Positions 1 through 64,000 of a DNA stretch of 64,000 bases are shown piece after piece. Below the pieces are notes generated by a model, which had not been told where the DNA came from, did not search any database, and was given only the letters and a program-made list of their open reading frames with translations. Numbering within the stretch: the stretch's first letter is position 1; every line of letters begins with the position of its first letter. The stretch lies in assembly GCA_032718475.1 (NCBI GenBank), contig JAUCBJ010000417.1, positions 1 to 64,000 of the forward strand, read 5' to 3'. The translations under genes and the position numbers were made by a program. The DNA is from Nemertoderma westbladi. Lineage: Eukaryota > Animalia > Xenacoelomorpha.

Positions 1-101
1 AATAATAATAATATCTGTCTATGTTAATTAATTACTGAATTACCGTTACTGAATTACATTCCGGTTTCACATTTGATTACGTAACTTTTTTAAGGCAGTA
101 A

Positions 102-230
102 GGGGCTGTTCACATATTACGTAACGTCATTTTTTGACCCACCCCCCCCCCCCCCACCCCTTGTAACACATAGTAACATGTGTTTTTGACCCCCCCCCCT
201 TCCCCCCTTGTAGTAACGTAACGCTAGCTT
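102..230 (+). mobile_element. Probable left terminus of a PIF/Harbinger-like MITE (partner end not seen)
   Basis: TAA followed by GGGGCTGTTCACATATTACGTAACG and poly-C tracts, the same architecture as the complete TTA-flanked MITE at 36395-36842. No matching right TIR found. Confidence 0.4.
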
Positions 231-642
231 GTGGACAATTTTATAGTCGAAAACAGAAAGTAATTCTAGCAGTTAGCAGTTCTATTAGAGATAAATTAAT
301 TAAATATAATATGTAATAATGTGAATGAAATACAATTATTACAATATTTATAATTATTGTAATTCCTTTTATTATATTCGGAAATATTTTGTATTCAATT
401 CAATAAACATCCATTAAACTAATTATTACGAAAAATGCGTTACAATCCATTACAAATTGTAATGATTTGTAACGTATTTTCGGTAATAATTTTTGGTAAT
501 GATTGTAATACAATTACGAATTCATGGATAAAGTTTTAACAATCACACAATATTATGGGATTATTCTGGAATGAAAAAAATTGAAAAAAAAAACGAATCA
601 AGTTGATAAGTTGATAAAGGACGTGAAATGAGTCGCTACGAT

Positions 643-3600
643 CAGTTCGGCAGTGCCTATCAGGGTGGATCAATCAATGCCAGTACACAGTTCCGCAGTG
701 CCTATCAGGGTGGATCAATCAATGCCAGTACACAGTTCCGCAGTGCATATCGGGGTGGATCAATCAATGAGAGTACAAAGTTCCGCAGTGCCTATCAGGG
801 TGGATCAATCAATGTCAGTACACAGTTCCGCAGTGCATATCAGGGTGGATCAATCAATGCCAGTACACAGTTCCGCAGTGCCTATCAGGGTGGATCAATC
901 AATGCCAGTACACAGTTCCGCAGTGCCTATCAGGGTGGATCAATCAATGCCAGTACACAGTTCCGCAGTGCATATCGGGGTGGATCAATCAATGAGAGTA
1001 CAAAGTTCCGCAGTGCCTATCAGGGTGGATCAATCAATGTCAGTACACAGTTCCGCAGTGCATATCAGGGTGGATCAATCAATGCCAGTACACAGTTCCG
1101 CAGTGCCTATCAGGGTGGATCAATCAATGCCAGTACACAGTTCCGCAGTGCCTATCAGGGTGGATCAATCAATACCAGTACACAGTTCCGCAGTGCCTAT
1201 CAGGGTGGATCAATCAATGCCAGTACACAGTTCCGCAGTGCCTATCAGGGTGGATCAATCAATGCCAGTACACAGTTCCGCAGTGCCTATCAGGGTGGAT
1301 CAATCAATGCCAGTACACAGTTCCGCAGTGCCTATCAGGGTGGATCAATCAATGCCAGTACACAGTTCCGCACTGCCTATCAGGGTGGATCAATCAATGC
1401 CAGTACACAGTTCCGCACTGCCTATCAGGGTGGATCAATCAATGCCAGTACACAGATCCGCACTGCCTATCAGGGTGGATCAATCAATGCCAGTACACAG
1501 ATCCGCAGTGCATATCAGGGTGGATCAATCAATGCCAGTACACAGTTCCGCACTGCCTATCAGGGTGGATCAATCAATGCCAGTACACAGATCCGCAGTG
1601 CATATCAGGGTGGATCAATCAATGCCAGTACACAGTTCCGCAGTGCCTATCAGGGTGGATCAATCAATGCCAGTACACAGTTCCGCAGTGCCTATCAGGG
1701 TGGATCAATCAATGCCAGTACACAGTTCCGCAGTGCCTATCAGGGTGGATCAATCAATGCCAGTACACAGTTCCGCAGTGCCTATCAGGGTGGATCAATC
1801 AATGCCAGTACACAGTTCCGCAGTGCCTATCAGGGTGGATCAATCAATGCCAGTACACAGTTCCGCACTGCCTATCAGGGTGGATCAATCAATGCCAGTA
1901 CACAGTTCCGCAGTACCTCTCAGGGTGGATCAATCAATGCCAGTACACAGTTCCGCAGTGCCTATCAGGGTGGATCAATCAATGCCAGTACACAGTTCCG
2001 CAGTACCTATCAGGGTGGATCAATCAATACCAGTACACAGTTCCGCACTGCCTATCAGGGTGGATCAATCAATGCCAGTACACAGTTCCGCACTGCCTAT
2101 CAGGGTGGATCAATCAATGCCAGTACACAGTTCCGCACTGCCTATCAGGGTGGATCAATCAATGCCAGTACACAGTTCCGCACTGCCTATCAGGGTGGAT
2201 CAATCAATGCCAGTACACAGTTCCGCACTGCCTATCAGGGTGGATCAATCAATGCCAGTACACAGTTCCGCAGTGCCTATCAGGGTGGATCAATCAATGC
2301 CAGTACACAGTTCCGCAGTGCCTATCAGGGTGGATCAATCAATGCCAGTACACAGTTCCGCACTGCCTATCAGGGTGGATCAATCAATGCCAGTACACAG
2401 TTCCGCACTGCCTATCAGGGTGGATCAATCAATGCCAGTACACAGTTCCGCACTGCCTATCAGGGTGGATCAATCAATGCCAGTACACAGTTCCGCAGTG
2501 CCTATCAGGGTGGATCAATCAATGCCAGTACACAGTTCCGCAGTGCCTATCAGGGTGGATCAATCAATGCCAGTACACAGTTCCGCAGTGCCTATCAGGG
2601 TGGATCAATCAATGCCAGTACACAGTTCCGCACTGCCTATCAGGGTGGATCAATCAATGCCAGTACACAGTTCCGCACTGCCTATCAGGGTGGATCAATC
2701 AATGCCAGTACACAGTTCCGCACTGCCTATCAGGGTGGATCAATCAATGCCAGTACACAGTTCCGCAGTGCCTATCAGGGTGGATCAATCAATGCCAGTA
2801 CACAGTTCCTCAGTGCCTATCAGGGTGGATCAATCAATGCCAGTACACAGTTCCGCAGTGCCTATCAGGGTGGATCAATCGATGCCAGTACACAGTTCCG
2901 CAGTGCATATCAGGGTGGATCAATCAATGCCAGTACACAGTTCCGCAGTGCCTATCAGGGTGGACCAATCGATGCCAGTACACAGTTCCGCAGTACCTAT
3001 CAGGGTGGATCAATCAATGCCAGTACACAGTTCCGCAGTACCTATCAGGGTGGATCAATCAATGCCAGTACACAGTTCCGCAGTGCCTATCAGGGTGGAT
3101 CAATCGATGCCAGTACACAGTTCCGCAGTGCATATCAGGGTGGATCAATCAATGCCAGTACACAGTTCCGCAGTGCCTATCAGGGTGGATCAATCGATGC
3201 CAGTACACAGTTCCGCAGTACCTATCAGGGTGGATCAATCAATGCCAGTACACAGTTCCGCAGTGCCTATCAGGGTGGATCAATCGATGCCAGTACACAG
3301 TTCCGCAGTGCATATCAGGGTGGATCAATCAATGCCAGTACACAGTTCCGCAGTGCCTATCAGGGTGGATCAATCGATGCCAGTACACAGTTCCGCAGTG
3401 CCTATCAGGGTGGATCAATCGATGCTAGTATACAGTTCCGCAGTGCCTATCAGGGTGGATCAATCGATGCCAGTACACAGTTCCGCAGTGCCTATCAGGG
3501 TGGATCAATCAATGCCAGTACACAGTTCCGAAGTGCCTATCAGGGTGGATCAATCAATGCCAGTACACAGTTCCGCAGTGCCTATCAGGGTGGATCAATC

Positions 3601-5990
3601 AATGCCAGTACACAGTTCCGCAGTGCATATCAGGGTGGATCAATCAATGCCAGCACACAGTTCCGCAGTGCCTATCAGGGTGGATCAATCAATGCCAGTA
3701 CACAGTTCCGCAGTGCATATCAGGGTGGATCAATCAATGCCAGTACACAGTTCCGCAGTGCCTATCAGGGTGGATCAATCAATGCCAGTACACAGTTCCG
3801 CAGTGCCTATCAGGGTGGATCAATCAATGCCAGTACACAGTTCCGCAGTGCATATCAGGGTGGATCAATCAATGCCAGTACACAGTTCCGCAGTGCCTAT
3901 CAGGGTGGATCAATCAATGCCAGTACACAGTTCCGCAGTGCCTCTCAGGGTGGATCAATCAATGCCAGTACACAGTTCCGCAGTGCCTATCAGGGTGGAT
4001 CAATCGATGCCAGTACACAGTTCCGCAGTGCATATCAGGGTGGATCAATCAATGCCAGCACACAGTTCCGAAGTGCCTATCAGGGTGGATCAATCAATGA
4101 GAGTACAAAGTTCCGCAGTGCCTATCAGGGTGGAATAATCAATGCCAGTACACAGTTCCGCAGTGCCTATCAGGGTGGATCAATCAATGCCAGTACACAG
4201 TTCCGCACTGCCTATCAGGGTGGATCAATCAATGCCAGTACACAGTTCCGCACTGCCTATCAGGGAGGATCAATAAATGCCAGTACACAGTTCCGCACTG
4301 CCTATCAGGGTGGATCAATCAATGCCAGTACACAGTTCCGCAGTGCCTATCAGGGTGGATCAATCAATGCCAGTACACAGTTCCGCAGTGCATATCAGGG
4401 TGGATCAATCAATGCCAGTACACAGTTCCGCAGTGCCTATCAGGGTGGATCAATCAATGCCAGTACACAGTTCCGCAGTGCATATCAGGGTGGATCAATC
4501 AATGCCAGTACACAGTTCCGCAGTGCCTATCAGGGTGGATCAATCAATGCCAGTACACAGTTCCGCAGTGCCTATCAGGGTGGATCAATCAATGCCAGTA
4601 CACAGTTCCGCAGTGCCTATCAGGGTGGATCAATCAATGCCAGTACACAGTTCCGCAGTGCCTATCAGGGTGGATCAATCAATGCCAGTACACAGTTCCG
4701 CAGTGCCTATCAGGGTGGATCAATCAATGCCAGTACACAGTTCCGCAGTGCCTATCAGGGTGGATCAATCAATGCCAGTACACAGTTCCGCAGTGCATAT
4801 CAGGGTGGATCAATCAATGCCAGTACACAGTTCCGCAGTGCCTATCAGGGTGGATCAATCGATGCCAGTACACAGTTCCGCAGTGCCTATCAGGGTGGAT
4901 CAATCGATGCTAGTATACAGTTCCTCAGTGCCTATCAGGGTGGATCAATCGATGCCAGTACACAGTTCCGCAGTGCATATCAGGGTGGATCAATCAATGC
5001 CAGTACACAGTTCCGCAGTGCATATAAGGGTGGATCAATCAATGCCAGCACACAGTTCCGAAGTGCCTATCAGGGTGGATCAATCAATGCCAGTACACAG
5101 TTCCGGAGTGCATATCAGGGTGGATCAATCAATGCCAGTACACAGTTCCGCAGTGCCTATCAGGGTGGATCAATCAATGCCAGCACACAGTTCCGCAGTG
5201 CCTATCAGGGTGGATCAATCAATGCCAGTACACAGATCCGCAGTGCATATCAGGGTGGATCAATCAATGCCAGTACACAGTTCCGCAGTGCCTATCAGGG
5301 TGGATCAATCAATGCCAGTACACAGTTCCGCAGTGCCTATCAGGGTGAATCAATCAATGCCAGTACACAGTTCCGCAGTGCCTATCAGGGTGGATCAATC
5401 AATGCCAGTACACAGTTCCGCAGTGCCTATCAGGGTGGATCAATCAATGCCAGTACACAGTTCCGCAGTGCCTATCAGGGTGGATCAATCAATGCCAGTA
5501 CACAGTTCCGCAGTGCATATCAGGGTGGATCAATCAATGCCAGTACACAGTTCCGCAGTGCATATCGGGGTGGATCAATCAATGAGAGTACAAAGTTCCG
5601 CAGTGCCTATCAGGGTGGATCAATCAATGCCAGTACACAGTTCCGCAGTGCATATCAGGGTGGATCAATCAATGCCAGTACACAGTTCCGCAGTGCCTAT
5701 CAGGGTGGATCAATCAATGCCAGTACACAGTTCCGCAGTACCTATCAGGGTGGATCAATCAATGAAAGTACACAGTTCCGCAGTGCCTATCAGGGTGGAT
5801 CAATCAATGCCAGTACACAGTTCCGCAGTGCCTATCAGGGTGGATCAATCAATGCCAGTACACAGTTCCGCAGTACCTATCAGGGTGGATCAATCAATGA
5901 AAGTACACAGTTCCGCAGTGCATATCGGGGTGGATCAATCAATGAGAGTACAAAGTTCCGCAGTGCCTATCAGGGTGGATCAATCAATGC
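643..5990. repeat. 45-bp tandem satellite/minisatellite, ~119 copies
   Basis: Unit CAGTTCCGCAGTGCCTATCAGGGTGGATCAATCAATGCCAGTACA repeated without apparent indels. A few recurrent variants (AGT/ACT, GCC/GCA, AAT/GAT, GAGAGTACAAAG) occur in patches. Confidence 0.98.
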
Positions 5991-6552
5991 TGTTCTGTTC
6001 TGAACGCCCTTTATATGATATTTATATGAATAAATGAAAAAATTAATTTTGGTCCGGATTCCACTGGCTGTTTATGTACAAAAATTTTAAGAATAATAAT
6101 AGATGTACTCCTCAATTAGAATTAACTATGTCCAACTGACCAATCTGGGCAGCTGGCTGTCTGGTAATTTTAAAATATAGATTTATTCGATTGGGTTTAC
6201 CATTGTTAAGCTGTTATGATATTATTATTAATATCATAGTACAGTTTGATAGGAAGAGCCCAATCATATTTTATATATTTTGATTATTCTTCCTATTATT
6301 TTATTATTATGCTACATCAGCAGCATACCAGCGTACCTTAGGCTTAAATTACTGATTGTTTGGTTTTATATAAAAGTTCAGGGAACGATATGGCGTTGTC
6401 ATATTATTTGTATATCAGTATAGACACCAAAAGTCTTTCATATCCGTTACATAATAAATAAATAAAAATATGTCAGGTATGGAAATATGACTGTCTTTTA
6501 AAATAATTGTGTAATTAAAACAATTTAATAATTATTATATAATCCCACTTAG

Positions 6553-7290
6553 GAACACATTGCGGAGGCGCGAAGTATCCTAGACAACGAGGATGGACTG
6601 ACACCGATCCACGCGCACTTCTACGATACGAGCAGCACCTACTCGAAGATGACGGGGGACCACGCGGGGTTCTACACCGACTCGCTGCGGTACCTGGGCT
6701 GCAAGGACCTCGCCGAGATCGGAACTGAGGAACGCAAGGAACGCGCGTTCCACGTGGGACTCGCGGCCCTCCTCGCCCGGGGCATCTACAACTTCGGGGA
6801 ACTCTTAGCGCATCCGATCCTCGAGTCGCTCGTCGCAACGGAGAACCAGTGGCTCGTTGATCTTCTCTTCGCGTTTAACTCGGGGAACATTCGAAGATTC
6901 AACGAACTTCATTCCTCTTTATCGAAACAGATCGATCTAGAGAAATCCTCTGTGTTTCTAACGCAGAAGATCCGTCTGATGGCCCTCGTAGAGTTGTCCT
7001 TCACTCGCCCAGCTAACCATCGCGTTCTCACTTTCTCCGAGATCTCCGCTGTCTGCCAGGTCGCCGAAGACCACGTAGAGATACTGGTTATGCGCGCGCT
7101 GTCTCTCGGTTTAGTTAAGGGGTCTATCGATCAGGTAGACGGGAAGGTTTATATCTCGTGGGTGCAGCCGAGAGTGCTGAGCAGGGAACAGATTGGGGAG
7201 ATGAGTGCGCGGGTTGGGGAGTGGAAGACCTCGGTGGAGACCTTGGTAGACCTGCTGCACAAACAGGCAGGACAGGGGGTCCTAGGGTAG
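6553..7290 (+). CDS. PSMD13: 26S proteasome non-ATPase regulatory subunit 13 (Rpn9), terminal coding exon; upstream exons not found in the window
   Basis: Acceptor cccacttAG|GAA at 6551-6552, in frame with EHIAEARSILDNEDGLTPIHAHFYDTSS...YTDSLRYLGC, GIYNFGELLAHPILESL, and PCI-domain end VEILVMRALSLGLVKGSIDQV...WVQPRVL. Confidence 0.93.
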   Translation, partial: EHIAEARSILDNEDGLTPIHAHFYDTSSTYSKMTGDHAGFYTDSLRYLGCKDLAEIGTEERKERAFHVGLAALLARGIYNFGELLAHPILESLVATENQWLVDLLFAFNSGNIRRFNELHSSLSKQIDLEKSSVFLTQKIRLMALVELSFTRPANHRVLTFSEISAVCQVAEDHVEILVMRALSLGLVKGSIDQVDGKVYISWVQPRVLSREQIGEMSARVGEWKTSVETLVDLLHKQAGQGVLG

Positions 7291-7889
7291 TGTACACGGG
7301 TTGCTTGGATACACAAACGGGTCGGGTGGGTCTAAAAACACAGACAGTACTGGGAACAACATCCTTAAGTTAAGTTATTAATAAAATACTAACTAAAGAA
7401 GAACTAAATAGGTTCCTTAAAGTCTAAAGAATATATTAATTCTGCGTTGAGATTTACATCCAACTAACTGTTTTTGCGGCTGTTCCCTTTTCACCGCACC
7501 CAATTCTGTGCTTTTTCTAATAAAAATGTTCACAAAAGTTTCTTATTATATATTGTTCCGACAGTTTCTCGTAACAAAGTGGTTTCAGTTTCTCGCATTG
7601 CCTCTCATTTATGCGTCTCAAGTTGTTTCGTATTTTCACCGAATACGAAAGAAACTAAGTAATGCAATATAATATGCTGTTGTTAATTACATAATATCTA
7701 TCATATATTTATAATTTTTCATTGTGAATCTTCACTTAAAGTGCTTGTTATACACAACGGTACCTGTAACATTTGTTAGTGATTGCCTTATGATACATAT
7801 ACATAATAATCTATACTGACGGGACGGTATTCAATAGAACTGCCTCCCGATACTATACCAATAATGTAATTGATAGCAATTACTTAACT

Positions 7890-8075
7890 ATCGTGTTTTA
7901 TGGCCATAGAGACTGGACGTAACAGGTAAACTCAGGTTCGACACCGGCCGACTGCCAATTCTACATTGTTTTCGCGTAAACTGATATTCAAGTCGACTCA
8001 GACTGTAGATAGAGTTATAGGGGTTGTTGCTGGAGACAATCCCTCAGTCCAAATGGCTCAGTCTGTATTAATAAA
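7890..8075 (+). mobile_element. Degenerate tRNA-derived SINE-like fragment
   Basis: Pol III B-box-like GGTTCGACACC (~7935) followed by CAAGTCGACTCAG, reminiscent of metazoan SINE central domains. Recognised from memory only. Confidence 0.3.
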
Positions 8076-8838
8076 TTGCACGTATTGTGGACATTCGTGA
8101 CATTTTAATTATAATTAATATATCTAACTATGTACGATTAACCTGTATAATATTGATACAATGTAAACTCGATAGTCAATTCCATTAATAAACTCTGAAG
8201 TAACTGTAATTCCAAAACGAAGGAGGCAGTCCAATAATCAGGGGTTTTCCCGACGTATTTATCATTGCATTGGAAATGAATTTAAAAATGGTGCATATAT
8301 TTTTTTTTTTAATTCAGGGCCACTTTTAGTTTATTTAAAATTCAATATTAAAATTAATTTTGGCATAAAAACAACTCATCGATTAATAATATTAAAATGT
8401 GTTGTAAAACTTCAATATCCAAGCGATTATCAAACAACCGTTCAATAAATTAATATTTATTACTGACAATTTATTAACGCACAACCTTTAATATTTTTTT
8501 TTATTCTTGTAAAAAATGTTTCCATTTTTTATTTCGTTCGATCCTATAATGTAAACTTAAACCAGAAAGAAATAGCACCACAAATATAATACTTTTTCTA
8601 GACAGAAGTTTCATATACAGATTTTCATCTTCCATTTTTGCTAAAACTTTGGAATAAAACTACATATGTACTTGTTGCAAAGTACTTTAGTGTTCTGTTA
8701 TCTGTACTCACTATTCTCGTTCGTGTAACAAACCAAACAAAAATCACCTGGATCAGTAAAATGTTAATTACTATTAATAACGTTCTGTTTTCTGGCAGTT
8801 TATATTGGCCCAGATATAAAAATAAAAAATTAATAATA

Positions 8839-10827
8839 CTAATCAACAGCACTGAGTGGAACATCCTGGTGAACATTAGAGGCAATTCTAACATCCGCAT
8901 TATCCAGCATATAATCAACCAATGATTTAAGTATGGCGCAGTTGGATACCGTACTTGTATCGCATATAAGAGATAAATGTCTGCGAGCTCGGGTTATAGA
9001 AACGTTAATACGACGTCCATCCGACAGAAACCCAACTGCTCCATCGCTGTTGCAACGAACCAGGGACAGTATCACTACCTCCTTCTCACGACCTTGGAAA
9101 CCATCAACTGTTTGAATATCCAACTCAGGAAACTTGTCTGCAAGTTTACTCGTTAGCATAGAAACCTGTAGATTATAGGGAGTTATTATAGCGATATCAT
9201 TAGGATTAACATTAGCTTGCACAAGAGATTCCACATGACTAGCTACTAAATTAATTTCTCCCGGATTGCCGAAAGAAAGTGTCTCACTGCATTGTATTTC
9301 CTGTGTACCACATCCCGCAGTGTCTATGAGAAGTAAAGGTGTTCGTGTGTCTGCTGTATCGATAACACCTGGGATGTGAGACAATAAATGCGATCCCACA
9401 CTCCTGTGGGCTTCTAACTTGTTATCATAGAATTTGTGTGAAGGCCACTTCATAATCAACTCATTCATCCGATACTGAGTGGTTAACATCCTGCTAATAT
9501 TCGGGTGCATCTCCAATAGCCTCTGCATCAACGTGGTACCGAGGCCCTGACTACGGGCGTCCGCACTCATTATAGTTGGGGCTAGTTGCTGATGGTCCCC
9601 TGCTAACACGCAGCGTGTTGTCCCACTCAGTGGGATCCAACATCCAACCTCTAAGGCCTGAGCGCACCCATCTATAACAACAACGTCGAAGTGATCATCT
9701 GGAAGGACCTTCAGAGGACCTTCGCGCGAAGAACCAGACAAAGTCGCCAAAACTACATCCGCGTCGCATAAAGTTTCGTAAACCAAATGTTTATTGCGCT
9801 GATCTATTTTATTTTTTAACGATCTCAAAAAAACATTTTCACTTTTCAGTTTCGTTGCTTTTTTACGTTTTAGTTTTACTCCTGACAATAATCTCGAATT
9901 ACGACGGAGCATTTTTTCGACTTCCGTCGCCTGAAACACAAATGATTCAGAAATTTGAGAGACCATAGCCTCGAAGCAAACGCCGAGGTTAGCGGGAGAA
10001 ACCCTAGCAGGGTGGCCCATGCGGATAATACGAACTCCGCATTCATTCAACATCTCCGCAATATTGTCAACAGCAACATTGGACGGGGCACAAGCTAACA
10101 CTTTATTCCCCCTGTCAACTTCCTGACGAATGAGTTCAATAATCGTAGTAGTTTTCCCAGTCCCAGGCGGGCCATGAATAATGGAAGCCTCTTTTTGGTT
10201 CAATGCAAATGCCACTGCATCTTTCTGGCTTTTATTGAGCAATGCGTTCCAGAAATTTATCTCATTATAATCATCAATGTCCAGAGAAAAAGCTGAGGGT
10301 TGTAAAATTCCAAAGCAAACCTTAGCCAGCTCAGACCCAGGAACTATGGCTGAGCCATCTGATATATTGATCATATGATTGGCACTACCCACTAATCTCT
10401 TATGAGTAACATCGTTTGATATCTTTACAAGTTGAAAACAAGTATCATAAGTTTCCAAATCATTTGATATTCCATCCAACACTAATGTTATTTCAGTTTG
10501 TGATCTACTGTACACAACCCCTGTGGATATGTGGCTTTCAATAGATCCACCAGATATACCGACCCCTATAATATCACCATGGCGGATTGAATGTGGAGGT
10601 AGATTACCACTGTCATCATTCCACGCCAATTCAGTCCTCCCGAATGTAACTATTTTCCTTCCAAATAGCCCGATAAACGAAGACGTCATTACAAGTTCTG
10701 ATATACAAATACCCCTTTGTTCCAACTGCTCCAAGGAACATTGACTCAATAGCGCAGTATGATGTTCAATTTCAGCAACTCGTTCCATGTCTAGTAATAA
10801 CTTCGTTTTGTGAAAAAATTGTACCAT
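8839..10827 (-). CDS. IGHMBP2: IGHMBP2/SMUBP-2-like Upf1-family (SF1B) helicase, intronless, helicase core only
   Basis: First ATG at 10827 (the track ORF starts at TTG). N-terminus FFHKTKLLLDMERVAEIE...LEQRGICI...GLFGR aligns with the SMUBP-2 start. Motifs LNKSQKDAV, IIHGPPGTGKT, CAPSNVAVDN, LAGDHQQL, QYRMN, TVDGFQGREKE, RRINVSITRARR. Walker B reads IDGCAQ. No R3H or AN1 domain. Confidence 0.88.
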   Translation of the reverse strand: MVQFFHKTKLLLDMERVAEIEHHTALLSQCSLEQLEQRGICISELVMTSSFIGLFGRKIVTFGRTELAWNDDSGNLPPHSIRHGDIIGVGISGGSIESHISTGVVYSRSQTEITLVLDGISNDLETYDTCFQLVKISNDVTHKRLVGSANHMINISDGSAIVPGSELAKVCFGILQPSAFSLDIDDYNEINFWNALLNKSQKDAVAFALNQKEASIIHGPPGTGKTTTIIELIRQEVDRGNKVLACAPSNVAVDNIAEMLNECGVRIIRMGHPARVSPANLGVCFEAMVSQISESFVFQATEVEKMLRRNSRLLSGVKLKRKKATKLKSENVFLRSLKNKIDQRNKHLVYETLCDADVVLATLSGSSREGPLKVLPDDHFDVVVIDGCAQALEVGCWIPLSGTTRCVLAGDHQQLAPTIMSADARSQGLGTTLMQRLLEMHPNISRMLTTQYRMNELIMKWPSHKFYDNKLEAHRSVGSHLLSHIPGVIDTADTRTPLLLIDTAGCGTQEIQCSETLSFGNPGEINLVASHVESLVQANVNPNDIAIITPYNLQVSMLTSKLADKFPELDIQTVDGFQGREKEVVILSLVRCNSDGAVGFLSDGRRINVSITRARRHLSLICDTSTVSNCAILKSLVDYMLDNADVRIASNVHQDVPLSAVD

Positions 10828-11641
10828 ATCTGGCGTATTGCGGACAGCATCGCCGGGTGGATTAACGAATTCTCTCGTCGTGTTTCCGACTAGAGTTGCG
10901 GTTGTGAAACTCTTGCAGGGGGCGATGTATTCGCATCCACGAATACGTAGGAATCTTGGAAACACTGCGGTATACCTCAATATCGCTGTACTTTCATAAA
11001 AGTTTATTAGAGGTTATAAATTAGCCTATAAAAGGAATGAGCGATTAATTAAGCCAACCGCTGAACCGGAGTATGAGTCATGGAATCGCGATTACTCTTC
11101 GAACACAGGACTATTCGTGTGACTTACCTGTAGCCACACATCGTCATTAGATTAGAGCCTCATGATGTCAGCTTGTCAGGCAAACAGGGTTCTGACATTA
11201 CGAACGGTACGTGGCCTACTTAATTTTACTACCGGTCAGGTACCTGTAATATCGTAATACATGTAATATGACCTAACTTATCTCCTGACTTATGCGCAAT
11301 AGGATTCAATTTGAATTTCCCTCTCAAGACTTACGAGTCCTACTAAACTGAATTCCTTGATCATAATGGGGAAATTATTAAATAATGCTGTTTATTGTAT
11401 GAAATTTATATATAGGATTATTATACAGAAAGTGCGTATTGCCGTGACATTATACTATATACGACTCTATAACACGTTATATAACATATTATACAGTACT
11501 AGTTGGTTCACCATTTGTAACTCTTGGGATATGAAATAGCAATCTGAAACAGCTATTATAAGCAACCTTTTATCATGAACATATTCTGAATAGTTACGCT
11601 TAGACCAAAGAGAATTACAGTACACTGTAACCCTATACACT

Positions 11642-12348
11642 GTCAGGTCAGGTATTCTAGGTCATTGATCAAGAAAACTTGCCACCTCCGTGCAGCATAA
11701 AGGAGGTGCCACCTGTAGCTGCATAGACCCTCTTACTAGGGCAAATCTGGTCCTGTAACTAGGACGCCCTTCGTTCTGGGATAAGGACGCCCTTGGTCCT
11801 GGATTAAGGACCCATATACTTGGCTGCAGGGGTATATGGCCTGGCCAGGCAGATGGTGATCTACCAATGGCTGGTCAGGAGTAGAGTGTTCTCATGTCCA
11901 CTCTGAGTGCACTTCACTGCGACTTGCACCTGGCAGCAGGGGTACAGGGCATGACCCAGCAGATGAGCTGCACAGCCAATGGTGGGTCATGTGCGCGAGA
12001 GTAGATATGGGTGATGGGCCTCATATCTGACTCCACTGCGACACCCACCCTGTGGAATGGCAAACCAGGGTGTGGTATTTGCCCCGAGAGCTGACTCGGC
12101 AAAAAAGCACCCCCCAACCCCCACTATGGATTACATTAGTAATGCGGAGGTCCAGCCACTAGAGGCCAGTGGAATGACTGGACACAATCGGCCTCACAGG
12201 CGTCAGATATCTCCTGACCGGCTGCCTGTCTCACCCCCTACTGGAGAGAGAGAGCGGCAAACAATTCTTTGAGTCTCTTTCCTGATGACCTTTCTGACCC
12301 AAACCCTGGGTCACCAGGGAGGCCAGATTGTGAGGGGGAGAGGGATTC
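11642..12348 (+). mobile_element. RTE-like non-LTR retrotransposon family A, 5' UTR portion (interrupted by LTR element 1)
   Basis: Begins GTCAGGTCAGG, highly similar to 45476-46180, and continues seamlessly at 24593 into an APE endonuclease region. Confidence 0.85.
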
Positions 12349-13544
12349 TGTAAAAGCTTTTGTGGGATAACTGATTCATTTGCTTTGCTAACCAGTTCCC
12401 CCCAGTCGCTGAATACTCTAAAAAGGGATCTATAGGTAAAATAGTGCAAGCTACCAGCTTATTGGCTGATGGGCTGTACGAGAGTATCTGGGTTCTGTTC
12501 GATCGGCCAACCAGCTTAGGGAGGTTGCCTTAGCCCTGCTGTCCGTATCGGCCAATAGAATTTGAGTGGGCGTTGATTTTGACCTATCCCAGAGCTACTG
12601 AACTGAATTTTCCTATCTCACTGCTCATCCTCTGTGTTGGACGGGAGCTTCGGGGAATAAGGGTAGTTGGTATCCTCGTATAGTAAGGTAGTCATATGAT
12701 TTTATATAATTCTGTTGTTGTGTTCCCATTTTTCGCCATAACACCGGCTTTTGGGAAGAACTCTAGTAAAACTGCTTAAATTATCGAAAGTATAAACTGT
12801 TATCAACCTAATCAATCAATCTTATCTGATCTAATTAACTCACTATTAATCATATTGTTTGTACTGTTATTTACCGTCAGTTATTAATTGTATCTATTTG
12901 TTGATGGAAATATTGCTCTTTGGAGAATACCGATAAATCACCCAAATTTCCCAATTTTCTTGATACACTACAGGTTAGAGAGACAGGCTATATATAACAA
13001 TTGCGATTTATATTAATGTGGTGTGTATTGAATCGAATGTTATTTAGCAGACCCTACATGAGTCAATTGCTGCTCTCTTTATGTGTGATCAAATTTACTG
13101 ACGGTCGGCAGAATAGTGTGCATGATTGTGATTGGTAACAAAGCATTTCCTAAAGAATGCGCCTTATACTTTAATCATAAGCAGTATCGTTGCGTTTAGT
13201 ATAAGTCCTAGTTCTGTTTAAATAGATAAAGCGCCACGTCCTAAAGGAACTGTTAATATTTCCCGAAAGCCAATAATATCTGTCAGAAATTAATTATTAG
13301 TGATCAATCGAATAATACAGTAGATTTACACTGCAACCTTACACTGCAATAATAAAATTTAAGCAGCCGAATTCAGCCTCCCGGGTGTAGATCCATCGGG
13401 TGAATGATCGCGCATGGGCTGACTTCGGGTAATGTTTTGTTTATTAGCATAAAATATTGTCGTATGCTAAAGGTGTTTTAATTAACTAAAAGACATATAA
13501 ATTTTGGCAGGTTAAACTGCTAAAGGTCTTCAAAAGCGCGAACA
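12349..13544 (+). repeat. 5' LTR of element 1
   Basis: TGTAAAAGC...GCGCGAACA, direct repeat of 23392-24587. Confidence 0.97.
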
Positions 13545-13555
13545 ATAACAGTTTA
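13545..13555 (+). promoter_or_regulatory. Non-tRNA primer-binding site candidate (self-complementary to LTR 12793-12803)
   Basis: ATAACAGTTTA directly after the LTR CA is the exact reverse complement of TAAACTGTTAT in the LTR. No TGG-type tRNA PBS nearby. Confidence 0.75.
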
Positions 13556-15735
13556 CGATCTTATTGCAGTAGGCAATAAGGTTGCAAAATACCGTAGTGA
13601 CCGGTAAACCTGAACCGGTACTTCTGTAGGTCAGTAGGCCTAACTGTCATCACCGGTACCGGTACTGCTGTACAAGTACATTTAGTATTATTCGATTTTG
13701 ATTATTGTATACCGGTAGGTCTTGGTACTTAATCAGGGAACGGCCGCCCTGATTTTTATTTGAGATTCTACTTATTTCTGTCGGTTTTATTTACTAGTAG
13801 GCTAATATTGAGCAGAAGGCGTGTGACCCTGCTCAGATTGTTCAGATAATTGTAGGCTGAGCTGCTGTCTGACTGTTGTTGGGTTTGGAGAGATTACGGC
13901 GTGTGTAGAGTTTGTCTGATAAAGTGCCGTTAGTAAGTTGGGGCAGCCATATGCTGTAAGGTCAATCCCCTCTTAAAGAATAAGTCGTACTACCGTGTTA
14001 GAACGCATACTAACGAACTGTTTCAGAATCTGCATATACTGTAGTTTATTTAGGCTTGATCGTAGTCTGCCAGTGTTTTAGCCTGTGTTTGTTTGTGTGG
14101 TCTGTTCAGGTACCGTAATAGTTATTACTCAGATATTTTGTAGGCTGGATTGTTGTCTAGCTATTATTAGGTCTGAAGAGATTGCTGTGTGTGTGGAGTT
14201 TGTCTGATAAAGTGCGGTTAGTAAGTTGGGGCAGCCATATGCTGTAAGGTCAATCCCCTCTTAAAGAATAAGTCGTACTACCGTGTTAGAATGCATACTA
14301 ACTAACCATTTCAGAATCTACACGTACGGTAGTTTATTTAGGCTTGGTGGTAGTCTGCCAGCATTTGGTTTGTATTTTGTTTGAGTATTCTGTACGGGTA
14401 GCGTAATATTTATTATTCAGAGTTTATGCGATTATTCGCAACATTCATGTCCCCAAGTTTATTCCTACAGTAATTGTGCTTGTTATACATACCGTTATAG
14501 TTAAATTAACCCCGGTACTACACGGGCTGCTTGGCGTAGGACAAGACTGGTGACTTTGTGCTTCGGTCACTCCAGCAGATGCCGTGGTTCTTTTAACTGT
14601 TCAAGTATATTTAACTACTGATTATTTGTTATACCGGTACTTGTACCTAATTTAGGGTTTAGTGTACAGTGCTTTCCGAAGTAATTAGTGTGTAGGCAGT
14701 ATATTTGTGTTGTAAAGTGGTTGATAGGCACATTCGTTAGCTCTATTAACTTCTAGGTAGGAACACTCCGTGATACATAACGTAGTACCTATAGCGATAC
14801 GGTTATAGGTCGTCAGGCGGTGGTATTTTCCTATCTGGACAGTACAGTATATTTACTACTACTTATTATTTCAAATACCGTAGTACCCTGTCCATTGTAA
14901 TAACCAGAATTCTAACCCTTTGTTAGGCTGGTTTGTAGACTTCCTGTAAAATTACCCTAAAAATTCGTACGTAATATTTTTGTTGTGTTTAATTAGAGAA
15001 TTAATCTCACCCATATCGTAAGTAATTTGTAGTATTAAGTAACTTAGGTAAATTAGAATTATCAGTTTTAGTGTCAAATAAATAGCACTTCACTGAGAGC
15101 GCACAGCTTCTGTGTAGTGACCCCCCAGAAATAATAACATTTATTTCAAATATTGATAAAAAACCCTTTTTAAACGGGTATATAAATATTATAAATCAAC
15201 TCAAACGATTTATAAATAGTAGGCCTGCCATACAACAACTAGGTCTCAATATCAGTTGGACTACTGCTTAAATAACGGTAATAAAGTAAGTTAAAGTAAC
15301 CAAGTAACCTTAAAATATTCAGAAATTCAATTATTCTAAAAATAATTGACATACCGGTACTTACCATAGGCTTATCCTATTTATTTCTATAAATTCGAGC
15401 TGAAATCATACCGGTATTCTGTAATTAATTCTAGTTCATAATTATACTTATATATACTATAAGTGTCAGCTGTATACCGGTATTCACGATAGGCCTATTA
15501 TATATTTATATATATTTGTGCTAAAATTATATACCGGTACTCTGTGACAAATCTAGTCTGTAATAATACTTATATATATATTATAAGCATACCGGTATTC
15601 TAATATATTGTATATATATCACGTTACACTGAGTAACGGTATCGGTAATAAATTACTAGGCCAGCGGTCATACTGAATTACTAGACTTGCTTTAACTGAA
15701 ACTATAGTAGTAGACATTCAACTGTATAGCTAAAC

Positions 15736-18700
15736 ATGTCTGACACTCAGCAAAACCTGTCAGACAGTCTGATCGATACAACTATCTGTGACTCAGATAG
15801 GAGTATGGAGCGATTAAGAAAGGAGTTCAGCTCACCTCCTACTGCAAAAAAGGTCATCCCTCCAGTAGTATCAGACCCTAGGCTAATCCACCATAGGTCC
15901 ATCATAGGCACTCGGGCACAGGTCAAACGGAACCAAGAGGCAGTTGTCCCATCGCAGCAACATCTTGGTCAAGAACCTACTTCCCAGCGACCCGATAGCT
16001 CCAGCAGTTCGGATACTGTAGAGCTGACCCCCGAACGCGGAGTGCAGATGGCTGTTACAGTCTACTCGGACCCCCTTCTTACCCTGCCTGCTGCAGTGCT
16101 AACTACTATATTCATTGCGGTGGAGGAACATCAAGCCGACTGGGCGAGGAATAAGCGAGCGACCCAAGATAATTATGCGGGATACGCCAGGGAAGAATTA
16201 ATGTCTATTGTCGAGTTACAATGGAACTTTCCCGGACTCGGACTCCCGTTGGACCTGTCCGAGGCTACTTGGGAAGATATACACAGGATGGGAGTGGCAA
16301 AAGATACAATGGATCCAGCTGTTTGGAAGAGGTCGGCATCAGGATATGTGCAGGGATTCTTCGGCTCCTTGGAGCGATTGGAAGAACAACTGTTTCGACA
16401 ACCTCAAGGACCTCAAGAGCAGGAAGAGCTGCTATACCAAGTACGCGAAAGAACCCTACGCATTCGACTAATCCTCTCAGCCTTTGAGGAAACTTCCAAA
16501 AGAAGACAGGACACGTCGCTGCAGGTTGCTGTCAAAACTTGGTTACATCGGGTAGATCTCAAAGTACAGGAAACGGCCCCGTGGAAATCCCAGCTGGCTG
16601 AGAGATCAACCTATGAAGAACCAACTGATGTCACCCTTTCTCAAGCGGAAAGCGAAGAGACCGCCGAGAAACCGCGAACTAGAGACGCTATCGACATTTA
16701 TTTGTCCGACTATCAGCGATTCCTAGGAGACGAAGAGTTGAGGAGACGGCTGTCTGGACTTTCCCCTAATAGTGAAGGAACCAAGCTTGTGTTGGACTTA
16801 AACGATGCCGAAATGTTAGCTGCAAACCAAGCTGAATGTGATGAAAAACTCCGCCTCACTAGAGTCCGAGAAGAACAAATAAAGAAAAGAAGGATAGAGG
16901 AACAAAAGGCGGCGGCTATGGCAGAAGCAGAAGTAGAAAGAAAGGCAGCGGCGGCAGATGCAGAAGCAGAAAGAAAAGCAGCAAAGGCAGTGGCAGAAGC
17001 AGAACGGAGAGCCTCTGAGCAGACTACCCAACTGGAGTTGGAAAATCTGCAAGAGACACAAGACAGTATAAATAAACAGTTTACTGCTAATCAAATGCAG
17101 ATGATGAGAAAATCTACTCCCAAGCGCCAGGGATACACATCCTCGGAGGAAGGCGAGACTACCGATCCTGAAGGCGGAGGAAATAGATCTCATCTAAGTA
17201 GGCGTAGAAAAACATCTTACCGTCGCAAATTGCCTGATTTGCCACCAGCTGTTAGAAGACAGCTAGCTAGCACAGACTTGAGTAGTATAGAACCTACAGC
17301 CCAAAGTATTAAGGTCCAAAGACTCTCTACAATAGTTGATGAGCCTGAGATAATTAGGCCTGTCGTTCCCAAAGTCACTTCTGTGTTAGAGACCCCTGTA
17401 CTTCCAGAGCTTAACTCTAAATTCCCTTTACATAGTACTACACTGCCTGTACCCGGTGGAGCAGTCCAAGGGAATATCCCTGTCAAGATAGCAGAGAGAG
17501 AAATCAAAAATTTGTCTCCCGTCGTCCCGCGTCAGCCCGCTATTATGTTAGCGACTCCCGCTTCGGCGGTTGAGTGGGTGGAAGAGGGACGGCGGGGGAT
17601 GAATCTCCTAATAGGACAAATGCAGGAGACTGTCCACCAACTTAAGGGAACAGTGAGAGAAGGTAGAGCAGAGTTGCAAGAAGTGCAGCAAAGTATTGCA
17701 CTAGAACGCGATAAATTAGTCAATATACAAAGGGGCATACCAATACCCCCTGTAACATTGTGTCAACCTGTTAGGTCTGAAGTATTACATGCGCAAGGTG
17801 TGGAGCCTATACGCATCTATACTGCTAGTGAAGTTGAAACTCCTATAACAAACCCTATTAAGGGTGATTATAGACCTGTTATTAATGATATTCCCTATAG
17901 ACCTGATAATGATCCGAGAAATTTATATACCGATAATTCGATATTAAATAACACGATGGCCCAAGAAAGCTTTACGCGTCAGATGGCTAGAACAGAAGCC
18001 CGCCAAGCGGTCAAAGTGGGAGAGATCGTCAAATTCAATGGAGATGAGATGAAATGGTTACCTTTCAACGAATATTACAAAGATAGCATACAGAACTCTG
18101 TACTATCTAACGGAGAGAAACTTAGATTCCTCATCAAGTGCTTGGAAGGACCTCCCAAGTTAATGGCGTTAAAGTTTATTGGACATCCAGATGGGTTAAG
18201 ACAAGTTTGGGATACATTAAACATCAGGTATGGTAACAAGGATAACATAGCTAAGTATTTGTATGCAAAATTAGTAGCCCCTCGACACTTCCTTAGTAGC
18301 GGGATTATAGAGTTTTCCGATGAAATTCAAGAGATCTGTAGACAACTGGACTGGTTAGGTAAGTCGCATGAATATCAGAGTTCCATGGTCATTGGAGCCG
18401 TAGTCTCTACTTTACCAAAGGGTGGAGTATGTACGCGCTGGGACAAGAAAGTGTTGTACATGAATGAACAACAACGACGAAGTCCTACCATGGCTGATCT
18501 CATGTCCTTCTTAGATAGTGAAGTAAAATTACAACTCATAAGGCAGTCCAGAGAGAAAACATCGGAAAATAAGGTAAGTGAGAAACCCGTTTCTAGGAGA
18601 AGGATAATACCAGTGTGTTACACTGACGACGGCGAGAGCCAAGCTTCTCAAGAAGAGGACAGCGGGAAAGACACAGCAAAATCTTACTATGACAACAAGA

Positions 18701-20337
18701 CCTATAAAGACGTAAGTAAATACAAGTCTCGAATCAGTGACAGGAAAGAACAGGTAACAACAACTCCTCCTACGTCTCCTAAGAGAATTCACGGAAGAAA
18801 GCCCGAAGAAAGAACGAGAATGCATAACGTTACCCAAGGTAAGGTGAGTAACATCAAACCAAAATGTGCGCTGTGCGACGGGCCCCACCGTTTGAGTGCG
18901 TGTGCTGAATTTCTAAAGAAATCCCCTGTAGACAGACGTACAGTCCTGTGGAATAAGCGGTTATGCTATAATTGCCTCAGATCAGGACACCAACGGCGAA
19001 CCTGTTACTCCGACGTAAAGTGTGCAAAGTGTGGCGCGAAACATCACATCTTGTTACACAGTGAGTTCGAACGAGACAACCCGAGTCAGGTAAGTGAGCC
19101 CGAACTACATGTCCAATTCAGTGATGTGAACGACACTGACCAAGGTTCTGAGTGGGAAGGATTCTATACAGACGAATTCTCCGATGCCAACGAATCCTGT
19201 TATCTAATAAATACCACAGGATGGATGAAAAGGATGCCTTCACGCTTTTCACGCGCTTTTCACGCTTTTCACCTTACGGATGAAAAGGACACTGACGAGT
19301 TTACTCCAACTCCTTTTGACAAACAACCATCTTGGAAAGTTCCAACTTCCAACATAGGAATAAGAGAATTTCCTGTAGTGCAAGTTCGAGTTCATGGTCT
19401 CAATAAGAGTTACATAGTGAACGCCCTACTTGACTCCGGCAGCACAGGAACATTCATCGATCAAGAACTAGCCGAAGATATCTTTGCTGGACAACCCAAG
19501 TTCCGGACTAAATTGAATATGTCAGGAATTATGCAGGTTTGGAAATCTACCCTAACGGCAGATTACTATGTAGGTGTGTTGTCCACCCCCCAGGATAAGT
19601 TAGGAACACAAGGTATAAGGTCAGTAAAAATGGTGGCTATAAAGAACTTTGCTACTACTCAAGCAGACCTTTATAATTGGGACGAAGATGAGAGCATCCA
19701 ACATCTTAAGATACCTCGATTCCAGACAGATTATCCTGGAGTGCAAATACTCATCGGCCAAAACGCGCACGAGGCGCTCGAAACATTAGAGAAACGGCCT
19801 GCTCAACCACAGCCATTACAAACTTATGCGGTAAGAACTAGAGTAGGTTGGTACTTCACTGGCCCTTCCCGTAGAACTCTCAAAGAGAGATTACCTCAAC
19901 AACAGGTATACCAAGTAAAGGAATGGGAAGTGGAGAGCAGTGATGTGGACGATCCAACTGAGGGAACACCATACTCCTCAGATAATGACGATATTAACTC
20001 CAATGTAGATCAATGGAGACATTGCCTTGGGACGATTAATCCAGCCGACATCGCTTCCAGAGGAGCAACTCCTCAAGAACTGATGGATACTCCAGGCTGG
20101 TTAGGTGGATCCGACTCCTTAAGTAAAGAAGAAGAAGAATGGCCTCCTCATCTTACCACGGCAGAAATTAGACAGGCCAAGGGAGCGGAGAAAGTAACAC
20201 AACAACTCAATCGCCCAGCTAGTCGTTTATGTTTACTGGAAAGAGACCGAAAACTGTCCGAAAACTATGGAAGGCAAGATACTCTTCCTACGACTACTTC
20301 CCTAATCCGACAAATATCTAGGGACTCCATAACGTGA
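15736..20337 (+). CDS. BEL/Pao Gag-protease polyprotein with RT and integrase core deleted in frame
   Basis: Pao gag core (KFNGDEMKWLPF...LSNGEKLRFLIKCL), three zinc knuckles (CALCDGPHRLSAC, CYNCLRSGHQRRTC, CAKCGAKHHILLH), protease ALLDSGS, AVRTRVGWYFTGP, then directly the RNase H tail QWRH...NPADIASRG...W..G......WP and an integrase-tail-like RPASRLCLLE. No YxDD and no DDE. Confidence 0.9.
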   Translation: MSDTQQNLSDSLIDTTICDSDRSMERLRKEFSSPPTAKKVIPPVVSDPRLIHHRSIIGTRAQVKRNQEAVVPSQQHLGQEPTSQRPDSSSSSDTVELTPERGVQMAVTVYSDPLLTLPAAVLTTIFIAVEEHQADWARNKRATQDNYAGYAREELMSIVELQWNFPGLGLPLDLSEATWEDIHRMGVAKDTMDPAVWKRSASGYVQGFFGSLERLEEQLFRQPQGPQEQEELLYQVRERTLRIRLILSAFEETSKRRQDTSLQVAVKTWLHRVDLKVQETAPWKSQLAERSTYEEPTDVTLSQAESEETAEKPRTRDAIDIYLSDYQRFLGDEELRRRLSGLSPNSEGTKLVLDLNDAEMLAANQAECDEKLRLTRVREEQIKKRRIEEQKAAAMAEAEVERKAAAADAEAERKAAKAVAEAERRASEQTTQLELENLQETQDSINKQFTANQMQMMRKSTPKRQGYTSSEEGETTDPEGGGNRSHLSRRRKTSYRRKLPDLPPAVRRQLASTDLSSIEPTAQSIKVQRLSTIVDEPEIIRPVVPKVTSVLETPVLPELNSKFPLHSTTLPVPGGAVQGNIPVKIAEREIKNLSPVVPRQPAIMLATPASAVEWVEEGRRGMNLLIGQMQETVHQLKGTVREGRAELQEVQQSIALERDKLVNIQRGIPIPPVTLCQPVRSEVLHAQGVEPIRIYTASEVETPITNPIKGDYRPVINDIPYRPDNDPRNLYTDNSILNNTMAQESFTRQMARTEARQAVKVGEIVKFNGDEMKWLPFNEYYKDSIQNSVLSNGEKLRFLIKCLEGPPKLMALKFIGHPDGLRQVWDTLNIRYGNKDNIAKYLYAKLVAPRHFLSSGIIEFSDEIQEICRQLDWLGKSHEYQSSMVIGAVVSTLPKGGVCTRWDKKVLYMNEQQRRSPTMADLMSFLDSEVKLQLIRQSREKTSENKVSEKPVSRRRIIPVCYTDDGESQASQEEDSGKDTAKSYYDNKTYKDVSKYKSRISDRKEQVTTTPPTSPKRIHGRKPEERTRMHNVTQGKVSNIKPKCALCDGPHRLSACAEFLKKSPVDRRTVLWNKRLCYNCLRSGHQRRTCYSDVKCAKCGAKHHILLHSEFERDNPSQVSEPELHVQFSDVNDTDQGSEWEGFYTDEFSDANESCYLINTTGWMKRMPSRFSRAFHAFHLTDEKDTDEFTPTPFDKQPSWKVPTSNIGIREFPVVQVRVHGLNKSYIVNALLDSGSTGTFIDQELAEDIFAGQPKFRTKLNMSGIMQVWKSTLTADYYVGVLSTPQDKLGTQGIRSVKMVAIKNFATTQADLYNWDEDESIQHLKIPRFQTDYPGVQILIGQNAHEALETLEKRPAQPQPLQTYAVRTRVGWYFTGPSRRTLKERLPQQQVYQVKEWEVESSDVDDPTEGTPYSSDNDDINSNVDQWRHCLGTINPADIASRGATPQELMDTPGWLGGSDSLSKEEEEWPPHLTTAEIRQAKGAEKVTQQLNRPASRLCLLERDRKLSENYGRQDTLPTTTSLIRQISRDSIT

Positions 20338-21863
20338 TAGCATGTGGAGTGGGCGTGTGACTATATCATTTTATATTTGTTTTCATTTTATATTTATGTA
20401 TGTATTATTATGTAATTTTATTATAATCGTTTTCTTTAATTTTATTTAGTAGAATGTTATTTTAGAATATTTACTGTCCGTATTATATTATAAATGCGAG
20501 ACTATAGTAAGATGACATGTCAGTACTTCTTAAAGTACAATAAAGCCACTACTATATTTAAGTATTATTGGTAGGCAGAGTATTAGGAATGCAAAGTTCA
20601 GATCCTCGTGTCTCGGCTAAACCAAGCTCTGGGTAGACCTTGGAAACGACTTGCCTCTTCACACTGACATTGCTTCGTGCGATATTGCTCTTCTACCTTA
20701 TAACAAATAATACATATAGTAGCGTGATGTCCCTCTAACAGTAGCGTAAATCGCAAATAAATCTGTTAAACTTTTTGACCATCTGTAATTCTAGTCGATT
20801 AAGATATCGTGGCACCCACCGATATACTTGAAAGACAAATTCTAGAATCAGTGGTTAACGTCCCCAGACAAGTTCTGGAATAAATCGGTGCTCATCCTAA
20901 ATATTAATTTAATATTTATTAAAATCTGTAAAATCCCGATCCTTTAAAATTTCTAGTCAATTAAGATATCGCCGTATTTACCGATATTCTTAGAAGGACT
21001 ATTTTATAGAATCAAGGATCCTAAGTCCCCAGATATGCTCTGGAATAAAATTTGTGTCAATTTAACATCAAATAATAAAATTCACGGGAATAAATTTAAA
21101 TTCATATTCAAATGAATTTCATAAATTGTCATTTTTGTGCAATTTATAACATTCCCAAAATTCCAGTAATTAATAGATCATGGGAGCGGAGATTCATATT
21201 GAGTGTACTAGAGTGCGAGAATCTCCAACATATAGTCAATAGCCGATAAAATTTATAAAATCATGCATAAAGAGGATATTGACAATTAAAGAATTACTAT
21301 TAAATAGCATCCCAGATCTGTATGCATGAGAATTACCCTAATTCTACCGCTAGTTTTCCATAATGTCACCATGGCAACACCCACGCTAGAATTAGAAGCA
21401 AGTTAAAGGAACAGTAAAAAGCTTGCCCCATTGCGTAGCATAAGAGTATACATAGCGCACTATTAGTATCCAAGGATACATAGTAATAACGTGACATTCT
21501 GGAAGACACTGACTAACGGACAAATGGCATGCATGTGTGCAGTAAGTAATGATTGTATGGAATTTGTGCGTTTATAGGTGAATGTTACTACTAAAGTGTG
21601 TTTACAGTAGCTAATCGCAATTGTAAAATAGCCCTAACTCTACCGAGATAACCTCAAGTGGATTCAAACCTTTGGGACGGACAGTGGTGGGACTTGTGCC
21701 GGTTATAGTTGTCGTGCTGTTGCTACATGTTGGCGTAAACACCGCGACAACGGTACATCGGCGCTGAGAAACCCACTGTCCGGGGGCAAAGCCTAGTAGG
21801 CAGCGACGCCCGCTTGCCTAAAATATTAACTCATATTGATATTAATAAACTCAGATAGCAGAT

Positions 21864-23313
21864 ATGACGGAATTGATAGAACATGACCTTGGTATCAGGG
21901 AGCGATATACTCTACCTTTACAAGCGTTTGTGGATAGCTTGATACGCGGTGAAGACGATCCGACTATTACGGAGGACGATGGTCGTTATATCGAACCGCC
22001 GATGTCCCAGGAACAACTTACGCGTGAATTGGACTATAGAAAATTCACCGCTCCCTATACGAATCGTAATGGTACGTATATGGACTTCTTAACTACCGGC
22101 CATCCTACCGATTTACATGATACGGACGATGTATACACCGAAAGGGAAATGGTTCTATTTAAATATCATACCCAGCAGAGTCGTAACGATAAACCGAGAA
22201 TAGATCACGAAAATTATATTCGTAACAGACTGGGAAGACGAACCCATATGTTTAGAATCTGAAGAGATTCAGCCCCCCACGTCTCGGAGTAGCGATAGCG
22301 ACTACATATGGGAATGGTATCAAGGTCCACAGTGTCTCACTGCGTACGATTATCGCCATGCCAACTATGTTTCTCGGCAACGTTGTCGGTTATGCGCATC
22401 GAGAGACCATATTACGTCTATGGACACCAACGATCTCTGTTCCTATTTCCACGAGCAACCGTCGATGGAAATCTATTGTGCATATTGTCGGCTTAATAAT
22501 TTGCACATTTTTGCTGTCTGCCCCCAATTTATGACTCAATGCCATCATTGTCAATTAAAAGGACACGCCAGCTTTGATTGTCCCTTTAATCATGATTTAG
22601 AGAGCGTAGATGAAATGATTGTACTACGTTATATCAGAGCTTGGGAAGCGAACGCTGATTTACATTGTGATTCACGCCATCGCTATTACCCTGGACGCGC
22701 TTACGAAGGAGATTATGCGTTCCATCCTTATTTATTCGCTTCTGTCGAACAGAAATCACGCATATCAAGTTATGAACTACTGAAGCGCGTTGGAGAATGT
22801 ATTTCAACCAAATATGTACGCAAATTTCTCAGGAGCATTAATCCGAGTGACATCTATTCTTACAACTTAATAAACTTTATCCGTCAAGACCCTGCCTATG
22901 GAGACTTATTTGTCAACTCACACCCCGAGTTACAGGAAGTATATCGACGGCCTTACGAGTACCGAGCCCGCGAACGCGAGTTGGAAAGAACCATTAAACC
23001 AAGGAAGTTTCTAACTGCCTATGGTCCACCCTCGGCCCTCGTTCAGACCACTCGTAAAGGACCCGTAAGAGCGGCTGCCTTGAAACGAGCTCTCAAAGCC
23101 GTTAGACCCCTCTCCCCGGACGTTGATGTCAATCAACCCGGTACTTAGACCGGCGGATATACCGATCGTAATCCCATACCTTCTGATGCAATCATATTGC
23201 ACCCTTCACCCAGGAGTTATAGCCCTCCTCGTAAAGTGGCTCGCCCCAAAGAGAAAAGGACTCTTGCTAGCTTTAAAAAACTGCGTAAACGCCGTCCGCG
23301 CAAGAAAGACTAA
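21864..23313 (+). pseudogene. Internally deleted copy of the element's extra ORF2
   Basis: N- and C-terminal parts match 53597-57851. About 2.8 kb is deleted near 22232 at a GAAGAC microhomology, causing a frameshift. TAG at 23146-23148 corresponds to TCG in element 2. Retains CxxC..H..C knuckles and a basic tail. Confidence 0.85.
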
Positions 23314-23391
23314 CTGTTTAGAGTATTTTTATATTTTAGAAACTGTGATTTTGTATATTTTATAGACTTAAATCCCATTTTCTGGGAGCGG

Positions 23392-24587
23392 TGTAAAAGC
23401 TTTTGTGGGATAACTGATTCATTTGCTTTGCTAACCAGTTCCCCCCAGTCGCTGAATACTCTAAAAAGGGATCTATAGGTAAAATAGTGCAAGCTACCAG
23501 CTTATTGGCTGATGGGCTGTACGAGAGTATCTGGGTTCTGTTCGATCGGCCAACCAGCTTAGGGAGGTTGCCTTAGCCCTGCTGTCCGTATCGGCCAATA
23601 GAATTTGAGTGGGCGTTGATTTTGACCTATCCCAGAGCTACTGAACTGAATTTTCCTATCTCACTGCTCATCCTCTGTGTTGGACGGGAGCTTCGGGGAA
23701 TAAGGGTAGTTGGTATCCTCGTATAGTAAGGTAGTCATATGATTTTATATGATTCTGTTGTTGTGTTCCCATTTTTCGCCATAACACCGGCTTTTGGGAA
23801 GAACTCTAGTAAAACTGCTTAAATTATCGAAAGTATAAACTGTTATCAACCTAATCAATCAATCTTATCTGATCTAATTAACTCACTATTAATCATATTG
23901 TTTGTACTGTTATTTACCGTCAGTTATTAATTGTATCTATTTGTTGATGGAAATATTGCTCTTTGGAGAATACCGATAAATCACCCAAATTTCCCAATTT
24001 TCTTGATACACTACAGGTTAGAGAGACAGGCTATATATAACAATTGCGATTTATATTAATGTGGTGTGTATTGAATCTAATGTTATTTAGCAGACCCTAC
24101 ATGAGTCAATTGCTGCTCTCTTTATGTGTGATCAAATTTACTGACGGTCGGCAGAATAGTGTGCATGATTGTGATTGGTAACAAAGCATTTCCTAAAGAA
24201 TGCGCCTTATACTTTAATCATAAGCAGTATCGTTGCGTTTAGTATAAGTCCTAGTTCTGTTTAAATAGATAAAGCGCCACGTCCTAAAGGAACTGTTAAT
24301 ATTTCCCGAAAGCCAATAATATCTGTCAGAAATTAATTATTAGTGATCAATCGAATAATACAGTAGATTTACACTGCAACCTTACACTGCAATAATAAAA
24401 TTTAAGCAGCCGAATTCAGCCTCCCGGGTGTAGATCCATCGGGTGAATGATCGCGCATGGGCTGACTTCGGGTAATGTTTTGTTTATTAGCATAAAATAT
24501 TGTCGTATGCTAAAGGTGTTTTAATTAACTAAAAGACATATAAATTTTGGCAGGTTAAACTGCTAAAGGTCTTCAAAAGCGCGAACA
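23392..24587 (+). repeat. 3' LTR of element 1
   Basis: Direct repeat of 12349-13544, followed by TSD GATTC. Confidence 0.97.
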
Positions 24588-24592
24588 GATTC

Positions 24593-25740
24593 TGGAGTTG
24601 GAGGCTACTCTCATGTTCCACCCCGACCAACAAAGCCATTGGTGAATCTGAGGCAAGTCACTAGACTAGCCTCAGTAAACACCCTAACACTCGGGTCCCC
24701 AATGCGACAAGGTGAGCTGACTGCCTTGGCTGATAAGCTTTCTCTTAGTGCAGTGGGTGTTCAAGAGCACCGAATGCAGACTGGACAGACTGATGAGGTT
24801 CTGATTAAGTTCATGGGGGCGGTTGGCGACTCGCCCTCGCTTCAGCAGATCATAGTGACAATGGTGGAATTGGTCTATTGATGAATCCAACTGCACATGC
24901 AGCATTGGACAAAATAGACCAAATCTCTAACCGCATCATCCGTTGCCACTTCTCATGTTCTGGAAGACTGGCTAAGAAGTTTCCTAAGGTGGTTCTGATT
25001 GTGTGCTACTCTCCAACTAGTGTTGCCCCTGTAGAGGAGGTGGAAAATTTCTACCAGAATCTACAAGCAGCTACTGATGGAGTGGATCAGCATGCATTCT
25101 TAACATTCCTGGGAGACTTTAATGCAAGTCTGCATCAATCATCTACATCGCCCTGGGTATATAGCAATAGTGTTAACCGAAATTCCGTCCATCTTCAGGA
25201 TTTTATCTCTGGAAATGGATTGTTGTCGGCTGGAACCCAGTTCAAGAAGCAAACTGGAAAGCTATGGACTCATAGTGGACCCAGTGGTCACAAGTCCCAG
25301 ATAGACCATATCCTGATTCGTAGGAAATACAGGAGCTCTATACAAGACTGTAATGCATTTACACTACGACCCTTCTCCAGTGATCACCGCCTTATTGTGG
25401 CCAAGGTATGACTTAGTCTGCGTGCTAGCAGAACAACGAAATCTGCCTTGCCGCGGCATGACTGGTCCTCTCTGTTGCAACAGCCAAGTGTGAGATCCAG
25501 CTTCACACTACAGCTGAGCAACAGGCATGAGGTTCTTGCCTCTGAGGCGGCAGATCACTGTGAGGGCTATACTGCCTTCACAGAGGCAGTTAAGTTAGCA
25601 GCTGCAGAAACAGTTCCTGTATACCCTCGAAACAGGAAACGGGCCCCCTGGACTGACAACAAAATTCAGAAGTGCCGAAATGAGCTCTACAAGGCGCAGA
25701 AAGAGTCCCGACTCAAACAGACTACAGCGGCCAAGAATAC
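24593..25740 (+). pseudogene. LINE family A continuation: disrupted APE endonuclease region, 3'-truncated before RT
   Basis: LASVNTLTL, VGVQEHR, CYSPTS, LGDFNA, WTHSGPSGHKSQIDHILI, SDHRLI motifs with a frameshift and a stop. Ends abruptly in AT-rich DNA. Confidence 0.85.
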
Positions 25741-25864
25741 ATAATTATAATATAATAATAATATAATAAATATAATTGGTTCTACAGTATGAAAATCATT
25801 CATAATTAATGGTTAGCAACCGCAAGGCTAGGAAATACATATATAAAGAAATAAAGTCAATATT

Positions 25865-25961
25865 TGGGATAGGAGTTGCGCCCACCCCTACCCTCGGGTA
25901 GCAGCTATTGAAAGAGGAGCCTTCGGGTCACCTCCGGCCTCGGCTGACTGTTTGCTTGCTT
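25865..25961 (+). mobile_element. Possible 3' fragment of a SINE
   Basis: GC-rich island GGAGTTGCGCCCACCCCTAC...AGCTATTGAAAGAGGAGCCTTCGGGTCACC ending in (TTGC)n. Resembles 3' parts of marine-invertebrate SINEs; recalled, not searched. Confidence 0.4.
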
Positions 25962-26246
25962 GAAAATGACCGAAACAATTTATTTTTTTTGTAAAAAAAA
26001 TAAAATAATATATGACAAAATATACATCTGTCACGTATATTTATAGGTACCTATTTGCTACTTCGTCTAAATTTAGACGTGGTGGCTTTAATAACAATAT
26101 TATGAATGTTGGTTTTCTTTCAAAAATTAATTAATTAAATTGATTTATAATATTCAATCATTGCAACTTTCGGACCAGCACTACACGTCCATATTAACTA
26201 TAGTTTATATTATGGAGAATTGTTTGGTATACATTCACGTCTCTCT

Positions 26247-29200
26247 CTACTTTGATTGGCGCTGTATATTAGCTACTGCTACCAGGTAGGGCACGGAGTC
26301 AGTGGACGTTAGATACCCGTTGCGCAGGGCTGACTGCTGCAGTTGGATAATCCTATCCACGATCTTACGGTCGGATTCGCGCGACGGTTCAACAACTTCC
26401 TCGAGCTCTTCCACGTCGAAGCATAACTGCTGACGCGGAAGTGACGTCATAATGCGCAGTAGTTCGCGGTCCGTCCACATAAGTAGTCTGTACCGGGGTG
26501 AATATCGATTCCGCATTGGGATTAATACAAAGTTACAGAAGGTCGGATCGCCGTACGAAACGGACTTAAATTGTTCGACAAAGTTCGAATAAAAATCGAT
26601 AAAAGCGGATCCCAGTCCCGGTATGGCTGACTCGAGTTCCAAAAGAGACCAATAAGGATTAAGCTGCCATAGCAACGACTTCAGACTCTCTCTGATTGGC
26701 GGATGAAGGAAAGTGTCATCAGCCAATAGGAATACGCATAGAAGTCGAGTAAAGTGAACCGTCGGGGACAGCCAATCAAAAGCCGATTTGTTTGTTTGGT
26801 GAAAGTATAGCGCCATCTTGAGGCAGTCATCGATATTTGCGAGATGTTCCTGGCTCAGTGAATCAGACCGAATGTGGGCGGAGTTTGAGCAGGAGCCCTC
26901 GTATAGTCGGACTAAAGGAAGGTACAGCCAATCGCAAGGCATCAATCTACCCGAGTTATTTATCCTGCAGGAGGTGGGTGCATGGTTGCTATAGTAACAA
27001 CGGGAAACCTCCATGGTTTTGGGAGTACAAGGGAGACAGGCTATATAAGTATTTCGAATATTTCGGAGATTTTCTGCTGAAATAATTCTGTAATTTTCTG
27101 TGAGTTTCGTTGCGGCCGAATCTGGTTGAAATTCCGGTGAAAATAAACATTTCGAGAAAATATCGTGGAGAATCCATTCCTGGCCGGCGGAGAGGAGAAA
27201 TACCAACTTCCATGGAAGCGACTTCCAATCGTGGCCGCATAATGGCGTGTAGATCGCGAACTGACTCATCCAATAGATAAAATGAAGTTCATTTCTTACA
27301 ATAAAATGAGATTGCAAAGGGACATTTATATTATTAGAAACAGACGCAATGTAATTAGTTAGACATGGATTGTTTATCAGGAAGGAGTATTTATCAGCGA
27401 GGTCGGGTAGTTTACTGAGTGTTGCGTTTATCAAACGGAACAACGCAGCTAGAACGGGTATTACAGAACCGGAAGGGCTTAATGCGTTCTGAAATGTTCC
27501 ACAATGTAGATACATAATACTGTTAGCCGAGAGGAACTCCGATGTAATGCTGTGACCCACATAGGATACAGTTTGGAGGTTGTCAATCAAACTGGCAACG
27601 TATTTACTGAGAGAGAACGGAATTAATATCGAGATGGAGAAATCTTGTATTACCGACGTCAAATACGTCGCGTCAACGTTAATAAAAGTTACGAAATACG
27701 AGGAGAGATAATTGAATAGTGATGATAAAACTCTATTTGTAAGATAGTTATAATTAATCTCCGAACATTGCGAGAGGAGTTGTTTAGCCAACGCCAGAAT
27801 TATAGCGAATGTGGATTTGGATAAGGAGAAATGGCGATGGTTAATGGAATCGGTGTTAATCGAATTGGTTAATAAATCGATGAGTTTAATTAAACTCGAT
27901 AGAAAATCGGCGTCAATAGGGTTGATTTGTTGAGAGACATCCAGTCGCAGACACGATTGGAGATTGCTGCAGATTATTGGGTTTAAATCCTCCTGTAGGT
28001 TCTCTAACACTCTATAGGTCGCCAATGTAGACCACAGATGAATGACCTCGTGGCGTAATGAAATAGCGTCTGTTATATTTAGGTTCAAATTGCGAGGGTC
28101 TACTGATATTATACGCGATATCACGCTCTCTAAACCGAGTTTATTAACTAGAATTCTACTTAAATTCTCGCTGGTGGAACAAATCGTAGCTGTTAGCTTA
28201 ATCACCCTGGCAACGGGGTAACCGCGGGGGTCCTGTAGATCCTTAATGGCGGTAGAAATCGGGGTCCAAGTAGAAGGTAGATAGTTGGAGTAGATAGTTT
28301 GTAGCAATCGAGGGGATTCTACAACCCTCACGGACGATTCCAACCCGTGACGGGATATAACGCAGAGAATATCAAGCACATAAAAAACGGATATCGTGTC
28401 TAATCGATATTCTTCCAGGAGATATCGGAATCGATTCAATATTCCAGTCATTAGCAACCCCTTTACCACATCGGAATCCATCGTACGCATCTCCGGGCTC
28501 CTGGAATCCTCGTCGTCTTGGAGATTCATTGACGTCACAAAGGATGGGTTCACGTGACCCAAATAATTAACGTAATTTATTTCCAGGAATATTTCATCAG
28601 CCTCCACGTATATTAAACCGCGAAGCAATGCGATAGCCGCATTGAGAACCGCAGGGACTTTGTCGTCTATACTCACCCGCGTTAAGTAAATAAACTCGGG
28701 GTGGAGGAAAACTTGGAGTAAAGATTCCGACAGCTCGGAGTCGAACTGGGAGCGGTGTAAATGCGAGACGACTTGGGACATGGTTGAAAGAGCAAAGCGA
28801 CGTTGGTTGTCTATGGAGCTGCGTGCCAGGTAGACTAACTCGTCCAGGGTGTAACCGGGTAACAATGGGTCATCCCCATGGTGACACAGACCCTGATTGT
28901 CTACGTTATCATGCGAAGAGCTATTATTGGCTGTATCTATGGAGCATAACAGACCTTGGAAGTCGAATCTAGGTTTATTCCGACCTACACAACCAGGGGG
29001 AATAGCCACGGGTTTCATCCATTCCAGTTTATCTGATTCCACAACATCCATATTCAACCAACTCCTGTTTGTACTAAATCCTGCAGTTTCTATTTCAGAT
29101 GGAGCAGTAGGAGCAGTTTGTGTATCAGATGGAGCGGTTTGTATATCAGATGGAGCACTCTGTGTATCAGATGGAGCAGTTTCTGTATCAGATGGAGCAG

Positions 29201-29871
29201 TTTGTATCTCAGATGCAGCAGTTTGTGTATCAGATGGAGCAGTATCACCCATTGTTCTCTGCTCCATCCCTATTCGACCCTTTCTCCGTATAAACTCTAA
29301 AATCTTTGGATCCAGCCGCTTTTTCAGCATCCGTTGATGTTCCAATATTTCCTCTGGATCCATTACCTCGATGAGTTCAACATTCTCTTGGTGGATTTTA
29401 TTTAATTCTAACGAAATATCTGAACCTTTCGGTAGTTCTAAACCCGCCCCACTCATCAGTGATGCTCCACCACTAGCGGTTCTATCTCCCAGTTCAGTAG
29501 ATTTGTAACTCAGTCGGACTTTATCTCTATAAACGCCACCAACACCGTCGGCACTTAATTCGGTTGAACTTTTAATCAAACCAAAATCGCCAAGGGAATG
29601 TTTGTCGAAGTTCCTCGCAAATAAACTCAGTTTTTTTCCGCTACCAGGGCAGGTTGATTCGCTCCCGTAAACACGTTCCTTCACTACAGACGGGAATCCA
29701 CCAGCACTGGAGGTTATTCGGTTAATGGAACCGGGTCTGATACACTCCGTAACGGGACACGTTACCATGGTGGCATCCAATGAATGGTTGTGGTTTATAT
29801 GGGAAGATGTAGTAGTGACCGCATCTGATTGATTCGACTCATATAAATCTACAACGTCACGACCTCCTTGC
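26247..29871 (-). CDS. RPAP1: RNA polymerase II-associated protein 1, exon 2
   Basis: Acceptor tttttAG|G at 29872/29871. Motifs RDVV, RPAP1_N IHQENVELIEVMDPEEILEHQRMLKKRLDPKILEFIRRK, RPAP1_C GLCHHGDDPLLPGYTLDELVYLARSS, and C-terminal FKSVSYGDPTF. Confidence 0.92.
29085..29245 (-). repeat. 21-bp coding repeat (TAPSDTQ) inside RPAP1
   Basis: About 7-8 copies of TCAGATGGAGCAGTTTGTGTA variants. Confidence 0.9.
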
Positions 29872-30193
29872 CTAAAAATTAACAGTGAAATAATAATAAT
29901 ATTCGTATTAAATGTCGATTTTATGAATCTTATATTAATAAATGTGTAGGCTATGGACGAGTTTACATATACTTGTCATTATTGTCAATATTTCATGCGC
30001 TGTTTTTTTCTGAGAAAGTTACTAAATATATAAATACTATCCACTGGTTAATAATATCGAAATATGAGCCTTCTAACGACCAATCAACCTGTCCCCTCTA
30101 CCTCATCAGTGCAACAAAGCTTACTGATTACGGTGATAACAATAAACGTAATTACAAAACTAAATATAAACTTCTTAGTTCGACATAACTTAC

Positions 30194-30324
30194 ATACGAA
30201 CAACATCCGTAGACAAAGAATTGATCTCCCCTTTAAACTGATTGTCTTTCTGTCGTTTAAAGAATTCATCTTGTAATGCGAGGAGATCTTTATCGCTTTC
30301 GCGGGCTTTTGGCCTCGGAAGCAT
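30194..30324 (-). CDS. RPAP1: RPAP1 exon 1
   Basis: ATG at 30324 gives MLPRPKARESDKDLLALQDEFF, matching the RPAP1 N-terminus pattern. GTAAGT donor after 30194; 131 nt (phase 2) joins in frame to 29871, giving ~1251 aa. Confidence 0.85.
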
Positions 30325-30874
30325 CTTCCCTATCCTTAGTCCAACACACTAAGTTAATTAGTGTACAGCAGTAGCAGTACAGTAGTCCTGTCCTGAGTTC
30401 AGATATTCCCGAAGTGCATGTCGGTCAGCGTGTCACGTCACAGTATAGGCTAAGTAAAGTAAAAATAACCGGACTGCCGGATGACCGAAAAAATATATAA
30501 CAAACAACAATAAATTATCTGACAGTCGCCTCAAGGACTACAGCTGCTTAACTTCATGCGGCATGCCATGCGTGTATAATTACTTTGGGGACCGTTATAC
30601 AGTTATATTAAACACTTTTTACAATTTTTTTTCATAAACATTTTTTTTCATAAACAAGAATGAAGAAGGCCTAACACACGTCATAAGCCAATTGAGGGAA
30701 AGGACCAGGTTTCAGAGGCAGGCTTTTCTAACTAAAACAATAAACGGCCACTTTACCAATTAATGGAAAGGAGTAGATTACGATTACATAGCCGGGCTTT
30801 TCTAACCAAAATAATAAACGATCACTTTACCAATTGAGGGAAAGTCAAAAAGTCAGTACAGCAGTAATCTGGTA

Positions 30875-33800
30875 CCGTCAAACAGGGTTTCTTTGGCCAC
30901 TGAGGTTACTTTGGCTGAATGAAATGTTTTAAATTTCGAATTAGATTTTCAAAAAAACCGTTAGGGGCCAGAATATGAAAGTTGCTGTAGAAGATAGCTC
31001 AGATATCTTTCTTGTTGCCTTAGTAACTAAATTTTAAAAGAAAATATAAAAAGTATAAAATTTTCATAAGCTACAAAATGTAAATAATTTTCAAATTTGA
31101 AGTAGCTTTTGGAGTCCATTATAACAGACAAACAAGCGCTTCATGTTTGACCATTGTACTGCTATGATGATAACTAGTATAAATGGGCTACTAAACAGTG
31201 TCACTTATTTTTAAAAAAAACTCTGGGGTTATTGTAAAAATTACATTTGAAATTTTCGGGGTTACTTTGGCCAAAAAAATTTTAGCACAGGGTTACTTTG
31301 GCCAGTAGATTTCTCACTAACTAATTAAATATTGTGCATATAAAATATATATTATATATATAATAATAAATATTATAACTACCGGTACTAAGAACTGAAT
31401 ATTGTATGTAGGGTAGGCCTATCTGCCTACAGGCCTATAGTATTTGTACTCTGAATTATTATAGGCCTAATATTAATATAATAATATTGACCAGCTGAGG
31501 AATCGGAAGATGCCACGAATCCACGTCCGCGAACGAGGTTCAAGAAACTATGTGAACTATTCCCAATTAACATTGGATAAAGCACTTACGGACATCAGTA
31601 ATGGCGCATCAGTCCGATCAGTGGCACAGGGTTCGGGTATCCCACGGTCGACGCTCCAAAACAAATTAGCTGGAAAACATCCCAGCCACTACGGCGCCCC
31701 ATATCAACTTATGCCAGAAGAAGAAGAAATTGTTGTTGGTGTATTGATTACCTGTGGGGAGTTTGGCTACCCATTGTCTATGAAAGAACTGGCATATATT
31801 ATCTCAAATCATTTAAACCGAAAAGGTAGAACAACTCGTTTTACTGACAATATACCAGGGGAGGACTGGTGTCGCCGATTTATTGAGAGACACAACGACA
31901 AGCTTTCAGAACGCACCACACAAAACATAAAGTCAACACGTGCTGCTACAACCATTGCAACTATTGAGTTGTACTTTGACAATCTTGAGGAAGTTGTTAA
32001 AGATGTTCCTGTATCCAACATCCTTAATTTCGACGAAACAAATCTGTCGGACAACCCAGGTAATAAAAAGTGCATCTTTAAGAGGGCTGTTAAATATCCC
32101 GAACGCATTATGAATTATTCCAAAGGCGCCATATCACTAATGTTTGCAGGAACCGGTGATGGACAATTGTTGCCAGTGTATGTTGTGTATAAGAGTATTG
32201 GTCTCTGGTCTACATGGTGCGAGGGTGGGCCTCCTGGGACGCGCTATTCTAGAACCGAGTCTGGATGGTTTGATACCAGGGCATTTGAGGACTGGTTTAA
32301 AGGGATCGTAGTGCCATGGGCTAGGAGGTTGGAGGGTCAAAAGGTTGTAATAGGGGACAACCTCAGCAGCCATCTAAGCATAGAGGTTCTTCGTCTATGC
32401 AGTGAAAATAATATCCGTTTCGCATTCCTGCCGAAGAACACAACACATATCACACAACCATTAGATGTTGCGTTCTTTGCTCCACTAAAGAAGTCTTGGC
32501 GGGGAATCATCACGACTTACAAGCGTAAACATCCCCGCGCATCTGCTGTCGACAAAGATCTATTCCCAACCTTTCTCTGCCAGCTATTAGAAGAGATTGG
32601 AGCTAAGACAAAAGTGAACATAATGGCCGGATTCAGAGCTTGTGGTATAGCTCCACTGGAACGCACCAAGGTGTTGTCAAAGTTGGTAGAGTATCGTCAG
32701 CAAAACGCTGGAAACTGCCGTGAAAGCATAGGGGAATCTGTGGTAGAGTACTTGCGTGAAGCAAGAGCAGCAGACACAAATTCAGAACCACGAAGGAAAC
32801 GAAAGAAGGTAGATATAGAACCGGGTAAATCTGTCACCTTGGATGAAATGGAAAGACTTAAAGTGATCAATGAAGCAGCGAAAGAAGGTTCAAAGAAGAT
32901 ATCCAAGGGCAATAAGAAGGCTTCAATGTCTACCAATGTTCTTCCTTCAACCGCGGATGTTGCAATAACTGTGGATGGTCATTCAACTGGTGATGGTCAC
33001 TCAACAGCTGACTGTCCTTCAACTTCGGATGATCGTGGTGACGATGGTCCTTCAACCTCAGATGATCGTGGTGACGATGGTCCTTCAACCTCGGATAATC
33101 GTGGTGAAGATGATAACATATGTTATAAGTGTGGAAAGGATTGGCGGTTTGATGATGTATCCAACCAGCAGTTGTGGGTCCTTTGTGACATTTGTGATGA
33201 GAACTGGGGTTGCACATCCTGTGTGGGTCTTGCATTTGACTACGAGGATGATTTTTACTGTGAGAACTGTGTGAATCAATGAGAAACTCAATTTACTTGT
33301 GTTAATAATATCTGTCTACAATATTACCAATTGCAAATGAAAAACAATATAAGTGCTGTAGTATTTGTACCAGTATTGTCTAAGAAGTTTAAGTAACAAT
33401 AACGCATTGCTCCCGTGTATGCTGTGTTCAATGCAAATTAATTATTCATTTTGTGATACCCGGTAATTGTTTTCTGTGAAAAAACGGCGTTACGGAAAGG
33501 TATGAGAAGTCGTATGAGGTAATGTCAGAAAGAATCTAGAATTGAAAGTGAAATCGGTTTTTTTATAACTAAAACATGTAAAACCTTAAAGCATTCTTGC
33601 CAAACTGCCGAAACATAAAACTTTGCAGGAAAACTTCTGGGACCGGGGCTCAAACCCACGAACACGGATTTAGATACTGTATATACTGTTTTACTCTAGC
33701 CGATGAGCTAATGAAAAACATATACTGTATACAGGTATAGTGTATATGTATCCCATCGATAAAGGGCTCTTCCAAAGAAATAAAACTACAATCAAGAAGC

Positions 33801-34228
33801 AAGAAGGGAACAAAAACAACAAGGTGGATTGCTTTGGCCACTATTCGTATACTCGCTGATTCACAATGTAGATTGTAATAGAATCTCAAAAACTACAGTA
33901 TCTTTGTTGAATTTGTCTTTAAGAAACGTATATAATACGTCACTATTTGTTACTGGGTGCCAAAGTAACCTACTGGGGTGTTTACTTCGGTTTTGCATTG
34001 AATAACATGAATGGCCAAAGTAACCCCGGGTTAATGGGTTACTTTGGCCACATTTTAAGAAAAAAAATAATATAATAGGAAATAATTTTGTAATTGTTTT
34101 TCTTGCTGAATCCATCTATGAAAAGTAAAATATCCTGATGATATATGAATTTTCACGAAATTGCATGAATTGTGGAAGTTATTCCTCAAAAAGTTCCAAA
34201 AATGGTACAAAGTAACCCCGCTTGACGG
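30875..34228 (+). mobile_element. Full-length pogo/Fot1-like (DD35D) DNA transposon
   Basis: TA TSD on both sides. Imperfect TIRs CCGTCAAACAGGGTTTCTTTGGCCA / CCGTCAAGCGGGGTTACTTTGTACCA. Subterminal GGTTACTTTGGC repeats at both ends. Confidence 0.92.
31510..33282 (+). CDS. pogo-family transposase (HTH_psq, CENP-B HTH, DDE_1, C-terminal PHD-like finger)
   Basis: SVRSVAQGSGIPRSTL, PGEDWCRRFIERH, NFDETN, GDNLSSH-x-QPLD with 35 residues between the last two D, C-terminal CYKC...WVLCDICDENWGCTSC...FYCENC. Confidence 0.93.
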   Translation: MPRIHVRERGSRNYVNYSQLTLDKALTDISNGASVRSVAQGSGIPRSTLQNKLAGKHPSHYGAPYQLMPEEEEIVVGVLITCGEFGYPLSMKELAYIISNHLNRKGRTTRFTDNIPGEDWCRRFIERHNDKLSERTTQNIKSTRAATTIATIELYFDNLEEVVKDVPVSNILNFDETNLSDNPGNKKCIFKRAVKYPERIMNYSKGAISLMFAGTGDGQLLPVYVVYKSIGLWSTWCEGGPPGTRYSRTESGWFDTRAFEDWFKGIVVPWARRLEGQKVVIGDNLSSHLSIEVLRLCSENNIRFAFLPKNTTHITQPLDVAFFAPLKKSWRGIITTYKRKHPRASAVDKDLFPTFLCQLLEEIGAKTKVNIMAGFRACGIAPLERTKVLSKLVEYRQQNAGNCRESIGESVVEYLREARAADTNSEPRRKRKKVDIEPGKSVTLDEMERLKVINEAAKEGSKKISKGNKKASMSTNVLPSTADVAITVDGHSTGDGHSTADCPSTSDDRGDDGPSTSDDRGDDGPSTSDNRGEDDNICYKCGKDWRFDDVSNQQLWVLCDICDENWGCTSCVGLAFDYEDDFYCENCVNQ

Positions 34229-34775
34229 TACTCACTCTATAACCAAAAAAAATCAGATAGTCAACGAGCAGATGAGTCAAGCAATAGGTACCGGTACGCA
34301 GCTGTAGAATGACAATTAGAAACGGTTGAAACAACGGTCCTCAAGTAACAAGACCCACTTGCTGGCATGCGGTCAATGGAATGCGGTTAACCATTTAGGG
34401 CCTATGGTAAGATTCATCATACTGACAGTATGATTCAGTAGTGCGTAGGCAGTAGGTACAGCAGTATGCAGTGGCGGTACAACAGTACACAAACACGTTC
34501 GTGGGCCCTTCGCGCAGCACGAGGCCCAGTTATGAGATACAAATTAAAATTGAGCGACTGTATCACAAAATCAGGTTTTGAGAAATTTACCCACACCACC
34601 AATCAATCCAAGAAAGGGGGACAGTACGTGTTCACCCCTTTTAATCTCTCCACCCCCCCCCCCCCCCCCCCACCCTTCCCAACCACCAATACATAACCGC
34701 GACATCTACCACCCACGGAAGGGTAGAACGAACTTATTTCCAATCGCACGTTCAATATGCAAAGCCAGGTGGTGT

Positions 34776-35240
34776 ATAGGAATATAATCAACGCCGTACT
34801 CGTCTTAATTATTATAAGCGTCGTTGCGCTCGTCCTGTTTTGTATTTAAATATATTTCCTAAACGCAGACTGGCAATCTTTATAACTATGGATACGTGCA
34901 ATATGCGAAACCAGGAATGGTTTATAGGAATATAATCAATGCCGTACTCGTCTTAATTATTATAAGCGTCGTTGCGCTCGTCCTGTTTTGTATTTAAATA
35001 TATTTTCTAAACGCAGACTGGCAATCTTTATAACTATGGATACGTGCAATATGCGAAACCAGGAATGGTTTATAGGAATATAATCAACGCCGTACTCGTC
35101 TTAATTATTATAAGCGTCGTTGCGCTCGTCCTGTTTTGTATTTAAATATATTTCCTAAACGCAGACTGGCAATCTTTATAACTATGGATACGTGCAATAT
35201 GCGAAACCAGGTATGGTTTATAGGAATATAATCAATGCAG
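34776..35240. repeat. 148-bp tandem repeat, ~3.1 copies
   Basis: ATAGGAATATAATCAA recurs at 34776, 34924, 35072 and 35220. Diverged inverted copies at ~60590-60830. Confidence 0.93.
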
Positions 35241-36152
35241 AACGCAGTACTAAATGCAATCGATGCAGTAATGATATTCAAATAATTAATTTAATACCAG
35301 TACCCTCTGTTAATGCCTCAGTGTAAAAACTTAGACAATTCAACTACAAAGATATCCCATCAAAAAATAATAAGCCCAATATTTATGAGGAAAAAACAAG
35401 TATGGATATAAATAAGCCTTCTGCAGTGGTAAAATGTTATTGACTGACATTTATTAAATGAGATCTGTCTAACACACAATAACACAATAATAGACTGAAT
35501 AGTAGGGAATTCAGATTTCTATCTCGTTAGCTAGCTATGGCCAATCTGTCTACCGGCCTGTACACATGTGGTTACTTACATTCGCATTCCCATTGAAGAG
35601 CACTGGCTGTTCTACACACACCAAACATCCTTCCTATCCTATGTACCAGCACCGAGCCAACTTGGATGTTAACCAATAAATGATCAGTATTTAATGAGAA
35701 TCAATTTTTTTTGCCGTTTTAATTACTTTAGATCAATTAAAGACACAATTATTAAAGCAAATCACTTGAACTAATTAAAAACTATAATAGAATGGCGTAT
35801 GTGGATTACATCTGTATAATTTTTAATTATAATTATTTAAATCTTATACTGTAAAACAATTGATTTCCTTTAAAAGGCAGGTTTAAAATGGTGTTTTTAC
35901 CGTAATCAACTTAATTAACTAATTAACTGCTATTATCTTAGCTTCTCGAAGGCCACACGGAAATTCTACTTGGAAAATTTCTAAACTTTTGCCAAACAAC
36001 ATGTGTACCAAGTTTGGATAGATTTCATCAAAGATTGGCCGAGTTATTAACGTTTAAAATTGAACGCGACAGAACGACAGAACGACAGAACGACAGGTTG
36101 ATTAATGGTACCACTACGCTAAGGCTCACTCACTTCGTGGCTCGCCCCACAG
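34776..36152 (+). mobile_element. Helentron/HINE-like non-autonomous element (copy A; boundaries approximate)
   Basis: ~150-bp core tandem repeats, conserved block ...TGTACCAAGTTTGG..., short (GACAGAAC)n microsatellite and terminal CTTCGTGGCTCGCCCC. Inverted copy at 59927-60830; another terminus at ~36930-36967. Confidence 0.55.
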
Positions 36153-36394
36153 GGTTGCCACAGGATTTAAATGACCCGCTCATAAATCAATGCAGCCAAT
36201 TGACGGGTGTTTGAAAAAGGTGGACTGGACACAGAAAACGTGGACAATGGACAGACCAATCAGGGGCGATTTGGGTCTCACAGCATGTCCACCTTTTTCA
36301 GCTTTGTTGTCCACCTTTTTCAAATTTGAATAAGGTGGACTGGGTTGAGAAAGAACAGGCAATGAATTGACCAATCAGATTGATTTGCACATTA

Positions 36395-36842
36395 GGGGCC
36401 GTCCAAGTATGACGTCAGCACTTTAGGGGGGGAGGGGGGTTGGGAAAATCTGATGACGTGCTGATGAGGGGAGGGGGTCAGCCAAAATCTGACGTCGGCA
36501 TGTTCATTTATATGTGCTACAGTAGAATAGATATACAGTAGCTATTGAGGATAGATTCAGTCCCTGGCTGATTGAATAACTATTATTATATTATAATATT
36601 AATTAATAATTTACTATAATTATATAATTCATAATTTGATTAAAAATAATAATTTAATGATTTACAAGTGATTATAAATAATCTTCATAATATAATAGTT
36701 TATTACAAAAATTTTTTTTAATCTGATTTAGGGGATGAGGGGGGGGGGGGGGGGTATCAACGCCTAGCTGATGAAATCTTATTTGGGAGGGAGAGGGTCA
36801 ACATTTTGGGGAAAAGTGCAGACGTCATACTTGGACGGCCCC
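36395..36842. mobile_element. PIF/Harbinger-like MITE
   Basis: TTA TSD. Perfect TIR GGGGCCGTCCAAGTATGACGTC, extending imperfectly to GCACTTT. Confidence 0.88.
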
Positions 36843-37372
36843 TTATAGCAGCTCTGTCCACGTTTTTCAAAAAATTTCAGAAGGTTTTTATAGATTATTA
36901 TTGTTATTATTATGGCCTAGTTCAATAATATGGGGCGAGCCACGAAGTCTGTGAGCTGAGCCTTAGCATCAATATTGGAACGTCAATATTCTAACTCATT
37001 ACAGTATAAAGTTAATTATAATAACTACCTATTGTACTGAGAGGGAAATATAATATGCTTTATTTACCGTTCATCCCGAGATCTGTTATTAAACCACCGA
37101 GCGCAGAGAGGGAGGTAAGTAAGTCCCCATATTTTGGGAGTGGCGGTCCGAAACCCTTAATTCAACGTGGAAATGGAGGCCCAAAACCTTAATTAAAACT
37201 GTCATGTAACCCCAACCTTAAATATTTTGGATCCTGGGGGTAGATACGCCTAGGACACCGGCAGCATTCTTAATGCAGCTGCTTCCAGCATGCCCATTAC
37301 TGCATTATAGATCGATAATTGAAACCTGAAAAAGGTGGACAGTCCAATCACTAATAAATAGCATTGCTTTAA

Positions 37373-38564
37373 CCCTATTAAACCCGGGGGGGGGGGTCAA
37401 TATGACCCCATCGTGGTTTTTTATTATAATTCTGAAACAAACGCAGTTGGGAATCTGAAATTTTATGACTTTTCCTAAAAGTCTATTGTCTTCATAGTAC
37501 TGTAGTGAAAACCGTTTTCAAAAATATTGGGTAGTTTTCGAGTTATAGCACCATTTTTTAACCCTACTTTTGGCACTTTTTTTGAGACATTTTTTGAAAA
37601 TTATTTCTTGCATTTTAGAGGTTTATGGCTGTTCTGAATTCAATGGAATATATAATTATCTTACTAGACATCTCAAACTTGTATTTTTCGGAAGTGGGTG
37701 CAAAAGTGGGCACCACATTTTGAAAACCATCAAATATATCAATTGATTGTGTCATCTTGTTTCTTGCGTTATACGGGTTTGTTAGGGTTCTGAATTCAAT
37801 GGAATCAGTAAAAATTTCATAAGAGTTTTTAAACTTGTATTTTTCGCCGGTGGGTGAAAATTGTTGTGCCAGCACCAAATTTTGGAAAATCAGTAAATTT
37901 ATCAGTATATAATATCATCTTGTTTCTTGCGTTATACGGGTTTATGAGGGTCCTGAATCCGATGGAATCAATAAAAACAGCACTGGACATCGCAACTTTT
38001 TGGTGATGGGTACGAAATTTGGTGCTAGCACCAAAATTTTCCAAATTACGCCGAAAAATACAAGTAGCAATGATCTGGCATAATTGAAATGTATTCCATT
38101 AGAATCAGCGCCCTAGAAAACCTGAAAATGTCAATTTATAGCATCGAATAAGTGAATTAAAAATGTTGTGTTCTAACTGAAAAGTGCTGGTTAATTGTTT
38201 TTTTCATTTTTTTGCTACGCATAGAAGACTAAACAGCCATTTATGGTAATCATATCATGTTTAAATATTTTCGAATGTATTTTGCGCCCCAGAAAACCTG
38301 TATTGAAAAACAATTAGCCGAAAAATGTAACTCTCAAATTTTGTGAAAATTGTGCACTACTTGTAATTTTGGTGCTGCAATAATACCACCCCAGTACATT
38401 TTTTCGAAAATTTTTTTTTTCGGTCGGATCCAGGCTAGTGATACCTACGTACAAACAAAAAATCAGACGTTTTCGTTAATATTTGTAGATTTTAGAGGGA
38501 TGACCCCCCCCCCCCCCCCACCCCCGGTATTTGTACAGCATTTTATAGCCCGGTACTAATAGGG
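37373..38564. mobile_element. piggyBac-like non-autonomous element
   Basis: TTAA TSD (37369-37372, 38565-38568). TIR CCCTATTA..CCGGG. Internal diverged ~170-bp repeats. Confidence 0.8.
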
Positions 38565-38738
38565 TTAATACGTTTCTGATTGGTCAGACTATTATCTATG
38601 TTTTTTGTGCATGTGTCCAGTCCACCTTTTTTCAAACATACATATTATTCCCAATTATGTAACTAAGAAAGCGAAAACTTGAAAAAGGTGGACAGACCAA
38701 TTGCTACAAACTGCTTTACATAATACGTTTCTGATTGG

Positions 38739-39901
38739 TGTAAAAGCTTTTGCGGACATAACAAGTAATTTTTACGCAATACGCAGAATTCTCTAAAATA
38801 GCCCTAAATTTATCCAACTACGCGACGGGAAGGAATTGTAACCCAGATGACGAAATCTGTCAGCTGATTCTTTGTGGACGTGGAGGTTCTTTGTTCTGCC
38901 TTATTCAGCCAATCAGAGCGATTTTCACTTTATGTCTAACAGAAACCTATGGAAACTCGCGCAATGCATTACGGTCTTTGTTTACTATTTTCTGAGCATC
39001 AGAGCCAGCTCGGATTTTTCTGTGCTTCTGTGTGGAAGTTTCAGACTTTGGCCTAGGAACATCAGATGGCCTTGATTATAAGAACGTAAAACTATTAACC
39101 TGGATACACCCTGGATCACTGGATACACTCTGAATCACTTAACTGATCATACTCAACTCACCTGACTGCCTGACTTTCATACTCAATAAGTAAAACATGC
39201 TGACTGTTCACCGCATTATTTTACTTCCTTCTGTGTGGAGGTCTTTTATTAATTGTTGTTATATTAATGGATATTGCTGTTATATTTGGAGAATACCGAT
39301 AAATAATCATAAACCCCTCAATCTTCTTGATTACTGAGGTAAGAGGAACAGGTTTACCGGTAGCATTAGCGACTTAAATTAAAGTGGTTTTTGTGTGAAT
39401 TAAATGCTATTTCATAATCCCTATGTGTGTCAGTTGCGATCCTCCTTATATATGATAAAATTCACTGACGGTTGGCAGATTAGAGCGAACTAGTGTGAAG
39501 TAGTGTGAAGTCGTGTGAAGTAGTGTGAAGGTTAATAAAAGAATGCGCTATTTATGAAACTCTGTGGCCATCTAGTTGTGATTATATAAGTCATAACTCT
39601 GCTTTTATACTTAAAGCGCCACGTCCTAAAGGAACTGTTAGTATTTCCCCGAAAGTAAATATATTTGTCAGAGATTATATACTAGCGATCAATCGAATAA
39701 TACAGTAGGTCTACACTGCAATAACTCTCAAGGAATCCGAATCCAGTCTCCCACACCGTGGGTCATACGACGCGCACGGACTGGCTTCGGCTGACGTAAC
39801 TTCAGTACACTAGGTAATTGATATAGGCTAAAGTCGATTTATAAACAAGAGGACAACTAAAATTGGCAGATTAAACTGCTAAAGGTCTAAAAGCGCGAAC
39901 A
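38739..39901 (+). repeat. 5' LTR of element 2
   Basis: TGTAAAAGC...GCGCGAACA, repeat of 57930-59063 with several substitutions and indels. Confidence 0.95.
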
Positions 39902-39912
39902 TTAATAGTTTT
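39902..39912 (+). promoter_or_regulatory. Non-tRNA primer-binding site candidate (self-complementary to LTR 39088-39098)
   Basis: TTAATAGTTTT directly after the LTR CA is the exact reverse complement of AAAACTATTAA in the LTR. Confidence 0.75.
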
Positions 39913-40859
39913 GTTTCTTTATTGCGCCGTAGGCAATAAAGTCAAATGTACCGGTCGGACGGTAAGCTGTAGGCCTAATCACCCGAACCGGTACTTACAG
40001 GTACAGCAGTATTATTTCGACTGTGATATATTGTATATTAGTAGGCTGTTTAAGAGAGTAGGGACTGTACACCCCTTATTTCTTTTAGAGCTTATTTATT
40101 TCTGTCAGTTTTATTTATCTGTAAGTGTAATATTGAGCAGAAGGCGTGTAAGCCTGCTCAGATTGTATAAATAATTTGTAGGCCGTATTGTTGTCTAGCT
40201 GTTGTTAGGTCTGAGGCGATTGCAGTGCGTTTAGAGTGTCTGTCCGATAAAGTGCTAGTTAGGAAGGTGGGGGCATCCAGTGCTGTAAGGTAAATCCCCC
40301 CCCCGAAAGAATAAGTCGTACTACTTGGTTAGAACGCCTACTAACTAAGCATTTCGGAGTCTGCATATACTGTAGTTTATTTAGGCTTGTCAGTAGTCTG
40401 CCAGCATTTGGTCTGTGTTTTATTTGAATAGTCTGCACGGGTAGCGTAATATTTATTATTCAGAGTTTATGCGAGTATTCGCAACCTCCAACTCCCCAAG
40501 TTTATTCCTACAGTAATTGTGCTTGTTATACATACCGTTATAGTTAAATTAACCCCGGTACTACATCAGGGCTGCTTGGCGTAGGTAAAGACTGGTGATT
40601 TTGTGCTCCGGTCACTCCAGCAGATACCGTGGTTCTTTTGGCTGTTCACGTATATTTAACTGCTGGTTATTTGTTGTATAAGTACTTGTACCTAACTTAT
40701 GGTTTAGAGTACAGTGCTTTCCGAAAGTAATTTAGTGTATAGGCAGTCTACTTGTATTGTAACGTGGTTAATAGGTACGTTAGCTCTGGTTGGCTTCGAT
40801 AATTAACTTCTAGGTAAGGAAACTCCGAGTACATAACGTAGTACTTATAGAGTTTAAGA

Positions 40860-41612
40860 TAAAATATACAGAACAACTGACTGATAAAATATACGGAGCA
40901 ACTGATTGATAAAATATACGGAGCAACTGACTGATAAAATATACGGAGCAACTGACTGGTAAAATATACGGAGCAACTAACTGACTGGTAAAATATACAG
41001 AACAACTGACTGGTAAAATATACGGAACAACTGACTGATAAAATATACGGAGCAACTGACTGGTAAAATATACGGAACAACGGATGATAAAATATACTGT
41101 TCAACCGACTTATTAATTACTTACAACTGATAAAATATACGGAGCAACTGACTGGTAAAATATACGGAGCAACTGACTGGTAAAATATACGGAGCAACTG
41201 ACTGGTAAAATATACGGAGCAACTGACTGGTAAAATATACGGAGCAACTGACTGGTAAAATATACGGAGCATTTGACTGGTAAAATATACAGAACAACTG
41301 ACTGGTAAAATATACGGAGCAACTGACTGGTAAAATATACGGAACAACGGATGATAAAATATACTGTTCAACCGACTTATTAATTACTTACAACTGATAA
41401 AATATACGGAGCAACTGACTGATAAAATATGCGGAGAAACTGATGATAAAATATACAGAACAACTGACTGGTAAAATATACAGAGTAACTGACTGATAAA
41501 ATATACGGAGCAACTGACTGATAAAATATACGGAGCAACTGACTGGTAAAATATACGGAGCAACTGACTGATAAAATATACGGAACAACTGACTTATAAA
41601 ATATACGGAGAT
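40860..41612. repeat. 25-bp minisatellite with a higher-order interruption
   Basis: Unit TAAAATATACGGAGCAACTGACTGG. Spacer GGATGATAAAATATACTGTTCAACCGACTTATTAATTACTTAC occurs twice (~41082, ~41349). Confidence 0.95.
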
Positions 41613-42188
41613 CAATTATGAATTATTATTAAATATATATCATTATGATTAAATACTTCTAATTTAACGAAACGAAACAATTATTATTTCGTTTTTCGTT
41701 TCGTTATTTACATGTATTTTTATTTCGTTTTTCGTTTCATTTAATATTTTTTCGTTTCGTTTTTGCCAAATTATGCTTAGTTTCGTTACGTTTTCATTTC
41801 GTTATGCCATCCCTGCCTACAACTGCTACACACAACAACTTCAACACTACTATACTAAAATTGGTATACAATAATAATCAGCCAAAGTGTTCAAGCAAAG
41901 ACACCAGTAGTTAGGTCCCTCTCCATTCATTATTATTATCCTACAGTACAGTACTACAGTTGAAAGCCTACATTATTACTAAAATTCATTCACCTGAAAT
42001 TAGTACTAAATTCACATTCGCCCATACCTTTACTGATAAGGCTATCAGCTGTATAAAATATTTAACACAAACTAATGCTACCCTATGAAGAATTTCAAGT
42101 TTGTAAGGGAGTGGAGATTAGGCAGTAGGGCCTAAGCAAACAGTGTGGGTGTACTAAGTACAATAATCTTGGCAACCTCATCGATTTA

Positions 42189-42328
42189 TGACAACTGTTT
42201 GTAGAGTTGCCGTGACAACTGTTTGTAGAGTTGCCGTGACAACTGTTTGTAGAGTTGCCGTGACAACTGTTTGTAGAGTTGCCGTGACAACTGTTTGTAG
42301 AGGTGCCGTGACAACTGTTTGTAGAGTA
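42189..42328. repeat. 24-bp minisatellite, ~6 copies
   Basis: Unit TGACAACTGTTTGTAGAGTTGCCG. Confidence 0.95.
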
Positions 42329-42844
42329 GCCTTACGGTGGAAAATTCCCCCAGAGCCAATTTTAAAATGTGCCGCTATTTTTGCTATCGATTCAAGGTAA
42401 ATGGCCATCTCTCAGTTTTGAAACATCTTGCCATCAAAGCCAATTTTGGTCTAATTTGAACGAAATTGTGGTTCGAATGATACCAAAATTGACTTTATAC
42501 GATGACCTAGAGTGTGTACTATTACCATGTATCGGTAGCGGCACATTTGGCCTTTGATAAATCTTGAGTTTACCACCTATTAAATCTGTGAGGTAAAAAA
42601 ACGATTTAGTGCCACTCAATGACTAAAAAAACACCCCTGCAGCTATGATTTTATATTATAACTTAACTTTTATATTAAAATAGGATTTATTTTTATAATT
42701 TGTATTTGGGATAAAATATATTGTTTGAGTTCTCATAAATTACATAGGGCAACAGGTAACGAACCAGATACACCCTACAGCTCTACAGGTGATGATAATA
42801 TTGTATATGTAATACTCCTCCACCAACTGTAATTATTTGATTAT

Positions 42845-43528
42845 CTAGTTCTGGAATACTCCAACTACTATCACAGCTCCAACCATAAGTAAAGTAACTA
42901 TGCTAACGTTTTCCTTGTCTCCTCGAGAACCGGAGGTTGTGGTTGAGGTCGTGGATGTTGTTGAAGTAAATGTTGTGGTTGCTTGAAATGTTCGCGGATC
43001 ATTTTCCCATTGAGTGTCGCAGAAACCCTCACAACATCCCTGCTGACAGACCGTGTTCACTTTTTCCATTCGTGTTTGCAACACCCCTTTAAGGATATCA
43101 ACACCCTCGTACCCCAACTCACCATTGTTCCACATTTCCGTGCACTCAGCTTCTGTCCACTCATTCTTTTCGCATTGCGTTTCATTCTTGCATCTCACAT
43201 AACGAACTTCGAATGTCACGTGCTTCCCGTCCAGAGGGAATGAAGCACTAGGCTTACTTACCCCGTAGTAGAGCAGGGACAGCTCTCGGCATGTCTCGCA
43301 ACCTGCCACAGGTACCGAAATACCAGGTGCATCCAGGTCGATCTGCTCTCCAGCCTTCGCCGTTTGAATGGATTCCTTTATGAATTTCTCAACTATGGCT
43401 TTAGAATCCTCATCTTCTGCGTAGACCGTCAAGGTGTGACCTGTTTCACATGTCGTTCCTCGGTTAGCTCGTATCTGTGTCGATACAAAAAGGGCAGAAA
43501 GTATTACAGGGATCCTTAAACTTCCCAT
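42845..43528 (-). CDS. Orphan Cys-rich cell-surface protein (signal peptide, 10 Cys, Thr/Ser stalk, C-terminal hydrophobic/GPI-like anchor; possibly Ly6/uPAR-like)
   Basis: ATG at 43528. MGSLRIPVILSALFVSTQIRA; ends CQQGCCEGFCD, TTTFTSTTSTTSTTTSG, IVTLLMVGAVIVVGVFQN. GC-richer than its flanks and intronless. Confidence 0.7.
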   Translation of the reverse strand: MGSLRIPVILSALFVSTQIRANRGTTCETGHTLTVYAEDEDSKAIVEKFIKESIQTAKAGEQIDLDAPGISVPVAGCETCRELSLLYYGVSKPSASFPLDGKHVTFEVRYVRCKNETQCEKNEWTEAECTEMWNNGELGYEGVDILKGVLQTRMEKVNTVCQQGCCEGFCDTQWENDPRTFQATTTFTSTTSTTSTTTSGSRGDKENVSIVTLLMVGAVIVVGVFQN

Positions 43529-44941
43529 CAATGGTGGTTACTATGGCAATGTAATTGCGCCAGAGCCTTTTTTGTTCAATCTGGATATTATTATGCTATT
43601 GTAATATTACCATCTATAAAATAACTATTTATTACTTATTTTGGGAAGAAAGTATAACTTTTTTCACTATTCTTAATGTATTTTATTTAACGAGCGCCAG
43701 CGAGATTACTAAAACTCAATATTTTCTCATCTAATTTTATTTTCTGATTTAATTCTCATCTAATTCTAAAATTTATTCTTATATTTGTACTTTTTTGTTG
43801 CTCAATTCGATAATAATATATAGAGCGATATAGTGTTACAAAATATATTGAACTGTAGTAACTATATTGCTTCCATAGTTACTGCGATTCTAATTACTGT
43901 ATTCTTCAACGCCTTACTCAATGTTAAATAATTTAGTGTTCTCGAATATTTATTACGTAACTGGAGAGCCGCTTAACTACATAAAATATTGGACATTGAG
44001 TTCCGTTTTGGAGTTTGTCTTTCACACTAAAGTTGCAATAACTTTTAAGTGTCTTCATGGATTTTGCTAAAATTACTTGCAATCCTCTTCTACTTCGATG
44101 CTCTTCCAACATATTATGTTACAAAAATTAAGAAATTCCACCAAAATGTTATGTTATTTTACTTTTTTCCTGGAAAAAAGTAAAATCAATGCAATATTTA
44201 TTACTTTATTCCCTATGGCTAAAGTACTCCCTTTTCTCCTGATTTTGGGGTATATTAGAGCGATAAGGTAACAATTTAGAATAATATACTTTTCTGTATC
44301 TTCTAACATACTTAATTATAAGTAGTGTGCGGGAAATTAATTAAAATATTATTTTTTTAATTGCTAAAATAGTGGTTGTCACTTGGTCAAACAACTAAAT
44401 TTCAGAATTAGTATGCAGTAAGTGCCATAAGGAACGATTAACTATAACTAATTGCTAAGTCACAAATTTATTTGTAAAATATACCAAAAATTTTTCATCG
44501 AAGTATTAAGTTCGTACAGTTGCTAATGAAATTAAAAGAATGTTCCAAATAAAAAACCCGAAAAAAACGAATTGTTTGGAAAACTGTTCGTTCCAGAACA
44601 TTTCCATTTTCCTTCCATAATAAATAATTATGGAAAATTATTTATAAATAAACATTTTGGTTTGAAACATCAAATCGCTGCACGTTGTAATAAGTTATTG
44701 CGTATATGTCGTCCCACTACTTCTAACCCGACTATTAGGTATATCGATTGACTTGTCGAGAAACCAGCATGTGACAACAACAGTGGGTGAAATATACTGG
44801 AGGGATCTTGACCTGAAGGATCTTGACCTGCAATGGATAAAGCACTCTGATAAACCAAGCTCGTCCGTGCATATTGCGTACTGCGTTGGGGTAATAGTTA
44901 ACAAACTTATGTATGGCGAATCATCATCTCATCTTTGTAGA

Positions 44942-45460
44942 ACTACTACTACTACTAGGTCGAGCGAACTCGGACAGTGGAAATGAGATCCTTCCAGGCT
45001 TCCCGATTCTCCATAGTTGTCGCAATTTCGTTTCTCCCAAGTTCAGTATCCCTTTTAAGTTGATCTATATATGTTATGGCCGGTCGTCCACGACTACGCT
45101 TTCCATGAGATGATTGATACAGGTGGTATTGTACCATAAAGCTCGGCGTTTGTCATGTGTTGTCTCCAGCTGATGTTTAGGGCTGCCCTTAGTAGTCTTG
45201 TGTAGCAACCATCAATTCGTTGTTCAAGTGATTTAGTCAGTGTCCAGGTCTCACCCCCGTATAAAAATACACTTTCCATTGTGGCTCGAAAGAACTTAGA
45301 CTTCAGGTGCCTGGAGAGATCTGATTTCCAGATGGTATCCATTTTTGATAGAGCTAACCAAGCCTTTGCTTTCCTAACTTCTATGTCCTTTTTGCTACTT
45401 TCTATCCATGATCCAACGTCCTGGAATTCATCGACCTTCCTTAGTTGATTATTATCAATA
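44942..45460 (-). mobile_element. 5'-truncated fragment of LINE family B
   Basis: Near-identical to 47662-48260 with a (TAG)n tail and an internal deletion of ~100 bp. Confidence 0.9.
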
Positions 45461-45475
45461 GTTTTTGGGTTTTTG

Positions 45476-46575
45476 GTCAGGTCAGGTATTCTAGTTCATT
45501 GATCAAGAAAACTTGCCACCTCCATGCAGCATAAAGGAGGTGCCACCTGTGGCTGCATAGACCCTCTTACTAGGGCAAATCTGGTCCTGTAACTAGGACC
45601 CCCTTCGTTCTGGGATAAGGACGCCCTTGGTCCTGGATTGAGGACCCATATACTTGACTGCAGGGGTATATGGCCTGGCCAGTCAGATGGTGATATACCA
45701 ATGGCTGGTCAGGAGTAGAGTGTTCTCAGTGTACTCTGAGTACACTTCACTGCGACCTGCAACTGGCAGCAGGGGTACAGGGCATGACCCAGAAGATGAG
45801 CTGCACAGCCAATGGTGGGTCATGTGCGCCAGAGTAGATATGGGTGATGGGCCTCATATCTGACTCCACTGCGACACCCACCCTGTGGAATAGCAAACCA
45901 GGGTGTGGTATTTGCCCCGAGAGCTGACTCGGCAAAAAAGCACCCCCCGACCCCCACTATGGATTACATTAGTAATGCGGAGGTCCGGCCACTAGAGGAC
46001 AGTGGAATGACCGGGCACAATCGGCCTCACAGGCGTCAGTTATCTCCTGACCGGCTGCCTGTCTCACCCCCTTCTGGAGAGAGAGCGGCAAACAATTCTT
46101 TGAGTCCCTTTCCTGATGACCTTTCTGGCCCAAACCCTGGGTCACCAGGGAGGTGAGATTGTGAGGGGGAGAGGTATTCTGGAGTTAGAGGCTACTCTCA
46201 TGTTCCACCCCGACCAACAAAGCCATTGGTGAATCTGAGGCAAGTCACTAGACTAGCCTCAGTAAACACCCTAACACTCGGGTCCCCAATGCGACAAGGT
46301 GAGCTGACTGCCTTGGCAGATAAGCTTTCTCTTATTGCAGTGGGTGTTCAAGAGCACCGAATGCAGACTGGACAGACTGATGAGGTCCTGATTAAGGACA
46401 TGGGGGGGGGGGCGGTTGGCGACTCGCCCTCGCGTCAGCGGATGATAGTGGCAATGGTGGAATTGGTCTATTGATGAATCCAACTGCACATGGGCTCCCT
46501 GGACTGACAACAAAATTCAGAAGTGCCGAAATGACCTCTACAAGGCGCAGAAAGAGTCCCGACTCAAACAGACTA
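45476..46575 (+). mobile_element. LINE family A copy 2 (5' end retained, internal deletion, 3'-truncated)
   Basis: Matches 11642-12348 + 24593-24899, jumps to the equivalent of ~25641, and ends at CTCAAACAGACTA. Represents the empty site for LTR element 1. Confidence 0.9.
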
Positions 46576-47338
46576 TATAAGTCGTCAGACGGTGGTATTT
46601 CCTTATCTGGACAACGCAACTTACTTACTACTACTTTATTGGTTTCAACTACCGTAGTTTCCTGTCAGTTCGTAAGAACCAGAAATTCTAACTCCTTGTT
46701 AGGCTGGTTTGTAGATTTCTTGTAAAATTACCCTAAAAATTGTACGTTTATTGTTTATTTAGAGATTGTAATCTCAACCTGATTGTAAGTAATTCGTAGT
46801 AATAAGTAACTTAGTAAATGGTGATTTTGTGCTCCGGTCACTCCAGCAGATACCGTGGTTCTTTTGGCTGTTCACGTATATTTAACTGCTGGTTATTTGT
46901 TGTATAAGTACTTGTACCTAACTTAGGGTTTAGAGTACAGTGCTTTCCGAAAGTAATTTAGTGTATAGGCAGTCTACTTGTATTGTAACGTGGTTAATAG
47001 GTACGTTAGCTCTGGTTGGCTTTGATAATTAACTTCTAGGTAAGGACACTCCGGGTACATAACGTAGTACTTATAGAGTTTAAGACTATAAGTCGTCAGA
47101 CGGTGGTATTTCCTTATCTGGACAACGCAACTTACTTACTACTACTTTATTGGTTTCAACTACCGTAGTTTCCTGTCAGTTCGTAAGAACCAGAAATTCT
47201 AACTCCTTGTTAGGCTGGTTTGTAGATTTCTTGTAAAATTACCCTAAAAATTGTACATGTAACTTGTTTATTGTTTATTTAGAGATTGTAATCTCAACCT
47301 GATTGTAAGTAATTCGTAGTAATAAGTAACTTAGTAAA
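46571..47338 (+). repeat. ~520-bp tandem duplication within the element 2 leader
   Basis: Block A 40592-40858 = 46819-47086 and block B 46571-46818 = 47083-47338. The first AB copy is split by the 5.7-kb insert. Confidence 0.85.
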
Positions 47339-47661
47339 GTAGAATTATCTGTATTAGTGTTTAACAAGTAGCACTCCACTGAGAGCGTTCAGCTTCTGTG
47401 TAGTGACTCCTTATCCAGAAATAATAACATTTATTTCAAATATTGTCAAAACCCATTGTACGGGTATATATATATATATTTATAAATCAAATCAAACAGA
47501 TTTATAAAATAGTAGGCCTGTCATACATCAATTAGGTCTTAACATCAGTTGAACTACTGCTTAATATCAGTAATAAAGTAAAGGGAAGTAAACCTAAAAT
47601 TCAGAAATTCAGTTATTATTAAATAATTGACATTACCGGTATTTACGGTAAGCTTATTATA

Positions 47662-50600
47662 CTACTACTAGGTCGAGCGAACTCGGACAGTGGAAATGAG
47701 ATCCTTCCAGGCTTCCCGATTCTGCATAGTTGTCGCAATTTCGTTTCTCCCAAGTTCAGTATCCCTTTCAAGTTGATCTATATATGTTATGGCAGGTCGT
47801 CCACGACTACGCTTTCCATGAGTTGGTTGCCAGAGAAGTAGATCTGGTATGACCTCGTCTTTACTTCGCCAGCAGTGCCCACTGAATCTTAATCTGCGTT
47901 CACGGAGGGTGGTTGATACAGGTGGTATTGTACCATAAAGCTCGGCGTTTGTCATGTGTTGTCTCCAGCTGATGTTTAGGGCTGCCCTTAGTAGTCTTGT
48001 GTAGCAACCATCAATTCGTTGTTCAAGTGATTTAGTCAGTGTCCAGGTCTCACCCCCGTATAAAAATACACTTTCCACTGTGGCTCGAAAGAACTTAGTC
48101 TTCAGGTGCCTGGAGAGATATGATTTCCAGATGGTATCCATTTTTGATAGAGCTACCCAAGCCTTTGCTTTCCTAACTTCTATGTCCTTTTTGCTACTCT
48201 CTATCCATGATCCAAGGTACTGGTAGTCATCGACCTGCCTTAGTTGATTATTATCAATGGTTGTCAAGTTTCCATCAACATTAAAGGTCATGAATTCGGT
48301 CTTGGTAGCATTTATATGCAATCCAACCTCCTTAGCAGCCCTCTCCACTTTATTTAGTAGAAGCTGTGCATCTGCTAGCGTATTAGAGAGCAGGGCGATG
48401 TAATCCAAAGTCGGTGTCTGTGACTGTAGTTGCCGGATATCTACTACTTCTGCGTTCTTGAAGTGTGAATCCCAGATCTTCACCCTTTGTGGCCGTCCTC
48501 ATTGCGTAATCCAGCACAATTACAAATAGTAATGGTGCTAATGTGTCACCTTGCAGTATGCCAGCCAGGATTGAGAAAAACTCAGTTTCACCATCTGGTG
48601 AGAGTACCTGCGCTTCTGTGTCACAATATAGCAATCCAATGCCAGCAACAATTACTTCTGGTATTCCATAAGCTCTTAGGATTTCAAGCATTTTACCTCT
48701 ATGGATGGAGTCGAATGCCTTCTTGAAGTCCACAAAAGTCATGACTGCGGGGAGATTCTTTGACTTAATTCCTTCAATCAGTCTCCGTAGTGCAAGTATC
48801 TGAGCTATTGTTGATCTACTTGGTCGAAATCCGTTTTGGCTCTTACGCAGTAGTTTCTCTATGTGAGGCCTAATCCTATATAGAATCATTTTATTGTATA
48901 TTTTGGCAGCTACCACAAGCAGACAGATCCCATGATAGTTTGTTGGTATGCCGAGGTCTCCTTTCTTGGGGAGAGGCTTTAGTTGACCTTTAGTCCAAAT
49001 TGGTGGTGGCTTTTCCCCTTTTAACATCCGGTTGCAAACATTCAATAATTGTCTATTTAGCACTCCGGTTTTCCATACCTCCGCTGGGATTTCATCTAAT
49101 CCACTCGCTTTATTATTGGACATGCTTTTAATGCTTCTTTGGAGTTCGGCAGGTGTGAAGTCCCCTGTTTCTGTAGGTAGTGTCTTGTCATATATTTTCC
49201 TTGTAGGGTTGACCTCGATGTTGGGTGGCTGCCCAAGCAAGTTGCTGAAGTGATTTTTCCACTTCCCAACACGTTCTTCAGGACTATCGGCTTTGAGGCG
49301 CCCCTTTGCACAACTTTTCCGACCAGATACCTCATTTACAGTTTGCCAGGTAAGTCTTGATTGCTGCTGTATGTGAGCAGTTGTAATTGCTTCAGTTTTA
49401 TCCTGTATGTACTTTTCCTGGCTGATGTTGTAGGCCAATTTAAGATCGTCCTTAGCTTTCTCAACCTTGTTAATGTTTTCGGTTGTTGGTTGTTCGGTTT
49501 TAACTTTGTAGGCTATCTTAAGATCTTCTCTCTTACAAGTAACCTCAGAGTTTTGCCATGGCACATACTGTTTTCGTTTAGGTTTCTGGGGGATATGCCT
49601 CTTAGCTGATTCCTTGTGGGCTGTTATTATATTCTGGTATATTGAATCGGTGGATTGGTCTTCATCCATTGACTGAAGTGCTTCAAAGCGGTTTTGAACT
49701 TCTACTGTATAAGCATCCTTTACAGCATTGTCAGTTCTGAGTTTCTCCCAGTCATAGTTGATTTGCTTGCTTGTCCTGGGTTTGCTGGCTCTCAAACTGA
49801 GTCTGATCTCTGCAGTCACAATTCTGTGGTCCGAACCAATTAGGTTGAACGAGCTGTATGCCTCGCAGTTGATCATGCTATTTCTCCACTTTTTGTTTAT
49901 AAGGATGTAATCCAGTTGTGCTTTGGTTCCATTAGGGTATTGAAAGGTCCATAGCTTCCCCTTACTCTTTTCGAATGTGTTGTTTGTTGGTATCAATTCA
50001 CATTCTTCCATTAGGTCTAAGAGTAAGTACCCATTTCTGTTAGAACTGGTGTTATAGGTGTAACCCTTGATGTCTTCTGGGCCAATTTGCGCATTCAGGT
50101 CACCAGCAATGACTTTAACATTGTGTTTCGGGATGTCCTTAATAAGTCCAGTCAGTTCTTCATAAAACTTGACTGCTTGTTCTGGCTCTGATGCATTGGT
50201 TGGACTGTAGCAACATATAACTGTTGTCTTGGGATTCCCATCAAAAGTTGCGATCATAACCCTGGTATTTATAGATTCGATGTTGTTTAGGGTCTTAAGT
50301 GCAAATGGGCTTAGCAGAATTCCTACACCACCAATTGATGCATTGGCCGAGTTTCTTACTGCTGAGCTTGTTACTAACGTCCATCCATTTCCAATGTCAT
50401 TGTACTTCATGGCAGTGTCTTCATGACAAATCCGATGTTCTTGGATGCAGATGATGTCGATGTTATATTCCATCGCCAGAGCAAACATGTCACCCTGTTT
50501 GCTCTGTGCTTTCAGCGTGCATGCGTTCATTGTAGCAATCTTTAGTGTCTTTTTACATTTCAACAGGTTGGTTCTTCTTTCTTCTCTGTCTTCTGTTCCA

Positions 50601-51242
50601 GTAGCCAATTTATCGACCCCAGCCTGGTGTACCACTGAGGGACGCGGTCCTTGTTGTCCCGGGCGACGACCGAGCCGGTATTTCTCCTGGAGGGTTCTCA
50701 TACTCATATCTTTCAGTTGCGGGGGTAAACCGCTTGTGGTCGCAACTCCTACAAGCGTCTTTGCGGTAGGTCGCTGTTGGTTGATTACCTTCCGCCGACC
50801 TTGTCAGCATGTCTAGCCATTGGTTGATTACCTTCCGCCTATCCATGGCCTACAGCCCTGCTGCCGACTGCAGGGGTCCTTTGTTACACCTTGAACCAAG
50901 TGTGCCTCCTGGGTTAGGTTACCTAACACTGGTAGAGGAGCATCCAGTATAGACAGGGCGGGGCTTGTATCATCTCTAATGCAGATGCGTATCAAGCCTT
51001 TGCCTTCAATGGTGCCCTAGGCGCTATAGCCCTCAATGACTTATTTAGTTGACGGGGCTGAACCAACCCACTCTTGATCAACTAAATAATGAATAGGCTA
51101 TGCTTATCGGGCCTGCCCTACTGGGCTGACAGCTACAGGTAGTACCACATTACTGCCATAGTGGTAGCAGGATCTGGGGACCTGACCTGACCGGATCTGA
51201 CCTGACCGGACCTGACCTGACCGGACCTGACCTGACCGGACC
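47662..51242 (-). mobile_element. Full-length RTE-like LINE family B
   Basis: 14-bp TSD GTAAGCTTATTATA (47648-47661 / 51243-51256), (TAG)n 3' tail, 5' end of GGTCC/GGTCA pentamer repeats, single APE-RT ORF. Confidence 0.93.
47668..50707 (-). pseudogene. LINE B APE-RT ORF, frameshifted at the RT catalytic motif
   Basis: IATMNACTL, CIQEHR, GDLNA, SDHRIV (APE); QNGFRP, FVDFKKAFDS, GILQGDTLAP (RT). The expected DFADDIALL is broken near 48404. C-terminus HGKRSRGRP...REAW. Confidence 0.9.
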
Positions 51243-51493
51243 GTAAGCTTATTATATTTATATAAATTTAGGCTGAAATTATATACCGGTATTCTGTGAC
51301 TGATCCTAGTCTGTAAATAATACTTATATATATACTATAAGTGTACACCGGTATTTTAATATTAATTATATATATCACGTTACACTGAGTAACGGTATCG
51401 GTAACTAACTACTAGGCTGACAGTTGATACTGATTCTTCTGGACTTGCTTTAACTGTCGTTATAGTAGTAGACATTCAACTGTAAAATAAATC

Positions 51494-52605
51494 ATGTCTG
51501 ACACAAAGCAAACACTGTCAGATAGTCTCCTAGAAAGAACAATCTGTGACCCAGATAAAAGTATCGAACATCTAAGACCAAAGTCCAAGTCCCCTCCTAC
51601 TGTAAGAAAGGTCATCCCTACAGTAGTAGTATCAGACCCTAGGCTAGTAAAGCACCATGGGTCTATTATAGGCACTAGGGCTCAAGTTAAGCTAGACCAA
51701 GAGACAGCTGTTAAACAGCAGCAGCACCCGAGCCGAGAACTTATTTCTCAACAGCAGAATAACTCTAGTAGTTCCGACACTGAAGAGTTAACGCCCGAGA
51801 TCGGAACAAGGATGGCAGAAGAGGTTTACCCAGATCCACTTCTAATTCTTCCGGGGCCGTACTCACTAGAGTATTGATCGCTGTGGAGGAACATCAAGCC
51901 GATTGGACGAGAAATAAGAGATCGACCAGGGACAGTTATGCGGGATACACGATGGAGGAACTAAGGTCTATTGTAGAGACGCAATGGTACTTCCTCGGAC
52001 TCCCGTTTAACTTATCGGAAGCTGCCTGGGAGGACTTATACAGAATGGGAATAGTAAGGGACACTAGAGATCCAGCTGTATGGAAGAGGTCAGCAGCAGG
52101 ATATGTCCAGGGATTCTTCAGCTCTTTGGAGCGATTAGAAGAACACCTATTTCAACAATGTCAAAGACCTCAAGAGCAGGGAGAGCTGCTTTATCAAGTG
52201 CGAGAACGAATCTTATGGATCAGATTAATCCTTTCAGCCTTTGAGGAAGCCTCGAAGAGAAGCCAAGACACGTCGTTGCAAGTAGCTGTAAAGACTTGGT
52301 TCCAACGAGTGAGTGTTAAGGCCCAGGGAACGACACAATGGAAAGTTCAGCTAACTGAGTGCATGACCCACGGAGAATCAACAGATGCCACCTTTTCTCA
52401 AGTGGAAGGCGAAGCGATATCCAAAAAACCTCAGAAGAAGAAGGATGCGATTGACATCTATCTGTCGGATTATCAACGATTTATAGGTGACAAAGAGCTA
52501 AGGAGACGGCTAGCTGGACTTCACCCCAATAGTGAGGTAGCCAAATTCGTGTTAGATTCTTTAGATGCGGAAATATTAGCTGCAGAGCAAATAATGTCCA
52601 TTTAA
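51494..52605 (+). pseudogene. Element 2 gag N-terminal remnant (frameshift; deletion removes the rest of gag and all of pol)
   Basis: Homologous to aa 1-365 of 15736-20337. At ~52595 it joins sequence equivalent to element 1 ~20725. Confidence 0.9.
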
Positions 52606-53596
52606 CAGTAGCGTTGAAACGTAAAATAAATCTGTTAAACCCTTTGACCATCTGAAATTCTAGTCGATTAAGATATCACGGCACCCACCGATATACTTGA
52701 AAGACAAAATTCTAGAATCAGTGGTTAACGTCCCCAGACATGTTCTGGAATAAATCGGTGCCCATCTTAAATATTTATAAAATCTGTTAAAACAAATGTT
52801 ACAATAGAGTAAATGCTGACAAATTAACTCTAGAAAATCTATAAATCAAAATCTGTTAAAATTTAGATCCTCTAAAATTCTAGTCGATTAAGATATCGTA
52901 GCACTTACCGATACTCTTAAAAAGACAAAATTTCTAGAATTAAGGATCCTAGTTCCCAGACATGTTCTGGAATAAAATTGTGTCTATTTAATATCAAATA
53001 ATAAAATTCACGGGAATAAATTTTAAATTCATATCCTCTCATGAATTTGATAAATTGTCATTTTATACAATTTATAACATTCCCAAAATTCCATTAATTA
53101 ATAGATCATGGGAGCGGAGATTCACCCTATTAAGTATATTAGTGTGCGAGAATCTCCAGTGTACAGTACATAGCCGATAAAATTCATAAAATCATGTATA
53201 AGGGGAACATAATAATAACGTGGCATTCTGGAAGGCACTTGACTAACGGACAAATGGCCTGAATGTGTACAAATTGTGACAGGAGTGTGGAATTTGTGTA
53301 TTTATAGGTGAATGCTACTACTAAAGTGTGTTTACAGTAGCGAGTCGCAGTTGTGAAAGTTACCCTGCCTCTGTAGCAAGAACCTCCAGTAAATCTAAGC
53401 CCTTGGGACAGACATTGGAGTGACTCGCGCTGGTTATTGTTGTCGTTGTGTAGCTACTATGTTGGCAAAAGGCACAGCGATGACAGTACATCAGCGCTGA
53501 GGATCTTGCGCTGTCCGGGGGCACTGAGGGGGAGGCAGCGACGACCGCTAGCCTAATCATTATTAATAATAATATTGATAAACTCATATAGCAGCT

Positions 53597-56500
53597 ATGA
53601 CTGAGTTAATAGAAGATGATCTTGGTATCAGGGAGCGATATACCCTACCATTGCAAGCGTTTGTTGATAGTTTAATAAGCGGCGACGCTAGTCAACTTAC
53701 TACGGAGGACGATGGCCGTTATATCGAACCGCCAATGTCAAAGGAACAGCTCACGCGTGAATTGGACTATAGAAAATTCACCGCTCGCTATACGCATCGT
53801 AATGGTACGTATATGGACTTCTTAACTACTGGTCATCCTATCGATTTACACGAAACGGACGATGTAGACACCGAAAGGGAAATGATCCTATTTAAATATC
53901 ATACCCAGTGGAGTCGGAATGATAAACTGAGAATCAAACATGAAAATTCTATTCGAAACCGACTCAAAAGAGAAGACGTTGAAGAGCCGGATAAACGCAG
54001 TGACTTCAACGAATATTTGGAATTCTTGAGAGAAACATATCTCAATGTGGCCAGTCAACAAAATCTAGAAACTCGATATCCTCAAGGTATACATCATAAC
54101 TCTATGATAGAACTCAAACGACTCTATTTCACTATGATGTATCTTACCGCCGATCGACCACTACCTGTTGTACCGGATAGCTTCGAACAGATGGAGGAAT
54201 ATTGTAAAACTGGAGAAAGATCACCCGCGTTTCCCCTACAAGACGTGCGTCTTTGGTATTATTGCGATGAATGCCCTAGACCCAACCAACAAACGGAAAG
54301 ACACAAACATCCGCTGATACGTTGCGCTAAACACAGTTTCACTCGCTATACTTACGGGAGTTTCGAGCGAAACTTGTTCGACGTATCACCCACACTCGCT
54401 CGACTCAAACGATCCTTAAATAAACCTATGATCAGAGTTCCGGAATACTCGGTCAGACCTCCGCATTCCCTGGTGAGACCTCAGACTCTTGATCCTAATA
54501 GTATGGCAGATCCTCCTGAACTGTACTCATTGTTCAAAGATCTAGTCTTACCCGAACAATTAGTCGGTGGCACTCCGGTTGTGGGCTCCCTAGATATATG
54601 CCCATCCTACCTAGCCGGATTGGGACGTGGACATCTAATATCGCCGTTCAACCCATATAAACGTCCCGGTTTAACCCCGATACAACCCATCACCGAGGTG
54701 GAAGAGAGCGTTGTACAAAACGCATTAGACGCTATTCGACAAAAGATCGGAAAAGGAACTTACGATTGTTTAGACAAACGTAAATTGCAACAGCAAGTCC
54801 AAGCGGTAAAAGAATTAGCTTTACCTCAGTTCGATTGGGAAATCCAGAATCTCGAAGAAGATATCGAACTTGGACGAACCTACTCTCTACAAGAGTTTTT
54901 AGACGAACGCTTCCAATGACAAGCGGAGGAAAATCAGCTCGAGGAGAAGCACATCGAAATGGACGAGAGAGAAGAAGCAGCTTTAGCCCAGCCAGAAGCT
55001 CAAATCCTTATGACTGATCTCTATTCCAAAACCATTATTTATCCTTCGATGGTTCCCCATTTCAGAGACAAACTCTTCGCCATGGTACAACCCCAACCAG
55101 TTGATATCAACTTAAGATCTAGAGATCTTATCGCTGACGCTCCTATGTTGCAAAGTCCGCCAATCGAGGCCGCTCGTGTCGACGGTATACTCGTTTAACC
55201 TCCGGACAAACGAGCGGATCTTGTCCGTGGTATGGTACACGAGGTCAACCTACGTGCTAGACCTTTACCGAACTCATTTTATGGAATCAAAGATCACCCC
55301 TATTATGTCAATTTAACTCAATATTATATGGTGAAACCGGAAGATCCTACACACAGTTTAAGGTTTCTACCACTGATAAACCCCCTAGATCTTGTTGAAC
55401 TCGAACAACTACAGAAACATCTAGATCAATTGGTCAAAGTAAACTCATTCAGAAAACCTTATAATGTTTCAAGAATAGAAAAGGATATAATGCCTCCGTA
55501 TAATCTCGATGGATTTATTAAAACTCGATTAGTCCATTGGAATCTCGATGTATTATTCGAGGAAGAGAGAATACAGCGATATGGAGATGCAGAGACTTAT
55601 ACTACACATTATCTGAAGTATAGCGTTCTACCTAACGCAAGCGAACGCGCCACCTTATGGCATCCGGTGGGTATGACCATAGAATACGCCACCAAAGAGT
55701 GGAACGAAACTCTTAACGTTATCGAAATGTATGGAGTTGTCACTTACGATAACAAAGGTAGCGTTCCGGTTGGAGAACTGGGAACTACGCAAATGATACA
55801 CATATGTAGACTAGCTGGTTCTACCCATGTGTTTACTCGAGCGTGTTCCGACGTGATCGATTATTCTTTTGAGACTCTCACCGAGATACAAAAGAAACTC
55901 TGACATGGACAATTCAAACTCGCGCAGCGTTATGTTACCGATACCGAGCGCAAACCGGCCATGGGTATAGATGGATCGATGCTACCCCAGCCAGTGCTCG
56001 AGATGCTGTTTGACGAGAGAATCCTTAAAATCGGCTCGGCTGTTTATGGAGATCTCCAAAATGACTTCAGAAACATGGAGAATATCCCATATCCTTTCGT
56101 AGACACCCAGCTGATTGCTCCATGGTCAGAAGGCCGAGGTTTCTTCCGAACTATGTATGCTAATACATCCAGCGGAATCAATAAAGTACAACTAACCTCT
56201 ATCGGACATCTTGCCTTCCAAGAATATGGATGGAATTTCAAGGTCGGAAACCCTGTCAGCTACCAACAAGTATATGGAGATCATTATTCTCGATTATACT
56301 TTGACGGACCATTAACCACACCTGGCGTCGTTTATAGCTTCATGAGTGTTACACTCCATCCCTCATTAGCTATATACACTATCTTCGAGAACGCCGCACT
56401 TGCCGGTTGGCTAGCCGATGTGTGCAGTCGCACTATACGAGCCCATCCCTTGTTACTTGGAACCAAACTCGCCAAGCTAGATGAACACAATAAATTCATC

Positions 56501-57851
56501 CGATTCGAATGCTTTAGGCGCTTTCTGACTCCGTTCCGTAACGTTGGTAGTCAGTTCAAGGACCGCGCTCTGACCCAGCTCAGCTTAAGAGACTCAGCTG
56601 CTGAGAAGTTGGACAGCCCTGGATTCGCCATTTTTAAGGACATTTGTATACAGAACTTACATTCATCTGTCATACAAAGACCCCGAATCCCCACAGGTTA
56701 TTCTATCGTGGAAGTTGAAACAGTGGGTTTGCTTGAGGAGACAGCTACACCTACCTCAGCTATGCAATTGGAAGACAAACCAATTTGCTTAGAATCCGAG
56801 GAGATTCAACCCACAGCGCCCAGGAGCAGTGACAATGACTACGTTCTGGAATGGTATCAAGGTCCACAATGTCTCACTGCATATTACTATCGGCATGCCA
56901 ATTATGTTTCTAGGAAACGTTGCCGATTATGCGCATCACGAGATCACTTCACCCCGGTGGACTCCAGCGTACCCTGCTCCTACTTTAAAGATCAACCTTC
57001 TATGGAGATTTATTGTATTGTATTGTATACTCAATAACCTACACATCTTCGCAGTCTGTCCTCAATTTATGACTCAATGTCATCATTGCCAGTTTAAAGG
57101 ACACGCAAGTTTCGATTGGCCTTTCAACCGAGATCTAGAAAGCGTAGACGAAATGGTTGCCCTGCGTTATATTCGAGCCTGGGAAGCTAACGCGGATCTC
57201 CATTGCGAATCACGTCATCAATACTACCCTGGACGTGCCTATGAAGGAGTCTATGCGTTTCACCCATATCTCTTTGCTTCTGTTGAGCAAAAATCTCACA
57301 CCCCTAGCTACGAGCTAATGAAGCGTGTTGGCGAGAATATTTCGACTAAATTTGTTTGCAAGTACCTTAGGAATATTAATCCTAACGACCTTAATTCCTA
57401 TAACTTGATCAACCTCATCCGTCAAGATCCGGAATATGGTGACTTGTTCATAAACTCGCATCCAGAGCTACAAGAAGTTCAGAGACAACCCTATGAATAT
57501 AGAGCCCGAGAACGCGAGTTGGAAAGAACCATCAAACTGAGGCAATTTCTCACTACTCACGGTCCACCTACCGCTCTCGTGCAAACGACTCGTCAGGGAC
57601 CAGTAAGAGCTGCTGTCCTGAAACGCGCTCTAAAGGTTGTTCGACCTCGTTCCACTGAGGTTGATATCGATCAACCGGGTACCTCGACCGGCGGATACAC
57701 CGACCGTCATCCTAAACCTTCGGATGCAATCGTATTGCACCCATCACCCAGGTGTTATAGCCCTTCTAGTAAAGTGGCTCACCCCAAAGAGAAAAGGACT
57801 CTTACTAGCCTTAAAAAACTTTGTAAACGCCGTTCACGAAAGAAGGACTAA
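53597..57851 (+). pseudogene. Extra ORF2 of the BEL/Pao family (~1,417 aa reconstructed): degenerate DEDDy exonuclease-like domain + zinc knuckles + basic tail
   Basis: Track ORFs 53597, 54959, 55232 and 55961 are all in one frame separated by single stops (TGA, TAA, TGA). One +1 frameshift near 57020 relative to element 1. Confidence 0.85.
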
Positions 57852-57929
57852 TAGTTTAGAGTATTTTTGTATTTTATAAACTGTGATTTTTTATATTTTA
57901 TAGACTTAAATCCCATTTTCTGGGAGTGG

Positions 57930-59063
57930 TTTAAAAGCTTTTGCGGACATAACAAGTCATTTTTACGCAATGCGCAGAATACTCTAAAATAGCCCTAAAT
58001 TTATCCAACTACGCGACGGGAAGGAATTAGAACCAAGATGACGAAATCTGTCAGCTGATTCTTTGTGGACGTGGAGGTTCTTTGTTCTGCCTTATTCAGC
58101 CAATCAGAGCGATTTTCACTTTATGTCTAACAGAAACCTATGGAAACTCGCGCAATGCATTATGGTCTTTGTTTACTATTTTCTGAGCATCAGAGCCAGC
58201 TCGGATTTTTCTGTGCTTCTGTGTGGAAGTTTTAGACTTTGGCCTAGGAACATCAGATGGCCTTGATTATAAGAACGTAAAACTATTAACCTGGATACAC
58301 CCTGGATCACTGGATACACTCTGAATCACTTACCTGATCATACTCAACTCACCTGACTGCCTGACTTTCATACTCAATAAGTAACACATGCTGACTGTTC
58401 ACCGCATTATTTTACTTCTGTGTGGAGGTCTTTTATTAATTGTTGTTATATTAATGGATATTGCTGTTATATTTGGAGAATACGGATAAATAATCATAAA
58501 CCCCTCAATCTTCTTGATTACTGAGGTAAGGGGAACATGTTTACCGGTAGAAACTGCGACTTAAATTAAAGTGGTTTTTGTGTGAATTAAATGCTATTTC
58601 ATAATCCCTACGTGTGTCAGTTGCGATCCTCCTTATATATGATAAAATTCAATGACGGTCGACAGATTAGTGCAAATTAGTGTGAAGTAGTGTGAAGTCG
58701 TGTGAAGTAGTGTGAAGGTTAATAAAGCATCTCCTAAAGAATGCGCTATTTACGAAACTCTGTGGCCATCTAGTTGTGATTAGTATAAGTCATAACTCTG
58801 CTTTTATACTTAAAGCGCTTAAATACTTTGTCAGAGATTATATAGTAGCGATCAATCGAATAATACAGTAGGTCTACACTGCAATAACTCTCAAGGAATC
58901 CGAATCCAGTCTCCCACACCGTGGGTCATACGCCGCGCACGCACTGGCTTCGGCTGATGTAACTTCAGTACACTAGGTAATTGATATAGGCTAAATTCGA
59001 TTTATAAACAAGAAGACAACTAAAATTGGCAGGTTAAACTGCTAAGGTCTAAAAGCGCGAACA
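57930..59063 (+). repeat. 3' LTR of element 2
   Basis: Preceded by GGGAGTGG; starts TT (TG mutated); ends GCGAACA followed by GATTGG. Confidence 0.95.
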
Positions 59064-59441
59064 GATTGGTCTGTCCGTTGTCCATGTTTTCTGTGTCCAG
59101 TCCACCTTTTTCAAACACCTCCAATTGACTTGCAGAGCTATTACACGTCGTTCAGGGTAGGGTGTTTGGGTATCACGATTAGGGGTGCGGTGCAGTCACG
59201 CTACCTACAAATACAATACTAAATTATAAATTAATTTACGAGTTTGTACAGTGAATTTGTATATATTCTATATTCCGTTATCTATATTCCTGTCTATTCT
59301 ATCAATTATAGTGGAACCGTAGGCTACTTAAGAGAATTAAAAGTACAAACTCATAAAAATAAATAAATACAAAAAATCTCCATGATTGCAAATGATTACT
59401 TCCACTATGATGGATATAACTTTGTGGAAGTGTTGGCAGTG

Positions 59442-62208
59442 TATGGTGGCCCATGGCTGCCACTATAAAACTCTTGATAAAATATTTAAATAATAAATAA
59501 GTGGAAAAAATATCTTGAAAAAAAATAATTAAAAAAATGTCTTAAAAAAAATAAGTAAAATAAAATATCTTAAAAAAATCTCAGTAAAAAATATCTAGGA
59601 AAAAAAAGGTAAAAAAATACTCACGAAAAAATTTCCATATAATATAAATACCGTTAAAGAAAAAAAATACCCCATGTGGCCCAGGGCTACCATCACCCCA
59701 TAATCAGATAACAGTTGGCCCATGGCTGCCATTAAAAAAGCAAATAGTAAAAAAAATAAAATACCCCCTCGTGGCACAGGGCTGCCACTGCCCCCAGAAT
59801 CAGTAATAGTATTGGACCATGGCTGCCATTAAAATACTAATAGTAAAAAAATAAAATACCCCCTCGTGGCCCAGGGCTGCCACTGCCCCCAAGATCAGTA
59901 ATACATGGACCATGGCTGCCAGACTACTGCGGGGCGAGCCACGATTTAATCCTTTAATCAACCTGTCGTTCTGTCACTTTTTTTTTTTGCAGTGTTCAAT
60001 TTTAAACGTTAATAACTCGGCCAATCTTCGATGAAATCTATCCAAACTTGGTACACATGTTGATTGGCAAAAGTTTAGAAATTTTTCAAGTTGAATTTCC
60101 GTGTGGTCTTCTTGAAGCTAAGATAATAGCAGTTAATTAGTTAATTAAGTTGATTACTGTAAAAACACCATTTTCAACCTGCCTTTTAAAGGAACTTAAT
60201 TATTTTATAGTATAAGATTTAAATAATTATACTTAAAAGTTATATAGCTGTAATCCCATACCCCATTACATTGTAGGTTTTAATTAGTTCATGTGATTAA
60301 TTTTCTTTAATAAATGTGTCTTTAATTGATCTAAACGTAATTAAACGGCACAATTATTGAGTACAAATTTACTCCTGCCCATTATTGGTTAATATAGTCT
60401 CTGCGGGGGTGTGGAGCAGCTACAGTAGCTGCTGGGAGTTTTTACTGAAGCTTAACCAGAGGGGAATTGTAATATATATAATTTAAATACCCATATTACT
60501 ACATCGACATACGATGCGTTGGCGTTGTATCACACATCTCCACATAGATGTATCAGCAGTTACTCGCTCGCACATTTTCGAAACTTCGCATTGTTATAAC
60601 TGTATAAAGGTCGTCAGTCTTCGTTACAAAACAGGACGAGCGACGAGCGCGATGAGGCATATAATGAAGGCGATTACTGCGTAGACTATATTCCTATAAA
60701 CCATACCTGGCTTTGCCTATTGAAGGCATCGGTAGTTATAAAGATCGTCCGTCAGTCTGCGTTTAGGAAATATATTTAAATACAAAACAGGACGAGCACA
60801 ACGAGGCTTATAATGAAGACGACTTATACAGCAGTGTCATACAGTATATCGCGTATCCCTTGGTTTAGTATACATCACTATTCTTTATTCAAGTATAACT
60901 GAACCCTGGCCTGCCCCCTTCACCCTCCACTGATATTTTAAAAATCGTAACTCATTCAATCTTTGACTAAATTATGCCAAACTTGGTAAACATGTAATCT
61001 TGTCTATTGACTAAAATAGGCACAACTTTCTAAAATTTTCCCTGTAGAACAGGTTACAGTTTTATTTTTAGTAGTAAACAAGCTATTATTTTCGTCGATT
61101 TTCACCTAGGGAGGGAAGAATATTGATTGCGATCCCCCCACCCCCCTTTACCTTCCCATTTCCCATTATCATCACGGTCGCGCATACAGTAGTCTGTCAA
61201 AAGATATAATTCATTTACATTACAGCACTATAATTCATTATAAACATAACAAGATTAATTATAATAATTCTAAAGATATAAGGCAGATTATCCTAAAGTT
61301 AGCTCTATAGACTTTATCAATCTTATACAAGACTTATAAAATAATAATTGATGTTGAATAATTATTATTAAGATTAAAATAAATTAGTAGGAATTCGAAG
61401 AAAGCGAATTCTATTGAGTTAGTATTGGCAGGTTAATCTCACAAACCAGTCTAACTTTACAGTAGCCTCGTTCGCATTGTTCCAGGTTTCTGGGTTTATA
61501 GACTCCACCGTCTGACCGTCTTCGTTCCAGGTTTAATAGACTCCGTCGTCTTCGGTTCTAGGTTTAGTAGACACCGTTGTCGCGTTGTCCGTCTCGATCG
61601 CTATGCACCATATCGTACTGGGTTTAATAAACTCCATCGCCTTCTTGTCGTTCTGTGTTTTGTAGATTACCTCGGTATACCTCGCTGCCTCGCCATTGTC
61701 TGATTATATATTATACATATTGTAATACAACTGTAATAGACTCCGTCGCCATCGTATCGTTCTGGATTGAATAGACTCCGTTGTCCATTAGCGATCGTTT
61801 CATTGTTTACGTTTAATGACTCCGTCGCCTTCTCGGATTACAGGATTAGGAATCCGGGTTTCGTAGATTCCGCCATCGTTCAGCAGTTCAGTGTTTATAA
61901 TCAAAGCCAGATTCCGGTACCGGCACCACGATCAACGATTTCGGAAGTAGTAAGAGGCTCTATCAACAACTCTCGGGGTTTAAAAAATACAACTGAGGGC
62001 AACTTGTAACTGAGCGATCCGATCCGTATTTTTTTTACCTTTTTTTTCAGGATATTTATTACTGAGATTTTTTTTAAGATATTTTATTTCACTTGTTTTT
62101 TTCAAGATGTTTTTTTTTACTTATTTTTTTTTCAAGATATTTTTTCCACTTATTTTTTATTTAAATATTTCATCAAGAGTTTTATAGTGGCAGCCATGGG
62201 CCACCATA
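59442..62208. mobile_element. Long-TIR non-autonomous element of unclear superfamily
   Basis: TATGGTGGCCCATGGCTGCCACTATAAAACTCTTGAT... (~170 bp) at 59442 is inverted at ~62040-62208. Subterminal CCATGGCTGCCA repeats. Flanks GCAGTG/GTAGTG may be a decayed TSD. Confidence 0.65.
59927..60830 (-). mobile_element. Helentron/HINE-like element copy B
   Basis: Reverse complement of 35670-36152 and of the 148-bp core repeats. Confidence 0.55.
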
Positions 62209-63884
62209 GTAGTGGTCGTTTAAGTTCGATTTAAAACATTTTAGGGAAATTAACAATAATGGCATCCGGTAGGGTCATTCCAGCGACATGCGCGGACTTA
62301 TAAACAAGCAAGTGTCTGGAAAAGGTGGCTGAGCTTGTTAGCGCTATTTATGTGCCCTAATAGGCCGAAACGGAATCGCATAGCGCTGGTTCAACCCCCA
62401 GTGATGTGCTTCCATATTTTTCACACTTCAGAACAAAATGATATTATATCTTTTACAATATAACGCAACATATATTTTCAAATATTTGCAATTGTGTTAG
62501 AAAACTTTCCCATGTAAAAGTATTTGATCTACCCACTACTACTTATATCAGCATGCTGTAATGTAGCTGCATTATATACTGTATTATAGGTATATATATG
62601 TATATTAAGGTATTTGTATTCTAGAACTTGTTTCAAAAAGTTACAAATCATGTACGTACTAGCTAGTTGTTCCAATATTTTATAAATAAGTCCTAGAACA
62701 TATTATTTTATCTGTTTATTCTAGAACGATTCATAAAAAGGTAAAAGTCATATATCTAGTTTTTGCTATTCTAACATGTGTCCCAGTCCCAGGACATTAG
62801 AATAATACAATAGATTATAATTTGTTATAGAAAATAGAGTTGAATTAAGTTGAGGCGAGAATATAGATAGAAAAATAAAAGTAAATATAAAAATACAGGA
62901 ATAGTATCGTAGGAATTATATCGGAGTCGAAACTACTACCAACCGAATGATTATAACGCTAACTCTAATTCGTAATAAAAAAAACCCAAACTTATAGCAT
63001 TAGAATCAATTGGAGATTGGGAATCAGCATACTTGAAAAAAAACATCGTGAAAACCATAGATCGATAGATCATACTTTTCAGAGCTGCTGCTGGACTATA
63101 AATATAATAACTTAACCATTTCACAATAATGCCTATAATAGAATCCATTCCTATTATGAATAACATCAATCCAACATTAATTAATACATTGCCTCAACTC
63201 TTCACTATCATAGTATTAGTATGTATAACCTTCAAGAAGAAACTAAACCAACTGTCCACGCATCTATGACGAATCCATTAATATCAACCCACCTCTATGC
63301 TATAGGGTGTACTGTATTCCCTGCGGTCGCCATAGCAGCAATGTCTGGCCAGTGGTTGGGTAAGCTCCAAGTAAGAGAAGCTGCAGGCACTACGACAGGA
63401 ATAGCATTGGGTTGGTTATCAGTAGTGTGAATGGTAATGCAGGTAGGCAGTACACGTCCATAGTGCGGATACTTCATCCCTTACAACATATCATTTTAAG
63501 GGAGTTTCATGATGGTTTTTAATCTTTCTAGCCCCCAAGCTACTAGTGTTGTTGAGTTTTCAATTAATCTCACACTTCGATTTTAAATATTTTTCATGTA
63601 CTTATTTTACTAATTCATTAAAAATAGTGATATTTTTATGATATCGTAGCTTATTTTTAAACTCTGTTTTTATTATATAACCGTAAGGCGTAAGCGTAAA
63701 GTAATTACCTATTCACATCGTGTATTGTTTAGTGTAGCATATACACATACATCACATACGTGATACAGTAAAGCAATTTGTTAGTGATTTAATCGGTTTC
63801 TCGAAATTCAATAAACCTAACTGTCAAACTAAAGGCTGGTCTAACCAGTTTTTCGGCTTCTAATAAGCATGTCAAAATCGGAGG

Positions 63885-63923
<39 letters not shown>

Positions 63924-64000
63924 GAACGCATCTTGGCGAATTAATCTTCCGCCTCAATGTTAAATTCTCAATTTAGGGAAAGGAGCAGGTTACAGTCGCA

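Follow-up and report, generated by a model that had tools for sequence, protein, structure and literature searches.

Two LTR elements were identified by self-comparison in the window, i.e. the whole analysed stretch of 64,000 nucleotides of Nemertoderma westbladi DNA, and some form of self-priming very probably operates in them. At the level of sequence, self-priming is well supported by covariation between the two elements, the exact edge of the pairing, a young insertion and the occurrence of the signature in 8 of 11 other BEL/Pao families. We also consider it probable, with less confidence, that the full model applies, in which an 11-mer of the element's own RNA would serve as primer, only its 5' copy would be used, the 3' copy would be masked and a helper would provide the reverse transcriptase (RT). 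The elements are composed as follows.

12349-24587, forward strand: element 1, with two 1196-bp LTRs and 2 mismatches between them
12344-12348 and 24588-24592: target duplication of element 1, 5 bp
12349-13544, forward strand: 5' LTR of element 1, 1196 bp, TG...CA, 2 mismatches against the 3' LTR
15730-20337, forward strand: open frame of element 1, 1535 codons, with Gag (DUF1759, zinc knuckles), a protease motif and an RNase H tail of about 50 aa
21849-23148, forward strand: remnant of a second reading frame of element 1, with Cys/His knuckle-like motifs
23384-23391, forward strand: purine-rich tract preceding the 3' LTR of element 1
23392-24587, forward strand: 3' LTR of element 1, carrying the second copy of the 11-mer at 23836-23846
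38739-59063, forward strand: element 2, with nested insertions inside
38733-38738 and 59064-59069: flanks of element 2, identical 6 letters on both sides
38739-39901, forward strand: 5' LTR of element 2, 1163 bp
53582-57851, forward strand: broken second reading frame of element 2, with several stops and frame changes; one piece is a weak 3'-5' exonuclease-like lead
57930-59063, forward strand: 3' LTR of element 2, with the 11-mer at 58279-58289 and the partner of masking helix H3 (see below) at 58716-58724

With 2 LTR mismatches in 1196 bp and a 5-bp duplication, element 1 is a young insertion. As it inserted recently with its odd primer site, this site would be compatible with reverse transcription. 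In the LTR pair of element 2, 1087 aligned positions match and 35 do not, with indels in addition, and the 3' LTR begins with TT. An 8-nt purine-rich tract precedes the 3' LTR in both elements.

The open frame of element 1 contains DUF1759 (E 8e-12) and a protease match below the Pfam cut-off. Its protein matches have BEL/Pao-type domain sets, with 20-54% identity over parts of the query. Alignments with full BEL/Pao polyproteins jump from the protease to the RNase H tail of about 50 aa, and by this comparison the frame lacks RT, integrase and most of RNase H. In element 2, neither RT nor integrase nor the RNase H tail was found, and this element has lost more coding content than element 1. 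An earlier note on this DNA had called both BEL/Pao elements, which holds for the BEL/Pao-type Gag and the RNase H tail of element 1 but not for RT and integrase, absent from both. Judged from their sequences, both are non-autonomous BEL/Pao derivatives, not canonical members, and would depend on a helper because RT and integrase are absent. No autonomous member was seen. The protein collections contained no close relative of the Gag-protease part (best match 22% over half the query; best E 3e-34) and no homologue of the second reading frame. Furthermore, a 25-nt LTR pattern gave no match in metagenomes, and two viral-contig scans gave no matches.

Both insertion sites start with GATT (12344-12348 and 38733-38738), with a duplication of 5 bp in one case and apparently 6 bp in the other, which may reflect a target preference (n=2). 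Element 1 lies inside a repeat with an endonuclease-like frame (11642-24899), a sister copy of which is found inside element 2 (40593-50803), and element 2 also contains a LINE with endonuclease and RT. The surroundings are those of a repeat-rich animal genome, with long uninterrupted frames of housekeeping genes at 6553-7290, 8839-11013 and 26247-29975 (PSMD13-, SMUBP-2- and RPAP1-like). A neighbouring host gene shows 44-47% identity to many animal groups, and the SMUBP-2-like protein at most 47% to the relatives listed. A 45-bp tandem array of about 119 copies (643-5990) is open in several frames, one of them with 1791 codons from ATG, and a DDE_1 (pogo/Tigger-like) transposase frame of 601 codons is located at 31477-33282.

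The candidate primer and its binding position are located at the following places.

12793-12803, forward strand: LTR 11-mer of element 1, putative self-primer, with the predicted cut after 12803
13545-13555, forward strand: primer-binding position of element 1, directly after the terminal CA, no TGG
39088-39098, forward strand: LTR 11-mer of element 2, putative self-primer
39902-39912, forward strand: primer-binding position of element 2, no TGG

The earlier note had reported a perfect 11-nt complementarity between the site after the LTR and the LTR 11-mer, and its sequences and coordinates proved exact in both elements. In each of them, the complement directly adjoins the terminal CA (offset 0). 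As also claimed, the two elements differ at 3 positions and all 3 differences are two-sided; two of these are the end positions of the 11-mer. No other LTR complement in the first 36-39 nt of each leader is longer, and the pairing ends at the LTR edge. Under a strict test (contiguous, offset 0), a match was reached in 19 of 20,000 dinucleotide shuffles of the LTR for element 1 and in 39 of 20,000 for element 2; under a lenient test (contiguous or spliced, offsets 0-4), it was reached in 5/500 and 6/500. Among internal 11-mers, 10 of 9,837 and 13 of 18,016 had any LTR complement. A tRNA site starting with TGG is absent, in agreement with the earlier note, as the first TGG lies 178 nt (element 1) and 366 nt (element 2) into the leader. 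No tRNA gene was found within the window, and element 1 gave no Rfam match. With -9.9 and -7.5 kcal/mol, the A/U-rich primer duplexes are weak.

Two further statements of the earlier note had to be given up. An extension of the pairing past a bulge is unsupported because the leader bases concerned fold into a conserved local hairpin (P 0.93-1.0) and because position 13557 reads A instead of G in most of the depth of run X1 (177,514 of 197,158 summed contig depth). Likewise, the similarity between the LTRs, which had been taken to indicate a U3/R boundary near the 11-mer, resumes only at 12881/39246, about 80-150 nt past the 11-mer, and therefore cannot place this boundary.

Look-alikes of the primer motif occur three times in the LTR of element 1 (12768-12779, 12793-12803 and 13513-13523) and twice in that of element 2. 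The look-alike in U5 (13513-13523) was rejected as a primer, as it has a fixed mismatch, shows no covariation and lies inside a hairpin. A primer formed across a splice junction was rejected for the LTRs of the window as well: the best match is contiguous in both, and no junction lengthens it.

Other copies were compared over 12745-12864 using contigs of the DNA runs X1, X3 and X4, which belong to three studies. Summed contig depth, which is shaped by graph breaks and is not a copy number, was high across 12769-12802. From 12793-12796 to 12805-12808 it fell from 373,894 to 5,890 in X1 (63-fold), from 230,860 to 4,093 in X3 (56-fold) and from 9,219 to 445 in X4 (21-fold). Among the substitutions listed, 9 of 9 are at 12812 or later, and 11 of the 12 indels listed (out of 18) are at 12804 or later. 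Together with the fall in depth, this positioning of the variants suggests that constraint ends at the predicted cut site. The contigs of other copies match element 1 through the tenth base of the 11-mer and diverge thereafter; as many contigs end at 12802, the 11th base varies among copies. Loose contig ends after 12795 correspond to an 11-mer with one A fewer in its A run, and one contig has one T fewer in the T run of the site, the counterpart of that variant. This third variant pair is matched but is unlinked on one molecule.

Metagenomes were scanned with a BEL/Pao alignment. The best 80 of 555 confirmed stretches yielded 78 loci, which the survey query biases toward one branch. LTR pairs were searched in 64 of the 78 loci, 14 being left out as short or with little flank, and 22 of these 64 were scored; the remainder were near-copies of scored families or had no definable LTR end. 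One survey row (L024) was dropped. For 11 of the 22 scored families, the LTR end was set by a repeat pair. The other 11, L009 and L018 among them, were picked by the match itself and were excluded from the count below; their complements of 10-11 nt are illustrative only. Splice junctions were permitted in the match search, and any GTA or GTG was allowed as donor.

Under these rules, 8 of the 11 families with paired LTRs (L002, L012, L017, L020, L028, L032, L040 and L069) have a self-complement of 10-15 nt starting 0-3 nt past the LTR. For L032, the LTR end was chosen by eye once the match was known and lies 6 nt inside the BLAST end, and for L069 it is a contig end. In each of the eight, no more than 1 of 500 shuffled leaders and 1 of 23 foreign leaders equalled the match. 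One family (L017) matches contiguously and seven match across a predicted GT-AG junction, six of the seven with a GTAAG donor. The signature was missed in 3 of 11 families: a TGG site is present in L054, and the scores of L025 and L076 were 6 and 7 nt. L027, a near-copy of L025, scored 11. The distance from primer end to LTR end in the survey families is about 40-216 nt. Many relatives appear to reach a primer restricted to the 5' copy through an intron in the LTR, the primer existing only after splicing. Counting L006, L018, L021, L027, L045, L046, L056, L060, L066 and L071 as well, the matches to a predicted exon-exon junction span 10-15 nt and mostly have GTAAG donors.

Phylogenetically, a single branch (SH-aLRT 94, with an inner branch at 100) unites the survey families and excludes the TGG pair as well as insect BEL/Pao proteins. 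Element 1 falls outside this branch on a long branch of its own, and a grouping inside it was not rejected (AU p 0.42). Within the survey, the contiguous family L009 is sister to the spliced family L018 (SH-aLRT 100), and the start of exon 2 is common to both, which suggests that lineages may move between contiguous and spliced gates. The stretch that is contiguous in L009 (122-132) and spliced in L018 would represent an intron loss or gain between close relatives.

Structure predictions for the LTR and leader RNA revealed the following elements.

13502-13525, forward strand: predicted U5 hairpin, present in both elements, holding the 9-of-11 primer look-alike 13513-13523, which does not covary
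13556-13584, forward strand: predicted leader hairpin adjoining the primer site, present in both elements (P 0.99-1.0)
12771-12806, forward strand: predicted masking helices of element 1, 5' strands (H1 12771-12778, H2 12787-12795, H3 12798-12806)
13132-13185, forward strand: predicted masking helices of element 1, 3' strands (13132-13140, 13164-13172 and 13178-13185), around a small hairpin
39064-39101, forward strand: predicted masking helices of element 2, 5' strands
39529-39573, forward strand: predicted masking helices of element 2, 3' strands, at the place homologous to 13132-13185

When upstream sequence was included in the folding, three helices linked the region of the 11-mer to the middle of the LTR in both elements. 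The 5' strands in element 1 lie over the block common to other copies (12769-12802). H3 comprises bases 6-14 counted from the first base of the 11-mer in both elements, across the predicted cut, and in both its partner adjoins the same conserved motif. Between the elements, two-sided changes affect 4 of 9 pairs in H3 and 7 of 8 in H1 (11 of 17 together), and one-sided changes are absent (0). Interaction energies with the own partner were -16.5, -19.1 and -18.8 kcal/mol, compared to -3.0, -4.1 and -1.3 kcal/mol with swapped partners. The energy of the mask duplex was reached by 32 of 500 shuffles for element 1 and 2 of 500 for element 2, and in neither LTR did the mask rank within the top 8 among about 90 windows. 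Against shuffles the duplex is modest, and the argument for the mask is therefore drawn from its register and its covariation in two families. We predict on this basis that a second partner in the LTR masks the 11-mer, in the same register and with different letters in the two elements.

With a leader of 40 nt, the predicted probability of the primer helix was 0.96 (element 1) and 0.92 (element 2) when the 11-mer formed the start of the RNA; it was 0.82 and 0.91, 0.0 and 0.23, and 0.0 and 0.0 when the RNA included 15, 30 and 60 nt of upstream sequence, respectively. The mask is thus predicted to beat the primer helix only with about 20-30 nt or more of RNA upstream, and the folding favours a transcript that begins at most about 20 nt upstream of the 11-mer. 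With a leader of 80 nt instead of 40, the primer helix of element 2 reached 0.04-0.26. The folding energy of the whole region was not unusual (z -1.6 and -1.3). Among the survey families, a mask spanning the cut site is predicted for L009 (contiguous); masking is not general, because the helix of L017 (contiguous) survives 60 nt of upstream sequence (0.99).

These predictions are compatible with the following course of events. If the RNA begins no more than about 15-20 nt upstream of the 11-mer, pairing of the 11-mer with the primer site is predicted, closing a loop of 741-803 nt. By analogy with Tf1, the RT/RNase H of a helper element would cut after the 11th base (12803 in element 1) and extend the new 3' end, so that minus-strand DNA synthesis would start from the element's own RNA and not from a tRNA. 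Close to the RNA's 3' end, where the upstream LTR sequence is present, the three helices are predicted to hide the cut site together with most of the 11-mer. Masking would prevent the copy in the 3' LTR from pairing and from being cleaved, and in relatives an unspliced intron would have this effect. The earlier note had left the route open between the RNA 5' end and the copy near the 3' end; the 5' copy fits better, and with the 3' copy predicted to be buried by the mask, only the 5' copy would prime.

Instead, the pairing might be a structural switch that acts in packaging, dimerisation or translation control, while a host RNA or tRNA fragment binding the same site primes synthesis. That the 11-mer has two mutually exclusive covarying partners would suit such a switch, and half-tRNA priming is known in Copia lineages according to the available parts of PMC6317226 and PMC10886601. 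A host primer would keep the site constant, however, whereas the site differs between the two elements and among 19 other families and always matches the own LTR; the pairing measures 10-15 nt throughout, with its start 0-4 nt away from the edge of the LTR. We consider this explanation unlikely.

It is less likely still that self-priming uses the 11-mer of the 3' LTR or that of a second RNA molecule, with the RNA trimmed or cut back to the 11-mer by a 3'-5' exonuclease that the second frame might supply. The 11-mer is indeed present in both LTRs, and the exonuclease-like lead in the second frame reached a feature score of 0.89, under the tool's line of 0.9, but Pfam gave no exonuclease match in this frame at E up to 1. 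Furthermore, the 11-mer is predicted to be buried in the presence of upstream sequence, and neither LTR has an AATAAA or ATTAAA upstream of it, the only one in element 1 being located 558 nt downstream.

We give slightly less credence to self-priming by the 5' copy from a start far upstream, in which a longer capped primer would be used and the mask would gate this 5' copy itself up to its refolding by a chaperone, for example Gag. In line with such a start would be CCAAT boxes upstream of the 11-mer (at 241 and 179 nt), a TATA-like box 90 nt before it in element 1, and the spliced relatives, in which exon 1 gives only part of the primer and some of which pair well with 60 nt upstream. On the other hand, element 2 has no TATA-like box, and at equilibrium almost no primer helix is formed with 60 nt upstream in either element. 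Finally, a chance match in decayed elements is very improbable: the sequence is A/T-rich and the window holds only two related elements, but the shuffle tests, the three two-sided changes, the very young insertion and the recurrence in 8 of 11 independent families speak against it.

A TATAAA overlaps the start of the 11-mer in element 1, and transcription could therefore start downstream of the 11-mer. Sites resembling splice donors are located at homologous places of both LTRs (12974 and about 39339) and acceptor-like sites near the LTR end (13510 and 39869), all of them downstream of the 11-mer; they may serve a subgenomic RNA. A GT-AG joint was not seen in run X5, which is only guessed to be RNA, and this result speaks neither for nor against splicing.

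The preferred reading, self-priming from the 5' copy, has a precedent in Tf1, in which the initial 11 bases are paired with the primer site and the RNase H cleavage falls between bases 11 and 12 (available text of PMC7175516 and PMC10085805). Self-priming has been published for Tf1/sushi elements and Tcn1 and predicted for TAR Copia elements of plants, as stated in the accessible sections of PMC6317226, PMC10085805 and PMC5341516. With Tf1/Tf2 of Schizosaccharomyces pombe and Tf1/sushi including Tcn1, the elements of the window share the 11-nt self-complement at the primer site and the lack of a tRNA site. In contrast to Tf1/sushi elements, which are Ty3/gypsy chromoviruses, they have no RT or chromodomain integrase, and their remaining protein is BEL/Pao-like. 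They also differ from Tf1 in the 741-803-nt loop and the covarying masking helix. The primer of Tf1 is formed by the first 11 nt of the transcript, and in the elements of the window the 11-mer may lie at or near the RNA start. Compared to the Tf1 pretzel, an arm at the U5 end is predicted in both elements (P 0.5-0.74), but beside the site the leader is predicted to form the local hairpin, which outcompetes the second arm although a 10-nt complement is present at 13343-13352. The elements would work like Tf1 but stand outside the Tf1/sushi membership. The TAR lineage of plant Ty1/copia (Houba, Osr-1) resembles them in that self-priming was predicted from sequence outside Tf1/sushi; it is a plant Copia lineage, and a mask or intron is not mentioned in the available part of PMC6317226. 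The metagenome families share a complement of 10-15 nt located 0-4 nt after the LTR, which is contiguous in L009 and L017 as in the window, whereas most of them need a predicted LTR intron to be removed.

Cer7, a BEL element with its own tRNA, was left out of the comparison, as no paper containing the name was found. The ICTV account of Belpaoviridae describes an 18-nt site for tRNA-Arg or tRNA-Gly and priming by host tRNA, which agrees with the description of BEL/Pao as tRNA-primed in the earlier note, and calls BEL/Pao replication poorly understood (PMC8742986). The elements of the window resemble Belpaoviridae, whose LTRs measure 0.2-1.2 kb, in TG...CA LTRs of about 1.2 kb, target duplication, purine tract, DUF1759 Gag, protease motif and RNase H tail, and differ in that the 18-nt tRNA-Arg/Gly site is absent, pol is deleted and an extra 3' reading frame is present. 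No report of self-priming for BEL/Pao was found in the literature searched, a scope outside of which lay supplements, Repbase, GyDB and most subscription journals, where it may already be mentioned. Priming is not discussed in the accessible portions of the BEL/Pao papers PMC3118150, PMC554778 and PMC6238403; those of PMC3601003, PMC5443660, PMC10886601, PMC8220671 and PMC13524379 contain no such report, and a term search of the available text of PMC12440569 gave no match. As far as this literature shows, BEL/Pao self-priming would be a new variation on a known Tf1-like mechanism.

Self-priming in these elements would bring the mechanism to a third LTR superfamily, after Ty3/gypsy and Ty1/copia. 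More tentatively, at somewhat less than even chances, a large part of the BEL/Pao superfamily may self-prime, with the primer limited to the 5' LTR copy by two interchangeable gates, namely splicing or a covarying RNA switch. Such elements would escape annotation tools that require a tRNA site or be ranked lower by them. The finding also raises the question of how a self-priming element stops the identical sequence of its 3' LTR from priming or being cut, to which the mask and the intron would be two answers. Independent evolution in BEL/Pao, as the earlier note inferred, is one possible origin; hairpin priming has also been speculated to be ancestral (available part of PMC3601003), and self-priming in BEL/Pao would bear on whether tRNA priming is the ancestral state.

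Follow-up and report, generated by a model that had tools for sequence, protein, structure and literature searches.

A BEL/Pao-lineage retrotransposon family of Nemertoderma westbladi with a self-complementary PBS and an exonuclease-like ORF2 that may self-prime in the manner of Tf1

Retrotransposons of the BEL/Pao lineage are officially described as primed by tRNA, the ICTV profile of Belpaoviridae giving an 18-nt PBS for tRNA-Arg or tRNA-Gly and an optional env-like third gene. Two elements of Nemertoderma westbladi raise the question of how reverse transcription is primed when the PBS instead pairs with the element's own LTR, and what part, if any, is played by ORF2, a large gene of the same family with a likely exonuclease domain and zinc knuckles. 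Both lie in the window, the whole stretch of 64,000 nt that was analyzed (GCA_032718475.1 JAUCBJ010000417.1:1-64000, one strand), to which all coordinates refer; every feature given below is on the + strand. The initial annotation had reported a self-complementary PBS, a long covarying RNA immediately downstream of the primer segment and an exonuclease-like ORF2 in both elements, and had proposed that the primer end is made by cleavage guided by this RNA or by ORF2 trimming, rather than by RNase H as in Tf1. The co-occurrence proves wrong at the level of the copies and only partly right at the level of the family. As for the model, the self-priming potential and the exonuclease-plus-knuckle ORF2 are supported, the structured RNA is not at the claimed place and has no ribozyme-like match, and the integrated mechanism stays hypothetical.

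The two LTR elements are defective and of BEL/Pao lineage, and the bounds previously assigned to them are correct, LTR pairs and target duplications fitting both. The young element, E1 (12349–24587), sits inside a LINE copy, has an internal deletion and is flanked by the target duplication GATTC; its LTRs (12349–13544 and 23392–24587) are 1196 bp long, have TG...CA ends and show two differences. The decayed element, E2 (38739–59063, target duplication GATTGG), is an older copy of a diverged subfamily that has received nested insertions and lost pol, and its LTRs (38739–39901 and 57930–59063) are 92% alike. ORF1 of E1 (15736–20337) encodes gag, with DUF1759 and three CCHC-type knuckles, and protease (PR), fused by deletion to C-terminal remnants that we take, from their motifs, to be RNase H (RH) and integrase (IN). 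The order is PR, then the end of RH, then the end of IN. E2 retains a frameshifted 5′ remnant of gag (51497–52590), and E1 and E2 alike have lost RT entirely and RNase H for the most part.

Much of this agrees with Belpaoviridae (Semotivirus): the LTR ends and target duplications, the PR-RH-IN order as far as the E1 remnants go, a BEL-type gag (PF03564, E 8e-12), and BEL-type pol in the closest homologs, 12 of 13 of which contain PF05380, with PF18701 also found among homologs. An 8-nt purine-rich tract with one pyrimidine precedes each 3′ LTR, compared with the polypurine tract of about 10 nt of that family. What differs from the Belpaoviridae profile is a PBS that is self-complementary and lacks TGG, in place of the 18-nt tRNA-Arg/tRNA-Gly site, and an extra gene that is nuclease-like. 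The family is filed here as a variant of the BEL/Pao lineage and not as a textbook member of Belpaoviridae; assignment to the Ty3/gypsy chromoviruses is contradicted by the BEL-type gag and homologs. It is a many-copy family that occurs also under a second species label, and an LTR-pattern search of viral and metagenome contigs returned 0 loci.

The PBS of E1 (13545–13555) directly abuts the end of the LTR, lacks an initial TGG and is complementary to an 11-mer within the LTR (12793–12803, with a 3′ LTR copy at 23836–23846). The same holds in E2, where the PBS (39902–39912) is complementary to 39088–39098 (second copy 58279–58289). In each element the duplex comprises exactly 11 Watson-Crick pairs, three of which differ between E1 and E2, and all three are changed on both sides. 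The self-complementarity claimed earlier is borne out, but the comparison covers two independent LTR sequences only, which limits the self-primer reading. By way of background, a perfect complement in the same LTR exists for 41 (E1) and 36 (E2) of the 57,989 11-mers of the window. A primer built by splicing was rejected: each of the four LTRs carries the 11-mer uninterrupted in its DNA, and no intron is needed. A second LTR site (13247–13255) also pairs with the PBS over 9 bp with one G-U; its letters are identical in the E2 5′ LTR, with no compensation. Its pairing energies almost equal those of the 11-mer (−9.8 vs. −10.3 and −8.0 vs. −8.1 kcal/mol), which counts against a simple self-primer reading.

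In the Tf1/sushi group, too, the PBS is complementary to 11 nt of the LTR. The primer of Tf1 is the first 11 nt of the RNA; it requires an RNA structure and is released when RNase H cuts between bases 11 and 12. By a narrow preference, we read E1 and E2 as members of a family that self-primes from its own RNA in a Tf1-like manner, in which RNase H of RT likely frees the primer and the ORF2 exonuclease likely has a separate job. Transcription would begin at the 11-mer or close to it, the RNA 5′ end would loop over some 740–800 nt to the PBS, and RNase H, supplied in trans for the pol-less E1 and E2, would cut after nucleotide 11. The loss of RT and of the greater part of RNase H from E1 and E2 leaves the cutting enzyme hypothetical and weighs against this reading; the putative C-terminal RNase H remnant of E1 speaks for it. 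Folding predictions depend on where the RNA begins: for E1 the predicted p of the duplex is 0.96 when the RNA begins with the 11-mer, 0.05 for a start at −20 and 0 for one at −60; the E2 duplex has 0.66, 0.85 and 0, respectively. Upstream of the 11-mer E1 and E2 cannot be aligned, as expected for U3.

Conserved RNA structure is present in these elements, although not where it had been placed. No support emerged for an extended covarying RNA immediately downstream of the 11-mer: the first ∼70 nt, the linker (12804–12870 in E1), are G-poor, hypervariable, unalignable between E1 and E2, poorly covered by contigs and devoid of conserved structure, and no conserved fold was found in 12881–13350 (consensus-fold z −0.2 to +0.4, that is, about 0), with one of eight stable E1 helices kept in E2 compared with 110 of 337 (33%) among decoys. 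The structure lies instead in U5 and beside the PBS (13350–13600, z −5.8 to −6.5), at 14140–14400 (z −5.2) and, most strongly, ahead of ORF2 in its leader (z −8 to −10), where a long irregular and a small hairpin (21672–21818) have an E2 match that begins at 53403; coding control windows gave z −2.1 to +1.1 in 12 of 12. A U5 stem common to both elements (13367–13428 in E1, 39737–39790 in E2) has 5+7 bp, two double-sided changes and an inner hairpin. It is accompanied by a U5 terminal hairpin (13504–13523), whose 7-bp stem is identical between E1 and the 5′ LTR of E2, and by a hairpin directly 3′ of the PBS (13556–13584, predicted p 0.99 in both elements). In the Tf1-like reading, the hairpins in U5 and after the PBS would act as the priming structure does in Tf1. 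The fold of R-U5 as a whole has z −2.25 in E1 and +0.14 in E2. A closing helix (12863–12881/13097–13111) can be set by hand in E1 and both E2 LTRs, post hoc and with no compensation.

ORF2 is best preserved in E2 (53597–57851, ∼1,400 codons), where it is interrupted by three stops, with their last bases at 54919, 55198, and 55903, and by a frameshift near 57020, and contains a likely DEDDy/RNase D-like exonuclease domain (55700–56420) followed by a zinc-knuckle region (56900–57130). The E1 remnant (21864–23148) consists of the N-terminal ∼123 codons and the knuckle/C-terminal part (knuckles at 22477–22581 plus one Cys/His unit upstream) up to a premature stop at 23146; the exonuclease-like middle is deleted at ∼22232 with a change of frame, and E1 has no counterpart of E2 53972–56770. 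The zinc knuckles are thus in both elements, as described before, but the exonuclease-like stretch is in E2 only. ORF2 is under purifying selection, and the two E2 lesions that were checked by contig comparison are both private to that copy. The family-level enzyme may, judging from these sequences, be active; the finding that the initial annotation had named as refuting its model, ORF2 catalytically dead in all intact copies, does not hold as far as the contigs show. The conservation of ORF2 and its seemingly intact catalytic positions across the family imply some function, possibly in priming, which counts against the separate-job reading. According to that reading, ORF2 would be expressed from an RNA of its own or from a spliced one and would most likely act on RNA 3′ ends outside priming, such as those of host small RNAs or element transcripts.

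The identity of the exonuclease was approached through P0015, an ORF2 homolog with the same exonuclease-plus-knuckle layout that lies on a 9.4-kb contig. A word-based search of the ORF2 middle against longer proteins found nothing, an alignment-based query found only P0015, and a full HMMER search gave one match. The putative acidic ligands of P0015 are D62, E64, D130, and, with the Tyr of ExoIII, Y229-x3-E233, the fourth being Glu and not Asp; at ExoII and ExoIII it can be aligned to E2, in which alone one ligand position is altered, and its ExoI was placed by eye from the expected spacing. No profile for DEDDy/RNase D matched at its curated cut-off: TIGR01388 gave E 0.0055 and 16 bits against a cut-off of 299, PF01612 gave E 0.2 with P0015, also below the cut-off, and the E2 pieces of the domain had no match in Pfam. 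Sequence searches of Pfam, PHROGs, and PDB gave no significant exonuclease match, and the structures predicted to look for an RNase H-like DnaQ fold have a low pLDDT (30 and 29). As leads only, the 10 best atlas matches of P0015 that have a family all share family or clan with the best, the top three being listed as PF01612, the atlas value for the match to TbRND is 0.86, and PDB chain 7c42, presumably TbRND, is matched with E 0.63. The top feature-search cluster of P0015 is PF01612+zf-CCHC from Euglenozoa. Searching for related loci from P0015 gave 16 and 182 pattern matches, 0 of them confirmed. ORF2 is likely, on these sequence comparisons, a TbRND-like exonuclease with zinc knuckles. In TbRND, a zinc-finger RNase D of Trypanosoma (PMC7797062), CCHC knuckles likewise come after the exonuclease, and its ligands are spaced alike (80/82/145/230 compared with 62/64/130/233 in P0015), but TbRND is a cellular gene and the sequence match to it is a lead only.

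An unlikely alternative keeps self-priming but lets ORF2 finish the primer end: imprecise cleavage within the G-poor linker, or a short RNA made from the LTR alone and supplied in trans, would leave a 3′ tail that the knuckle-assisted exonuclease trims to the edge of the 11-bp duplex. The conservation of ORF2 with ligand positions that look intact across the family, the unstructured, G-poor and length-variable linker, the trimming of RNA 3′ tails by TbRND, an RNase D plus zinc-finger enzyme, and the 3′-end processing of element RNAs proposed for DEDDy ORFs (Rodriguez 2017, PMC5408684) all fit this scheme, and the missing exonuclease domain of E1 is neutral because E1 needs help in trans anyway. 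It requires, however, an additional and unseen cut or transcript, as a 3′-5′ exonuclease would reach the 5′ 11-mer only after a prior cut or with a second RNA, whereas Tf1 produces a primer of the same length without an accessory protein, and DEDDy ORFs occur in retroelements of other classes. The pairing of 11-mer and PBS could also be regulatory, serving translation, packaging or a dimer switch, with an RNA of the host, for example a tRNA fragment, as the true primer. The RNA may start elsewhere than at the 11-mer, the second PBS-complementary site suggests alternative pairings, and half-tRNA priming exists in Copia groups; we nevertheless hold this improbable, given that the PBS does not start with TGG, that 3 of the 11 PBS positions vary between E1 and E2 in step with the LTR 11-mer rather than matching a fixed host RNA, and that position and length match Tf1.

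It is more doubtful that the 11-mer belongs to U3, just upstream of the RNA start, such that only its 3′ LTR copy is transcribed and the primer comes from the 3′ part of the RNA, which would be either cut or trimmed inward from its poly(A) end. TATA-like words at −2 (E1) and −11 (E2) mean that the RNA start could fall downstream of the 11-mer, against the Tf1-like reading, initiator-like TCA repeats do lie downstream of it, and a 3′-5′ exonuclease would have a natural point of entry. Yet the TATA-like words do not occupy equivalent positions, and such words abound in these AT-rich LTRs (TATAA occurs five times in E1 and three times in E2), the duplex is predicted only with an RNA start near the 11-mer, and trimming would strip the R sequence that strand transfer on that molecule needs. 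Cleavage after nucleotide 11 by the LTR RNA as a ribozyme or as the guide of a host nuclease would draw on the conserved U5 stems and the hand-set closing helix but is very improbable, as there is no conserved or covarying fold beside the cut site, the Rfam search of LTR, ORF2 leader and whole window gave three chance-level matches and none to a ribozyme, and the hammerhead core word is on neither strand.

The Tf1-like reading thus places the family beside known self-priming systems, namely Tf1/Tf2/Tj1 and the Tf1/sushi group, Tcn1, and Copia TAR/Houba/Osr-1, with which it shares a PBS complementary to an 11-nt LTR segment, the lack of a tRNA site and structure near the PBS. Self-priming is known in Gypsy and Copia groups, and the available portions of those accounts name no exonuclease. 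In contrast to these systems, E1 and E2 have BEL/Pao gag and homologs, a loop of ∼740–800 nt and a large accessory ORF2, and the likeness is one of sequence. By analogy the family likely works like Tf1, but it is not a member of the Tf1/sushi group. For ORF2 the nearest counterparts are the accessory DEDDy-like exonucleases 3′ of pol, of putative function, in rotifer Gypsy and Penelope-like elements, namely ORF3 of the bdelloid Juno and Vesta LTR elements and that of the Athena/Terminon retroelements (Rodriguez 2017, PMC5408684). Compared by description, ORF2 differs in belonging to a BEL/Pao element, in its ∼1,400 codons and in its knuckles, and its ligands look like D-E-D-E where those of the rotifer ORFs are described as DEED.

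A literature search found neither self-priming nor an exonuclease ORF described for BEL/Pao. The compensated self-complementary PBS would bring to three the superfamilies of LTR elements with self-priming, adding BEL/Pao to Gypsy and Copia, and the ORF2 family would extend DEDDy accessory nucleases from rotifer Gypsy and Penelope-like elements to BEL/Pao. It is a slim prospect that a BEL/Pao lineage swapped tRNA priming for a self-primer finished by its own exonuclease-plus-knuckle protein; if true, this would be a route of reverse-transcription priming for which we found no published description, and a DEDDy nuclease carried by a retrotransposon would have a defined function for the first time. 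With its many copies, its conserved and apparently intact nuclease motifs and its occurrence under a second species label, the family is a good natural system for the role of such nucleases and for primer maturation.

E1 (12349-24587) and E2 (38739-59063) are two defective BEL/Pao-lineage LTR elements of one family. E1 has 1196-bp LTRs that differ at 2 positions, a 5-bp target duplication and a LINE copy as its host site, while E2 has LTRs that are 92% alike, a 6-bp target duplication and several nested insertions, among them an endonuclease-RT LINE (47660-51240, minus strand); it also contains a 230-aa frame with no Pfam match (42845-43537, minus strand). The target duplications (12344-12348 and 38733-38738) both start with GATT, in these only two cases. 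The long frame of E1 encodes DUF1759 (E 8e-12), then zinc knuckles and a protease, beyond which it jumps to what we take, from motifs, to be the last residues of RNase H and of integrase. The Pao family PF05380 is present in 12 of 13 homologs of its gag-protease part. Both elements lack an RT and therefore depend on helpers, and they split long ago, since dS in the coding part ranges from 0.5 to above 1. The 2.2-kb leader of E1 contains a 288-nt tandem duplication (13842-14421) in a segment that is also structured (z −5.2, strand-specific). Duplicated units of ~130 nt follow pol (20760-21050; E2 52628-52976), and in E1 as well as E2 they form long hairpins (z −3 to −4.7) with zero double-sided changes. 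Elsewhere the window holds a 45-bp tandem array of ~119 copies that are 96% alike (643-5990), each of whose three plus-strand frames stays open over long stretches, a DDE_1/HTH_psq transposase (31477-33282, plus strand), and a SMUBP-2-type helicase (8839-11013) and RPAP1 (26247-29975), both on the minus strand and each one long stop-to-stop frame, which suggests an intron-poor host.

The initial annotation had proposed a self-complementary primer binding site (PBS) in both elements, and this is borne out. The 11 nt directly after the 5′ LTR are fully complementary to a single 11-mer within that LTR, the candidate self-primer, at 12793-12803 in E1 and 39088-39098 in E2, and in both the match ends at 11 Watson-Crick pairs. 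The two 11-mers differ at three of 11 positions, each matched by a change in the PBS. A perfect complement in the respective LTR was found for only 41 (E1) and 36 (E2) of the 57,989 11-mers in the window. Because the other eight letters are common to E1 and E2 and the elements are not fully independent, the coupled changes at three positions carry more weight. In the self-primed Ty3/gypsy element Tf1, according to the available text of two reports, the first 11 bases anneal to the PBS, and the RNase H cut falls between bases 11 and 12 (PMC7175516, PMC4600332). By analogy, the parsimonious reading of E1 and E2 is Tf1-like priming, in which the 5′ end of the RNA would loop back onto the PBS through the pairing seen in the sequence, RNase H from a helper would cut after base 11, and the primer would then be extended by RT. 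The ICTV profile of the BEL/Pao family gives an 18-nt tRNA-Arg/Gly PBS (PMC8742986); for E1 and E2, a host RNA as primer is unlikely.

ORF2, the accessory gene after pol, had been annotated with an exonuclease-like fold and zinc knuckles in both elements. The knuckles occur in both, but the exonuclease-like domain occurs in E2 only, because E1, which retains ~123 N-terminal codons along with the knuckle/C-terminal part, has lost the counterpart of E2 53972-56770. The E2 copy (~1,400 codons) is broken by three stops and one frameshift; ORF2 was once a working gene, as the N-terminus has a dN/dS of 0.17 and the C-terminus, where dS is saturated, a dN of 0.09-0.11. Sequence support for an exonuclease fold is weak but consistent. 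E2 ORF2 matches the RNase D profile (E 0.0055), and its domain has one homolog among 1.84 billion representatives, P0015 (E 1e-4, 29% identity), an unnamed ENA singleton of 648 aa with the same domain, three knuckles, acidic residues at DEDD-like spacing and a PF01612 match at E 0.2. The fourth ligand is apparently Glu in both proteins. The top cluster in a feature search with P0015 (score 0.86, a lead only) combines PF01612 with zf-CCHC, the layout of TbRND, a Trypanosoma RNase D that trims RNA 3′ tails in the account available (PMC7797062). That ORF2 is catalytically dead in all intact copies is not borne out at the family level, where the four ligand positions look intact in contigs of four runs, one of which may be the window's own sample. 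These contigs cover 30 of 30 bins of the nuclease stretch, with zero indels listed at a 40% threshold, and an in-frame stop and one altered ligand position are private to E2, at least 99% of the depth being otherwise in all four runs. Among the 40 differences listed for this stretch, beside 104 further ones, 22 fall at third codon positions. One run, under another species label, contains the LTR (29 of 30 bins) and, at low depth, the nuclease stretch, which may or may not be linked to each other. ORF2 might be imagined to finish the self-primer end, but this is improbable: a 3′-5′ exonuclease is unable to act at the 11-mer in cis, because the whole genome follows it, and would depend on an earlier cut, on another short RNA or on the 3′-LTR copy.

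Tf1-like priming would have the RNA start at the 11-mer, and we infer such a start. Upstream of the 11-mer, E1 and E2 are not alignable, and the PBS duplex is predicted mainly for RNA starts at or near it (E1, 0.96 at the 11-mer, 0.05 at −20 and 0 at −60; E2, 0.66, 0.85 and 0), both of which count in favor. Counting against it, TATA-like words stand at −2 (E1) and −11 (E2), and the PBS can pair nearly as well with a second LTR site; location of the 11-mer in U3 is, nevertheless, quite unlikely. This second site (13247-13255 and 39632-39640), of near-equal duplex energy, lies within a highly conserved LTR block, is deleted from the 3′ LTR of E2, and is possibly a switch or competitor.

A long covarying RNA directly 3′ of the 11-mer, as previously proposed, did not withstand analysis. 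The sequence begins with a G-poor linker (one G in 50 nt in E1) that cannot be aligned between E1 and E2, and at which summed contig depth in run X1, which is not copy number, goes from 387,667 to 35,824 and then 812,167. Consensus folds of the two sequences were no better than shuffles for 12881-13140 (45 of 100 did as well; 4 double-sided changes versus a shuffle mean of 5.4) and 13140-13350 (64 of 100). Of the eight stable helices that E1 has in 12840-13140, just one persists in either LTR of E2, compared with 110 and 118 of 337 decoys. Setting by hand yields a closing helix in all three LTR versions, with zero compensation. Surplus double-sided pairs in two 150-column windows over the linker (1 of 40 shuffles each) were discounted, as the columns are 40-53% identical and the energies weak.

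Conserved structure lies elsewhere, all of it judged from two independent sequences. The consensus fold of 13350-13544 (z −6.5; none of 100 shuffles as good) has six double-sided changes, a number reached by 2 of 100 shuffles, and contains a terminal hairpin as well as a 5+7-bp stem that shows two compensations; a further hairpin adjoins the PBS. Coding control windows (n = 12) gave z −2.1 to +1.1, and the reverse strand of 13350-13544 scores too (z −4.2). Support is modest because a strict helix test kept only two of seven helices fully, compared with 26 of 175 decoys. Tf1 also needs RNA structure near its PBS (PMC7175516, in the text available), so such structure is no pointer to a new mechanism. 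RNA-catalyzed cleavage is very improbable, as searches for Rfam families and a hammerhead core found none. Four GCGC words (13159, 13231, 13410, 13536) are kept in both LTRs (~1 expected), one of them in a U5 stem loop as a possible dimerization palindrome. The strongest conserved fold lies in the ORF2 leader (21672-21818; E2 from 53403), just upstream of the ORF2 start, where a long irregular hairpin of ~55 bp and a small hairpin give z −8 to −10 on one strand (reverse −0.5). This structure has zero Rfam matches; candidates are a translation element, an export/packaging signal or a small-RNA precursor. An identical 22-nt word upstream of ORF2 (21586-21607 and 53316-53337), with a CAG end and the look of a branch point and splice acceptor, suggests that a spliced subgenomic RNA may be made.

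In the accessible literature, with Repbase and most subscription journals beyond its scope, no published description of self-priming in BEL/Pao was found. The available text of three BEL/Pao papers contains none of the words 'PBS', 'tRNA' and 'self' (PMC3118150, PMC6238403, PMC554778), and that of another source confines its mention of self-priming to chromoviruses, DIRS and a hypothetical precursor of LTR elements (PMC3601003). Self-priming is reported for Gypsy and Copia groups, and the portion available names no exonuclease alongside it (PMC6317226). DEDDy accessory ORFs in retroelements were found in the accessible literature for rotifers only, where, as far as the available text goes, Gypsy elements gained them more than once, Penelope-like elements share them, and 3′-end processing or silencing has been proposed as their role (PMC5408684, PMC6431247). 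For the co-occurrence of self-priming and ORF2, this family supplies a single data point, and an integrated system of self-primer, structured RNA and ORF2 is doubtful. By analogy with Tf1, we lean slightly toward self-priming by RNase H in this family, with ORF2 probably serving a separate role.

What the first reader, a model, noticed from the sequence alone, without database searches (positions are those of the whole stretch)
53597..57851. Extra ~1,400-aa ORF2 in a BEL/Pao element: degenerate DEDDy 3'-5' exonuclease-like domain plus zinc knuckles
Seen: a sense ORF between pol and the 3' LTR in both elements, not env-like (no signal peptide or TM). Region ~55700-56360 shows DnaQ/WRN-type motifs in order: ExoI-like VVTYDNKG, LPQPVLEMLFDERILKIGSAVYGDL (the LPxxLxxLLxDxxILKVG...D signature), FVDTQ, SIGHLAFQEYG, and PLTTPGVVYSFMS (ExoIII-like). 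The ExoI Glu and ExoIII Asp appear replaced in this copy. C-terminal CRLC...H...C, CAYC-x5-H-x4-C and CHHC-x4-H-x4-C knuckles (intact in element 1) and an NLS-like KKLRKRRPRKKD tail. Known: EXD1, Egalitarian and Mut-7/Nibbler use this fold for RNA binding, transport or small-RNA trimming. Inference: a captured RNA-binding/trimming accessory factor (piRNA antagonist, RNA transport or primer processing). I know of no such BEL/Pao ORF.
Basis: partly seen in the sequence, partly recalled or inferred. Interest (0 to 1): 0.82.

Follow-up and report, generated by a model that had tools for sequence, protein, structure and literature searches.

The report
Exonuclease gene inside a BEL/Pao retrotransposon
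A high-copy jumping-gene family in this animal carries an extra, conserved gene with an RNA-trimming-type enzyme domain plus zinc knuckles; this copy is broken, but in working copies the protein likely trims the element's own RNA ends, perhaps the primer the element appears to make from its own transcript.

Summary
53597-57851 is a ~1,416-codon ORF (3 stops, 1 frameshift) between a gag remnant and the 3' LTR of a BEL/Pao element. It is under purifying selection (dN/dS 0.17 and 0.05 between the two elements; 26 of 27 sites varying among other copies inside the exonuclease-like part are third-codon). A DEDDy (RNase D/WRN-like) domain is supported by an independent profile (13.9 bits, 0 of 500 shuffles) and by the one homologue found among 1.84 billion proteins, which has the same exonuclease-plus-three-knuckles layout. 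The ExoI Lys is private to this copy; other copies are acidic there. Element 1 lacks the domain altogether. Unasked extras: both elements lack a tRNA primer site and show Tf1-like 11-nt self-priming complementarity, and a conserved hairpin precedes the ORF. DEDDy extra ORFs are already described in gypsy-like rotifer LTR elements (PMC5408684); my searches found none for BEL/Pao. New variant of a known kind.

The parts
53597..57851 (+). ORF2 of element 2, about 1,416 codons, pseudogene in this copy (stops at 54917, 55196, 55901; frameshift near 57016)
   Evidence: purifying selection
53597..54916 (+). N-terminal 440 residues, no assigned family; first 120 codons conserved with element 1
   Evidence: Pfam only DUF7009 E 0.01, below cut-off; Atlas weak MYND lead 0.90 with low recognition; dN/dS 0.17
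55690..56430 (+). DEDDy (RNase D/WRN-like) 3'-5' exonuclease-like domain with two insertions; interrupted by the stop at 55901
55736..55759 (+). ExoI motif; Asp present, second position Lys only in this copy
   Evidence: (table 3)
56027..56053 (+). ExoII motif, Asp present and invariant in the 73-row alignment
56309..56347 (+).
56354..56392 (+). ExoIII candidate B (Tyr-x3-Glu, matches the homologue; only synonymous change at the Glu codon in other copies)
56921..57119 (+). three Cys/His zinc knuckles, second and third damaged in this copy
57813..57848 (+). basic C-terminal tail (NLS-like; untested)
53401..53520 (+). conserved long RNA hairpin about 80 nt upstream of the ORF2 start (also at about 21670-21790)
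   Evidence: z -6.3 and -5.0, 0 of 200 shuffles each; 43 of 43 pairs kept, 3 two-sided changes, but 68 of 500 shuffles reach this
38739..39901 (+). 5' LTR of element 2 (TG...CA; 6-bp target duplication GATTGG)
57930..59063 (+). 3' LTR of element 2; 35 of 1,122 aligned bases differ from the 5' LTR
39902..39912 (+). primer-site position of element 2: 11 nt complementary to 39088-39098 inside the LTR, followed by a hairpin
13545..13555 (+). primer-site position of element 1: 11 nt complementary to 12793-12803 inside the LTR, followed by a hairpin
12349..24587 (+). element 1: LTRs 12349-13544 and 23392-24587 (2 of 1,195 bases differ), 5-bp duplication GATTC, gag-protease ORF 15730-20337, no reverse transcriptase
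21864..23313 (+). ORF2 remnant of element 1, exonuclease region deleted, knuckles intact
51480..52605 (+). gag start remnant of element 2 (rest of gag-pol deleted)

Best explanation
ORF2 is a conserved extra gene of a high-copy BEL/Pao family, broken in this copy, whose product joins a DEDDy-type exonuclease domain to three zinc knuckles and likely works as an RNA 3'-end trimming enzyme on the element's own RNA. Shown: the ORF, its purifying selection, the DEDDy similarity, acidic ExoI and ExoII residues in the family, the 11-nt LTR/primer-site complementarity. Inferred: ExoIII is the Tyr-x3-Glu register, so the active site is D-E-D-E plus Tyr and active; the knuckles hold it on element RNA in the particle; the likeliest substrate is the self-primer, i.e. 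the transcript's 5' end pairs with the primer site, is cut somewhere downstream, and the exonuclease trims the 3' overhang back to the 11-bp duplex that reverse transcriptase extends. Deleted copies such as both elements here would be served in trans.
For: Selection: dN/dS 0.17 (120 codons, CI 0.08-0.32) and 0.049 (356 codons, CI 0.03-0.08), shifted frames 1.1-2.0; inside the domain 27 of 34 variable places are third-codon, 26 of 27 among those not near-fixed against this copy. Fold: 51-sequence DEDDy profile chosen without this protein scores it 13.9 bits, 0 of 500 shuffles reach it (best 1.9), best of 97 window pieces; pair-versus-profile hhalign 90-92%, best of 40 column shuffles 0.8%; blind search with the two-sequence profile hit PF01612 places in 12 of 13 checkable cases. 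Homologue P0004 (E 2.4e-4) has exonuclease plus three knuckles, 25 of 30 Atlas hits in the PF01612 set and a clear D-x-E / D / Tyr-x3-Glu set. ExoI position acidic in 86,818 of 86,936 summed depth in run X1 and likewise in the other 3 runs. Register B: best ungapped match to P0004's ExoIII (8 versus 0), helix propensity 0.36 versus 0.66 where 61 reference domains reach at most 0.60. Self-priming layout: chance 9 and 16 of 5,000, sequences differ between elements yet pair, pairing probability 0.57-1.0 in folds of 823 and 885 nt.
Against: Pfam gives no exonuclease hit for any piece or the X read-through and only E 0.2 for P0004; PDB sequence search nothing; the WRN-like 17-sequence profile scored only 3.4 bits, 2 of 500 shuffles higher or equal. 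The unguided model failed (pLDDT 33.5; no Foldseek match); the RNase D match (E 9.4e-4) comes from a model guided by DEDDy sequences and is partly circular. The transcription start is assumed, not shown. Tf1 makes its primer by RNase H cleavage without such an enzyme (PMC7175516). No uninterrupted full-length ORF2 and no copy with pol was seen; P0004's genomic context is unknown. No activity or expression was measured.
Confidence: 0.42

Rival explanations
1. The domain is a pseudo-nuclease RNA-binding module (Egalitarian/EXD1-like, recalled): ExoIII is the reader's register with Ser, and the protein binds a structured element RNA, such as the hairpin upstream of ORF2, for transport, packaging or translation.
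For: Register A chosen in 16 of 16 alignments with full bacterial domains, accepted by the guided AlphaFold model, and unchanged at the protein level in other copies. Conserved hairpin upstream. Knuckles resemble nucleocapsid knuckles in P0004. Egalitarian-BicD is among the weak Foldseek rows.
Against: ExoI and ExoII acids are kept family-wide; the homologue has an acidic ExoIII that aligns to register B with collinear anchors; register A has poor helix propensity.
Confidence: 0.28
2. An active exonuclease used against host silencing: it would trim or destroy piRNAs/siRNAs or their precursors, helping the family reach high copy number.
For: Very many copies (31,198 contigs of run X1 laid on 6.5 kb); Nibbler and EXD-type enzymes share the fold (Nibbler row; roles recalled); PMC5408684 notes a possible link of DEDDy ORFs with higher copy number in Juno1/2 and entertains a silencing role.
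Against: No small-RNA data; the same paper finds Vesta2/5 with the ORF are low-copy; contig depth is no copy number; does not explain the self-priming layout.
Confidence: 0.22
3. A captured host or foreign gene carried passively, or a chance motif resemblance.
For: No curated family hit; only one homologue, at modest E-value.
Against: Strong purifying selection across two diverged subfamilies and among copies; several independent similarity tests.
Confidence: 0.04

Closest known systems
DEDDy ORF3 of bdelloid Juno1/2 and Vesta2/5 LTR retrotransposons and Terminons (Rodriguez, Kenefick, Arkhipova 2017, PMC5408684)
   Same: Separate ORF after pol in an LTR element; RNase D-like DEDDy domain; catalytic residues reported intact; no TM domain; proposed 3'-end processing of element RNA; activity untested.
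   Different: Those are not BEL/Pao elements; their variant motif is DEED, here D-E-D-E (register B) or D-E-D-S (register A); here the ORF is ~1,400 aa with three knuckles, which that paper does not describe. I could not compare sequences (not fetched), so shared origin is untested.
RNase D / WRN / EXD2 / Nibbler DEDDy exonucleases (PF01612)
   Same: ExoI-ExoII order, the core between them, profile and guided-fold similarity.
   Different: Below Pfam cut-off; about 40- and 25-residue insertions; ExoIII acid is Glu or missing; fused to knuckles inside a retrotransposon.
Tf1/sushi self-priming LTR retrotransposons (PMC7175516, PMC4600332, PMC6317226)
   Same: 11 nt next to the 5' LTR complementary to an 11-mer in the LTR; no tRNA primer site.
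   Different: Described for gypsy-type Tf1/sushi/Tcn1 and copia-type TAR; ICTV describes tRNA-Arg/Gly priming for Belpaoviridae (PMC8742986); Tf1 uses RNase H cleavage; here the loop would be about 750-800 nt.
P0004 (unnamed 648-aa ENA protein)
   Same: Exonuclease domain (29% identity over the best stretch) followed by a low-complexity linker and three knuckles.
   Different: No long N-terminal region; context unknown; singleton cluster.

Membership tests
BEL/Pao (Belpaoviridae) | LTRs with TG...CA and 5-6 bp target duplication | tested here: met
   (element 2's 3' LTR start is mutated)
BEL/Pao (Belpaoviridae) | BEL-type gag (DUF1759), triple knuckle, aspartic protease | tested here: met
   DUF1759 E 8.4e-12, protease E 0.02 in element 1; that DUF1759 and the triple knuckle mark BEL/Pao is recalled; element 2 linked by DNA and gag similarity
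BEL/Pao (Belpaoviridae) | Reverse transcriptase phylogeny and PR-RT-RH-IN order | not testable with these tools
   RT is deleted in both copies; no genome held
BEL/Pao (Belpaoviridae) | 18-nt tRNA-Arg/Gly primer site (ICTV profile) | tested here: not met
   no such site by inspection; LTR-complementary 11-mer instead; no tRNA set was searched
DEDDy 3'-5' exonuclease (PF01612) | Score above Pfam cut-off | tested here: not met
DEDDy 3'-5' exonuclease (PF01612) | Significant profile similarity to DEDDy domains | tested here: met
DEDDy 3'-5' exonuclease (PF01612) | ExoI D-x-E and ExoII Asp | tested here: met
   met in the family, not in this copy
DEDDy 3'-5' exonuclease (PF01612) | ExoIII Tyr-x3-Asp | tested here: inconclusive
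   Tyr-x3-Glu or Tyr-x3-Ser depending on register
DEDDy 3'-5' exonuclease (PF01612) | RNase H-like fold in an unbiased model | tested here: inconclusive
   unguided model failed; guided model matches RNase D but is partly circular
DEDDy 3'-5' exonuclease (PF01612) | Exonuclease activity | not testable with these tools
   needs an assay
Bdelloid retroelement DEDDy ORF pool | Clusters with Juno/Vesta/Terminon DEDDy ORFs; DEED motif | not tested
   sequences not available in my calls; motif differs from the DEED given in PMC5408684
Tf1-type self-priming elements | 11-nt complement of the primer site inside the LTR | tested here: met
Tf1-type self-priming elements | The complement is the 5' end of the transcript | not testable with these tools
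   only DNA contig runs were listed
env-like ORF | Signal peptide and transmembrane anchor | tested here: not met
   hydropathy scan

The most novel reading that the evidence does not exclude
A BEL/Pao lineage that has dropped tRNA priming for self-priming and encodes its own D-E-D-E exonuclease-nucleocapsid protein to trim the self-primer to length: a dedicated primer-maturation enzyme in an LTR retrotransposon, with relatives in other eukaryotes (P0004).
Probability: 0.17. Interest if true: 0.86.

Novelty: new variant of a known kind. Interest (0 to 1): 0.62.

Why it matters
Extra ORFs in BEL/Pao elements are described only as env-like in the sources I read. A selected exonuclease-plus-knuckle ORF shows that DEDDy capture by LTR elements is not a rotifer oddity and has happened in a second superfamily, and it gives the open question from PMC5408684 (what do these exonucleases do?) a concrete test: a defined candidate substrate (an 11-bp self-priming duplex) and two candidate catalytic registers. 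Self-priming in BEL/Pao would itself extend that mechanism to a third superfamily.

Tried and rejected
No genome held, so no search for other full copies. Word-index protein searches: ORF2 530-1030 none of 4,552 candidates; P0004 exonuclease and knuckle regions only itself; only near-length proteins were searched. No related loci in metagenome, viral (68) or prokaryote genome contigs (80), or plasmids (79). Earlier findings of the scan: nothing. No RNA holder listed. Rfam: 0 matches; tRNA genes 0. PDB sequence searches with single sequences gave no exonuclease. The Atlas was not run on the window's own exonuclease domain, so that evidence is for the homologue only. Two-sequence AlphaFold model unusable. 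My early note that ExoIII Asp is Ser family-wide was replaced by 'two registers'; my later note that register B is certain was also too strong. The C-terminal hydropathy used a wrong frame and was redone. MYND lead for the N-terminus rejected as weak. A third register (QQVYGD) rejected (score -32). Covariation of the upstream hairpin is not significant with two sequences. Tf1 primary papers PMC1563812 and PMC231564 were not held.
Full report
Setting. Self-comparison shows two related LTR elements. Element 1 spans 12349-24587, LTRs differing at 2 of 1,195 bases, 5-bp target duplication; element 2 spans 38739-59063, LTRs differing at 35 of 1,122 bases, 6-bp duplication. Element 1 encodes a gag-protease with DUF1759 (E 8.4e-12) and knuckles, which I file as BEL/Pao from recalled family marks; neither element has a reverse transcriptase, so both are deleted, non-autonomous copies and an RT tree was impossible. 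No whole genome is held.

The ORF. It starts at 53597 and ends at 57851, about 1,416 codons, with three stops and one frameshift. There is no transmembrane stretch. Element 1 keeps only the two ends: the part equal to about 53964-56770, with the whole exonuclease-like region, is deleted.

Selection. Between the two elements dN/dS is 0.17 over 120 N-terminal codons and 0.049 over 356 C-terminal codons; the gag control gives 0.18 and shifted frames 1.0-2.0 (the C-terminal dS of 2.0 is near saturation). For the domain itself I laid four DNA contig runs (at most 3 samples; one may be the source sample). On 52600-59100, 31,198 contigs of run X1 were laid, so the family is abundant, though depth is no copy number; 40 of 1,474 difference rows were shown. 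There the stop at 55196 is not shared by other copies in 4 of 4 runs (the other two stops were not among the rows shown), and the second ExoI codon differs from this copy in 86,818 of 86,936 summed depth in X1 and nearly all depth in the other three runs, giving an acidic residue. On 56200-56420 all rows were shown: 34 variable places, 27 at third codon positions (P 5e-8). Splitting at a share of 0.93 in X1, a cut I chose after seeing the table, 26 of 27 sites varying among other copies are third-position, while 6 of the 7 near-fixed differences to this copy are first or second position. The family is constrained; this copy has decayed.

Is it a DEDDy domain? Against: no Pfam exonuclease hit for 8 pieces or 3 X read-throughs, no PDB sequence hit, a 17-sequence WRN-like profile gave 3.4 bits with 2 of 500 shuffles as high. 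For: phmmer over 1.84 billion proteins returned one hit, P0004 (E 2.4e-4, residues 777-944), a 648-aa singleton with the same exonuclease-linker-three-knuckle layout. Its domain drew 25 of 30 Atlas hits from the PF01612 set at 0.94 (that cluster carries the family on 34% of members, and the scores are not calibrated for parts). A profile of the two sequences gave 3 PDB hits at E<10, two being RNase D (1.4) and EXD2 (2.0), and in 151 bacterial genomes gave 37 weak hits, of which 13 lay in genomes mapped for PF01612 and 12 of these fell on such domains (compared by hand). A profile of 51 DEDDy domains, leaving out the 24 picked by that search, scored the window's domain 13.9 bits (0 of 500 shuffles; top of 97 window pieces, next 0.7), mainly on the ExoII core; hhalign of the hand-anchored pair gave 90-92% against 0.8% for the best of 40 shuffles. 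The unguided AlphaFold model failed. With 71 bacterial domains and P0004 as alignment, pLDDT was 57.9 overall, 74-93 over the ExoII core, and Foldseek ranked RNase D first (E 9.4e-4); 37 of 38 listed chains are DEDD-type by title and recall. That last test is partly circular.

Active or dead? ExoI Asp and ExoII Asp are present and invariant in the 73-row alignment; the second ExoI acid is present in other copies. ExoIII has two registers, both unchanged at the key residues in other copies. Register B (56354-56392) has Tyr-x3-Glu; it is what BLAST and pairwise MAFFT align to P0004's clear ExoIII, MAFFT chose it in 16 of 16 runs when bacterial domains were cut before ExoIII, it is the best ungapped match (8 versus 0, a small margin), its helix propensity fits (0.36 versus 0.66; 61 of 75 reference domains with a parsable motif range up to 0.60; scale recalled), and other copies match the homologue at the residue before it. 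I put B at about 2:1.

A candidate substrate. Neither element has a tRNA primer site by inspection. The 11 nt right after each 5' LTR are exactly complementary to an 11-mer inside the LTR (13545-55 with 12793-803; 39902-12 with 39088-98), the two 11-mers differ, and chance is 9 and 16 of 5,000 simulated LTRs; of 300 leader offsets, 4 (element 1) and 1 (element 2) have such a complement, offset 0 in both. If transcription starts at the 11-mer (assumed), the duplex forms in the folded 823- and 885-nt RNAs. In Tf1 the first 11 bases pair with the primer site and RNase H cuts between bases 11 and 12 (PMC7175516). A 3'-5' exonuclease that stops at a duplex would suit this step, but Tf1 does without one, so the link is inference. 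A long hairpin conserved upstream of ORF2 may serve translation or be a binding site.

Literature. PMC5408684 (parts 1-3 of 5 read: all main text) describes DEDDy ORF3s in bdelloid Juno and Vesta elements and Terminons, with intact residues and untested activity. PMC8742986 (whole text) lists gag, pol, env and tRNA priming for Belpaoviridae. Passages only: PMC6431247, PMC3118150 (0 occurrences of 'exonuclease'), PMC6317226, PMC3601003, PMC12440569, PMC6338049, PMC4600332, PMC7175516. Searches for a BEL/Pao exonuclease ORF and BEL/Pao self-priming showed no such report in listings or the passages read; Repbase, subscription journals and supplements were not seen and could hold one. Roles of EXD1, Egalitarian and Nibbler are recalled, apart from the mention of EXD1 in PMC5408684.

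Verdict. A real, selected accessory gene with a DEDDy-type domain and knuckles in a BEL/Pao family; dead in this copy, probably catalytically complete in the family; most likely an RNA-end trimming enzyme for the element's own RNA. New variant of a known kind; interest 0.62.

Noticed in passing
13545-13590 and 39902-39945: Tf1-like 11-nt self-priming complementarity in place of a tRNA primer site, followed by a conserved 9-12 bp hairpin; not described for BEL/Pao in what I read.
   Followed up: yes
53401-53520 and about 21670-21790: Long conserved RNA hairpin (z -6.3, -5.0) about 80 nt upstream of the ORF2 start, followed by an AU-rich leader; no Rfam match.
   Followed up: partly
P0004: Unnamed 648-aa protein with DEDDy domain (Glu at ExoIII) and three knuckles; the Atlas shows unnamed eukaryotic clusters, mostly fungal where known, scoring 0.94-0.95, a possible wider family.
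   Followed up: partly
52600-59100 in runs X1-X5: Many internal-deletion forms of ORF2 exist in other copies (table 5), including one close to element 1's deletion.
   Followed up: no
39902-53200: Element 2's interior is interrupted by a LINE-like insertion (47668-50803, RT and endonuclease), pieces of the element into which element 1 is also inserted (45476-46575), and tandem repeats (40858-41610).
   Followed up: no
509-6000: Array of about 119 copies of a 45-bp unit with open frames of up to 1,797 codons.
   Followed up: no
8839-11013 (-), 26247-29975 (-), 6553-7290 (+): Host genes SMUBP-2-like helicase, RPAP1 and PSMD13 with long uninterrupted frames, suggesting an intron-poor genome.
   Followed up: no
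31477-33282 (+): Pogo/Tigger-like DDE transposase ORF with a C-terminal Cys-rich finger (DDE_1).
   Followed up: no
42845-43537 (-): 230-aa Cys-rich ORF with a C-terminal hydrophobic anchor and no Pfam hit, lying inside element 2's span.
   Followed up: no
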